From positions 68,882,001-68,946,000 of the forward strand of contig OZ241829.1 in the NCBI GenBank assembly GCA_965202585.1: 64,000 bases of DNA, written 5' to 3'. Both the position numbers and the translations under genes were made by a program. Shown piece after piece: positions 1 through 64,000 of this stretch. The notes beneath the pieces are model-generated. The model searched no databases and was not told where the DNA came from. It saw only the letters and a list, made by a program, of their open reading frames with translations. The DNA is from Thalia democratica. Taxonomy: Eukaryota. How positions within the stretch are numbered: position 1 is the stretch's first letter; the number at the start of each line of letters is the position of its first letter.

Positions 1-351
1 TTTTTAGAATATAGTTTTATTTAACTTAAATACTTATAAGAACAAAAAAGATTTTGTAACACACCGTAATACTTAACTAAAAAAAGTTGTAAATTTTTGT
101 CTAACATTTATTTAGAGTTGTTTACTTAAATAAAACTTCTGGTTTTATGGCAATTCAAATTCCGACAACAATTCAAATTAACAAAAAGAAAAACTTAATT
201 AAATGCCAGAACTCAAAAAATAATAAATATTTGGAAAAATTTTAAATGTGTAGGTAGGTTTAATTGATATGTGCAAAAAAATTATTATTTTTTACTTTTA
301 TAGAACGAGGAAAAAGTAAAATGTTGTGAAGTTCAAGACTTTTGTTTTTAC

Positions 352-419
352 ATATTGCAGCCTTCGAGCATTTTTGTAGCAAAATTTTTTTTTTACTTAT
401 AAAGGATTGCCGACCCCTG
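352..419. mobile_element. Terminal fragment of a hAT (Charlie-like) element (also ~18547-18563, 36692-36708, 54695-54711)
   Basis: aggattgccgacccctg (403-419) is the reverse complement of CAGGGGTCGGCAATCCT, the classic hAT terminus, preceded by a gcagccttcgag subterminal-like motif. No partner end found. Confidence 0.55.
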
Positions 420-2874
420 CCTAATTTTTAGTTTAGTAATGCTCAACTGGATGATATAAACTAAATAGTTTGGTGCATAAATGAATAAATTATTTTAACT
501 TCATTGTTTGCTTTTATTTTCAATTTTATTAAAGATTGTTTGCTGGAGTTTTTTCTAACAATGGCACTTAAAAAACAATCAGCTGACATATAAATTATTT
601 TGAAATGTTACGACTGTAACATATAAAGATAATAAGACAAAATATTATAAAACAATATATAACTTTAAACTTTATAGTTATACACGTTTTGCATAACAAG
701 TAATTTTAGTCTTAGTTTAAATAAAATCACTACATTGTTAAAAAGTTGTTAGCTTTTTTATTTAATAACTGATTATTTCAAACATTACATTTATATTATG
801 GTTTTTACCAAAATTAAACTAAACTATGGTAAATAAATACAGTCATTTAACAGTTTTAGGAATAAAACAGCAAGTTTTATTTTATCTTCTATAATTCTTC
901 ATTTTTTTAAAAATGTGAAAAAACAATCAATTAAGTTTAAACAGAACTTTTTACTTATAATGATTAGTTTATTTTTATCAAAAAAAAAGTTAATTGAATT
1001 TGAATTAGTCTCAATTGTAATTTAAATCTAAATTTTTAGTACATTTTCTTATGCTTGATTATGGAGTTTCTCATAACTCGTTTAGCTTGATGTTTAAACT
1101 GAATATATAAAGTTTACAAGGTTACTAGCGCACGTACAGTAAAATACTTATTACTATTACTTATATTACTATCATATTACTAAAATATTTCAAGTTTAAA
1201 ACTTTTAGTTAGTTTATTTAATAAGCTATAAGAAAAGTTTTATATAAACTTGAATTATTTATAAACTTAAGTATTATCAAAAGAGATTTCAGTTCTGATT
1301 GAAACTTTGTGAAATAATAATTAATATAAGTTACTAGTATGGTAATTTAGGTTACCAAAAAAAATACTGGCAACAAGTAAGCCCAACCCGAGTCCCCGGA
1401 TTTGAACAATGAATATTAAACCATGATACTATTGTTTTACACGTAAAATTTCGTATTTATTATTAAACTTCAGAGTAAACAAAGTAAACTAAAATGTGCC
1501 CTTGAAGGGTGCTAAAAGACCGTGAAACACAGTCATCAATCGCAGATATGTACTAGAGTTTTAATTAAAGGTCTTAATTTAAATTAATGTATTACAATTT
1601 TCTACTTTTTTGATTATATTTATTTTTTTGAAAGTTTCTATTTTTAGTTTATTAACACAAGGCTACTATACTTTTCACTTAAAATAAGCTTAGAAAGAAG
1701 ACAAAGCTGCTCATTTTACATAAAACATTAACGCAAATATTGATATTTGAAAAAATTTCCATTCAAAAGTTGCATAGGTAGTTCAAATATACTTTTTAAT
1801 ACTTTTTTTTTGTTTAAAACAAACAGTAAAAAAGTACTTATTTAATGTTTTTATTATCAAAAGTTTTAATTTTTTTATTAAGCAAAATTTGGATTTATCA
1901 AGCTTTAATTAACTTTTATAACAAAGTACGTGTAAATTTTACTACTTTTTGTTATAAAATGCTTATAAATATAAGTCATTTTTAAAATATTAATTTTGAG
2001 TCATAACGACAGTTAATTTAAAAGTACTTTTGGAAAATTTTAAAGTAAATAAGAGTTAAGGTTGTCATTTTTGCATATTGACAGTAAAAATCGACGTAAT
2101 AAACTAATCCTTCTTTTTAAGATCAAACTAATAGTGCAGAAACTTAAAGTTTAAATTTTTCAGCGAAAAAACTAAAGATGGATGATAAGTATTGTCTTTT
2201 GCTTAATATCTAAAATATTAATAAGTTACTGATAAAAAGCGCAAACTAGTTAAAAGAATCTATTTTGATAAAGACCGAATAAAGTACTAATAAATAATAA
2301 CGATCTAGTTAGTATATTTTAATATGAATAAAATAGTATTTTAGTTCTGATGAAACTTTGTGACAGCGTAAATTTTATAAATGACTTGTATAGTATATCA
2401 AGTTAAGTATACTAATATTAAATATACTTATAATAAATATAATATAAATAAAGTTAAATATACTTAAATAAAATTGAGCAAAAAGTGACCCAAACAGCTA
2501 GTTTTCAACGCACAGACTTCAACCGCTACACTATCGTTCCACAGTCGCATATACTAACTTTTAAAATATCAACTCAACTTTCTATTTTTTTTATCTTTTT
2601 ATGTTCAAAACTTATTTGTTTTTTACTTAGCAATAATATACAAATGGACTATTGTTTGAACTGTTTTAAAAGTGATTATTTTTTCATCAACATGTTTGAA
2701 AAGTTTCTGCTAGTTTGAAGTTTAAAACTTATACAGCTTTTATACTTCATGAAAACACATTAACTAAAGTTTTACTTTTGTAAAGTTTCGAAATAGTTTT
2801 AACTCTTTATATATTTTAGTCATTATGTTGCATAATAACTGAATTTAAGAGTAAACACAACTAACAAAAAATGT

Positions 2875-2946
2875 GTTCAATATGGGATTCGAACCTAGTA
2901 CTAAATGATTGAATGATGTAGCTTCCTACCGCTGTGCTACGAGAAC
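2875..2946 (-). mobile_element. tRNA-derived SINE head / tRNA-like relic 1 (copies ~20972-21043, ~39071-39140, ~57088-57160)
   Basis: Minus strand has A box TAGCACAGCGG and B box GGTTCGAATCC at tRNA-like spacing. No clean cloverleaf; the B box is mutated in units 2 and 3. Confidence 0.6.
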
Positions 2947-3283
2947 TTTTGATTCTGATGCTTAATTTAATAATATATATTATATTTTATATCTTTTTTG
3001 CTTATTTTTATATCATATTTTTTAGTTTAATTAGTAATAAAGTATCTTCCTAATAAAGTATGCTTAGCAAAACTTCAAAAAGTTTTATTGTCAACTACGG
3101 CAAAAGACAACGACGATGTTCAAATGTCAATCTTAGTAGGTTTGCTTTTTTAATAAAATAGTATTTTTGCGACTTAAAATGAACAAAGTTATATGGTTAA
3201 TATTAAATATTAAGTGATAATCATCTAACAAGTATTGTTCAAGTAATCAACGTAAAAATTAATTTTAACAAGAAGGAAGAAAA

Positions 3284-3354
3284 GCATGGCACTACCAAGG
3301 TTCGAACCCACTACGTCTGCAGTTCCAACCTGACGCTCTACCGACAGAGCCATT
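3284..3354 (-). mobile_element. tRNA-derived SINE head / tRNA pseudogene 2 (copies ~21379-21449, ~39485-39553, ~57505-57572)
   Basis: Minus strand reads TGGCTCTGTCGGTAGAGC (A box with a GCTC/GAGC D-stem) ... GGTTCGAACC (B box); anticodon and T stems are degenerate. Confidence 0.62.
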
Positions 3355-4586
3355 TGAGTTCTTATAATTGCTACTGATTTTGACTTTGTATACTTGATTA
3401 TCTAAATTTAAATGTTTTAAAAATATATTGCAAAAATAGCAAATTTATTTCGTTAATTGATTCTGAATAAGCTCATGCCAGTTTTAATACTTTGGATTTA
3501 ACACTTTCTTTCATACGTTAGCTTTGTATAAAACTAAACGAACTACAACTGTTCAAAATTAATTAAGCTGTGTTTAATGTGTTGCTTTAACCTTAAAGTT
3601 TTATTCTATTTATAGTCAGAAAGAAAAATTATTTTAAATTCGTGAAGAATACTAGTTTTCGTAGTTTTTTCTCACTACTCAGCAATATACATCTAACTAG
3701 TTTACTGTTCAGCTCTTCTTAAGTAAGGAAATACTACTTATTTATAACTTCATTTAAGTATATAAAGACAATATGAACAGTATTAAATGCAAAAAGAAAG
3801 TTTATTCCTTATTGGGTTTTGGTTTAATGCGTTCGAGTCTTAAAAAAAACTTTTAGAATGTATTTGAAAATTGCAACGAAATTTAAAATGATGTGAACTA
3901 ACTGATATAATGACTTTTTAGGTTGCTAGTATTAGTGAAACTAAGCGATACTACAAAAAGAGAAAACAGATAGCTTTTAGAAATTTACAATTAAATGACA
4001 CTTTTTGACCTTTTATCAAACAAGTATGTTGAACAAACGGTTTATAGGCTAAACGTAAACTAGATGAAACTATCAGTAAGTCAATAAGTTCATATAAATA
4101 TCAAACATACTTTTTTTTACACGAAAAGATACTACAATTTATTTTTATATCTTAGAAAATTACATGCTTTCAAAGTTATTTATCAAACATTTATTTTAGT
4201 TTTTAAGTAAGAAAATTAAAAACTAAACTTTGCTTATACTTTACTTTCTAGTAATAAATAGTAAAAACCATTTGATTTAAACTTAATTTAAAACAAATGT
4301 TATGAAATTCTTAGGTTTTTTAAGCTCAAACTAAACAAAAAGTATGCAGAATTTATCTGCATTTTGATTGAGTACACGTTTTATATTTTATTACTTGTTT
4401 TGTATTAAAACTTAAAACGAATGTTCTTGAGACTTAACTTTTATTACATGCGGTATATCAAGTAAAATATGTATAAAACCGTTTACTTCAAAGTAGCTTC
4501 AAAGTAGTTGAGGTTCTAACTTGAAAAAAAAAATATCTACGTCCTGCATGATTAGGCATAAAATTAAAAATAAAAATTTTCAACCG

Positions 4587-4604
4587 CTGGGTGGCGCCAC
4601 CTAG
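4587..4604. other. GC-rich palindrome CT(G/A)GGTGGCGCCACC(T/G)AG inside a small GC island (also 22682-22699, 40805-40822, 58822-58839)
   Basis: Perfect 12-bp palindrome GGTGGCGCCACC in all four units; the consensus across units is an 18-bp perfect palindrome, CTAGGTGGCGCCACCTAG. Confidence 0.8.
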
Positions 4605-4977
4605 TCGAAGACTTCTCCAGAGATTGCACAATGGCCGTTCTAAAAAAATTTAAAATTAGAAAAATTTACTTGTTTTTTCACCACTTGGTGTCTCTGCGAC
4701 CATACCATCCCTATCCCCCACCCACCAACCCCTTACATTTAGCCTTGACTCATACTGAGCGAAACTTTCTTTTTCACTAAAATTAACTATGTACGTAATA
4801 TACCCTTCCAAATGCGTTTTTTACTTTCAACTAAATTTTCTAATTTTTTGTTACTATGCAAACTGTATAAGTAAAAAAAAAACAAAACATTTTGTTATTG
4901 TACAATAGTATATGTATTATAGATTTTATCATCCAGATAAAACAACTTTGTTAAACTAAGACTTTTTTATTGTTATT

Positions 4978-5100
4978 ATGTATTGTGAATATGAAGAAGG
5001 TGTTTGGGATGAGCAAGATGAAGACGCTGATGATGCTGAAAACTGTACAAGTGATAGAGATGATGGTCAAATAAGAAATCGTCAGTTTTCTCTGTTTTAA
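4978..5100 (+). pseudogene. Solo acidic-tail copy of the A/B/C family (40-codon mini-ORF MYCEYEEGVWDEQDEDADDAENCTSDRDDGQIRNRQFSLF); remnant of a 4th paralogue or a micropeptide
   Basis: Matches the last ~40 codons and the 3' flank of gene A; the GC-rich core is absent; in-frame ATG at 4978. Confidence 0.8.
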
Positions 5101-5230
5101 ACAGCAACAACTTCTGATGTACTTGTGAAACTAAACGTTGTTTACTAGGTTAAGAAAATAATTTTTTGTGACATTTTCAGTTTTGTTAATTAGAGTTATT
5201 TAAGAATTTTGCATGTGTGAGATTTTGTTT

Positions 5231-5976
5231 TACTACGGTGCTTGTTTACTTGGGCAATATGTTTCTGTAAATATGTGCGGATAAGTAAAATAAATCTTTC
5301 ATTCTTTCAAATTATATAACTGCTGTATGCTGTGCAATCCGTATTATGTAATAAAAGTTCAGCTCCTCCTTTTGTGCTTTAAACTTCTCTTCACTTTTCA
5401 AAATGTCGTACAAAGTTGACCTGCCTATGCTAAACAGCTCCATTATAAAAAACTTTGGCATGTTGCTTTTTACCATTTTACAAGCTTCTAGTTTATTTTC
5501 AATGGTTAGTGCAACTAGTTTTCTTTTTTTGATGTCTTGTCCATTTCTAAGACCTAGTATATTAAGTGTTTCAAACTTATATAACTTTAAAATTAAAAAA
5601 AAAATTGTTACTCATCGTAAACAAAAAGGGTTTGAATTAACAGCTTTCAAAATATAGTTGGAATTAAAAACTAACAAAAAAGGTCTGTTATATATTTAAT
5701 TTCTAAAAAAACTTAGAGTTTAATCAACTACAAAAAAAACTTTAAAAGATTAAATTAAAAACTTTAAGTCATATTTCAAACATCATTGATTTAAACAAAA
5801 TTTGAATGTAAGCCTTAGAAGAATGGTTACGTCATAATAATGAACTAAATTAAAGACTTTATAAAATCACACAAATTTTTATACAGCATGAAAGCTTAAA
5901 TGTTTGTGTTTAATTTTTTTTTTTGAATTTTCTTATTGACTAAAACTGTCCGGATAAGTGAATAAGCACTGTACTG
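5231..5976 (-). mobile_element. Internally deleted Tigger/pogo-like DNA transposon (CENP-B/HTH_psq N-terminal remnant) with ~30-bp TIRs
   Basis: The minus strand encodes KKRKLVALTIENKLEACKMV...FSIGRSTLYDILK, typical of the pogo/Tigger N-terminal HTH, frameshifted relative to its ATG (MDKTS). The right end, actgtccggataagtgaataagcactgtactg (5945-5976), is an inverted copy of the left end, which is partly deleted in units 1/2 and more complete in units 3/4. Confidence 0.75.
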
Positions 5977-6039
5977 AAATTAACGTTTTTTTAACACCTT
6001 GTTCTTATTTACCAGGGTTTAAAAACAGATCGTATGAAT

Positions 6040-6892
6040 TTTCAGCTTTGTTGGTACATTGATTTTTTGCTGTGTTTGTGTAACACCACAATTAAACATG
6101 TTTAATATTTTGTTAGTTGTACAGTAGTATTTTAAAATTTTCATCATCCAGGTCAAAAATTGTTTGGTAAACTCACTTTTTTATTTATTTCATGTTTTGT
6201 TACAAGTTGTTAGATAAACAAAACACTAATATTTAATTATCTTTTCTTTGTTTTTCAAAAAAATACTTATATGTAAATAACTTTATACTCTTTTAACAGC
6301 TATATGTTTTTTAATGTAATAATTTTTAGCTATTTGCTATCGTATTGAATAAGTTTTATATATTATATATGTTAATCTATCAAACAACTATCACTTATAA
6401 CTTGTATTTAAAATTTTTCTATTTTAATAATTTACTCTTGCTGTTATTAGTAAACATTTCTAATAAAAATTATAAAAATAATGTTAAGTTAATAAAAACA
6501 ACAGTTTTAGAACAATACTTCTGCTTCAACTATTGTTTGAACAAGTAATGTTAACAACTAACTTTACTTCTAAACAAAATATTTTTTTTTAGTCTACCTA
6601 CTTTTTTCTCATAACTTTTTCGAACTTTATTGTCTGAAACTCATGATACTTTTATGGTAAAATATTTTTACGTAGATGTTTATGTTAGTTGTAATAAGAC
6701 TGCTAGTGCAAGTTATTGATATAAAAAAACAGTAGCATTCACGTTACTTTTATTTTATTCATAAAATGATGTTAAACATTAAGCTTTTCAAATATTCTTT
6801 TTAACACGTAAACACCAAAATAAATTTATCAACTTCTTTAATTGTTCATTATCTAACCAACAGATAAAAAAACAAACAAGGTAAATAAAATA
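6040..6892 (+). repeat. Spacer upstream of A, paralogous to the A-to-B spacer (8225-9061)
   Basis: Shared blocks: taacacca, tgtacaatagta/tgtacagtagta, atccag, aactaactttac, aaactcatga, taataagact, ttattgatataaa, aaccaacag..aaacaaacaa..taaataaaataATG. Confidence 0.8.
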
Positions 6893-8053
6893 ATGAAAAA
6901 AAGCTGCATCGCAACGCTGGGAGCTTACCTGCTCAGCAAAAAGACGAACTGCAACTTATTTCCGCAAGGTGTCCTCGCTCGCTCAGATGTAAGTGCCGTA
7001 GACGGCAACTGCGGTCCGCCCGCCAAGCTAGAACCGACGCTTGAGAACATCAGGGACAACCCCTTGAAAGTGAGGCTCTACCGCAAGCCCGCCATTAATA
7101 TCAATCAGCTGACATCGATGCTATTGCACGAGTGCACAGACGAGGACCGCCAGGAACCGTGGGACGTGGGAAGCTGGAACAAAGACTGGGACGGGCTGAA
7201 TACCATCCAACGCCCCAGTTATATGATGGATGATTATAGCAGACATCTGCACCTCCTCGCAAAGGAAGAAAGCGAAAACGGCGAGAGGACTGCCAGAGGC
7301 GCTGATCAGGAAGCGGCGAACCGGAAGCGGGAGCAAATACAGAAAGGGGACTTCACATACCAAATGCACAATCCAAACGCGGTTCGAGAACGACCGGACG
7401 ATTTTTACAAGGATGTGACGGGATTCCCGGTGAACCGGATGGACCCGCCGCATTCTGACGTCACAGTGCCGCGCGGCCACGACGCCAGAGCGGATTTTTG
7501 GGTGATGGAGCACGCCTTCCGCAAAATTTGCTACCGTCACATTTTCGAAAGCGAAGAGACAACCCACTCAACAAGATATGACTATTACCTTTCCGTTCCA
7601 AAGAATCTGGTTGCTTACATTGTGCAGAGGCTCATGCAGTTCCCGCCGGAAACCTTCGGCAGGTTCAGGATCAGCGACGGGTCGCACACCCACGTTAGTA
7701 TCAATTACAACGGGGTGCCACATGTTGTCATCATTGGAGAGACGAGTCACCTGCAAGATGAGTACATGGCCCGCAACCATGACTTCGACCGCGGATTGGC
7801 CGATATTGGCCTGGACGTTCCTGTAGCTACAGACGAAGATCATGGCGGAGGAAGGCAAAACTCTCCTCAAAACGGGCATGGCCATGACGAAGGTCGCATG
7901 AATGATTTCCAAGATGATTTAGATAATGATGATTCATATTGTGAAGAAGAAGGTTTTTGGGATGAGCAAGATGAAGACGCTGATGATGATGAAAACTGTA
8001 CAAGTGATAGAGATGATGGTCAAATAAGAAATCGTCAGTTTTCTCTGTTTTAA
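6893..8053 (+). CDS. Orphan-family paralogue A (386 aa), intronless; GC-rich core plus acidic tail ending RQFSLF
   Basis: Long ORF starting exactly at the AT-to-GC transition, with aaataATG context. Strong third-position bias (46/69 of the first codons end in G/C). ORF intact in all 4 units, with synonymous differences between copies. Two paralogues lie downstream. Product not recognised. Confidence 0.88.
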   Translation: MKKSCIATLGAYLLSKKTNCNLFPQGVLARSDVSAVDGNCGPPAKLEPTLENIRDNPLKVRLYRKPAININQLTSMLLHECTDEDRQEPWDVGSWNKDWDGLNTIQRPSYMMDDYSRHLHLLAKEESENGERTARGADQEAANRKREQIQKGDFTYQMHNPNAVRERPDDFYKDVTGFPVNRMDPPHSDVTVPRGHDARADFWVMEHAFRKICYRHIFESEETTHSTRYDYYLSVPKNLVAYIVQRLMQFPPETFGRFRISDGSHTHVSINYNGVPHVVIIGETSHLQDEYMARNHDFDRGLADIGLDVPVATDEDHGGGRQNSPQNGHGHDEGRMNDFQDDLDNDDSYCEEEGFWDEQDEDADDDENCTSDRDDGQIRNRQFSLF

Positions 8054-8183
8054 ACAGCAAAAACTTCTGATGTATTGGTGAAACTGAACTTTGTTTACTA
8101 GGTTTTAAAAACAATTTTTTGTGACATTTTTAATTTTGTTAATGAGAGTGATTTAAGGATTTAGCATATGTGAGATTTTATTG

Positions 8184-8206
8184 CAGTACAGTGCTTATCC
8201 ACTTAT
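8184..8206. mobile_element. Isolated TIR stub of the same Tigger-like element, downstream of gene A (recurs in each unit)
   Basis: cagtacagtgcttatccacttat is a 22/23 match to the reverse complement of the right TIR at 5945-5976. Confidence 0.65.
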
Positions 8207-9061
8207 TCACTAAAAAATACTAATTTCAAGCTCTGTTGGTTTTGTAATTTTTTTTATGTAAACACCATTTTTTATGTGTTTATGTAACACCATAACTAAG
8301 CATGTTTGACATTTTGTTATTGTACAATAGTATATGTATTATAATTTTTATTATCCAGATAAAACATACTTTGCTAACCTAAGACTTTTTTTTAAATTAG
8401 AAGAAGTTTTTCTAAAAAATAATTAAAATAACAAAAACGACTTTTAATATTTTACTTTTCCCTTTTAAAAAAGTATTCTTTGATATACAACTTGGACTCT
8501 TTTCACAGCGGTATGTTTTATTTTAGTGTATTTTTTAGTTTTTTACTATTAATATTGTACAAAATCTGAGTTTTATTGATGTTAAATTTCACAACAGTCC
8601 TCATTAATAACTGTACTTAAAACTAGATAATTAGAAAATTTTTGATTAATAAAAAACTTTACTAATAAAAATTCATAAATACAGTGAAGAGTTAAAAAAA
8701 AACAATTTAAAACAAAGTTTGTGCTACAACTAATTGTTTTAAAAGTAAAGTCAAAAAACTAACTTTACATTTAAATAAGACCGGTTTTAATTGATTATTT
8801 TTTTTCATCAGTTTTAAAAACATTATCATCTAAAACTCATGACATTTTTACTTCCTTGTTTATGTTAATTATAATAAGACTAGTAGACTAATTATTGATA
8901 TAAACAAACATATACTAGAATATAGGTTTTATTTTACTTATCGCATATATTTAACTTTAAACTTTTCAAACATTTTTTTGAACAAATAAAAACCAAACTA
9001 AAGCTTTTAACTTACTTATGCTCAAACCAACAGAAAAAAAACAAACAAACTAAATAAAATA

Positions 9062-10147
9062 ATGAAAAAGAGCTGCATTGCAACGCTGGGAGCTTACCTG
9101 CTCAGCAAAAAGACGGACTGCAACTTATTTCCGCAAGGTGTCCTCGCTCGCTCAGATGTAAGCGCCGGAGACGGCAACTACCCTCCGCCCCTGGAACCGA
9201 ATGATTTGAACATTAGGAAGCGCCCCTTCAATACGAGGCTCTACGGCGCACCAACGGCGCAGGAGAACGAGCAAATAACGGCCTTGAAAAACAATCCTTT
9301 CACAGAAAACGACCGCCAGGATGAACATCTGCTCGAAAGCAACTGGGACGGGCTGGAAGGTTTCCAAACCGAGCACGACTATGCGAAGTGGATGAGACTG
9401 CACCTGCACTTTTACGCGGTGGGAGATGCCGAAAACGAAACTAGGAGATCAGATCAAACGAATGCCAGGCAGAGTTTTGTAAGGGATCTTTCTGATGGCA
9501 GGTTGCAAAATTACCGCAACACTTTTGAGCGCAAATGGTTCCCGGTGAGCCGGTTGGACCCGCCGCATTCTGACGTCACAGTGCCGCGCAGCCACGACGC
9601 CATAGCGGACTTTTGGGAGATGGAGCACGCCTTCCGCAAAGTTTGCCATCGGTTCATTTTAAACGGAACATTTCAGTTTCGGAGCGCCCGTGAAGCAAAC
9701 GGGAAGAAAGTGACAAAAGGTCCGGAGACAGTTGAACACTGGATTCACATGCCCAAGAACCTGATCGCCTACTTCGTGCAGCGGGTGTTGCAGTTCCCCC
9801 CGGAAACCTTCGGCAGGTTCAGGATCAGCGACGGCTCCCACACGCACTTTTTCATCGACTACAACGGAACACCGAGATTTTATGTCGTTGGAGAGACGAG
9901 CTACCTGCATAAAGAGTACGAAAGAGTCCGTCGTGATTTCGATCGTGGATCGGGCGATATTGGCTTAGACGTTCCCGCCGCTAAAGAAGAAGATCTTGGC
10001 GCGGGAGACTCTCCTCAAATCGGGTCTGACAAAAATTGTGAATATGAAGAAGGTGATTGGGAAGATGAAGACGCTGATGATGATGAAAGCTGTACGAATG
10101 ATAGAGATGATGGTGAAACAAGAAATCGTCAGTTTTCTCTGTTTTAG
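9062..10147 (+). CDS. Orphan-family paralogue B (361 aa)
   Basis: Shares MKKSCIATLGAYLLSKK, FPVSRLDPPHSDVTVPR, QFPPETFGRFRISDGSHTH and the RQFSLF end with A and C; intact in all copies. Confidence 0.88.
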   Translation: MKKSCIATLGAYLLSKKTDCNLFPQGVLARSDVSAGDGNYPPPLEPNDLNIRKRPFNTRLYGAPTAQENEQITALKNNPFTENDRQDEHLLESNWDGLEGFQTEHDYAKWMRLHLHFYAVGDAENETRRSDQTNARQSFVRDLSDGRLQNYRNTFERKWFPVSRLDPPHSDVTVPRSHDAIADFWEMEHAFRKVCHRFILNGTFQFRSAREANGKKVTKGPETVEHWIHMPKNLIAYFVQRVLQFPPETFGRFRISDGSHTHFFIDYNGTPRFYVVGETSYLHKEYERVRRDFDRGSGDIGLDVPAAKEEDLGAGDSPQIGSDKNCEYEEGDWEDEDADDDESCTNDRDDGETRNRQFSLF

Positions 10148-10933
10148 GAAGTCACAACTTCTGATGTATTTGTGGTACTGTGCATTTTGTTAACAAAGTT
10201 TTCAGAACTGTTGTATGACTTTATTTGTTTTGTTGATGAAAGTTGTATTTTGTTCTAATTGAGAGCTTAAAAGAACTGTTAAATTTATATGTCTAACGTT
10301 GTTTGTTTTGCAAAACATTTGTGCGTTTTCTGTCGTACCGACAACAAAACATAATAAAAACTAGTAAAGTTAATGTAGCTTTAGATTTTTGCTTTAAATT
10401 TCTATGTTAATTTGTAATGAATAATTTAAATTTAAAAAGTTATGGACGTTTACAAACTGACACTAAATTTATCTATATTATATACCCAACACATATCACT
10501 TTAAATTTTGGTTTTCTAATTAGTAAGCACCAAAATATAGCTTTTAACTTACGATAGTGTTCAATACTTACCATAGTTTAACCAAGAAACAGTTAGGAAA
10601 AATAGTATGTATATAAAATAAGCTGTAACATAAAGTTGTTGTTAATTTGAAAAATGTTTAAGCTACATATCTGTGTTTAAGTTATTAAGCTTTACCATTA
10701 ATTCAAAGCAACGCCAGTTTAAGTTAGATCACTAGTTCTCCATAACAGCTATGATATTTATTACTTTTAAAAACCGTGAGTTGCTAAAATCTTTTATTAA
10801 AAAACTCGTTTTTTCATAAATGCAATAAACATTTAAGTGTATATTAACTCTTTAAAGTTTAAATAACTTATAAAAAAATTGATAGGATAACACTATAATA
10901 ATCACGGTAGAACAAACAAACAAAATAAATAAA

Positions 10934-12019
10934 ATGATGAAAAAGAGCTGCATTGCAACGCTGGGAGCTTACCTGCTCAGCAAAAAGATGGACTGCAACT
11001 TATTTCCGCAAGGTGTCCTCGCTCGCTCAGATGTAAGCGCCGGAGACGGCAACTACCCTCCGCCCCTGGAACCGAACGATTTGAACATTAGGAAGCGCCC
11101 CTTCAATACGAGGCTCTACGGCGCACCAACGGCGCAGGAGAACGAGCAAATAACGGCCTTGAACAACAACCCTTTCGCAGAAAACGACCGCCAGAATGAA
11201 CATCTGCTCGAAAGCAACTGGGACGGACTGGAAGGCTTCCAAACCGAGCACGCCCATGGAAGGTCGATGAGACTGCACCTGCACTTTTACGCAAAGGAAG
11301 ATGCCGAAAACAACACTAGGAGGTTTGATCAAACGAATGCCAGGCAGAGAATAATAAGGGGTCCCCTTAACACGCTGAAAAACTACGGCGACATCTTTGC
11401 GCGCTACAGGTTTCCGGTGAGCCGGTTGGACCCGCCGCATTCTGACGTCACAGTGCCGCGAGGCCACGACGTCATAGCAGAATTTTGGGAGATGGAGCAC
11501 GCCTTCCGCAAAGTTTGCCATAGGTTCATCTTAAACGGACAATTTGAGTGGCGGAAAGTTCGTGAAGAAAATGGAAAGAAAAAAACAAAAGGTCCGGAGA
11601 CAGTTGAACACTGGCATAACATGCCCAAGAACCTGATCGCCTACTTCGTGCAGCGGGTGTTGCAGTTCCCGCCGGAAACATTCGGCAGGTTCAGGATCAG
11701 CGACGGCTCCCACACGCACTTTTACATCGACTACAACGGAAGACCGAATTTTTCGGTCATTGGTGAGACGAGCCACCTGCATAAAGAGTACGAAAGAGGC
11801 CGTCGTGATTTCGATCGTGGATCGGGCGATATTGGTTTGGACGTTCCCGCCGCTAAAGAAGAAGATCTTGGCGCGGGAGACTCTCCTCAAATCGGGTCTG
11901 ACAAAAATTGTGAATATGAAGAAGGTGATTGGGAAGATGAAGACGCTGATGATGATGAAAACTGTACGAATGATAGAGACGATGGTGAAATAAAAAATCG
12001 TCAGTTTTCTCTGTTTTAA
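10934..12019 (+). CDS. Orphan-family paralogue C (361 aa)
   Basis: Nearly identical to B at both ends and divergent in central cassettes; intact in 3 copies. Confidence 0.88.
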   Translation: MMKKSCIATLGAYLLSKKMDCNLFPQGVLARSDVSAGDGNYPPPLEPNDLNIRKRPFNTRLYGAPTAQENEQITALNNNPFAENDRQNEHLLESNWDGLEGFQTEHAHGRSMRLHLHFYAKEDAENNTRRFDQTNARQRIIRGPLNTLKNYGDIFARYRFPVSRLDPPHSDVTVPRGHDVIAEFWEMEHAFRKVCHRFILNGQFEWRKVREENGKKKTKGPETVEHWHNMPKNLIAYFVQRVLQFPPETFGRFRISDGSHTHFYIDYNGRPNFSVIGETSHLHKEYERGRRDFDRGSGDIGLDVPAAKEEDLGAGDSPQIGSDKNCEYEEGDWEDEDADDDENCTNDRDDGEIKNRQFSLF

Positions 12020-12760
12020 GAAGTAACAACTTCTTATGTATTCATGTAACTGAACGTTTTGTTTACAAAGTTTTCAGAACTGTTTGTATGACTTTATTTG
12101 TTTTTTTGATAAGAGTGCTATTTTGCTTTGCTTAAGTGAAATGTTAGATTAATATGTCTAACATTGTTGGTTTAACAAAACGTTTGTGTTTATTGTTTTC
12201 TGTTACACAGACAACAAAACATGTTTAATGTAGCTTTAGATTTTTGCTTTAAATTTAAGTATAATTGTAACAAAAAATTTAAATTTTAAATGTTAAGGAC
12301 GTTTACAAACTTTAGCACTATATTTCTTTTATATACTAAACATATACCGTTTTAAATCTTGGTTTTCTAATTAGTAAGCATTAAAATAAACCTTGTAACT
12401 TACGATATATTTTAATACTTTTTAGAATTTAACCAAAAAACTGCTTTGAAAAATAAATTGTATATAAAACAAGCTCTAACATAAAATTGTTGTTATTTAA
12501 AAAAAGTTTTGTGCTACCGATCGGTGTTTAAGTTATTAAGCTAACAATTAACTTACAACAAAGCCAGTTTAAGTTAGAATGTTAATTCATGATAACAAAT
12601 ATTAAAATAATGATTTTCAAAATTGTTTATACTTTGCTAAAACATTTAATTAAAAAGGTTTTTTCTTAATTTAAACAAAGCTTTAAATTTATATTAACTC
12701 TCTTAAGTTTAGATAAATTAGAAAAAAAAAATGTTATGATTACACTATAACAATGACCAC
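12020..12760 (+). repeat. Degenerate duplicate of the B-to-C intergenic spacer (10148-10905), lying downstream of C
   Basis: Shared blocks in the same order: gtagctttagatttttgctttaaattt, ggacgtttacaaact, ggttttctaattagtaagca, gtgtttaagttattaagct, gccagtttaagttaga, atattaactc, acactataa. Confidence 0.85.
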
Positions 12761-13308
12761 AAAAACTTTCGTTTGTTTCCAAAGTTAAAACTTTCAACAA
12801 CTTATATTTGTTCTGATCTAAAAAGCTTTTTCTTTGATAAGTTTTTTTTCGTTTGAACAAATAATTCCTCTTTGATTCCTTATTGTTATTTAAACATACA
12901 ACCTTAAGTTTAAAACAAAAAAAGTGAAAAATTTCACTAAAAGTACAAACACCGTTTTATTGAACGCTTGTCAGAAAACATTAAAGAGTAAAAATATAAA
13001 TTAAAGCAAAAACTCAATCATACTTCTAAAGTAAGTAATCGTAATTTAATTAAAAATAGCATTGTCGTGCACCATAGCTTAGTTTGAATTCATAAAAAAA
13101 ATATGAATTAAATATCAAAAGGTAGAATTTGTATAAAATCTCTAAATCAACAACTAGAAAGGTTGTTTTTTTTATTTTTTGTTTCTCAGCTAAAACCTTA
13201 GCTTAAAGGATAGTTTGAATTAAATTTGTAATCATAAGACTATTCTCAGAAGGTAAAGTTTGGATATAAGTTTTTTAACTAATCAAATATATAACTTTTT
13301 CCTTCTTC

Positions 13309-13858
13309 CTAGCTACAACAGGGTTTTCCGGCCATCATATTTTCAGCAAAATACACCGGGAGATTTATTACTGCAAAAATAATTTATAAGCAAAATACAC
13401 AGGAAATTTTATCAATGCAAAAGAAACAGTTATAAGATTATTGTGTTTTCGATAAACTTTGTAATAAAATAGCTTTATTGCGTTTATAAATTTCTCAGCA
13501 TAAAGTGCAATAAATGAATTTTATTTTAAGTAAGTTACGCTAAGTTAATAAAAGATTTAATTAAATATTCTAAGTAATTTCAATTATCAAAATTAGAAAT
13601 CATAAATGCTCAGTAAGTCATGTTTAAATAAGTAAGTATATATTGAGTCAACTTTATATTAACAAAACAAACGGCATATAAGTTTAATTCAACAATAAAA
13701 CCTCTCTCTTGCATCTGGGACCACTTGGCGCAACACTCAATGAACACGGTGAACGGCAGGACTATTATGTAGACCGTGGACACGAACGCCGCCAGTGGCC
13801 AGCCAATTACCAGAAGGCCCAACAACCACAACACTGACCACCCGTTCAAGTTTGCCAT
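13309..13858 (-). CDS. Two-exon gene for a 72-aa small membrane protein (exon1 13702-13858, intron 13371-13701, exon2 13309-13370): MANLNGWSVLWLLGLLVIGWPLAAFVSTVYIIVLPFTVFIECCAKWSQMQERVINLPVYFAENMMAGKPCCS
   Basis: GT donor (AGAG|gtttta) and tttttgcag| acceptor join in phase 1 to an open exon 2 ending in TAG. The N-terminal half is hydrophobic. From memory, the W..LW...GWP......YI...PF...LP....NM pattern resembles an unnamed family of small invertebrate membrane proteins. The 82-aa ORF in the track is read-through into the intron. Confidence 0.82.
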
Positions 13859-13880
13859 CGTTACGTCACAGTTATTAAAA

Positions 13881-13897
13881 CTTATAAAGAAAAATAT
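13881..13897 (-). promoter_or_regulatory. Putative 3' splice/trans-splice acceptor 22 nt upstream of the small gene's ATG
   Basis: Minus strand atatttttctttataag|ttttaataactgtgacgtaacgATG; the AG is conserved in unit 3. Confidence 0.45.
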
Positions 13898-15829
13898 TTC
13901 GTTTCTGAAATAACGTACATCTTTAATTGTATTTGTTTAGATTATAAACATCTTTTGTTTTCATCAACAACGTTACTATAATTTATAATTTATGACAGTT
14001 TTATTACTTTTAAAGTTATATAATGGTTTTAATTTATTTTTAGTGTTAGTTTGAAAATGTTTATAAGTGAGATAAAAATTAAATTGGTGATAAACGTTGC
14101 TGTAGCTAAAAATTAAAATCTGTTTTACTTTTAAAAAATATAGTAAATTCATGACTACGACTATATCTAATTAAACTAAAAATTTATTACTTGTTACACA
14201 AAAGTTAGGTTTGAGTACAAAATATAATAACGCTTGCTGAATAGCCAAAAAAAAATCAAACTGTTGTACGTTCATAAAAAAGAGCTATAAAAGAACAAAA
14301 AATTATTTAAAACAAAAGTTTAATTGATAATAGTCATGTATGTTCAATCCTCTAAACACACAAAAAACTGAATGCTATAATAGCTGATGCTAAACAGTTT
14401 AACATTTTACCACATAAAACTGTTAAGTTATGTCGTATCAATGTTTTATATACAATTTCCTAAGTTGTTTTTTGTTTTGAAATTAATTATTTTTATATAA
14501 TAAACACGAAGAAAGTTAAATATAAATTATATGCAAAAAAAAACTAAAAAAATAACCGAATGTTACGCTTGTTGAACACAATTTTAAGTGACAATAATAA
14601 TAATTTAGACCTTACGTCTCTAAACAAACAAATAATGTTGACAAAATTTAACTGTGAAAAATTACTTGTTAGTACTATATCAGGTTTTGAATACTATCAA
14701 TGGTCAAGTAAGTTTGTGACACAAAGCTTAATAAATTAACAATTTTTCCAAGTAAAAAGAAAGCATTTTAACTCTAATTAATCAATGAGTATACATTGAG
14801 TTATTTCATTTTAAGTTATTACGCTTTTAAGCTGATAAATGCATTTGAACAAAATAAGTTTTTATACTTACTTTTATACCCAAGTAAATAAACTTAAGTG
14901 TTAAAAAAATGATGAAGTCTTAGCTTACAATGATCAAAATACTTGTACAGTAATAATTTAGAATTTATGGAAAGTGAGTAAAATAAGCTGTATAAGTCTT
15001 TTTTTACTACAACCATTTAAATATAATTGCAAAGAACTTTGATCATTTGAGGAATTACGGTTGTTAACCTATTTTTTCCAAGTTAGCTTTAAATTTTTAT
15101 GCACAATATTTGCATAAAATAACGTTAGTTTAACTCATAAACTTGTTAACAATTATACTAGTCTCTCCTTTGAGTATGAAAACAGCTTGCCAAAATACAA
15201 ATTTTCCACTTATAAAATTTTCAAAGTTTTTAAGCAATGTTGGATAGTTACGTCACAATTCAACTACTTTTGATAACATTTACTTAAATAGAAAATTTTA
15301 ACAAGTAGGAATATAGTATGTAAATAAAAACTCTTTAAACAAGTTTTAAAAGTTTTGTTATAACCTAAAACTTATATTTAATTAAATTTCTAATAATTAC
15401 AATTAAAGGCCATATAATTAGTTACTTGTTGTTCAAAAAAGAAACTAAATTTGTCATTGAAAATAGTTATAATAACCTGTAAATAATTAGATACAATTAA
15501 ATTTAGTTTCTATCATTTATAAGTAATTGGGCATAACATTATTTTGATTTTTGTTACCAAAATATAAGCTTAAAGTTTAAATTAAAAACAAGTTAGTAAA
15601 AACTACAAACAAGTTAATTTTGCTGAAACTAAAACTATATAATTTACTATTATAAGTAATTTTGTAAGCAAAATTTATTTAAAAGTAAGTTATAAAGAAT
15701 AAGAATTTGATTTATTCTTTAAGATTTACTTTTTGTAATAAATTATAAATTATGTAATTTAAATTAGAAATGCTTGTATAGTTTTTTTTATATCTTTCTA
15801 TCAAAATATGTGTTAAATAACATACAAAA

Positions 15830-16415
15830 CACCACATCCTGTCTGAGTTCTTTAAAGCTTCTAGCTATTTATTATGTTATCTTTTATTATATCACAGTGT
15901 TTCTTGTTAAACACTGTTGTGCTTAAATTTTTTGTTTTCAATTACTTAAAGTCACCCATGTTTTGCCCATAAAGTATTTATTGCCCCTGTGAGCTGTTAA
16001 AGTTGTCCAAATGTTGCCAACTTGTCATAAATGGTCAACACTATCTTCCCTAATCTTTTAAAAACTGTTAAAAATTTGTTGTGACAAAGGAAAATATAAG
16101 TTAGTCATTGAAAATTTTTCTTATTTTAATACCACAAGTGAAAACAATTGAAAACAAATAGCTAATAATTGAAAAATAAAAATGAATTTATTTAAAAAAT
16201 TCATGTGAGATGCTATATTACTTCACTCATAGCTAATTTACCAAAAATATCATGTTACATATGTTGATAACTGTATAAAAAGTTAGTAATCATTTCAAAA
16301 ATTAAAAATTTTTGCACAACAGTGTTTAAAAGTATCTAAAATCTTAAAGAACAAATGTAGCTTTGTAACAATAAATAGCTAGAAGCTCTAAAGAATTAAA
16401 ATAGGATGTCTAGTG
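15830..16415. mobile_element. MITE/foldback-like element with ~100-bp degenerate inverted arms (also ~33932-34494, ~51942-52506)
   Basis: Left arm acatcct..ttctttaaagcttctagctatttatt..ttaaacactgttgtgc (15834-15922) is the reverse complement of right arm gcacaacagtgtttaa..aataaatagctagaagctctaaagaa..aggatgt (16314-16409). Confidence 0.6.
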
Positions 16416-19400
16416 TAATTTGTTATAATAAAATGTTTCACCCTGAAAGAGACCTTCAGTTATACCTCAATTCTTATTTAATTAAAATTTAAGTTATTTC
16501 ATTTTCTAAACCACTTGTACTCTATTATATTTACTAAATTGTATGACATAAAGTTAAGTTTTATTAAAATTTCAGGACATAGTAGGCAGAAGCTTTGAAC
16601 TCTAGATGACTTAGCAAGATAGTAGTTTGATAAAAAGCTTTTTATGTACTATTTTCATCTTTGTAAATAAAATCTTTGTCATACTGTATTGTAAATAAGT
16701 AACACATTAATTTATAAGTGATATATACTTTTAAATTCTTAAATGGTTATATAATAAAACACCATAGTAGTTTGCATAAAACTAGATCTATATGTTAGAA
16801 GAAATTGAGTGTTAAAATTTATATAACATTTCAATTGTTACAAAATTTTGTTATAAACAATGATTAAATTACAATATAGTATTTAACATATATTCCTATA
16901 AAATCTGTTATCATTTTAAATTCAATATAGTTTTACTTTGAAATTATCTATTAATATTTTGACAGTCTGATGTTTTTCGATCATATAACTGTTATTATAT
17001 TTGTTTGATAACTTAATTTTAAAAAAATATACTTTAATGCCACTTTACTTTGTTATTTTTATAATTAAGTAGCTTGAAGTGGTGCTTATTTTATATATAG
17101 TAGAATAGAACAAAAGACAATTAATGATTACTAAGGTACTGTCAGTTTTATAAAATTTTTGTAATACAGATTTATAGAGAACAACTTGTCTTGACTAAAT
17201 TTTTTGAACTTAAAAAAAATCTCTTGCATCTAAGGTTTTTTATTCTAGAGAACTAATGTTTTAAAAATATGTTCCTTGCATGATTAACAGTTTGATGAAT
17301 AAAAAGTAAGCAATTCACAATGAAGTTTTAAATTATTGATTTTTTTTAAAGACTAAAATAATTTTAAAAGTAAAAACATTTCTTAAATAAGATTTTTCAA
17401 TGATAAATACAGATTAGACTGAGAAGGTTTCATAATGATTATGTAAAAGGAAACATATATCAAAGTACTCAGTATTTTTAAGCATGGCCTTCCAGAAGAC
17501 ACCTATTGAACTTCTCAAATTTAAACTCATATATTTTAAAAGTTACTTTGAATCTTAGGATGCAATAAAAGCAACTAGCAGCTAGTTTCTAAACTAAGAC
17601 CAATTTTAAATAAAACTGTCAATTCCCCACCCATGGCCTTTGACAATGAATGTGTAAAATATAAAAACAAATTCTATTTAATAACAATGAAGTTAAAGTA
17701 AATTTAATTTCCACAAACTATTTTTTAATGCTTTAGAAATAAACTTATTTTGTGTCACAACTAAAATAATTGAAGATATGGACCACCATGACTTTTTTCT
17801 TTTAAAGGTTATGACTTAATAAAAACAAGTAAAGTTTGAATTTAAAAAATAAAATAAAAGTAATTAAGATTAGTAGTAATTATTAGTTAATTTATAAGTT
17901 AAAGTTAAATTATGTTTTATTTTCACCAAACTTAGCTTGTAAATAATAAAAGGGAAACCACCTAAAATTATTAACTTTACATATCAGGGATTAAAGCCTA
18001 TTGTTTAATTCGAAATAATAATTTGAATAAAACTTTAAACTTAGTTTTAGAAATATTTTTTCTAAATATATATAAAACTTTAGAATCATTAACAAATTTA
18101 AAAAACTGCACACAAATGGATTTTAATAAATTGAAGTGTTGCGTATTTTTAGAATATAGTTTTATTTAACTTAAATACTTATAAGAACAAAAAAAATTTT
18201 GTAACACACCGTAATACTTAACTAAAAAAAGTTGTAAATTTTTGTCTGACATTTATTTAGAGTTGTTTACTTAAATAAAACTTCTGGTTTTATGGCAATT
18301 CAAATTCCGACAACAATTCAAATTAACAAAAAGAAAAACTTAATTAAATGCCAGAACTCAAAAAATAATAAATATTTGGAAAAATTTTAAATGTGTAGGT
18401 AGGTTTAATTGATATGTGCAAAAAAATTATTATTTTTTACTTTTATAGAACGAGGAAAAAGTAAAATGTTGTGAAGTTCAAGACTTTTGTTTTCACATAG
18501 TGCAGCCATCGAGCATTTTTGTAGTAAGATTTTTTTTTACTTATAAAGGATTGCCGACCCCTGCCTAATTTTTAGTTTAGTAATGCTCAACTGGATGATA
18601 TAAACTAAATAGTTTGGTGCATAAATGAATAAATTATTTTAACTTCATTGTTTGCTTTTATTTTCAATTTTATTAAAGATTGTTTGCTGGAGTTTTTTCT
18701 AACAATGGCACTTAAAAAACAATCAGCTGACATATAAATTATTTTGAAATGTTACGACTGTAACATATAAAGATAATAAGACAAAATATTATAAAACAAT
18801 ATATAACTTTAATTTTTATAGTTATACACGTTTTGCATAACAAGTAATTTTAGTCTTAGTTTAAATAAAATCACTACATTGTTAAAAAGTTGTTAGCTTT
18901 TTTATTTAATAACTGATTATTTCAAACATTACATTTATATTATGGTTTTTACCAAAATTAAACTAAACTATGGTAAATAAATACAGTCATTTAACAGTTT
19001 TAGGAATAAAACAGCAAGTTTTATTTTATCTTCTATAATTCTTCATTTTTTAAAAATGTGAAAAAACAATCAATTAAGTTTAAACAGAACTTTTTACTTA
19101 TAATGATTAGTTTATTTTTATCAAAAAAAAAGTTAATTGAATTTGAATTAGTCTCAATTGTAATTTAAATCTAAATTTTTAGTACATTTTCTTATGCTTG
19201 ATTATGGAGTTTCTCATAACTCGTTTAGCTTGATGTTTAAACTGAATATATAAAGTTTACAAGGTTACTAGCGCACGTACAGTAAAATACTTATTACTAT
19301 TACTTATATTACTATCATATTACTAAAATATTTCAAGTTTAAAACTTTTAGTTAGTTTATTTAATAAGCTATAAGAAAAGTTTTATATAAACTTGAATTA

Positions 19401-22400
19401 TTTATAAACTTAAGTATTATCAAAAGAGATTTCAGTTCTGATTGAAACTTTGTTAAATAATAATTAATATAAGTTACTAGTATGGTAATTTAGGTTACCA
19501 AAAAAAATACTGGCAACAAGTAAGTCCAACCCGAGTCCCCGGATTTGAACAATGAATATTAAACCATGATACTATTGTTTTACACGTAAAATTTCGTATT
19601 TATTATTAAACTTCAGAGTAAACAAAGTAAACTAAAATGTGCCCTTGAAGGGTGCTAAAAGACCGTGAAACACAGTCATCAATCGCAGATATGTACTAGA
19701 GTTTTAATTAAAGGTCTTAATTTAAATTAATGTATTACAATTTTCTACTTTTTTGATTATATTTATTTTTTTGAAAGTTTCTATTTTTAGTTTATTAACA
19801 CAAGGCTACTATACTTTTCACTTGAAATAAGCTTAGAAAGAAGACAAAGCTGCTCATTTTACATAAACATTAACGCAAATATTGATATTTGAAAAAATTT
19901 CCATTCAAAAGCTGCATAGGTAGTTCAAATATACTTTTTAATACTTTTTTTTTGTTTAAAACAAACAGTAAAAAAGTACTTATTTAATGTTTTTATTATC
20001 AAAAGTTTTAATTTTTTTATTAAGCAAAATTTGGATTTATCAAGCTTTAATTAACTTTTATAACAAAGTACGTGTAAATTTTACTACTTTTTGTTATAAA
20101 ATGCTTATAAATATAAGTCATTTTTAAAATATTAATTTTGAGTCATAACGACAGTTAATTTAAAAGTACTTTTGGAAAATTTTTAAGTAAATAAGAGTTA
20201 AGGTTGTCATTTTTGCATATTGACAGTAAAAATCGACGTAATAAACTAATCCTTCTTTTTAAGATCAAACTAATAGTGCAGAAACTTAAAGTTTAAATTT
20301 TTCAGCGAAAAAACTAAAGATGGATGATAAGTATTGTCTTTTGCTTAATATCTAAAATATTAATAAGTTACTGATAAAAAGCGCAAACTAGTTAAAAGAA
20401 TCTATTTTGATAAAGACCGAATAAAGTACTAATAAATAATAACGATCTAGTTAGTATATTTTAATATGAATAAAATAGTATTTTAGTTCTGATGAAACTT
20501 TGTGACAGCGTAAATTTTATAAATGACTTGTATAGTATATCAAGTTAAGTATACTAATATTAAATATACTTATAATAAATATAATATAATAAAAATAAAG
20601 TTAAATATACTTAAATAAAATTGAGCAAAAAGTGACCCAAACAGCTAGTTTTCAACGCACAGACTTCAACCGCTACACTATCGTTCCACAGTCGCATATA
20701 CTAACTTTTAAAATATCAACTCAACTTTCTATTTTTTTTATCTTTTTATGTTCAAAACTTATTTGTTTTTTACTTAGCAATAATATACAAATGGACTATT
20801 GTTTGAACTGCTTTTAAAGTGATTATTTTTTCATCAACATGTTTGAAAAGTTTCTGTTAGATCGAAGTTTAAAACTTATACAGCTTTAATAGCCTTAGTT
20901 CTTAATATATTTTAGTCATTACGTTGCATAATAATTAAATTTAAGAGTAAACACAACTAACAAAAAATGTGTCCAATATGGGATTTGAACCTAGTACTAA
21001 ATGATTGTGTGATGCAGCTTCCTAACGCTGTGCTACGAGAACTTTTGATTCTGGTGCTTAATTTAATAGTATATATTATATTTTATATCTTTTTTGCTTA
21101 TTTTTATATCATATTTTTTAGTTTAATTAGTAATAAAGTATCTTCCTAATAAAGTATGCTTAGTAAATTTCAAAAAGTTTTATTGTCAACTACGGCAAAA
21201 GACAACGACGATGTTCAAATGTCAATCTTAGTAGGTTTGCTTTTTTAATAAAATAGTATTTTTGCGACTTAAAATGAACAAAGTTATATGGTTAATATTA
21301 AATATTAAGTGATAATCATCTAACAAGTATTGTTCAAGTAATCAACGTAAAAATTAATTTTAACAAGAAGGAAGAAAAGCATGGCACTACCAAGGTTCGA
21401 ACCCACTACGTCTGCAGTTCCAACCTGACGCTCTACCGACAGAGTCATTTGAGTTCTTATAATTGCTACTGATTTTGACTTTGTATACTTGATTATCTAA
21501 ATTTAAATGTTTTAAAAATATATTGCAAAAATAGCAAATTTATTTCGTTAATTGATTCTGAATAAGCTCATGCCAGTTTTAATACTTTGGATTTAACACT
21601 TTCTTTCATACGTTAGCTTTGTATAAAACTAAACGAACTACAACTGTTCAAAATTAATTAAGCTGTGTTTAATGTGTTGCTTTAACCTTAAAGTTTTATT
21701 CTATTTATAGTCAGAAAGAAAAATTATTTTAAATTCGTGAAGAATACTAGTTTTCGTAGTTTTTTCTCACTACTCAGCAATATACATCTAACTAGTTTAC
21801 TGTTCAGCTCTTCTTAAGTAAGGAAATACTACTTATTTATAACTTCATTTAAGTATATAAAGACAATATGAACAGTATTAAATGCAAAAAGAAAGTTTAT
21901 TCCTTATTGGGTTTTGGTTTAATGCGTTCGAGTCTTAAAAAAAACTTTTAGAATGTATTTGAAAATTGCAACGAAATTTAAAATGATGTGAACTAACTGA
22001 TATAATGACTTTTTAGGTTGCTAGTATTAGTGAAACTAAGCGATACTACAAAAAGAGAAAACAGATAGCTTTTAGAAATTTACAATTAAATGACACTTTT
22101 TGACCTTTTATCAAACAAGTATGTTGAACAAACGGTTTATAGGCTAAACGTAAACTAGATGAAACTATCAGTAAGTCAATAAGTTCATATAAATATCAAA
22201 CATACTTTTTTTTACACGAAAAGATACTACAATTTATTTTTATATCTTAGAAAATTACATGCTTTCAAAGTTATTTATCAAACATTTATTTTAGTTTTTA
22301 AGTAAGAAAATTAAAAACTAAACTTTGCTTATACTTTACTTTCTAGTAATAAATAGTAAAAACCATTTGATTTAAACTTAATTTAAAACAAATGTTATGA

Positions 22401-23072
22401 AATTCTTAGGTTTTTTAAGCTCAAACTAAACAAAAAGTATGCAGAATTTATCTGCATTTTGATTGAGTACACGTTTTATATTTTATTACTTGTTTTGTAT
22501 TAAAACTTAAAACGAATGTTCTTGAGACTTAACTTTTATTACATGCGGTATATCAAGTAAAATATGTATAAAACCGTTTACTTCAAAGTAGCTTCAAAGT
22601 AGTTGAGGTTCTAACTTGAAAAAAAAAATATCTACGTCCTGCATGATTAGGCATAAAATTAAAAATAAAAATTTTCAACCGCTGGGTGGCGCCACCTAGT
22701 CGAAGACTTCTCCAGAGATTGCACAATGGCCGTTCTAAAAAAATTTAAAATTAGAAAAATTTACTTGTTTTTTCACCACTTGGTGTCTCTGCGACCATAC
22801 CATCCCTATCCCCCACCCACCAACCCCTTACATTTAGCCTTGACTCATACTGAGCGAAACTTTCTTTTTCACTAAAATTAACTATGTACGTAATATACCC
22901 TTCCAAATGCGTTTTTTACTTTCAACTAAATTTTCTAATTTTTTGTTACTATGCAAACTGTATAAGTAAAAAAAAAACAAAACATTTTGTTATTGTACAA
23001 TAGTATATGTATTATAGATTTTATCATCCAGATAAAACAACTTTGTTAAACTAAGACTTTTTTATTGTTATT

Positions 23073-23195
23073 ATGTATTGTGAATATGAAGAAGGTGTTT
23101 GGGATGAGCAAGATGAAGACGCTGATGATGCTGAAAACTGTACAAGTGATAGAGATGATGGTCAAATAAGAAATCGTCAGTTTTCTCTGTTTTAA
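23073..23195 (+). pseudogene. Solo acidic-tail copy, unit 2
   Basis: Identical to the unit-1 solo tail. Confidence 0.8.
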
Positions 23196-23325
23196 ACAGC
23201 AACAACTTCTGATGTACTTGTGAAACTAAACGTTGTTTACTAGGTTAAGAAAATAATTTTTTGTGACATTTTCAGTTTTGTTAATTAGAGTTATTTAAGA
23301 ATTTTGCATGTGTGAGATTTTGTTT

Positions 23326-24071
23326 TACTACGGTGCTTGTTTACTTGGGCAATATGTTTCTGTAAATATGTGCGGATAAGTAAAATAAATCTTTCATTCT
23401 TTCAAATTATATAACTGCTGTATGCTGTGCAATCCGTATTATGTAATAAAAGTTCAGCTCCTCCTTTTGTGCTTTAAACTTCTCTTCACTTTTCAAAATG
23501 TCGTACAAAGTTGACCTGCCTATGCTAAACAGCTCCATTATAAAAAACTTTGGCATGTTGCTTTTTACCATTTTACAAGCTTCTAGTTTATTTTCAATGG
23601 TTAGTGCAACTAGTTTTCTTTTTTTGATGTCTTGTCCATTTCTAAGACCTAGTATATTAAGTGTTTCAAACTTATATAACTTTAAAATTTAAAAAAAAAT
23701 TGTTACTCATCGTAAACAAAAAGGGTTTGAATTAACAGCTTTCAAAATATAGTTGGAATTAAAAACTAACAAAAAAGGTCTGTTATATATTTAATTTCTA
23801 AAAAAACTTAGAGTTTAATCAACTACAAAAAAAACTTTAAAAGATTAAATTAAAAACTTTAAGTCATATTTCAAACATCATTGATTTAAACAAAATTTGA
23901 ATGTAAGCCTTAGAAGAATGGTTACGTCATAATAATGAACTAAATTAAAGACTTTATAAAATCACACAAATTTTTATACAGCATGAAAGCTTAAATGTTT
24001 GTGTTTAATTTTTTTTTTTGAATTTTCTTATTGACTAAAACTGTCCGGATAAGTGAATAAGCACTGTACTG
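23326..24071 (-). mobile_element. Tigger/pogo-like remnant, unit 2
   Basis: As in unit 1. Confidence 0.73.
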
Positions 24072-24987
24072 AAATTAACGTTTTTTTAACACCTTGTTCT
24101 TATTTACCAGGGTTTAAAAACAGATCGTATGAATTTTCAGCTTTGTTGGTACATTGATTTTTTGCTGTGTTTGTGTAACACCACAATTAAACATGTTTAA
24201 TATTTTGTTAGTTGTACAGTAGTATTTTAAAATTTTCATCATCCAGGTCAAAAATTGTTTGGTAAACTCACTTTTTTATTTATTTCATGTTTTGTTACAA
24301 GTTGTTAGATAAACAAAACACTAATATTTAATTATCTTTTCTTTGTTTTTCAAAAAAATACTTATATGTAAATAACTTTATACTCTTTTAACAGCTATAT
24401 GTTTTTTAATGTAATAATTTTTAGCTATTTGCTATCGTATTGAATAAGTTTTATATATTATATATGTTAATCTATCAAACAACTATCACTTATAACTTGT
24501 ATTTAAAATTTTTCTATTTTAATAATTTACTCTTGCTGTTATTAGTAAACATTTCTAATAAAAATTATAAAAATAATGTTAAGTTAATAAAAACAACAGT
24601 TTTAGAACAATACTTCTGCTTCAACTATTGTTTGAACAAGTAATGTTAACAACTAACTTTACTTCTAAACAAAATATTTTTTTTTAGTCTACCTACTTTT
24701 TTCTCATAACTTTTTCGAACTTTATTGTCTGAAACTCATGATACTTTTATGGTAAAATATTTTTACGTAGATGTTTATGTTAGTTGTAATAAGACTGCTA
24801 GTGCAAGTTATTGATATAAAAAAACAGTAGCATTCACGTTACTTTTATTTTATTCATAAAATGATGTTAAACATTAAGCTTTTCAAATATTCTTTTTAAC
24901 ACGTAAACACCAAAATAAATTTATCAACTTCTTTAATTGTTCATTATCTAACCAACAGATAAAAAAACAAACAAGGTAAATAAAATA

Positions 24988-26148
24988 ATGAAAAAAAGCT
25001 GCATCGCAACGCTGGGAGCTTACCTGCTCAGCAAAAAGACGAACTGCAACTTATTTCCGCAAGGTGTCCTCGCTCGCTCAGATGTAAGTGCCGTAGACGG
25101 CAACTGCGGTCCGCCCGCCAAGCTAGAACCGACGCTTGAGAACATCAGGGACAACCCCTTGAAAGTGAGGCTCTACCGCAAGCCCGCCATTAATATCAAT
25201 CAGCTGACATCGATGCTATTGCACGAGTGCACAGACGAGGACCGCCAGGAACCGTGGGACGTGGGAAGCTGGAACAAAGACTGGGACGGGCTGAATACCA
25301 TCCAACGCCCCAGTTATATGATGGATGATTATAGCAGACATCTGCACCTCCTCGCAAAGGAAGAAAGCGAAAACGGCGAGAGGACTGCCAGAGGCGCTGA
25401 TCAGGAAGCGGCGAACCGGAAGCGGGAGCAAATACAGAAAGGGGACTTCACATACCAAATGCACAATCCAAACGCGGTTCGAGAACGACCGGACGATTTT
25501 TACAAGGATGTGACGGGATTCCCGGTGAACCGGATGGACCCGCCGCATTCTGACGTCACAGTGCCGCGCGGCCACGACGCCAGAGCGGATTTTTGGGTGA
25601 TGGAGCACGCCTTCCGCAAAATTTGCTACCGTCACATTTTCGAAAGCGAAGAGACAACCCACTCAACAAGATATGACTATTACCTTTCCGTTCCAAAGAA
25701 TCTGGTTGCTTACATTGTGCAGAGGCTCATGCAGTTCCCGCCGGAAACCTTCGGCAGGTTCAGGATCAGCGACGGGTCGCACACCCACGTTAGTATCAAT
25801 TACAACGGGGTGCCACATGTTGTCATCATTGGAGAGACGAGTCACCTGCAAGATGAGTACATGGCCCGCAACCATGACTTCGACCGCGGATTGGCCGATA
25901 TTGGCCTGGACGTTCCTGTAGCTACAGACGAAGATCATGGCGGAGGAAGGCAAAACTCTCCTCAAAACGGGCATGGCCATGACGAAGGTCGCATGAATGA
26001 TTTCCAAGATGATTTAGATAATGATGATTCATATTGTGAAGAAGAAGGTTTTTGGGATGAGCAAGATGAAGACGCTGATGATGATGAAAACTGTACAAGT
26101 GATAGAGATGATGGTGAAATAAGAAACCGTCAGTTTTCTCTGTTTTAA
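24988..26148 (+). CDS. Paralogue A, unit 2 (386 aa)
   Basis: Identical to unit-1 A except a Q>E and a linked synonymous change in the tail. Confidence 0.88.
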   Translation: MKKSCIATLGAYLLSKKTNCNLFPQGVLARSDVSAVDGNCGPPAKLEPTLENIRDNPLKVRLYRKPAININQLTSMLLHECTDEDRQEPWDVGSWNKDWDGLNTIQRPSYMMDDYSRHLHLLAKEESENGERTARGADQEAANRKREQIQKGDFTYQMHNPNAVRERPDDFYKDVTGFPVNRMDPPHSDVTVPRGHDARADFWVMEHAFRKICYRHIFESEETTHSTRYDYYLSVPKNLVAYIVQRLMQFPPETFGRFRISDGSHTHVSINYNGVPHVVIIGETSHLQDEYMARNHDFDRGLADIGLDVPVATDEDHGGGRQNSPQNGHGHDEGRMNDFQDDLDNDDSYCEEEGFWDEQDEDADDDENCTSDRDDGEIRNRQFSLF

Positions 26149-27156
26149 ACAGCAAAAACTTCTGATGTATTGGTGAAACTGAACTTTGTTTACTAGGTTT
26201 TAAAAACAATTTTTTGTGACATTTTTAATTTTGTTAATGAGAGTGATTTAAGGATTTAGCATATGTGAGATTTTATTGCAGTACAGTGCTTATCCACTTA
26301 TTCACTAAAAAATACTAATTTCAAGCTCTGTTGGTTTTGTAATTTTTTTTATGTAAACACCATTTTTTATGTGTTTATGTAACACCATAACTAAGCATGT
26401 TTGACATTTTGTTATTGTACAATAGTATATGTATTATAATTTTTATTATCCAGATAAAACATACTTTGCTAACCTAAGACTTTTTTTAAAATTAGAAGAA
26501 GTTTTTCTAAAAAATAATTAAAATAACAAAAACGACTTTTAATATTTTACTTTTCCCTTTTAAAAAAGTATTCTTTGATATACAACTTGGACTCTTTTCA
26601 CAGCGGTATGTTTTATTTTAGTGTATTTTTTAGTTTTTTACTATCAATATTGTACAAAATCTGAGTTTTATTGATGTTAAATTTCACAACAGTCCTCATT
26701 AATAACTGTACTTAAAACTAGATAATTAGAAAATTTTTGATTAATAAAAAACTTTACTAATAAAAATTCATAAATACAGTGAAGAGTTAAAAAAAAACAA
26801 TTTAAAACAAAGTTTGTGCTACAACTAATTGTTTTAAAAGTAAAGTCAAAAAACTAACTTTACATTTAAATAAGACCGGTTTTAATTGATTATTTTTTTT
26901 CATCAGTTTTAAAAACATTATCATCTAAAACTCATGACATTTTTACTTCCTTGTTTATGTTAATTATAATAAGACTAGTAGACTAATTATTGATATAAAC
27001 AAACATATACTAGAATATAGGTTTTATTTTACTTATCGCATATATTTAACTTTAAACTTTTCAAACATTTTTTTGAACAAATAAAAACCAAACTAAAGCT
27101 TTTAACTTACTTATGCTCAAACCAACAGAAAAAAAACAAACAAACTAAATAAAATA

Positions 27157-28242
27157 ATGAAAAAGAGCTGCATTGCAACGCTGGGAGCTTACCTGCTCAG
27201 CAAAAAGACGGACTGCAACTTATTTCCGCAAGGTGTCCTCGCTCGCTCAGATGTAAGCGCCGGAGACGGCAACTACCCTCCGCCCCTGGAACCGAATGAT
27301 TTGAACATTAGGAAGCGCCCCTTCAATACGAGGCTCTACGGCGCACCAACGGCGCAGGAGAACGAGCAAATAACGGCCTTGAAAAACAATCCTTTCACAG
27401 AAAACGACCGCCAGGATGAACATCTGCTCGAAAGCAACTGGGACGGGCTGGAAGGTTTCCAAACCGAGCACGACTATGCGAAGTGGATGAGACTGCACCT
27501 GCACTTTTACGCGGTGGGAGATGCCGAAAACGAAACTAGGAGATCAGATCAAACGAATGCCAGGCAGAGTTTTGTAAGGGATCTTTCTGATGGCAGGTTG
27601 CAAAATTACCGCAACACTTTTGAGCGCAAATGGTTCCCGGTGAGCCGGTTGGACCCGCCGCATTCTGACGTCACAGTGCCGCGCAGCCACGACGCCATAG
27701 CGGACTTTTGGGAGATGGAGCACGCCTTCCGCAAAGTTTGCCATCGGTTCATTTTAAACGGAACATTTCAGTTTCGGAGCGCCCGTGAAGCAAACGGGAA
27801 GAAAGTGACAAAAGGTCCGGAGACAGTTGAACACTGGATTCACATGCCCAAGAACCTGATCGCCTACTTCGTGCAGCGGGTGTTGCAGTTCCCCCCGGAA
27901 ACCTTCGGCAGGTTCAGGATCAGCGACGGCTCCCACACGCACTTTTTCATCGACTACAACGGAACACCGAGATTTTATGTCGTTGGAGAGACGAGCTACC
28001 TGCATAAAGAGTACGAAAGAGTCCGTCGTGATTTCGATCGTGGATCGGGCGATATTGGCTTAGACGTTCCCGCCGCTAAAGAAGAAGATCTTGGCGCGGG
28101 AGACTCTCCTCAAATCGGGTCTGACAAAAATTGTGAATATGAAGAAGGTGATTGGGAAGATGAAGACGCTGATGATGATGAAAGCTGTACGAATGATAGA
28201 GATGATGGTGAAACAAGAAATCGTCAGTTTTCTCTGTTTTAG
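27157..28242 (+). CDS. Paralogue B, unit 2 (361 aa)
   Basis: Protein identical to unit-1 B. Confidence 0.88.
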   Translation: MKKSCIATLGAYLLSKKTDCNLFPQGVLARSDVSAGDGNYPPPLEPNDLNIRKRPFNTRLYGAPTAQENEQITALKNNPFTENDRQDEHLLESNWDGLEGFQTEHDYAKWMRLHLHFYAVGDAENETRRSDQTNARQSFVRDLSDGRLQNYRNTFERKWFPVSRLDPPHSDVTVPRSHDAIADFWEMEHAFRKVCHRFILNGTFQFRSAREANGKKVTKGPETVEHWIHMPKNLIAYFVQRVLQFPPETFGRFRISDGSHTHFFIDYNGTPRFYVVGETSYLHKEYERVRRDFDRGSGDIGLDVPAAKEEDLGAGDSPQIGSDKNCEYEEGDWEDEDADDDESCTNDRDDGETRNRQFSLF

Positions 28243-29028
28243 GAAGTCACAACTTCTGATGTATTTGTGGTACTGTGCATTTTGTTAACAAAGTTTTCAG
28301 AACTGTTGTATGACTTTATTTGTTTTGTTGATGAAAGTTGTATTTTGTTCTAATTGAGAGCTTAAAAGAACTGTTAAATTTATATGTCTAACGTTGTTTG
28401 TTTTGCAAAACATTTGTGCGTTTTCTGTCGTACCGACAACAAAACATAATAAAAACTAGTAAAGTTAATGTAGCTTTAGATTTTTGCTTTAAATTTCTAT
28501 GTTAATTTGTAATGAATAATTTAAATTTAAAAAGTTATGGACGTTTACAAACTGACACTAAATTTATCTATATTATATACCCAACACATATCACTTTAAA
28601 TTTTGGTTTTCTAATTAGTAAGCACCAAAATATAGCTTTTAACTTACGATAGTGTTCAATACTTACCATAGTTTAACCAAGAAACAGTTAGGAAAAATAG
28701 TATGTATATAAAATAAGCTGTAACATAAAGTTGTTGTTAATTTGAAAAATGTTTAAGCTACATATCTGTGTTTAAGTTATTAAGCTTTACCATTAATTCA
28801 AAGCAACGCCAGTTTAAGTTAGATCACTAGTTCTCCATAACAGCTATGATATTTATTACTTTTAAAAACCGTGAGTTGCTAAAATCTTTTATTAAAAAAC
28901 TCGTTTTTTCATAAATGCAATAAACATTTAAGTGTATATTAACTCTTTAAAGTTTAAATAACTTATAAAAAAATTGATAGGATAACACTATAATAATCAC
29001 GGTAGAACAAACAAACAAAATAAATAAA

Positions 29029-30114
29029 ATGATGAAAAAGAGCTGCATTGCAACGCTGGGAGCTTACCTGCTCAGCAAAAAGATGGACTGCAACTTATTT
29101 CCGCAAGGTGTCCTCGCTCGCTCAGATGTAAGCGCCGGAGACGGCAACTACCCTCCGCCCCTGGAACCGAACGATTTGAACATTAGGAAGCGCCCCTTCA
29201 ATACGAGGCTCTACGGCGCACCAACGGCGCAGGAGAACGAGCAAATAACGGCCTTGAACAACAACCCTTTCGCAGAAAACGACCGCCAGAATGAACATCT
29301 GCTCGAAAGCAACTGGGACGGACTGGAAGGCTTCCAAACCGAGCACGCCCATGGAAGGTCGATGAGACTGCACCTGCACTTTTACGCAAAGGAAGATGCC
29401 GAAAACAACACTAGGAGGTTTGATCAAACGAATGCCAGGCAGAGAATAATAAGGGGTCCCCTTAACACGCTGAAAAACTACGGCGACATCTTTGCGCGCT
29501 ACAGGTTTCCGGTGAGCCGGTTGGACCCGCCGCATTCTGACGTCACAGTGCCGCGAGGCCACGACGTCATAGCAGAATTTTGGGAGATGGAGCACGCCTT
29601 CCGCAAAGTTTGCCATAGGTTCATCTTAAACGGACAATTTGAGTGGCGGAAAGTTCGTGAAGAAAATGGAAAGAAAAAAACAAAAGGTCCGGAGACAGTT
29701 GAACACTGGCATAACATGCCCAAGAACCTGATCGCCTACTTCGTGCAGCGGGTGTTGCAGTTCCCGCCGGAAACATTCGGCAGGTTCAGGATCAGCGACG
29801 GCTCCCACACGCACTTTTACATCGACTACAACGGAAGACCGAATTTTTCGGTCATTGGTGAGACGAGCCACCTGCATAAAGAGTACGAAAGAGGCCGTCG
29901 TGATTTCGATCGTGGATCGGGCGATATTGGTTTGGACGTTCCCGCCGCTAAAGAAGAAGATCTTGGCGCGGGAGACTCTCCTCAAATCGGGTCTGACAAA
30001 AATTGTGAATATGAAGAAGGTGATTGGGAAGATGAAGACGCTGATGATGATGAAAACTGTACGAATGATAGAGACGATGGTGAAATAAAAAATCGTCAGT
30101 TTTCTCTGTTTTAA
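29029..30114 (+). CDS. Paralogue C, unit 2 (361 aa)
   Basis: Protein identical to unit-1 C. Confidence 0.88.
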   Translation: MMKKSCIATLGAYLLSKKMDCNLFPQGVLARSDVSAGDGNYPPPLEPNDLNIRKRPFNTRLYGAPTAQENEQITALNNNPFAENDRQNEHLLESNWDGLEGFQTEHAHGRSMRLHLHFYAKEDAENNTRRFDQTNARQRIIRGPLNTLKNYGDIFARYRFPVSRLDPPHSDVTVPRGHDVIAEFWEMEHAFRKVCHRFILNGQFEWRKVREENGKKKTKGPETVEHWHNMPKNLIAYFVQRVLQFPPETFGRFRISDGSHTHFYIDYNGRPNFSVIGETSHLHKEYERGRRDFDRGSGDIGLDVPAAKEEDLGAGDSPQIGSDKNCEYEEGDWEDEDADDDENCTNDRDDGEIKNRQFSLF

Positions 30115-31403
30115 GAAGTAACAACTTCTTATGTATTCATGTAACTGAACGTTTTGTTTACAAAGTTTTCAGAACTGTTTGTATGACTTTATTTGTTTTT
30201 TTGATAAGAGTGCTATTTTGCTTTGCTTAAGTGAAATGTTAGATTAATATGTCTAACATTGTTGGTTTAACAAAACGTTTGTGTTTATTGTTTTCTGTTA
30301 CACAGACAACAAAACATGTTTAATGTAGCTTTAGATTTTTGCTTTAAATTTAAGTATAATTGTAACAAAAAATTTAAATTTTAAATGTTAAGGACGTTTA
30401 CAAACTTTAGCACTATATTTCTTTTATATACTAAACATATACCGTTTTAAATCTTGGTTTTCTAATTAGTAAGCATTAAAATAAACCTTGTAACTTACGA
30501 TATATTTTAATACTTTTTAGAATTTAACCAAAAAACTGCTTTGAAAAATAAATTGTATATAAAACAAGCTCTAACATAAAATTGTTGTTATTTAAAAAAA
30601 GTTTTGTGCTACCGATCGGTGTTTAAGTTATTAAGCTAACAATTAACTTACAACAAAGCCAGTTTAAGTTAGAATGTTAATTCATGATAACAAATATTAA
30701 AATAATGATTTTCAAAATTGTTTATACTTTGCTAAAACATTTAATTAAAAAGGTTTTTTCTTAATTTAAACAAAGCTTTAAATTTATATTAACTCTCTTA
30801 AGTTTAGATAAATTAGAAAAAAAAAATGTTATGATTACACTATAACAATGACCACAAAAACTTTCGTTTGTTTCCAAAGTTAAAACTTTCAACAACTTAT
30901 ATTTGTTCTGATCTAAAAAGCTTTTTCTTTGATAAGTTTTTTTTCGTTTGAACAAATAATTCCTCTTTGATTCCTTATTGTTATTTAAACATACAACCTT
31001 AAGTTTAAAACAAAAAAAGTGAAAAATTTCACTAAAAGTACAAACACCGTTTTATTGAACGCTTGTCAGAAAACATTAAAGAGTAAAAATATAAATTAAA
31101 GCAAAAACTCAATCATACTTCTAAAGTAAGTAATCGTAATTTAATTAAAAATAGCATTGTCGTGCACCATAGCTTAGTTTGAATTCATAAAAAAAATATG
31201 AATTAAATATCAAAAGGTAGAATTTGTATAAAATCTCTAAATCAACAACTAGAAAGGTTGTTTTTTTTATTTTTTGTTTCTCAGCTAAAACCTTAGCTTA
31301 AAGGATAGTTTGAATTAAATTTGTAATCATAAGACTATTCTCAGAAGGTAAAGTTTGGATATAAGTTTTTTAACTAATCAAATATATAACTTTTTCCTTC
31401 TTC

Positions 31404-31953
31404 CTAGCTACAACAGGGTTTTCCGGCCATCATATTTTCAGCAAAATACACCGGGAGATTTATTACTGCAAAAATAATTTATAAGCAAAATACACAGGAA
31501 ATTTTATCAATGCAAAAGAAACAGTTATAAGATTATTGTGTTTTCGATAAACTTTGTAATAAAATAGCTTTATTGCGTTTATAAATTTCTCAGCATAAAG
31601 TGCAATAAATGAATTTTATTTTAAGTAAGTTACGCTAAGTTAATAAAAGATTTAATTAAATATTCTAAGTAATTTCAATTATCAAAATTAGAAATCATAA
31701 ATGCTCAGTAAGTCATGTTTAAATAAGTAAGTATATATTGAGTCAACTTTATATTAACAAAACAAACGGCATATAAGTTTAATTCAACAATAAAACCTCT
31801 CTCTTGCATCTGGGACCACTTGGCGCAACACTCAATGAACACGGTGAACGGCAGGACTATTATGTAGACCGTGGACACGAACGCCGCCAGTGGCCAGCCA
31901 ATTACCAGAAGGCCCAACAACCACAACACTGACCACCCGTTCAAGTTTGCCAT
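31404..31953 (-). CDS. Small membrane protein gene, unit 2 (exon1 31797-31953, exon2 31404-31465)
   Basis: Same as the unit-1 copy. Confidence 0.82.
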
Positions 31954-34900
31954 CGTTACGTCACAGTTATTAAAACTTATAAAGAAAAATATTTCGTTTC
32001 TGAAATAACGTACATCTTTAATTGTATTTGTTTAGATTATAAACATCTTTTGTTTTCATCAACAACGTTACTATAATTTATAATTTATGACAGTTTTATT
32101 ACTTTTAAAGTTATATAATGGTTTTAATTTATTTTTAGTGTTAGTTTGAAAATGTTTATAAGTGAGATAAAAATTAAATTGGTGATAAACGTTGCTGTAG
32201 CTAAAAATTAAAATCTGTTTTACTTTTAAAAAATATAGTAAATTCATGACTACGACTATATCTAATTAAACTAAAAATTTATTACTTGTTACACAAAAGT
32301 TAGGTTTGAGTACAAAATATAATAACGCTTGCTGAATAGCCAAAAAAAAAATCAAACTGTTGTACGTTCATAAAAAAGAGCTATAAAAGAACAAAAAATT
32401 ATTTAAAACAAAAGTTTAATTGATAATAGTCATGTATGTTCAATCCTCTAAACACACAAAAAACTGAATGCTATAATAGCTGATGCTAAACAGTTTAACA
32501 TTTTACCACATAAAACTGTTAAGTTATGTCGTATCAATGTTTTATATACAATTTCCTAAGTTGTTTTTTGTTTTGAAATTAATTATTTTTATATAATAAA
32601 CACGAAGAAAGTTAAATATAAATTATATGCAAAAAAAAACTAAAAAAATAACCGAATGTTACGCTTGTTGAACACAATTTTAAGTGACAATAATAATAAT
32701 TTAGACCTTACGTCTCTAAACAAACAAATAATGTTGACAAAATTTAACTGTGAAAAACTACTTATTAGTACTATATCAGGTTTTGAATACTATCAATGGT
32801 CAAGTAAGTTTGTGACACAAAGCTTAATAAATTAACAATTTTTCCAAGTAAAAAGAAAGCATTTTAACTCTAATTAATCAATGAGTATACATTGAGTTAT
32901 TTCATTTTAAGTTATTACGCTTTTAAGCTGATAAATGCATTTGAACAAAATAAGTTTTTATACTTACTTTTATACCTAAGTAAATAAACTTAAGTGTTAA
33001 AAAAATGATGAAGTCTTAGCTTACAATGATCAAAATACTTGTACAGTAAAAATTTAGAATCTATGGAAAGTGAGTAAAATAAGTTGTACAAGTATTTATT
33101 TACTATAACCAATAGATATAATTGCAAAGAACTCTGATCATTTGAGGAATATGGTTGTTAACCTATTTTTTGCAAGTTAGTATTAAATTTACATGCACAA
33201 TATTTACTTAAAATAACGTTACTTTAACTCATAAACTTGTAAACAATAATACTAGTCTCTCCCTTGAGTATGAAAACAGCTTGCCAAAATACAAATTTTT
33301 TACTTATAAAATTTTCAAAGTTGTCAAGCAATGTTGGATTGTTACGTCACTATTCAACTACTTTTAAAAGACTACTTTTGATAACATTTACTTAAATAGA
33401 AAATTTTATTAAGTAGGAATATAGGTAAGTGAATAAAAACTCTTTAAACAAGTTTGAAAAGTTTTGTTTCAACCTGTAACTTATATTTAATTAAATTTCT
33501 AATAAATCACTATTAATGACCAAATTGCTTGTTGTTCAAAAAAAAAACTAAACTTGCCATTGAAAATAGTTATAATAACCTGTAAATAATTAGATACAAT
33601 TAAATTTAGTTTCTATCATTTATAAGTAATTGGGCATAACATTATTTTGATTTTTGTTACCACAAAATAAGCTTAAAGTTTAAATTAAAAACAAGTTAGT
33701 AAAAACTACAAACAAGTTAATTTTGCTGAAACTAAAACTATATAATTTACTATTATAAGTAATTTTGTAAGCATAATTTCTTTAAAAGTAAGTTATAAAG
33801 AATAAGAAGTTGATTTATTCTTTAAGATTAACTTTTTGTAATAAATTATAAATTATGTAATTTAAATTAGAAATGATTGTATAGTTTTTTTATATCTTTC
33901 TATCAAAATATGTGTTGAATTACATACCAAACACCACATCCTGTCTGAGTTCTTTAAAGCTTCTAGCTATTTATTATGTTATCTTTTATTATATCACAAA
34001 GTTTTTTTGTTAAACACTGTTGTGCTTAAATTTTTTGTTTTCAATTACTTAAAGTCACCCATGTTTTGCACCTGTGAGCTGTTAAAGTTGTCCAATAATG
34101 CCAACTTGTCATATAATGGTCAACACTATCTTCCCTAATCTTTTAAAAACTGTTAAAAATTTATTGTGACAAAGCAAAATATAAGTTGGTCATTGAAAAA
34201 AAAAATATTTTAATACCACAAGTGAAAACAATTGAAAACAAATAGCTAATAATTGAAAAAAAAAGAATTTATTTAAAAAAAATTCAATTGAGATGCTATA
34301 TTACTTCACTCATAGCTAATTTACCAAAAATATCATGTTACATATGTTGATAACTGTATAAAAAGTTAATAATCAAAAAATTAAAATTTTTTGCACAACA
34401 GTGTTCAAAAGTATCTAAAATCATAAAGAACAAATGTAGCGTTGTAACAATAAATAGCTAGAAGCTCTAAATAATTAAAGTAGGATGTCTAGTGTAATTT
34501 GTTATAATAAAATGTTTCACCCTGTAAGAGATTTTCAGTTATATCTCAATTATTATTCAATTAAAATTTAAGTTATTTCATTTTCTAAACCACTTGTACT
34601 CTATTATATTTACTAAAATGTATGAGATAAAGTTAAGTATTATTAAAATTTCAGGACATAGTAGGCAGAAGCTTTGAACTCTAGATGAACTAGCAAGATA
34701 GTTGTTTGATAAAAACCTTTTTATGTACTATTTTCATTTTTGTAAATAAAATCTTTGTCATACTGTATTGTAAATAAGTAACACATTAATTTATAAGTGA
34801 TATATACTTTTAAGTTCTTAAATGGTTATATAATAAAACACTATAGTAGTTTGCATAGAATTAGATCTATATATTAGAAGAAATTGAGTGTTAAAATTTA

Positions 34901-37900
34901 TATAACATTTCAATTGTTACAAAATTTTGTTATAAACAATGATGAAATTACAATATAGTATTTAACATATATTCCTATAAAATCTTTTATCATTTTAAAT
35001 TCAATATATGTGTAGTTTTACTTTGAAATTATCTAATAATATTTTGACAGTCTGATATTTTTTGATCATATAACTGTTATTATATTTGTTTGATAACTTA
35101 ATTTCAAAAAAATATACTTTAATGCCACTTTACTTTGTTATTTTTATAATTAAGTAGCTTGAAGTGGTGCTTATTTTATATATAGTAGAATAGAACAAAA
35201 GAAAATTAATGATTACTAAGGTATTGTCAGTTTTATAAAATTTTTGTAATACAGATTTATAGAAAACAACTTGTCTTGACTAAATTTTTTGAACTTAAAA
35301 AAATCTCTTGCATCTAAGGTTTTTTATTCTAGAGAACTAAAGTTTTAAAGATATGTTCCTTGCATGAATAACAGTTTGATGAATAAAAAGTAAGCAATTC
35401 ACAATGAAGTTTTAAATTATTGATTTTTTTCAAAAGACTAAAATTTTTTAAAGGTAAAAACATTTCCTAAATAAGATTTTTCCATGATAAATACAAATTA
35501 GTCTGCGAAGGTTTCATAATGAATATGTAAAAAGCTGTAAAAGGAAACATATATCAAAGTACTCAGTATTTTTAGCATTTTTAAGCATGGCCTTCCAGAA
35601 GACACCTATTGAACTTCTCAAAATTAAGCTCATACTTTTCAAAAGTTACTTTGAATCTTAGGATGCAATAAAAGCAACTAGCAGCTAGTTTTTAAACTAA
35701 GACCAATTTTAAACAAAACTGTCAATTCCCCACCCATGGCCTTTGACAATGAATGTGTATAATATAAAAACAAATTCTATTTAATAACAATGAAGTTAAA
35801 GTAAATTTAATTTCCACAAACTATTTTTTAATGCTTTAGAAATAAACTTATTTTGTGTCACAACTAAAATAATTGAAGATATGGACCACCATGACTTTTT
35901 TCTTTTAAAGGTTATGACTTAGTAAAAACAAGTAAGGTTTGAATTCAAAAAATAAAATGAAATAAATTAGAAATATATTCTTATATGTGTACTGAATTTA
36001 ATTAATATCAGTAGTAACTATTAGTTAATTTAATAAATTATAAGTTAAATTTAAATTATGTTTTACTTTCACCAAACTTAGCTTGTAAATAATAAAAGGG
36101 AAGCCACCTAAAGTTGTTAAGTTTTACATATCAGGGATTAAAGCTTATAGTTTAACTCGAAACAATATTTTGAATAAAACTTTAAACTAAAGTTTTAGAA
36201 ATATTTTTTTCTAAAATATATATAAAACTCGAGCATCATTAACAAATTTAAAAAACTGCACATGAATGCGATTTCAAAAAATTAAAGTGTTGCGCTTTTT
36301 AGCATATAGTTTTTTTAACTTAAATACTTATAAGAACAAAAAAGATTTTGTAACACACCGTAAAACTTAACTAAAAAAAAGTTGTAAATTTTTGTTTAAT
36401 ATTTATTTAGAATAAATAAAACTTTTGGTTTTATGGCAATTCAAATTCCGACAACAATTCAAATTAACAAAAAGAAAAACTTAATTAAATGCCAGAAATC
36501 AAAAAATAATAAATATTTTTAAAGATTTTAAATGTGTAAGTAGGTTTAATTGATATGTAAAAAAAAAATATTTGTTTTTTACTTTTATAGATAGAATGAG
36601 GAAAAAGTAAAATGTTGTGAAGTTCAAGACTTTTGTTTCTACATATTGCAGCCTTCGAGCATTTTCGTAGTAAGATTTTTTTTACTTATAAAGGATTGCC
36701 GACACCTGCCTAATTTTTAGTTTAGTAATGCTCAATTGGATGATATAAACTAAATAGTTTGGTGCATTAATGAATAAAATATTCTAACTTTCATTGTTTG
36801 CTTTTTTTTCAATTCTATTAAATATTGCTTGCTGGAGTTTTTTCTAACAATGGCACTCAAAAAACATCAACTGACATATAAATTATTTTGAAATCTTACG
36901 ACTGTAACATATAAAGATAATAAGACAAAATATTATAAAACAATATATAACTTTAAACTTTATAGTTATACACGTTTTACATAATTTTACATAATAAGTT
37001 AATTTTAGTCTTAGTTTAAATAAAATCACTACAATGTTTAAAAGTTGTTAGCCTTTTTATTTAATAATTGATTATTTCAAACATTACATTTATATTATGG
37101 TTTTTACTAAAATTAAACTAAACTATGGTAAATAAATACAGTCATTTAACAGTTTTAGGAATAAAACAGCAAGTTTTATTTTATCTTTTAGTATTCTTCA
37201 TATTAAAACAATGTGAAAAAACAATCACTATAGTTTAAACAGAACTTTTTACTTATAATGATTAGTTTATTTTTATCAAGAAATAATTGATTAATTCAAT
37301 TTGAATTAATCTCTATTGTAATTTAAATCTAAATTTTTAGTACATTTTCTTATGCTTGATTATGGAGTTTCTCATAACTCGTTTAGCTTGATGTTTAAAC
37401 TGAATATATAAAGTTTACAAGGTTACTTACGCACGTAAAGTAAAATACTTATTACTATTATTTTTATTACTATTATATTACTAAAATATTTTAAGTTTAA
37501 AACTTTTAGTCAGTTTATTTAATAAGCTTTAAGAAAAGTTTTATACAAACAAAAATTGTTTATAAACTTAACTATTATCAAAAGAGATTTCAGTTCTGAT
37601 TGAGACTTTGTCAAATAATAATTTATTATAAGTTACTAGTATGGTAATTTAGGTTACCAAAAAAAAAACTGGCAACAAGTAAGTCCAACCCGAGTCCCCG
37701 GATTTGAACAATGATTATTAAACCATGATACTATTGTTTTAAACGTAAAATTTCATACCTATTGTTAGAGTAAACAAGGTAAACTAAAATGTGGCCTTGA
37801 AGGGTGCTAAAAGACCGTGAAACACAGTCATCAATCGCAGAGATATACAAGAGTTTTAATTAAAGGTCTTAATTTAAATTTATATATTACAATTTTTTTC

Positions 37901-40900
37901 TTTTTTTGATTTTAAATGTATAAAGTTTTAATTTTTAGTTTATTAACACAAGGATTACTTTTCATCGAAAATAAGCTAAAAAAGAAGATACAACTGCTTA
38001 TTTTACATAAAACCTTAGCGCAAACATTGATATTTGAAAGAGTTCCATTTAAAAGCTACATAAGCAGCTCAAAAGTATTTTTTAATGGCGATTTTGATTT
38101 TGTTTAAAACAAACAGTAAAAAAATACTTTTGTAAAATATTGAATATCAAAAGTTTGTTTATGCATTTATTAAGTTTTAAAATTTTTTTATTTAGCAAAG
38201 TTTGGATTTATCAAGCTTCAATTAACTTTCATTAAAAGTAGGTGTAAATTTTACTACTTTTTGTAATAAAATGCTTATAAACATGAGTGATTTTATAAAT
38301 ATTCACATTGAGTTACTAATTTAAAAGTACTTTTGAAATATCTTAAAGTAGATAAGAGTAATGTTGTCATCTGCATGTTTCTAGACATTTTAAACTAATC
38401 CTTCTTTTAAAGTAGAAACTAATAGTACAGAAACTTAAAGTGTAAATTTTACAGCGAAAAAACTAAAGATGGATGACTAGTATTGTTTTTTGCTTAACAC
38501 TCTTATATCTCTTTATAAGTACTGATAAAAAGCGCAAACTAGTTTAAAGAATCTATTATGATAAAGACCGAAGATAGTACTAATAAATAATAATGATCTA
38601 GTTGGTATATTTTAATATAATTAAAATAGTATTTGTGACAGCGTAAATTTTATAAATTACTTGTATAGTATATCAAGTTAAATAAAATTGAGCAACAAGT
38701 GACCCAAATCGCTAGCTTTCAACGCACAGACTTCAACCGCTACACCACCGTTCCAAGGTCACATCTACTAAATTTTAAATATAAACTCAACCTTGTATTA
38801 TGTTCAAAACTTATTTGTTTTTTACTTTGCAATAATATACAAATGGACTATTGTTTGAACTGTTTTAAAAGTGATTATAAGTTCATTAACATGTTTAAAA
38901 AGTTTCTGCTAGTTTGAAGTTTAAAACTTATACAGCTTTTATACTTCATGAAAACACATTAACTAAAGTTTTACTTTTGTAAAGTTTCGAAATAGTTTTA
39001 ACTCTTTATATATTTTAGTCATTATGTTGCATAATAACTGAATTTAAGAGTAAACACAAATAACAAAAATGTGACCAATATGGGAATGGAACCTAGTACT
39101 AAAAGTTGTTTGACGCAACTTCCTACCGCTGTGCTACAAAGACTTTTAATTTTGATGGTTAATTTAATTATATATTTTATACTGTTTATCTTTTTTGCTT
39201 ATTTTTATATTATATTTTTTACTTTAAATAGCAATAAAGTATCTTCCTAAAGCGGACATGCTTCGCAAAACTTCAAAAAGTTTTATTGTTAAGTACGGCA
39301 AAAGACAACGACGATGTTCAAATGCCAATCTTAGTAGGTTTGCCTCTTTAATAAAATAGTACTTTTGTGACTAAAAATGGACAAAGTTGTATGGTTAATA
39401 TTATATATTATGTGATAATCATCTAATAAGTATTGTTCAACTAATCAACGTAAAAATTAAATTTAACAAGAAGGAGAAAAAAAGAGGGAACCACTAAGAA
39501 TCGAACCCACTACGTCTGAAGTTCCAACCTGACGCTTTACCGACAGAGCCATTTAAGTTCTTGTAAATGCTACTAATTTTGACTTTATATATACTTGATT
39601 ATATCAATTTAAATGTTTGAAAAATATATTGTAAAAATAGCAAATTTATTTCGTTAATTGATTCTAAATAAGCACAGGCCAGTTTTAATACTTTGGATAT
39701 AAAACTTTCTTTTATAAGTTAGCTTTGTATGAAACTAAATAAACTAAAACTGTCTAAAATTAATTAAGCTGTGTTTAATGTGTTGCTTTAACCTTAAATT
39801 TTTATTCTAATTATAATCAGAAAAACAACTTTTCAAAATTTCTTCTTAACTTGAAGAATACTAATTTTCGTAGTTATTTTTTCAACTCAGCAATATACTA
39901 CTGACTAGTTTACTGTTCAGCTCTTCTTAAGTAAGGAAATACTACTTATTTATAACTTCATTAAAGCATACAAATACCACATGAAAAATATTAAATGCAA
40001 AAGGAAGGTTAATTCCTTATCTTGCTTTGGTTTAATGCGTTCGAGTCTTAAATAACTTTTAAAATGTATTTGAAAACTGCAACGAAATCTAAAATAATGT
40101 GAACTAATTGATATAATGACTTTTTAGGTTGCTAGTGTTAGTGAAACTTAGCAATACTACAAAAATATAAAACAGATAGCTTTTAGTAATATACAATTAA
40201 TTGACAATTTTTGACCTTTTATCAAACAAGTATGTTGAACAAACGGTTTATAGGCTAAACGTAAACTAAATGAAACTATCAGTAAGTCAATAAGTACATA
40301 TAAATATCACACATATTTTTTTTACACGAAAAATACTACAATTGCTTTTATATCTTAGAAATTACATGCTTTCAATGTTATTTATCAAACATCTATTTTA
40401 GTTATTAAGTAAGATAATTAAAAACTAAATTTTGCTTATACTCTACTTTCTAGTAATAAATAGTAAAAACCATTTAATTTAAACTTAATTTAAAACAAAT
40501 GTTATGAAATTCTCGGGTTTTTTAAGCTCTTAACTAAACAAAAAATATGCAGAATTTATCTGCATTTTGGTTGAGTACACGTTTTATATTTATTTTATTA
40601 CTTATTTTGTATTAAAAGTCAAAACGAAATTTCTTGAGACTTAACTTTTATTACATGCGGTGTATCAAGTAAAATATGTTTAAAACCGTTTACCTCAAGT
40701 TAGTATACGAAATATTGAGGTTTTCAAAGCTCTATCTTAAAGAAAAAAAAATATCTACGTCCTGCATGATTAGGCATAAAATAAAGAATTAAAAATTTCA
40801 ACCGCTAGGTGGCGCCACCGAGTCACAGACTTCTCCAGAGATTGCACCATAACCGTTCTAAAAAAAATTAAAAATTAAAAAAACTTACTTGTTTTTTCAC

Positions 40901-41195
40901 CACTCGGTGTCTCTATGACCATGCCGTCCCTATCCCCCACCCACCAACCCCTTGCATTTAGCCTTGACTCATACTCAGCCAAATTTTCTTTTTCACTAAA
41001 AATAACTATGTACGTAATATACCCTTCCAAATGCGTTTTTTACTTTCAACTAAATTTTCTAATTTTTTGTTACTATGCAAACTGTATAAGTAAAAGAACA
41101 AAACATTTCGTTATTGTACAATAGTATTATAGATTTTTTGATCTTTTTAGTATTATAGATTAACTTTGTTAAACTAAGACTTTATTATTGTTATT

Positions 41196-41315
41196 ATGTA
41201 TTATGAAGAAGAAGATTTTTGGCATGAGCACGATGAAGACGCTGATAAAGTTGAAAACTGTACAAGTGACAGAGGTGATGGTGAAATAAGAAACCGTCAG
41301 TTTTCTCTGTTTTAA
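41196..41315 (+). pseudogene. Solo acidic-tail copy, unit 3 (MYYEEEDFWHEHDEDADKVENCTSDRGDGEIRNRQFSLF)
   Basis: Diverged and more A-like, but ATG, frame and RQFSLF* are retained. Confidence 0.78.
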
Positions 41316-41445
41316 ACAGCAACAACTTCTGATGTACTTGTGAAACTAAACGTTGTTTACTAGGTTTAGAAAATAATTTTTTGTGACATTTTCAGTTTTG
41401 TTAATTAGAGTTATTTAAGAATTTTGCATGTGTGAGATTTTATTT

Positions 41446-42244
41446 TACTACGGTGCTTGTTTACTTATCAGGACATGTTGGGCAATATGTTTCTGTAAAT
41501 ATGTGCGGATAAGTAAAATAAATCTTTCATTCTTTCGAATTATATAACTGCTGTATGTTGTGCAATCCGTATTATGTAATAAAAGTTCAGCTCCTCCTTT
41601 TGTGCTTTAAACTTCTCTTCACTTTTCAAAATGTCGTACAAAGTTGACCTGCCTATGCTAAACAGCTCCATTATAAAAAACTTTGGCATGTTGATTTTTA
41701 CCATTTTACAAGCTTCTAGTTTGTTTTCAATGGTTAGTGCAACTAGTTTTCTTTTTTTGATGTCTTGTCCATTTCTAAGACCTAGTATATTAAGTACTTA
41801 TAACTTTAAATTAACTTAACTTACTTTAAATAACTTACTTTACTTATATAAATTTAAAATTAAAAAAAAAATTGTTACTCACCGTAAACAAAAAGGGTTT
41901 GAATTAACAGCTTTCAAAATATAGTTGGAATTAAAAACTAGCAAAAAAAGGTCTGTTATATATTTAATTTCTAAAAAAACTTAGAATTTAATCAACTACA
42001 AAAAAAACTTTAAAAGATTAAATTAAAAACTTTAAGTCATATTTCAAACATCATTGATTTAAACAAAATTTGAATGTAAGCTTTAGAAGAATGGTTACGT
42101 CATGATAATGAACTAAATTAAAGACTTTATAAAATCACACAAATTTTCTTACAGCATGAAAGCTTAAATGTTTGTGTTTAATATTTTTTTTTGAATTTTC
42201 TTATTGACTGAAACTGTCCGGATAAGTGAATAAGCACTGTACTG
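41446..42244 (-). mobile_element. Tigger/pogo-like remnant, unit 3
   Basis: Left TIR tactacggtgcttgtttacttatcaggaca pairs with the right end at 42213-42244. Confidence 0.75.
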
Positions 42245-43162
42245 AAATTAACGTTTTTTTTAACACCTTATTCTTATTTACCAGGGTTTAAAAACAGATC
42301 GTATGAATTTTCAGCTTTGTTGGTACATTAATTTTTTGCTGTGTTTGTGTAACACCACATTTAAACATGTTTAATATTTTGTTAGTTGTACAGTAGTATA
42401 TTTAAAATTTTCATCATCCAGGTCAAAAATTGTTTGGTAAACTCACTTTTTTATTTATTTCATGTTTTGTTACAAGTTGTTAGATAAACAAAACACTAAT
42501 ATTTAATTTTTATTTCTTTGTTTTTCAAAAAAATACTTATATGTAAATAACTTTATACTCTTTTAACAGCTATATGTTTTTTAATGTAATAATTTTTAGC
42601 TTTTTGCTATCGTATTGAATAAGTTTTATGTATTATATATGTTAATCTATCAAACAACTCTCACTTATAACTTGTATTTAAAATTTTTCTATTTTAATAA
42701 TTTACTCTTGCTATTATTAGTAAACTTTTCTAATAAAAATTATAAAAATAATGTTAAGTTAATAAAAACAACAGTTTTAGAACAATATTTCTGCTTCAAC
42801 TATTGTTTGAACAAGTAATGTTAACAACTAACTTTACTTCTAAACAAAGTATTTTTTTTTAGTCTACCTACTTTTTTCTCATAACTTTTTCGAACTTTAT
42901 TGTCTGAAACTCATGATACTTTTATGGTAAAATATTTTTACGTAGATGTTTATGTTAGTTGTAATAAGACTGCTAGGGCAAGTTATTGATATAAAAAAAC
43001 AGTAGCATTCACGTTACTTTTATTTTATTCATAACATGATGTTAAACATTAAGCTTTTCAAATATTCTTTTTAACTCGTAAACACCAAAATAAATCTATT
43101 AACTTCCTTAATTGTTCATTATCTAACCAACAGATAAAAAAACAAACAAGGTAAATAAAATA

Positions 43163-44317
43163 ATGAAAAAAAGCTGCATCGCAACGCTGGGAGCTTACCT
43201 TCTCAGCAAAAAGACGAACTGCAACTTATTTCCGCAAGGTGTCCTCGCTCGCTCAGATGTAAGTGCCGTAGACGGCAACTGCGGTCCCCCCGCCAAGCTA
43301 GAACCGACGCTTGAGAACATCAGGGACAACCCCTTGAAAGTGAGGCTCTACCGCAAGCCCGCCTTTAATATCAATCAGCTGACAATGATGCTATTGCACG
43401 AGTGCACAGACGAGGACCGCCAGGAACCGTGGGACGTGGGAAGCTGGAAAAAAGACTGGGACGGGCTGAATACCATCCAACGCCCCAGTTATATGAAGGA
43501 TGATTATAGCAGACATCTGCACCTCCTCGCAAAGGAAGAAAGCGAAAACGGCGAGAGGACTGCCAGAGGCGCGGATCAGGAAGCTGCGAACCGGAAGCGG
43601 GAGCAAATACAGAAAGGGGACTTCACATACCAAATGCACAATCCAAACGCGGTTCGAGAACGACCGGACGATTTTTACAAGGATGTGACGGGATTCCCGG
43701 TGAACCGGATGGACCCGCCGCATTCTGACGTCACAGTGCCGCGCAGCCACGACGCCAGAGCGGATTTTTGGGTGATGGAGCACGCCTTCCGCAAAATTTG
43801 CTACCGTCACATTTTCGAAAGCGAAGAGACAACCCACTCAACAAGATATGACTATTATCTTTCCGTTCCAAAGAATCTGGTCGCTTACATTGTGCAGAGG
43901 CTCATGCAGTTCCCGCCGGAAACCTTCGGCAGGTTCAGGATCAGCGACGGGTCGCACACCCACGTTAGTATCAATTACAACGGGGTGCCACATGTAGTCA
44001 TCATTGGAGAGACGAGTCACCTGCAAGATGAGTACATGGCCCGCAACCATGACTTCGACCGCGGATTGGCCGATATTGGCCTCGACGTTCCTGTAGCTAC
44101 AGACGAAGATCATGGCGGAGGAGACTCTCCTCAAAACGGGCCTGGCCATGACGAAGGTCGCATGAATGATTTCCAAGATGATTTAGATAATGATGATTCA
44201 TGTTGTGAAGAAGAAGGTTTTTGGGATGAGCAAGATGAAGACGCTGATGATGATGAAAACTGTACAAATGATAGAGATGATGGTGAAATAAGAAACCGTC
44301 AGTTTTCTCTGTTTTAA
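43163..44317 (+). CDS. Paralogue A, unit 3 (384 aa)
   Basis: Intact ORF with an in-frame 6-nt deletion (GGGDSPQ versus GGGRQNSPQ) and a mix of synonymous and non-synonymous changes. Confidence 0.88.
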   Translation: MKKSCIATLGAYLLSKKTNCNLFPQGVLARSDVSAVDGNCGPPAKLEPTLENIRDNPLKVRLYRKPAFNINQLTMMLLHECTDEDRQEPWDVGSWKKDWDGLNTIQRPSYMKDDYSRHLHLLAKEESENGERTARGADQEAANRKREQIQKGDFTYQMHNPNAVRERPDDFYKDVTGFPVNRMDPPHSDVTVPRSHDARADFWVMEHAFRKICYRHIFESEETTHSTRYDYYLSVPKNLVAYIVQRLMQFPPETFGRFRISDGSHTHVSINYNGVPHVVIIGETSHLQDEYMARNHDFDRGLADIGLDVPVATDEDHGGGDSPQNGPGHDEGRMNDFQDDLDNDDSCCEEEGFWDEQDEDADDDENCTNDRDDGEIRNRQFSLF

Positions 44318-45305
44318 ACAGCAAAAACTTCTGATTTATTGGTGAAACTGAACTTTGTTTACTAGGTTTTAAAAACAATTTTTTGTGACATTTTTAGTTT
44401 TGTTAATGAGAGTGATTTAAGGATTTAGCATATGTGAGATTTTATTGCAGTACAGTGCTTATCCACTTATTCACTAAAAAATACTAATTTTCAGCATTGT
44501 TGGTTTTGTAATTTTTTGATATGTTTATGTAACACCATAATTAAACATGTTTGACATTTTGTTATTGTATAATAGTATATGTATTATAATTTTTGTTATC
44601 CAGATAAAACATACTTGCTAACATAAGATTTTTTAAAGTTAAAAGAATTTTTTCTAAAACATAATTAAAATAACAAAATACGACTTTTAATATTTTACTT
44701 TTCCCTTTTAAAAAAGTATTCTTTGATATACAACTTGGACTCTTTTCACAGCGGTATGTTTTATTTTAGTGTATTTTTTAGTTTTTTACTATCAATATTG
44801 TACAAAATCTGAGTTTTATTGATGTTAAATTTCACAACAGTCCTCATTAATAACTGTACTTAAAACTAGATAATTAGAAAATTTTTGATTAATAAAAAAC
44901 TTTACTAATAAAAATTCATAAATACAGTGAAAAGTTAAAAAAAAACAATTTAAAACAAAGTTTGTGCTACAACTAATTGTTTTAAAAGTAAAGTCAAAAA
45001 ACTAACTTTACATTTAAATAAGACCGGTTTTAATTGATTATTTTTTTTCATCAGTTTTAAAAACATTATCATCTAAAACTCATGAAATTTTTACTTCCTT
45101 GTTTATGTTAATTATAATAAGACTAGTAGACTAATTATTGATATAAACAAACATATACTAGAATATAGGTTTTATTTTACTTATCGCATATATTTAACTT
45201 TAAACTTTTCAAACATTTTTTTGAACAAATAAAAACCAAACTAAAGCTTTTAACTTACTTATGCTCAAACCAACAGAAAAAAAAACAAACAAACTAAATA
45301 AAATA

Positions 45306-46388
45306 ATGAAAAAGAGCTGCATTGCAACGCTGGGAGCTTACCTGCTCAGCAAAAAGACGGACTGCAACTTATTTCCGCAAGGTGTCCTCGCTCGCTCAGA
45401 TGTAAGCGCCGGAGACGGCAACTACCCTCCGCCCCTGGAACCGAATGATTTGAACATTAGGAAGCGCCCCTTCAATACGCGGCTCTACGGCGCACCAACG
45501 GCGCAGGAGAACGAGCAAATAACGGCCTTGAAAAACAATCCTTTCACAGAAAACGACCGCCAGGATGAACATCTGCTCGAAAGCAACTGGGACGGGCTGG
45601 AAGGCTTCCAAGAAGAACACAACTATGCGAAGTGGATGAGACTGCATCTGCACTTTTACGCGGTGGGAGATGCCGAAAACGAAACTAGGAGATCAGATCA
45701 AACGAATGCCAGGCAGAGTTTTGTAAGGGCTCTTTCTGATGGCAGGTTGCAAAACTACCGCAACACTTTTGAGCGCAAATGGTTCCCGGTGAGCCGGTTG
45801 GACCCGCCGCATTCTGACGTCACAGTGCCGCGCAGCCACGACGCCATAGCGGACTTTTGGGAGATGGAGCACGCCTTCCGCAAAGTTTGCCATCGGTTCA
45901 TTTTAAACGGAACATTTCAGTTTCGGAGCGCCCGTGAAGCAAACGGGAAGAAAGTGACAAAAGGTCCGGAGACAGTTGAACACTGGATTCACATGCCCAA
46001 GAACCTGATCGCCTACTTCGTGCAGCGGGTGTTGCAGTTCCCCCCGGAAACCTTCGGCAGGTTCAGGATCAGCGACGGCTCCCACACGCACTTTTTCATC
46101 GACTACAACGGAACACCGAGATTTTATGTCGTTGGAGAGACGAGCTACCTGCATAAAGAGTACGAAAGAGTCCGTCGTGATTTCGATCGTGGATCGGGCG
46201 ATATTGGCTTAGACGTTCCCGCCGCTAAAGAAGAAGATCTTGGCGCGGGAGACTCTCCTCAAATCGGGTCTGACAAAAATTGTGAATATGAAGAAGGTGA
46301 TTGGGAAGATGAAGACGCTGATGATGAAAGCTGTACGAATGATAGAGATGATGGTGAAACAAGAAATCGTCAGTTTTCTCTGTTTTAG
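45306..46388 (+). CDS. Paralogue B, unit 3 (360 aa from the conserved Met; an in-frame upstream ATG lies at 45261)
   Basis: Intact ORF with one GAT codon deleted in the tail; FQEEHN replaces FQTEHD. Confidence 0.87.
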   Translation: MKKSCIATLGAYLLSKKTDCNLFPQGVLARSDVSAGDGNYPPPLEPNDLNIRKRPFNTRLYGAPTAQENEQITALKNNPFTENDRQDEHLLESNWDGLEGFQEEHNYAKWMRLHLHFYAVGDAENETRRSDQTNARQSFVRALSDGRLQNYRNTFERKWFPVSRLDPPHSDVTVPRSHDAIADFWEMEHAFRKVCHRFILNGTFQFRSAREANGKKVTKGPETVEHWIHMPKNLIAYFVQRVLQFPPETFGRFRISDGSHTHFFIDYNGTPRFYVVGETSYLHKEYERVRRDFDRGSGDIGLDVPAAKEEDLGAGDSPQIGSDKNCEYEEGDWEDEDADDESCTNDRDDGETRNRQFSLF

Positions 46389-47172
46389 GAAGTCACAACT
46401 TCTGATGTATTTGTGGTACTGTGCATTTTGTTAACAAAGTTTTCAGAACTGTTGTATGACTTTATTTGTTTTGTTGATGAAAGTTGTATTTTGTTCTAAT
46501 TGAGAGCTTAAAAGAACTGTTAAATTTATATGTCTAACGTTGTTTGTTTTGCAAAACATTTGTGCGTTTTCTGTCGTACCGACAACAAACATAATAAAAA
46601 CTAGTAAAGTTAATGTAGCTTTAGATTTTTGCTTTAAATTTCTATGTTAATTTGTAATGAATAATTTAAATTTAAAAAGTTATGGACGTTTACAAACTGA
46701 CACTAAATTTATCTATATTATATACCCAACACATATCACTTTAAATTTTGGTTTTCTAATTAGTAAGCACCAAAATATAGCTTTTAACTTACGATAGTGT
46801 TCTATACTTACCATAGTTTAACCAAGAAACAGTTAGGAAAAATAATATGTATATAAAATAAGCTGTAACATAAAGTTGTTGTTAATTTGAAAAATGTATA
46901 AGCTACATATCTGTGTTTAAGTTATTAAGCTTTACCATTAATTCAAAGCAACGCCAGTTTAAGTTAGATCACTAGTTCTCCATAACAGCTATGATATTTA
47001 TTATTTTTAAAAACCGTGAGTTGCTAAAATCTTTTATTAAAAAACTCGTTTTTTCTTAATTGCAATAAACCTTTAAGTGTATATTAACTCTTTAAAGTTT
47101 AAATAACTTATAATAAATTGATAAGATGACACTATAATAATCACCGTAGAACAAACAAACAAAATAAATAAA

Positions 47173-48258
47173 ATGATGAAAAAAAGCTGCTTTGCAACGC
47201 TGGGAGCTTACCTGCTCAGCAAAAAGATGGACTGCAACTTATTTCCGCAAGGTGTCCTCGCTCGCTCAGATGTAAGCGCCGGAGACGGCAACTACCCTCC
47301 GCCCCTGGAACCGAACGATTTGAACATTAGGAAGCGCCCCTTCAATACAAGGCTCTACGGCGCGCCAACGGCGCAGGAGAACGAGCAAATAACGGCCTTG
47401 AACAACAACCCTTTCACAGAAAACGACCGCCAGGATGAACATCTGCTCGAAAGCAACTGGGACGGACTGGAAGGCTTCCAAACCGAGCACGCCCATGGAA
47501 GGTCGATGAAACTGCACCTGCACTTTTACGCAAAGGAAGATGCCGAAAACAACACTAGGAGGTTTGATCAAACGAATGCCAGGCAGAGAATAATAAGGGG
47601 TCCCCTTAACACGCTGAAAAACTACGGCGACATCTTTGCGCGCTACAGGTTTCCGGTGAGCCGGTTGGACCCGCCGCATTCTGACGTCACAGTGCCGCGA
47701 GGCCACGACGTCATAGCGGAATTTTGGGAGATGGAGCACGCCTTCCGCAAAGTTTGCCATAGGTTCATCTTAAACGGACAATTTGAGTGGCGGAAAGTTC
47801 GTGAAGAAAATGGGAAGAAAAAAACAAAAGGTCCGGAGACAGTTGAACATTGGCATAACATGCCCAAGAACCTGATCGCCTATTTCGTGCAGCGGGTGTT
47901 GCAGTTCCCGCCGGAAACATTCGGCAGGTTCAGGATCAGCGACGGCTCCCACACGCACTTTTACATCGACTACAACGGAAGACCGAATTTTTCGGTCATT
48001 GGAGAGACGAGCCATCTGCATAAAGAGTACGAAAGAGGCCGTCGTGATTTCGATCGTGGATCGGGCGATATTGGTTTGGACGTTCCCGCCGCTAAAGAAG
48101 AAGATCTTTATGCAGGAGACTCTCCTCAAATCGGGTCTGAAAAAAATTGTGAATATGAAGAAGGTGATTGGGAAGATGAAGACGCTGATGATGATGAAAA
48201 CTGTACGAATGATAGAGACGTTGGTGAAACAAGAAATCGTCAGTTTTCTCTGTTTTAA
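47173..48258 (+). CDS. Paralogue C, unit 3 (361 aa)
   Basis: Intact ORF with a few substitutions relative to units 1/2. Confidence 0.88.
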   Translation: MMKKSCFATLGAYLLSKKMDCNLFPQGVLARSDVSAGDGNYPPPLEPNDLNIRKRPFNTRLYGAPTAQENEQITALNNNPFTENDRQDEHLLESNWDGLEGFQTEHAHGRSMKLHLHFYAKEDAENNTRRFDQTNARQRIIRGPLNTLKNYGDIFARYRFPVSRLDPPHSDVTVPRGHDVIAEFWEMEHAFRKVCHRFILNGQFEWRKVREENGKKKTKGPETVEHWHNMPKNLIAYFVQRVLQFPPETFGRFRISDGSHTHFYIDYNGRPNFSVIGETSHLHKEYERGRRDFDRGSGDIGLDVPAAKEEDLYAGDSPQIGSEKNCEYEEGDWEDEDADDDENCTNDRDVGETRNRQFSLF

Positions 48259-49546
48259 GAAGTAACAACTTCTGATGTATTCATGTAACTGAACTTTTTG
48301 TTTACAAAGTTTTCAGAACTGTTTGTATGACTTTATTTGTTTTTTTGATAAGAGTGCTATTTTGTTTTGCTTAAGTGAAATGTTAGATTAATATGTCTAA
48401 CATTGTTGGTTTTACAAAACGTTTGTGTTTATTGTTTTCTGTTACACAGACAACAAAACATGTTTAATGTAGCTTTAGATTTTTGCTTTAAATTTAAGTA
48501 TAATTGTAATAAAAAATTTAAATTTTAAAAGTTAAGGACATTTACGAACTTTAGCACTATATTTCTTTTATATACTAAACATATACCGTTTCAAATCTTG
48601 GTTTTCTAATTAGTAAGCATTAAAATAAACCTTGTAACTTACGATATATTTTAATACTTTTTAGAATTTAACCAAAAAACTGCTTTGAAAAATAAATTGT
48701 ATATAAAACAAGCTCTAACATAAAATTGTTGTTATTTAAAAAAAGTTTTGTGCTACCGATCGGTGTTTAAGTTATTAAGCTTACAATTAACTTACAACAA
48801 AGCCAGTTTAAGTTAGAATATCAATTCATGATAACAAATATTAAAATAATGATTTTCAAAACTGTTTGTACTTTGCTAAAACATTTAATTAAAAAAAGGT
48901 TTTTTCTTAATTTAAACAAACCTTTAAATCTATAATAACTCTGTTAAGTTTAGATAAATTATAAAAAAAAAATGTTATGATTACACTATAACAATGACCA
49001 CAAAAACTTTCGTTTGTTTCCAAAGTTAAAACTTTCAACAACTTATATTTGTTCTGATCTAAAAAGCTTTTACTTTGATAAGTTTTTTTCGTTTGAACAA
49101 ATAATTCCTCTTTGATTACTTATTGTTATTTAAACATACAACCTTAAGTTTAAAACAAAAAAGGAAAAATTTACAACAAAAGTACAAACACAGTTTTATT
49201 GAACGCTTGTCAGAAAACATTAAAGAGTAAAAATATAAAATTAAAGCAACAACTCAATCATACTTCTAAATAAGTAATCGTAATTTAATTAAAAATAGCA
49301 TTGTCGTGCACCATAGCTTAGTTTGAATTCATAAAAAAATATGAATTAAATATCAAAAGGTAGAGTTTGTATAAAATCTCTAAATCAACAACTAGAAAGG
49401 TTGTTTTTTTTATTTTTTGTTTCTTAGCTAAAACCTTAGCTTAAAGGATAGTTTGAATTAAATTTGTAATCATAAGACTATTCTCAGAAGGTAAAGTTTG
49501 GATATAAGTTTTTTAACTAATTAGATATATAACTTTTTCCTTCTTC

Positions 49547-49977
49547 TTAGCTACAACAGGGTTTTCCGGCCATCATATTTTCAGCAAAATACACCGGGAG
49601 CTTTATTACTGCAAAAAAAAAGTATATATATACTTTATAAGCGTATAAGAAAATTACGCTAAGTTAACAAAACATTTAATTAAACATTATAAGTAATTAC
49701 AATTATTAAAATAAGAAATCATAGATGCTCAGTAAGTCATGTTTAAATAAGTCAGTATATATTGAGTCAATTTTATATTAACAAAACAAACGGCATATAA
49801 ATTTAATTCAACAACAAAACCTCTCTCTTGCATCTGGGACCACTTGGCGCAGCACTCAATGAACACGGTGAACGGCAGGACTATTATGTAGACCGTGGAC
49901 ACGAACGCCGCCAGTGGCCAGCCAATTACCAGAAGGCCCAACAACCACAACACTGACCACCCGTTCAAGTTTTCCAT
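49547..49977 (-). CDS. Small membrane protein gene, unit 3 (exon1 49821-49977, exon2 49547-49608)
   Basis: Both splice sites and the frame are conserved while the intron is shorter (212 versus 331 nt); stop is TAA instead of TAG; A2E and N>K substitutions. Confidence 0.83.
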
Positions 49978-52900
49978 TGTTACGTCACAGTTATTAAAAC
50001 TTATAATGAAAAATATTTCGTTTCTGAAATAACGTACATCTTTAATTTTTTTAGTATATAAACATCTTTTGTTTTCATCAATAACGTTACTATAATTTAT
50101 AATTTATGACAGTTTTATTACGTTTAAAATTATATAATGGTTTTAATTTATTTTTAGTGTTGGTTTGAAAATGTTTATAAGTGAGATAAAAATTAAATTG
50201 GTGATAAACGTTGCTGGGGCTAAAAATTAAAATCTGTTTTACGTTTAAAAAATATAGTAAATTCATGACTACGACTATGTTTAATTAAACTACAATTTCA
50301 TTACTTGTTACACAAAAGTTAGGTTTGAGTACAAAATATAATAACGCTTGCTGAATAGCCAAAAAAAAATATCAAACTGTTGTACGTTCATAAAAAAGAG
50401 CTATAAAAGAACAAAAAATTAATTAAAACAAAAGTGTAATTGATAATAGTCATGTAGGTTCAATCCTCTAAGCACACAAAAACTGAATGCTATAATAGCT
50501 GATGCTAAACAGTTTAACATTTTACCACATAAAACTGTTCAGTTATGTCGTATCAATGCTTTATATACAATTTCCTAAGTTGTTTTTTGTTTTGAAATTA
50601 ATTATTTTTATATAATAAACACGAAGAAAGTTAAATATAAATTATATGCAAAAAAAACTAAAAAAATAACCGAATGTTACGCTTGTTGAACACAAAATTA
50701 AGTGACAATAATAATAATTTAGACCTTACGTCTCTAAACAAACAAATAATGTTGACAAAATTTAACTGTGAAAAATTACTTATTAGTAATATATCAGGTT
50801 TTGAATACTATCAGTTTAATAAGTAAGTTTGTGACACAAAGCTTAATAAATTAACAATTTTTCCAAGTAAAAAGAAAGCATTTTAACTCTAATTAATCAA
50901 TAAGTATACATTGAGTTATTTCATTTTAAGTTATTACGCTTTTAAGCTGATAAATGCATTTGAACAAAAAAAGTTTTTATACTTACTTCTATACCTAAGT
51001 AAATAAACTTAAGTGTTAAAAAAATGATGAAGTCTTAGCTTACAATGATCAAAATACTAGTACAGTAAAAATTTAGAATCTATGGAAAGTGAGTAAAATA
51101 AGCTGTACAAGTATTTATTTACTATAACCAATAGAATATAATTGCAAAGAACTCTGATCATTTGAGGAATTACGGTTGTTAACCTATTTTTTGCAAGTTA
51201 GTATTAAATTTATATGCACAATATTTACATAAAATAACGTTACTTTAACTCATAAACTTGTAAACAATTATACTAGTCTCTCCCTTGAGTATGAAAACAG
51301 CTTGCCAAAATACAAATTTTCCACTTATAAAATTTTCAAAGTTGTCAAGCAATGTTGGATTGTTACGTCACTATTCAACTACTTTTAAAAGACTACTTTT
51401 GATAACATTTACTTAAATAGAAAATTTTATTAAGTAGGAATATAGGTAAGTGAATAAAAACTCTTTAAACAAGTTTAAAAAGTTTTGTTTCAACCTATAA
51501 CTTATATTTAATTAAATTTCTAATAAATCACAATTAATGACCAAATTGCTTGTTGTTCAAAAAAAAAACTAAACTTGCCATTAAAAATAGTTATAATAAC
51601 CTGTAAATAATTAGATACATTTAAATTTAGTTTCTATCATTTATAAGTAATTGGGCATAACATTATTTTGATTTTTGTTACCACAAAATAAGCTTAAAGT
51701 TTAAATTAAAAACAAGTTAGTAAAAACTACAAACAAGTTAATTTTGCTGAAACTAAAACTATATAATATACTATTATAAGTAATTTTGTAAGCATAATTT
51801 CTTTAAAAGTAAGTTATAAAGAATAAGAAGTTGATTTATTCTTTAAGATTAACTTTTTGTAATAAATTATATAATTTAAATTAGAAATGCTTGTATAGTT
51901 TTTTTTATATCTTTCTTTCAAAATATGTGGTACATACCAAACACTACATCCTGTCTGAGTTCTTTAAAGCTTCTAGCTATTTATTATGTTATCTTTTATT
52001 ATATCACAAAGTTTTTTTGTTAAACACTGTTGTGCTTAAATTTTTTGTTTTCAATCACTTAAAGTCACCCATGTTTTGCCCCTGTGAGCTGTTAAAGTTG
52101 TCCAATAATGCCAACTTGTCATATAATGGTCAACACTATCTTCCCTAATCTTTTAAAAACTGTTAAAAATTTATTGTGACAAAGCAAAATATAAGTTGTT
52201 CATTGAAAAAAAAAAAAATTTTAATACCACAAGTGAAAACAATTAAAAACAAATAGCTAATAATTGAAAAAAAAAAAGAATTTTTTTAAAAAAATTCAAT
52301 TGAGATGCTATATTACTTCACTCATAGCTAATTTACCAAAAATATCATGTTACATATGTTGATAACTGTATAAAAAGTTAGTAATCAAAAAATTAAAAAT
52401 TTTTGCACAACAGTGTTCAAAAGTATCTAAAATCATAAAGAACAAATGTAGCGTTGTAACAATAAATAGCTAGAAGCTCTAAAGAATTAAGGTAGGATGT
52501 CTAGTGTAATTTTTTATAATAAAATGTTTCACCCTGTAAGAGATTTTCAGTTATATCTCAATTCTTATTCAATTAAAATTTAAGTTTTTTCATTTTCTAA
52601 ACCACTTGTACTCTATTATGTTTACTAAAATGTATAGGATAAAGCTAAGTATTATTAAAATTTCAGAACATAGTAGGCAGAAGCTTTGAACTCTAGATGA
52701 ATTAGCAAGATAGTAGTTTGATAAAAAGCTTTTTATGTACTATTTTCATCTTAGTAAATAAAATCTTTGTCATACTGTATTGTAAATAAGTAACACATTA
52801 ATTTATAAGTGATATATACTTTTAAGTTCTTAAATGGTTACATAATAAAACACTATAGTAGTTTGCATAGAATTAGACCTATATGTTAGAAGAAATTGAG

Positions 52901-55900
52901 TGTTAAAATATATATAACATTTCAATTGTTACAAAATTTTGTTATAAACAATGATGAAATTACAATATAGTATTTAACATATATTCCTATAAAATATTTT
53001 ATCATTTTAAATTCAATATATGTGTAGTTTTACTTTGAAATTATCTAATAATGTTTTGACAGTCTGATATTTTTTGATCATATAACTGTTATTATATTTG
53101 TTTGATAACTTAATTTCAAAAAAATATACTTTAATGCCACTTTACTTTGTTATTTTTATTATTAAGTAGCTTGAAGTGGTGCTTATTTTATATATAGTAG
53201 AATAGAACAAAAGAAAATTAATGATTACTAAGGTATTGTCAGTTTTATAAAATTTTTGTAATACAGATTTATAGAGAACAACTTGTCTTGACTAAATTTT
53301 TTGAACTTAAAAAAATCTCTTGCATCTAAGGTTTTTTATTCTAGAGAATTAAAGTTTTAAAGATATGTTCCTTGCATGATTAACAGTTTGATGAATAAAA
53401 AGTAAGCAATTCACAATTAAGTTTTAAATTATTGATTTTTTTCAAAAGACTAAAATTTTTTAAAGGTAAAAACATTTCCTAAATAAGATTTTTCCATGAT
53501 AAATACAGATTAGACTGCGAAGGTTTCATAATGAATATGTAAAAAGCTGTAAAAGGAAACATATATCAAAGTACTCAGTATTTTTAGCATTTTTAAGCAT
53601 GGCCTTCCAGAAGACACCTATTGAACTTCTCAAAATTAAGCTCATATTTTTCAAAAGTTACTTTGAATCTTAGGATGCAATAAAAGCAACTAGCAGCTAG
53701 TTTTTAAACTAAGACCAATTTTAAACAAAACTGTCAATTCCCCACCCATGGCCTTTGACAATGAATGTGTAAAATATAAAAACAAATCCTATTTAATAAC
53801 AATGAAGTTAAAGTAAATTTAATTTCCACAAACTATTTTTTAATGCTTTAGAAATAAACTTATTTTGTGTCACAACTAAAATAATTGAAGATATGGACCA
53901 CCATGACTTTTTTCTTTTAAAGGTTATGACTTGATAAAAACAAGTAAGGTTTGAATTTAAAAAATAAAATTAATTAGAAATATATTCTTATATGTGTACT
54001 GAATTTAATTAAGATCAGTAGTAACTATTAGTTAATTTAATAAATTATAAGTTAAAGTTAAATTATGTTTTACTTTCACCAAACTTAGCTTGTAAATAAT
54101 AAAAGGGAAGCCACCTAAAATAGTTAAGTTTTACATATCAGGGATTAAAGCTTATAGTTTAACTCGAAACAATATTTTGAATAAAACTTTAAACTAAAGT
54201 TTTAGAAATATTTTTTTCTAAAATATATATAAAACTCGAGCATCATTAACAAATTTAAAAAACTGCACATAAATGCGATTTTAAAAAATTAAAGTGTTGC
54301 GCTTTTTAGCATATAGTTTTTTTAACTTAAATACTTATAAGAACAAAAAAGATTTTGTAACACACCGTAAAACTTAACTAAAAAAAATTGTAAATTTTTG
54401 TTTAATATTTATTTAGAATAAAAAAAACTTTTGGTTTTATGGCAATTCAAATTCCGACAACAATTCAAATTAACAAAAAGAAAAACTTAATTAAATGCCA
54501 GAACTCAAAAAACAATAAATATTTTGAAAGATTTTAAATGTGTAAGTAGGTTTAATTGATATGTACAAAAAATTTATTTGTTTTTACTTTTATATAGAAT
54601 GAGGAAAAAGTAAAATGTTGTGAAGTTCAAGACTTTTGTTTTTACATATTGCAGCCTTCGAGCATTTTCGTAGTAAGATTTTTTTTACTTATAAAGGATT
54701 GCCGACACCTGCCTAATTTTTAGTTTAGTAATGCTCAACTGGATGATATAAACTAAACAGTTTGGTGCATTAATGAATTAATTATTCTAACTTTCATTGT
54801 TTGCTTTTTTTTCAATTTTATTAAATATTGATTGCTGGAGTTTTTTCCAACAATGGCACTCAAAAAACATCAACTGACATATAAATTATTTTGAAATCTT
54901 ACGACTGTAACATATAAAGATAAAAAGACAAAATATTATAAAACTATATATAACTTTAAACTTTATAGTTATACACGTTTTGCATAATAAGTTAGTTTTA
55001 GTTTAAATAAAATCACTACAACGTTTAAAAGTTGTTAGCCTTTTCATTTAATAATTGATTATTTCAAACATTACATTTATGTTATGGTTTTTACCAAAAT
55101 TAAACTAAACTACGGTAAATAAATACAGTCATTTAACAGTTTTAGGAATAAAACAGCAAGTTTTATTTTATCTTTTATAATTTTTCTTTTTTAACAATGT
55201 GAAAAAACAATCACTTAAGTTTAAACAGAACTTTTTACTGATAATGATTAGTTTATTTTTATCAAAAAATAATTGCTTAGTTCAATTTGAATTAATCTCT
55301 GTTGTAATTTTAATCTTAATTTTTAGTACATTTTCTTATGCTTGATTATGGAGTTTCTCATAACTCGTTTAGCTTGATGTTTAAACTGAATATATAAAGT
55401 TTACAAGGTTACTAGCGCACGTAAAGTAAAATACTTATTACTATTATTTTTATTACTATTATATTACTAAAATATTTTAAGTTTAAAACTTTTAGTCAGT
55501 TTATTTAATAAGCTTTAAGAAAAGTTTTATACAAACTAAAATTGTTTATAAAGTTAAGTATTATCAAAAGAGATTTCAGTTCTGATTGAGACTTTGTAAA
55601 ATAATAATTTATTATAAGTTACTAGTATGGTAATTTAGGTTACCAAAAAAAAAAACTGGCAACAAGTAAGTCCAACCCGAGTCCCCGGATTTGAACAATG
55701 ATTATTAAACCATGATACTATTGTTTTAGACGTAAAATTTCATACCTATTATTAAACTTTAGAGTAAACAAAGTAAACTAAAATGTGCCCTTGAAGGGTG
55801 CTAAAAGACCGTGAAACACAGTCATCAATCGCAGAGGTATACAAGAGTTTTAATTAAAGGTTTTAATTTAAATTTATATATTACAATTTTTTTTCTTTTT

Positions 55901-58900
55901 TTGATTATAAATGTATAAAGTTTTAATTTTTAGTTTATTAACACAAGGATTACTTTTCATCTAAAATAAGCTAAAAAAGAAGATACAACTGCTTATTTTA
56001 CATAAAACCTTAGCGCAAACATTGATATTTGAAAGAGTTCCCATTTAAAAGCTACATAAGCAGCTCAAATGTACTTTTTAATGGCGATTTTGATTTTGTT
56101 TAAAACAAACAGTAAAAAAATACTTTTGTAAAATACTGAATATCAAAAGTTTGTTTATGCATTTATTAAGTTTTAATTTTTTTTTATTTAGCAAAGTTTG
56201 GATTTATCAAGCTTCAATTAACTTTCATTAAAAGTAGGTGTAAATTTTACTACTTTTTGTAATAAAATGCTTATAAACATGAGTGATTTTATAAATATTC
56301 ACATTGAGTTACTAATTTAAAAGTACTTTTGAAATATCTTAAAGTAGATAAGAGTAATGTTGTCATCTGCATGTTTCTAGACATTTTAAACTAATCCTTC
56401 TTTTAAAGTAGAAACTAATAGTACAGAAACTTAAAGTGTAAATTTTACAGCGAAAAAACTAAAGATGGATGACTAGTATTGTTTTTTGCTTAACACTCTT
56501 ATATCTCTTTATAAGTTACTGATAAAAAGCGCAAACTAGTTTAAAGAATCTATTTTGATAAAGACCGAAGATAGTACTAATAAATAATAATGATCTAGTA
56601 GGTATATTTTAATATAATTAAAATAGTATTTTAGTTCTGATTGAAACTTTGTGACAGCGTAAATTTTATAAATTACTTGTATAGTATATCAAGTTAAATA
56701 AAATTGAGCAACAAGTGACCCAAATCGCTAGCTTTCAACGCACAGACTTCAACCGCTACACTACCGTTCCAAGGCCACATCTACTAAATTTTAAATATAA
56801 ACTCAACCTTGTATTATGTTCAAAACTTATTTGTTTTTTACTTTGCAATAATATACAAATGGACTATTGTTTGAACTGTTTTATAAGTGATTATAAGTTC
56901 ATTAACATGTTTAAAAAGTTTCTGCTAGTTTGAAGTTTAAAACTTATACAGCTTTTATACTGCATGAAAACACATTAACTAAAGTTTTACTTTTGTAAAG
57001 TTTCAAAATAGTTTTAACTCTTTATATATTTTAGTCATTATGTTGCATAATAACTGAATTTAAGAGTAAACACAAATAACAAAAATGTGACCAATATGGG
57101 AATCGAACCTAGTACTAAAAGTGTGATGACGCAACTTCCTACCTACTAGACGCTACAAAGACTTTCAATATTGATGGTTAATTTAATTATATATCTTATA
57201 CTGTTTATCTTTTTTGCTTATTTTTATATTATATTTTTTACTTTAAATAGTAATAAAGTATCTTCCTAAAGCGGACATGCTTCGCAAAACTTCAAAAAGT
57301 TTTATTGTTAAGTACGGCAAAAGACAACGACGATGTTCAAATGTCAATCTTAGTAGGTTTGCCTCTTTAATAAAATAGTACTTTTGTGACTAAAAATGGA
57401 CAAAGTTGTATGGTTAATACTATATATTATGTGATAATCATCTAATAAGTATTGTTCAACTAATCAACGTAAAAATTAAGTTTAACAAGGAGGAGAAAAA
57501 AAGAGGGAACCACTAAGAATCGAACCCACTATGTCTGCAGTTCCAACCTGACGCTTTACCGACAGAGCCATTTAAGTTCTTGTAAATGCTACTGATTTTG
57601 ACTTTATATATATACTTGATTATATCAATTTAAATGTTTGAAAAATATATTGTAGAAATAGCAAATTTATTTCGTTAAATGATTCTAAATAAGCACAGGC
57701 CAGTTTTAATACTTTGGATATAAAACTTTCTTTTATAAGTTAGCTTTGTATAAAACTAAATAAACTACAACTGTCTAAAATTAATTAAGCTGTGTTTAAT
57801 GTGTTGCTTTAACCTTAAATTTTTATTCTAATTATAATCAGAAAAACAACTTTTCAAAATTTCTTCTTAACTTGAAGAATACTAATTTTCGTAGTTATTT
57901 TCTCAACTCAGCAATATACTACTGACTAGTTTACTGTTCAGCTCTTCTTAAGTAAGGAAATACTACTTATTTATAACTTCATTAAAGCATACAAATACCA
58001 CATGAAAAATATTAAATGCAAAAGGAAGGTTAATTCCTTATCTTGCTTTGGTTTAATTCGTTCGAGTCTTAAATAACTTTTTAAATGTATTTGAAAGCTG
58101 CAACGAAATCTAAAATAATGTGAACTAATTGATATAATGACTTTTTAGGTTGCTAGTGTCAGTGAAACTTAGCAATACTACAAAAATATAAAACAGATAG
58201 CTTTTAGTAATATCGTTTAATTGACAATTTTTGACCTTTTATCAAACAAGTATGTTGAACAAACGGTTTATAGGCTAAACGTAAACTAGACGAAACTATC
58301 AGTAAGTCAATAAGTTCATATAAATATCACACATATTTTTTTACACGAAAAATACTACAATTGCTTTTATATCTTAGAAATTACATGCTTTCAATGTTAT
58401 TTATCAAACATCTATTTTAGTTATTAAGTAAGATAATTAAAAACTAAATTTTGCTTATACTCTACTTTCAAGTAATAAATAGTAAAAACCATTTAATTTA
58501 AACTTAATTAAAAACAAATGTTATGAAATTCTTAGGTTTTTTAAGCTCAAACTAAACAAAAAATATGCAGAATTTATCTGCATTTTGGTTGAGTACACGT
58601 TTTATATTTATTTTATTACTTATTTTGTATTAAAACTCAAAACGAAATTTCTTGAGACCTAACTTTTATTACATGCGGTATATCAAGTAAAATATGTTTA
58701 AAACCGTTTACCTCAAGTTAATATACGAAATGTTGAGGTTTTCAAAGCTCTATCTTGAAGAAAAAAAATATCTACGTCCTGCATGATTAGGCATAAAATT
58801 AAGAATAAAAATTTTCAACCGCTAGGTGGCGCCACCGAGTCGAAGACTTCTCCAGAGATTGCACCATGGCCGTTCTAAAAATATTTAAAATTAAAAAAAT

Positions 58901-59209
58901 TTACTTGTTTTTTCGCCACTTGGTGTCTCTGCGACCATACCATCCCTATCCTCCACCCACCGACCCCTTACATTTAGCCTTCACTCATACTGAGCGAAAT
59001 TTTCTTTTTCACTAAAAATAACTATGTACGTAATATACCCTTCCAAATGCGTTTTTTACTTTCAACTAAATTTTCTAATTTTTTGTTACTATGCAAACTA
59101 TATAAGTAAAAAAACAAAATATTTTGTTATTGTACAATAGTATATGTATTATTGATTTTATCATCCAGATAAAACAACTTTGTTAAACTAAGACTTTTTT
59201 ATTGTTATT

Positions 59210-59332
59210 ATGTATTGTGAATATGAAGAAGGTGATTGGGATGAGCAAGATGAAGACGCTGATGAAGATGAAAACTGTACAAGTGATAGAGATGATGGTC
59301 AAATAAGAAATCGTCAGTTTTCTCTGTTTTAA
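59210..59332 (+). pseudogene. Solo acidic-tail copy, unit 4 (MYCEYEEGDWDEQDEDADEDENCTSDRDDGQIRNRQFSLF)
   Basis: ATG, frame and stop retained. Confidence 0.8.
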
Positions 59333-59462
59333 ACAGTAACAACTTCTGATTTATTTGTGAAACTAAACGTTGTTTACTAGGTTTAAAAAATAATTTTTTG
59401 TGACATTATCAGTTTTGTTAATTAGAGTTATTTAAGAATTTTGCATGTGTGAGATTTTATTT

Positions 59463-60222
59463 TAGTACGGTGCTTGTTTACTTATCAGGACATGTTGGGC
59501 AATATGTTTCTGTAAATATGTGCGGATAAGTAAAATAAATCTTTCATTCTTTCAAATTATATAACTGCTGTATGCTGTGCAATCCGTATTATGTAATAAA
59601 AGTTCAGCTCCTCCTTTTGTGCATTAAACTTCTCTTCTTTTTTCAAAATGTCGTACAAAGTTGACCTGCCTATGCTAAACAGCTCCATTATAAAAAACTT
59701 TGGCATCTTGCTTATTACCATTTTACAAGCTTCTAGTTTATTTTCAATGGTTAGTGCAACTAGTTTTCTTTTTTTGATGTCTTGTCCATTTCTAAGACCT
59801 ATTATATGAAGTGTTTCAAACTTATATAAATTTAAAATTAAAAAAAAATTTGTCACTTTTCGTAAACAAAAAGGGTTTGAATTAACAGCTTTCAAAATAT
59901 AGTTGGAATTAAAAACTAACAAAAAAGGTCTGTTATATATTTAATCTCTAAAAAAACTTAGAATTTAATCAACTACAAAAAAAACTTTAAAAGATTAAAT
60001 TAAAAACTTTAAGTCATATTTCAAACATCATTGATTTATATAAAATTTGAATGTAAGCTTTAGAAGGATGGTTACGTCATAATAATGAACTAAATTAAAG
60101 ACTTTATAAAATCACACAAATTTTCTTACAGCATGAAAGCTTAAATGTTTGTGTTTAATTTTTTTTTTTTGAATTTTCTTATTGACTGAAACTGTCCGGA
60201 TAAGTGAATAAGCACTGTACTG
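59463..60222 (-). mobile_element. Tigger/pogo-like remnant, unit 4
   Basis: ORF 59557-59922 (-) shows the HTH segment. The left TIR agtacggtgcttgtttacttatcaggaca has 4 mismatches in 29 nt to the inverted right TIR. Confidence 0.78.
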
Positions 60223-61139
60223 AAATTAACGTTTTTTTAACACCTTGTTCTTATTTACCAGGGTTTAAAAACAGATCGTATGAATTTTCAGCTTTGTTGG
60301 TACATTGATTTTTTGCTGTGTTTGTGTAACACCACAATTAAACATGTTTAATATTTTGTTAGTTGTACAGTAGTATATTTAAAATTTTCATCATCCAGGT
60401 CAAAAATTGTTTGGTAAACTCACTTTATTATTTATTTAATGTTTTGTTACAAGTTGTTAGATAAACAAAACACTAATATTTAATTTTCTTTTCTTTGTTT
60501 TTCAAAAAAATAGTTATATGTAAATGACTTTATACTCTTTTAACAGCTATATGTTTTTTAATGTAATAATTTTTAGCTATTTGCTATCGTATTGAATAAG
60601 TTTTATATATTATATATGTTAATCTATCAAACAACTCTCACTTATAACTTGTATTTAAAATTTTTCTATTTTAATAATTTACTCTTGCTGTTATTAGTAA
60701 ACATTTCTAATAAAAATCATAAAAATAATGTTAAGTTAATAAAAACAACAGTTTTAGAACAATATTTCTGCTTCAACTATTGTTTGAACAAGTAATGTTA
60801 ACAACTAACTTTACTTCTAAACAAAATATTTTTTTTTAGTCTACCTACTTTTTTCTCATAACTTTTTCGAACTTTATTGTCTGAAACTCATGATACTTTT
60901 ATGGTAAAATATTTTTACGTAGATGTTTATGTTAGTTGTAATAAGACTGCTAGTGCAAGTTATTGATATAAAAAAACAGTAGCACTCACGTTACTTTTAT
61001 TTTATTCATAACATGATGTTAAACATTAAGCTTTTCAAATATTCTTTTTAACACGTAAACACCAAAATAAATCTATTAACTTCCTTAATTGTTCATTATC
61101 TAACCAACAGATAAAAAAACAAACAAGGTAAATAAAATA

Positions 61140-62300
61140 ATGAAAAAAAGCTGCATCGCAACGCTGGGAGCTTACCTACTCAGCAAAAAGACGAACTGCA
61201 ACTTATTTCCGCAAGGTGTCCTAGCTTGCTCGGATGTAAGTGCCGTAGACGGCAACTGCGGTCCGCCCGCCAAGCTAGAACCGACGCTTGAGAACATCAG
61301 GGACAACCCCTTGAAAGTGAGGCTCTACCGCAAGCCCGCCTTTAATATCAATCAGCTGACAATGATGCTATTGCGCGAGTGCACAGACGAGGACCGCCAG
61401 GAACCGTGGGACGTGGGTAGCTGGAACAAAGACTGGGACGGGCTGAATACCATCCAACGCCCCAGTTATATGAAAGATCAGTATAGCAGACATCTGCACC
61501 TCCTCGCAAAAGAAGAAAGCGAAAACGGCGAGAGGACTGCCAGAGGCGCGGATCAGGACGCTGCGAACCGGAAGCGGGAGCAAATACAGAAAGGGGACTT
61601 CACATACCAAATGCACAATCCAAACGCGGTTCGAGAACGACCGGACGATTTTTACAAGGATGTGACGGGATTCCCGGTGAACCGGATGGACCCGCCGCAT
61701 TCTGACGTCACAGTGCCGCGCGGCCACGACGCCAGAGCGGATTTTTGGGTGATGGAGCACGCCTTCCGCAAAATTTGCTACCGTCACATTTTCGAAAGCG
61801 AAGAGACAACCCACTCAACAAGATATGACTATTATCTTTCCGTTCCAAAGAACCTGGTCGCTTACATTGTGCAGAGGCTCATGCAGTTCCCGCCGGAAAC
61901 CTTCGGCAGGTTCAGGATCAGCGACGGGTCGCACACCCACGTTAGTATCAATTACAACGGGGTGCCACATGTAGTCATCATTGGAGAGACGAGTCACCTG
62001 CAAGATGAGTACATGGCCCGCAACCATGACTTCGACCGCGGATCGGCCGATATTGGCCTGGACGTTCCTGTAGCTACAGACGAAGATCATGGCGGAGGAA
62101 GGCAAAACTCTCCTCAAAACGGGCATGGCCATGACGAAGGTCGCATGAATGATTTCCAAGATGATTTAGATAATGATGATTCATATTGTGAAGAAGAAGG
62201 TTTTTGGGATGAGCAAGATGAAGACGCTGATGATGATGAAAACTGTACAAGTGATAGAGATGATGGTGAAATAAGAAACCGTCAGTTTTCTCTGTTTTAA
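61140..62300 (+). CDS. Paralogue A, unit 4 (386 aa)
   Basis: Intact ORF; a mosaic of unit-1-like and unit-3-like variants plus private changes. Confidence 0.88.
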   Translation: MKKSCIATLGAYLLSKKTNCNLFPQGVLACSDVSAVDGNCGPPAKLEPTLENIRDNPLKVRLYRKPAFNINQLTMMLLRECTDEDRQEPWDVGSWNKDWDGLNTIQRPSYMKDQYSRHLHLLAKEESENGERTARGADQDAANRKREQIQKGDFTYQMHNPNAVRERPDDFYKDVTGFPVNRMDPPHSDVTVPRGHDARADFWVMEHAFRKICYRHIFESEETTHSTRYDYYLSVPKNLVAYIVQRLMQFPPETFGRFRISDGSHTHVSINYNGVPHVVIIGETSHLQDEYMARNHDFDRGSADIGLDVPVATDEDHGGGRQNSPQNGHGHDEGRMNDFQDDLDNDDSYCEEEGFWDEQDEDADDDENCTSDRDDGEIRNRQFSLF

Positions 62301-63311
62301 ACAGCAAAAACTTCTGATGTATTGGTGAAACTGAACTTTGTTTACTAGGTTTTAAAAACAATTTTTTGTGACATTTTTAATTTTGTTAATGAGAGTGATT
62401 TAAGGATTTAGCATATGTGAGATTTTATTGCAGTACAGTGCTTATCCACTTATTCACTAAAAAAATACTAATTTCAAGCTCTGTTGGTTTTGTATTTTTT
62501 TTTATGTAAACACCATTTTTTATGTGTTTATGTAACATCATAACTAAGCATGTTTGACATTTTGTTATTGTACAATAGTATATGTATTATAATTTTTATT
62601 ATCCAGATAAAACATACTTTGCTAACCTAAGACTTTTTTTTAAAATTAGAAGAAGTTTTTCTAAAAAATAATTAAAATAACAAAAACGACTTTTAATATT
62701 TTACTTTTCCCTTTTAAAAAAGTATTCTTTGATATACAACTTGGACTCTTTTCACAGCGGTATGTTTTATTTTAGTGTATTTTTTAGTTTTTTACTATCA
62801 ATATTGTACAAAATCTGAGTTTTATTGATGTTAAATTTCACAACAGTCCTCATTAATAACTGTACTTAAAACTAGATAATTAGAAAATTTTTGATTAATA
62901 AAAAACTTTACTAATAAAAATTCATAAATACAGTGAAAAGTTAAAAAAAAACAATTTAAAACAAAGTTTGTGCTACAACTAATTGTTTTAAAAGTAAAGT
63001 CAAAAAACTAACTTTACATTTAAATAAGACCGGTTTTAATTGATTATTTTTTTTCATCAGTTTTAAAAACATTATCATCTAAAACTCATGAAATTTTTAC
63101 TTCCTTGTTTATGTTAATTATAATAAGACTAGTAGACTAATTATTGATATAAACAAACATATACTAGAATATAGGTTTTATTTTACTTATCGCATATATT
63201 TAACTTTAAACTTTTCAAACATTTTTTTGAACAAATAAAAACCAAACTAAAGCTTTTAACTTACTTATGCTCAAACCAACAGAAAAAAAAACAAACAAAC
63301 TAAATAAAATA

Positions 63312-64000
63312 ATGAAAAAGAGCTGCATTGCAACGCTGGGAGCTTACCTGCTCAGCAAAAAGACGGACTGCAACTTATTTCCGCAAGGTGTCCTCGCTCG
63401 CTCAGATGTAAGCGCCGGAGACGGCAACTACCCTCCGCCCCTGGAACCGAATGATTTGAACATTAGGAAGCGCCCCTTCAATACGCGGCTCTACGGCGCA
63501 CCAACGGCGCAGGAGAACGAGCAAATAACGGCCTTGAAAAACAATCCTTTCACAGAAAACGACCGCCAGGATGAACATCTGCTCGAAAGCAACTGGGACG
63601 GGCTGGAAGGCTTCCAAGAAGAACACAACTATGCGAAGTGGATGAGACTGCATCTGCACTTTTACGCGGTGGGAGATGCCGAAAACGAAACTAGGAGATC
63701 AGATCAAACGAATGCCAGGCAGAGTTTTGTAAGGGCTCTTTCTGATGGCAGGTTGCAAAACTACCGCAACACTTTTGAGCGCAAATGGTTCCCGGTGAGC
63801 CGGTTGGACCCGCCGCATTCTGACGTCACAGTGCCGCGCAGCCACGACGCCATAGCGGACTTTTGGGAGATGGAGCACGCCTTCCGCAAAGTTTGCCATC
63901 GGTTCATTTTAAACGGAACATTTCAGTTTCGGAGCGCCCGTGAAGCAAACGGGAAGAAAGTGACAAAAGGTCCGGAGACAGTTGAACACTGGATTCACAT
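63312..64000 (+). CDS. Paralogue B, unit 4 (5' part; truncated by the window end)
   Basis: ATGAAAAAGAGCTGC at 63312; sequence matches unit-3 B and is open to the window edge (hence missing from the ORF track). Confidence 0.85.
   Translation, partial: MKKSCIATLGAYLLSKKTDCNLFPQGVLARSDVSAGDGNYPPPLEPNDLNIRKRPFNTRLYGAPTAQENEQITALKNNPFTENDRQDEHLLESNWDGLEGFQEEHNYAKWMRLHLHFYAVGDAENETRRSDQTNARQSFVRALSDGRLQNYRNTFERKWFPVSRLDPPHSDVTVPRSHDAIADFWEMEHAFRKVCHRFILNGTFQFRSAREANGKKVTKGPETVEHWIH

Follow-up and report, generated by a model that had tools for sequence, protein, structure and literature searches.

The 64,000-nt stretch of tunicate DNA analyzed here (the window) is probably best explained as a concertedly evolving tandem array of genes for pseudophosphatases derived from PGAM5, a Ser/Thr phosphatase of mitochondria, and expressed by spliced-leader (SL) trans-splicing. 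The architecture of the array, the relationship of its proteins to PGAM5, and the divergence of the repeated copies are described below.

Architecture of the repeat array

The window consists of 18.1 kb units in tandem, arranged head to tail, with 3.5 units in view and the array continuing past both window ends. Start-to-start spacings were 18,095, 18,133–18,175, and 17,977–18,017 bp, which bears out the at least 3.5 head-to-tail units of ~18 kb claimed in an earlier reading made from the letters alone (the sequence-only reading). Each unit contains a solo gene tail and three intronless paralogues, A, B, and C, on the + strand and a two-exon small ORF on the − strand, in the order and convergent orientation that had been claimed. 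The features are as follows.

1..18145, + strand: repeat unit 1 (~18.1 kb), with AT-rich spacer, solo tail, A, B, C, convergent small gene, and AT-rich spacer
4981..5097, + strand: solo tail of unit 1 (tblastn, blastn); other copies at 23076-23192, 41199-41312, and 59213-59329
6893..8053, + strand: gene A, 386 aa, predicted PGAM5-like pseudophosphatase; other copies at 24988-26148, 43163-44317 (384 aa), and 61140-62300
9034..10885, + strand: gene B mature mRNA, CDS 9062-10147, 361 aa; other CDS copies at 27157-28242, 45306-46388, and 63312 to the window end (partial)
10886..10910, + strand: B-C gap of 25 nt, between the B poly(A) site and the C acceptor AG at 10909-10910
10911..12472, + strand: gene C mRNA, CDS 10937-12019, 360 aa; other CDS copies at 29032-30114 and 47176-48258
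13309..13858, − strand: predicted small gene for a 72-aa hydrophobic protein, exon 1 13858..13702, exon 2 13370..13309; other copies at 31404-31953 and 49547-49977
18146..36295, + strand: repeat unit 2
36296..54302, + strand: repeat unit 3
54303..64000, + strand: repeat unit 4, truncated inside gene B by the window end

Modules of ~1.9–2.2 kb are nested inside each 18 kb unit, and the two levels of duplication that had been proposed were thus found. Gene A is present in four copies (386/384 aa), gene B in three complete copies (361/360 aa) and one cut by the window end, and gene C in three copies (360–361 aa), the longer form starting at an in-frame ATG one codon upstream (10934; 361 aa). As claimed, the frames are open in all 10 complete A/B/C copies, in the partial B, and in the three small genes. 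The ORFs had also been called GC-rich, which holds relative to the spacers (~22% GC) but not in absolute terms, the coding sequences having only ~49% GC. Antisense ORFs of 83–164 aa within A, B, and C were taken as by-products of the GC-rich coding sequence.

The small gene, which has exons of 157 and 62 nt and an intron of ~330 nt (GT..AG) and is open in 3/3 copies, is a prediction from a GC-rich island, the splice signals, and the three open copies; no Pfam match, homologue, or transcript was found for its 72-aa protein. The solo tail, found once per unit, corresponds to aa 349–386 of A (tblastn), and rearranged pieces of the downstream region of A adjoin it (blastn). The tail is what is left of an A-type gene, namely its last 38 codons and ~150 nt of 3′ flank. 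No N runs occur in the window, and neither Rfam (gathering threshold) nor a tRNA scan gave matches over its whole length. A transposon or viral origin was rejected: ORFs resembling reverse transcriptase, transposase, or capsid proteins were absent, and outside A/B/C no ORF exceeded 84 aa.

Compared with unit 1, identity was 98.4–99% for unit 2, 88–97.6% for unit 3, and 89–95% for unit 4, with many indels, and the units are therefore separate copies rather than the product of a trivial duplication in the assembly. The false expansion of one or two true copies during assembly might be suspected from units 1 and 2, which are identical across long stretches, but it is highly improbable: the units are 1.5–6% apart in non-coding DNA, with 30–101 non-coding indels per unit pair and distinct A/B/C alleles, and an independent metagenome contig matches at 98% and is identical to none of the copies.

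D4Z4/DUX4 and RS447/USP17 are gene-bearing macrosatellites, and the array shares with them the head-to-tail kb-scale units, the intact intronless ORFs, and the homogenization of neighboring units. Its units are above the 1 kb expected of macrosatellites, and every one of them contains an intact ORF. Unlike in those arrays, the unit is far larger (18 kb) and holds four genes and ~12 kb of AT-rich spacer, and only 3.5 units are in view; the term tandemly duplicated gene cluster fits the array better.

Relationship of A, B, and C to PGAM5

The sequence-only reading had regarded A, B, and C as an orphan family that could not be recognized, and had named a hit to a known host gene as evidence against its interpretation. 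Such a gene was found: profile, profile-profile, and structure comparisons all led to PGAM5. A phmmer search of the PDB with A gave PGAM5 at E 4e-7, and hmmsearch with the family profile gave human PGAM5 at E 2.2e-15, across the whole domain. The family was aligned to the canonical PGAM5 alignment by hhalign with 99.6% probability (E 1.5e-23) over 190 columns, including the WDxNWD motif. AlphaFold models had a pLDDT of 49, or 70.8 with a deeper alignment; when they were compared with the PDB by Foldseek, the best 20 matches were all PGAM5 (TM 0.65–0.69), the dodecameric form giving the best fit. Pfam gave nothing significant on A, B, or C, with PF00300 (His_Phos_1) unmatched at E<=1, and among the 13 family members 1/13 reached E 0.018, below the gathering score. 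Since the His_Phos_1 threshold is not reached by the window proteins, the PGAM5 link rests on profile and fold methods. As judged by these methods, A, B, and C were shown to be a divergent PGAM5 offshoot in the histidine phosphatase superfamily (branch 1).

The window proteins resemble PGAM5 (PDB 3mxo, 5muf, 6cnl) significantly in profile and fold across the entire domain, and they share with it the xNWD motif at an equal position upstream of the domain and an N-terminal helix with many basic and hydrophobic residues. They also share the order β1-α1, β3-α3 loop, α3, β4-α4, β5-β6, and C-terminal tail. They differ from PGAM5 in that identity is only ~20%, all five catalytic residues are lost, the β3-α3 loop has a new, invariant sequence (PVxRxDPPHSD), and an acidic tail of 60–90 residues, ending in FSLF, is added; their genes are intronless and tandemly amplified. 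The predicted models of A and B have only four strands of at least 3 residues (E116-123, E228-235, E265-271, E276-283 in one and E112-119, E223-230, E260-266, E271-278 in the other), compared with the six-stranded PGAM5-type sheet. The β2-α2-β3 segment of PGAM5 thus appears to be missing from the modelled window proteins.

Residue roles in PGAM5 were taken as given in PMC5501728. In the MAFFT alignment, gaps replace the RH(G/S) motif (R104, nucleophile H105) in 13/13 family members; hhalign places R104 opposite a gap and H105 opposite Leu in A, and in the family alignment B and C have Tyr at the latter position. The H230 position is Pro in all 13 members, with PKN in place of HAN, and R152 is absent in 9/13, every window copy included. 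E177 is not kept either, its place being taken by D, K, Y, or T, varying with the alignment. All these catalytic residues are kept in 43–45 of the 47 PGAM5-like sequences. The A/B/C proteins of the window are therefore predicted to be catalytically dead pseudophosphatases.

Other parts of PGAM5 are retained. In the xNWD motif, W5 is kept in 12/12 and D6 in 11/12 members; the first Trp of WDxNWD is kept only by A-type proteins, B and C having Leu, and dodecamer formation is thus uncertain. The C-terminal dimerization region is conserved in the family, whose invariant blocks are PPHSD, PKNxxAYxVQR, and FGRFR, and the acidic tail ends in F-S/G-L-F. At the N-terminus, a helix is predicted at residues 3–18, with flanking Lys pairs and the first acidic residue at D32; the hydrophobic run is only ~12 residues and hence too short for a classical membrane anchor.

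An F-P-V-x-R-x-D-P-P-H-S-D-V block is invariant or nearly so in the whole family. The proteins might still be enzymes, with an active site rebuilt from the newly invariant Arg182, His187, and Asp189 in the β3-α3 loop, as this block is conserved beyond what is usual for a structural loop and brings a His/Arg/Asp cluster. Such a rebuilt site is nevertheless quite unlikely: both His and both Arg of the two-histidine phosphatase center are gone, and the models lack some of the sheet on which these residues are carried. In PGAM5, moreover, the WDxNWD motif docks onto the β3-α3 loop (PMC5501728), so that the conservation of this loop is explained without catalysis.

Among 1.84 billion representatives, the pseudophosphatase family comprises nine clusters at E<1e-30, all environmental (Tara Oceans), and the next matches beyond it in that search are annotated PGAM5. 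In the tree, A groups with P0002 and P0003 of another species (99/98 support), which indicates that the A and B/C types have both been kept since before that species split. The stem branch leading to the family measures 0.85 substitutions per site, and the paralogues are strongly diverged in their central region. Four further proteins, KAF6203472.1 of Apolygus lucorum, BES97362.1 of Nesidiocoris tenuis, and the environmental P0028 and P0035, are PGAM5-derived too and resemble the degenerate window proteins in having RHG and/or H230 substituted and WDxNWD kept. Unlike the window family, they form separate tree lineages and have a full-length fold and no acidic tail. P0028 (Logan) was considered as a distant family member in another tunicate and was rejected, its transcripts having no spliced leader and its branch being long and separate. 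A literature search for PGAM5 pseudophosphatases or PGAM5 in tunicates returned nothing relevant.

Transcription and trans-splicing

Metatranscriptome transcript L006 is 99.8% identical to and colinear with the gene B region and carries a poly(A) tail and, at its 5′ end, a spliced leader; the protein it encodes is identical to B (P0158, 100% identical to B1). The sequence-only reading had named a lack of transcription as evidence against itself, and B is transcribed. Transcripts L004, L005, and L006 begin with ATTCTATTTGAATAAG, joined at genomic AG acceptors before 9034 and 10911. This is the 16-nt spliced leader of Ciona (PMC1488885, PMC7986045), a sequence that occurs nowhere in the 64-kb window. 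Its presence on the transcripts identifies the host as a tunicate, most likely a pelagic one, as matching data come only from Tara Oceans plankton samples. By homology with B, the trans-splice acceptor of A is predicted just before 6865. The matched transcripts, from bulk plankton metatranscriptomes, correspond to B and B/C-like copies only. A family-profile search and an exact 22-mer search of metagenome contigs, a collection evidently without the Tara metatranscriptomes, gave no match.

The poly(A) site of B lies after 10885, 25 nt before the C acceptor, which gives the pair the look of an operon; the proximal poly(A) site of C, whose mRNA is backed by L004, is near 12472, with AATAAA ahead of it. 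In the SL-resolved operons of Ciona intestinalis, the mRNA of the downstream gene likewise carries the 16-nt spliced leader and the poly(A)-to-acceptor distance is short, the 25 nt between B and C being under the cut-offs of 84–100 nt used there (PMC1488885, PMC7986045). Unlike in those operons, B has a long 3′ UTR of 738 nt, and a polycistronic precursor was not seen; the B-C pair is known from one poly(A) site and one acceptor. B and C are a probable tunicate-type operon.

Divergence, selection, and copy number

Non-coding divergence was 1.5% between units 1 and 2, 3.0% between units 3 and 4, and 4.9–6.3% in the other four pairs. Unit 2 differs from unit 1 by 0–0.4% over unit-1 coordinates 3431–14836 and by 4.5–6.6% over 14837–17800. 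This homogenization between units is concerted evolution.

Between units 1 and 3, the coding sequences contain two indels in 3.3 kb (3 and 6 nt), compared with 16 in 4.3 kb of neighboring non-coding DNA (0/16 a multiple of 3) and 85 in the outer spacer. Substitutions amount to 1.5% in the coding sequences, 2.1% in non-coding DNA within the gene cluster, and 6.8% in the outer spacer. The coding sequences are thus about as diverged as the non-coding DNA beside them, so the contrast with the spacers is largely regional (a conversion tract or UTRs), not specific to coding sequence. Of the indel contrast claimed earlier, the few in-frame coding indels stand, but the difference between coding sequence and spacer is to be read with this regional effect.

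Pooled over A, B, and C, units 1 and 3 differ by ~25.5 synonymous and ~25.5 non-synonymous changes (687 and 2625 sites), which gives a dN/dS of ~0.26. Values were 0.2–0.34 between units and 0.47–0.59 between paralogues, below 1 in every comparison. The A/B/C ORFs are under purifying selection; the selection that the sequence-only reading had claimed is in this form upheld by the pooled value, far from the 1 that would have spoken against it, and by the in-frame coding indels.

Whether the array itself is selected is a separate matter. The genes may be functional and the array a by-product of unequal crossing-over and gene conversion in an AT-rich region, with copy number unselected and no special germline, drive, or immune biology. 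Such neutral segmental amplification is possible, though doubtful. It agrees with the similarity of neighboring units, with the 11 kb near-identical tract of units 1 and 2 that adjoins a 3 kb tract at ~5% divergence, and with the within-cluster non-coding DNA, which is conserved like the coding sequences, as conversion rather than selection predicts. However, 11/11 gene copies are intact at the above dN/dS, more than expected if extra copies had long been dispensable; at a divergence of only 1–2%, this test has little power for each individual copy. The present data do not distinguish selection on copy number from unequal crossing-over of a neutral kind.

A conflict-type system (germline, meiotic drive, or immune defense) amplified by selection, as in D4Z4/DUX4, RS447/USP17, and Stellate, would account for a tandem array of intronless ORFs, for a lineage-restricted family evolving fast along its stem and in the central region of its paralogues, and for the acidic low-complexity tail. 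It is unlikely, as dN/dS is below 1 throughout, Pfam revealed neither immune nor drive domains, the transcripts were sampled from bulk plankton and carry no stage information, and the parent PGAM5 is a housekeeping mitochondrial regulator. The germline, drive, or immune role that had been suggested is thus left with no support. Lineage-specific tandem expansions of diverged housekeeping genes are common, and the array is an unusual lineage-specific gene expansion and no new category of system.

In the preferred explanation, that of a tandem array of PGAM5-derived pseudophosphatases, the proteins would have non-catalytic roles, as oligomeric scaffolds or regulators associated with mitochondria, and might either join canonical PGAM5 in its assemblies or compete with it. 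Unequal crossing-over would have enlarged the array, and extra copies would raise dosage. Pseudoenzymes often expose the non-catalytic (scaffolding, allosteric) side of the parent enzyme, and the ring and filament assembly of PGAM5 is an active research topic. A more specific proposal, tentative and unlikely as a whole, is that of an undescribed PGAM5-derived pseudophosphatase family confined to pelagic tunicates, with two old types (A and B/C) in operon-bearing 18 kb repeats. Its members would co-assemble or compete with mitochondrial PGAM5 rings and so tune mitophagy or cell-death signaling in a dosage-dependent manner, and the acidic F-x-L-F tail would recruit a partner.

The analysis documents Ciona-type SL trans-splicing and a probable operon in the very AT-rich genome of a planktonic tunicate, and it shows the concerted evolution of a multi-gene 18 kb repeat. 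The apparent orphans can now be named, and with the name comes a testable hypothesis, that of a conserved and putatively catalytically dead version of PGAM5 that would keep the parts for oligomerization.

Gene content of the repeat units

The window is extremely AT-rich overall, with spacers of ~22% GC and periodic islands of up to ~49% GC, and contains no N runs, no tRNA genes, no Rfam match at the gathering threshold and no content related to toxins or viruses. Repeat finding and self-BLAST of the window gave 3.5 head-to-tail units of ~18.1 kb each, carrying the following features.

Features of the repeat units (window coordinates)
solo tail, 117 nt per unit, + strand: relic of the 3' end of an A-type gene
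A, + strand: intronless ORF, 386 aa
B, + strand: intronless ORF, 361 aa
C, + strand: intronless ORF, 360–361 aa
small gene, 13309–13858 (other copies 31404–31953 and 49547–49977), − strand: GC-rich two-exon ORF, 72 aa, GT..AG intron ends
conserved 3' UTR start, 8054–8180 (A), 10148–10270 (B) and 12020–12140 (C); 1126–1239 in transcript L002

Open frames were found in all 10 complete A, B and C copies, in the partial fourth B and in the three small-gene copies. The sequence-only reading was borne out here in every structural detail (3.5 units, gene order and strands, all copies open). The solo tail is adjoined by rearranged pieces from the region downstream of A, and these duplicated and reordered pieces are what is left of a fourth module, older and now broken. 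Around the tail, copied and reordered A-downstream pieces were seen at 4887–4968 and 6064–6340 (compared with 8268–8549).

The small-gene product is hydrophobic and Cys-rich and ends in CCS; its versions in units 1 and 3 differ by two residues. No homologue, Pfam family or transcript was detected for this gene. A candidate acceptor, TTATTTCAG, is located ~50 nt upstream of its ATG.

Relationship of A, B and C to PGAM5

The A, B and C proteins matched nothing in Pfam. Human PGAM5 was found by phmmer with A against PDB sequences (E 4e-7), and the profile of the family (A, B and C with close relatives, 13 sequences) matched PGAM5 across the entire phosphatase domain (E 2.2e-15). When the family was aligned to canonical PGAM5 with hhalign, the match covered 190 columns, WDxNWD included (99.6% probability, E 1.5e-23). 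The first AlphaFold model, of A, had a mean pLDDT of 49; that of B, based on a 60-sequence alignment, reached 70.8, with 10-residue block means of 82–94 over most of the domain. The 20 best PDB matches to the models were all PGAM5 chains (TM-scores of 0.65–0.69, normalised to the target), and the best fits were to the dodecameric form. The proteins had been described as an orphan family, which these four lines of comparison contradict. When 1.84 billion representative proteins were scanned with HMMER, only nine clusters were obtained at E<1e-30, all from Tara Oceans metagenomes or metatranscriptomes. Beyond a gap followed ~250 proteins of the usual PGAM5 type, with PGAM5 annotations in Strigamia, mirid bugs, shrew, rabbit and axolotl. 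We consider it very likely that A, B and C are PGAM5-derived pseudophosphatase genes in a tunicate.

The PGAM5 catalytic centre consists of R104-H105 (RHS), R152, E177 and H230, with an L(S/T)xxG motif alongside; WDxNWD docks on the beta3-alpha3 loop, building the active dodecamer, and the C-terminal tail stabilises the dimer (PMC5501728). Catalytic residues were compared in two independent alignments (hhalign and 60-sequence MAFFT), which gave the same picture. The RH(G/S) positions were gapped in 13/13 family members, H230 was replaced by an invariant Pro (PKN where PGAM5 has HAN), R152 was missing in all window copies, and E177 was not conserved in the family, whereas each catalytic residue was kept in 43–45 of the 47 PGAM5-like sequences. 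The beta2-alpha2-beta3 segment was absent from the predicted models of A and B. A rebuilt active site in A, B and C is very unlikely.

The family keeps the N/D-W-D of the oligomerisation motif, alpha3 (M-E-x-A-F-R-K), the beta4-alpha4-beta5-beta6 block (P-K-N-L-I-A-Y-x-V-Q-R-x-x-Q-F-x-P-E-T-F-G-R-F-R) and the N-terminal basic/hydrophobic helix. The beta3-alpha3 loop is rewritten yet invariant across the family (F-P-V-x-R-x-D-P-P-H-S-D), and the acidic tail of 60–90 residues, ending F-S/G-L-F, is new compared with PGAM5. At the sequence level, catalytic residues have been lost and assembly elements retained; by the alignments, conservation in the family is strongest precisely in the non-catalytic architecture, as in a pseudoenzyme that still has its assembly surfaces.

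The A, B and C proteins end in R-N-R-Q-F-S-L-F (7900–8050, for example), with F-G-L-F in one relative. This acidic tail is reminiscent of the acidic, D/E-rich G-F-G-L-F-D terminus of ribosomal P-stalk proteins, a similarity offered as an idea only. PGAM5-like proteins without RHG and/or H230 were also observed elsewhere: P0028 (L007–L010; Logan SRR27980847 and others), P0017, P0021 and P0035. Such proteins come from unrelated organisms (mirid bugs, unknown transcriptomes), and pseudoenzymes seem to have arisen from PGAM5 more than once.

In the maximum-likelihood tree, the family was monophyletic (97/97 support) on a long stem. The A-type copies clustered with P0002/P0003 from another species (99/98), so the split between A and B/C is older than that speciation. 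B and C copies grouped by type across units, and the gene triplet therefore predates the amplification of the 18 kb unit.

Transcripts and trans-splicing

Three contigs of JGI sample 3300018856 encode B-type proteins. The window B protein is matched at 100% identity by that of transcript L006, which is colinear with 9034–10885 (99.8% DNA identity), so B has no intron. The 3' end of L006 is a poly(A) tail, and its 5' end is a short stretch resembling an adaptor, presumably left over from a template-switch oligo, followed by ATTCTATTTGAATAAG. This 16-mer is the Ciona intestinalis spliced leader (PMC1488885; PMC7986045). Since the leader is absent from the window with one mismatch allowed, and its junction with the genome falls exactly after AG, the mRNAs are SL trans-spliced and the host is a tunicate using the ascidian-type leader. 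Transcription is documented by this polyadenylated, trans-spliced, B-encoding transcript.

Acceptors are located just before 9034 and 10911, with a predicted one before 6865, at the same positions in each unit. The B poly(A) site follows 10885 and the C acceptor AG is at 10909–10910, leaving a gap of 25 nt (10886–10910), which is below the distance cut-offs for calling Ciona operons (PMC1488885; PMC7986045). Judged by this spacing, B–C is operon-like and the arrangement probably operonic. Homology between B and C starts almost at the acceptor, a few bases away at most; the duplication creating C therefore put its acceptor directly behind the 3' end of B. A and B have a common acceptor context and ~250 nt of upstream sequence.

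L004 and L005 (JGI 3300018856) are transcripts for a B-type protein with 99.2% identity to the B of unit 1. Over its full sequence, L004 is closer to C (94.2%) than to B (93.0%); it is polyadenylated near 12472, in the C 3' UTR, downstream of an AATAAA signal. These two are either further recombinant copies beyond the window or chimeric metatranscriptome assemblies. A Tara metagenome contig (98% identical) spans A and its flanks, and more distant family members of other species were found as transcripts in other Tara metatranscriptomes. Open-ocean plankton is the source of every relative, and together with the very AT-rich non-coding DNA this suggests that the host is a pelagic tunicate (thaliacean).

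A stretch covering the initial ~120 nt of the 3' UTR (TTTGTTTAC.A.GTTTT..GAAC motif) is conserved in all three genes as well as in the solo tail. It is likewise conserved in L002, an other-species transcript whose A-type protein is only ~62% identical to A. The conserved stretch may be a post-transcriptional control element.

Divergence between units and proposed role

Divergence was measured on a four-unit alignment. Non-coding divergence between unit pairs was 1.5–6%, with 30–101 non-coding indels per pair, so the units are separate copies and an assembly artefact is most improbable. By pair, it was 1.5% for units 1–2, 3.0% for units 3–4 and 4.9–6.3% for the remaining pairs, values consistent with local duplication in steps or with unequal exchange. 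Divergence was strongly mosaic along the units. Units 1 and 2 differed by 0–0.4% over ~11 kb holding all genes (3431–14836) and, after a sharp switch, by 4.5–6.6% over the next 3 kb (14837–17800), which indicates a recent 11 kb conversion or unequal-exchange tract spanning all genes. For units 1 and 3, divergence was 0–3.6% throughout the gene cluster (5.4–13.3 kb) and 5–13% in the outer spacer. B and C are themselves mosaic (9034–10147 vs 10911–12019), with 99–100% identity at both ends of the CDS (first 250 nt, last 100 nt) and 74–90% in the middle, a pattern suggestive of either local gene conversion or highly uneven constraint. Concerted evolution of the units is evident from the sequence comparison.

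Inside the gene cluster, CDS (1.5%) and non-coding (2.1%) divergence were about equal, so the proposed contrast of conserved genes and decaying spacers largely reflects conversion tracts or UTRs. The part of that claim which stood is protein constraint. The dN/dS ratio across copies was below 1 (0.21–0.34 between units, 0.47–0.59 between paralogues); pooled A, B and C of units 1 and 3 had ~25.5 synonymous changes in 687 sites and ~25.5 non-synonymous in 2625. The same CDSs had only two indels (3 and 6 nt), compared with 16 in a comparable length of adjoining non-coding DNA, where no indel was a multiple of 3. These substitution and indel patterns argue for real constraint (purifying selection) on the proteins. 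A neutral array, with copy number free of selection, is compatible with the PGAM5-derived identity and is somewhat doubtful. The germline, drive or immune conflict system of the sequence-only reading was not supported and is distinctly unlikely.

We tentatively propose that the A, B and C proteins are non-catalytic oligomeric scaffolds or regulators, probably mitochondria-associated, which may co-assemble with canonical PGAM5 or compete against it. A and B/C would have diverged in their central part, which took the place of the catalytic half, and the array would increase dosage. Taken together, identity and mechanism are somewhat favoured. A, B and C represent a known family in a new form that has lost catalysis and part of its structure, in an arrangement that is tandemly amplified and probably operonic. 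They do not amount to a system of a new kind and are of moderate value for PGAM5 and pseudoenzyme biology and for the annotation of pelagic tunicate genomes.
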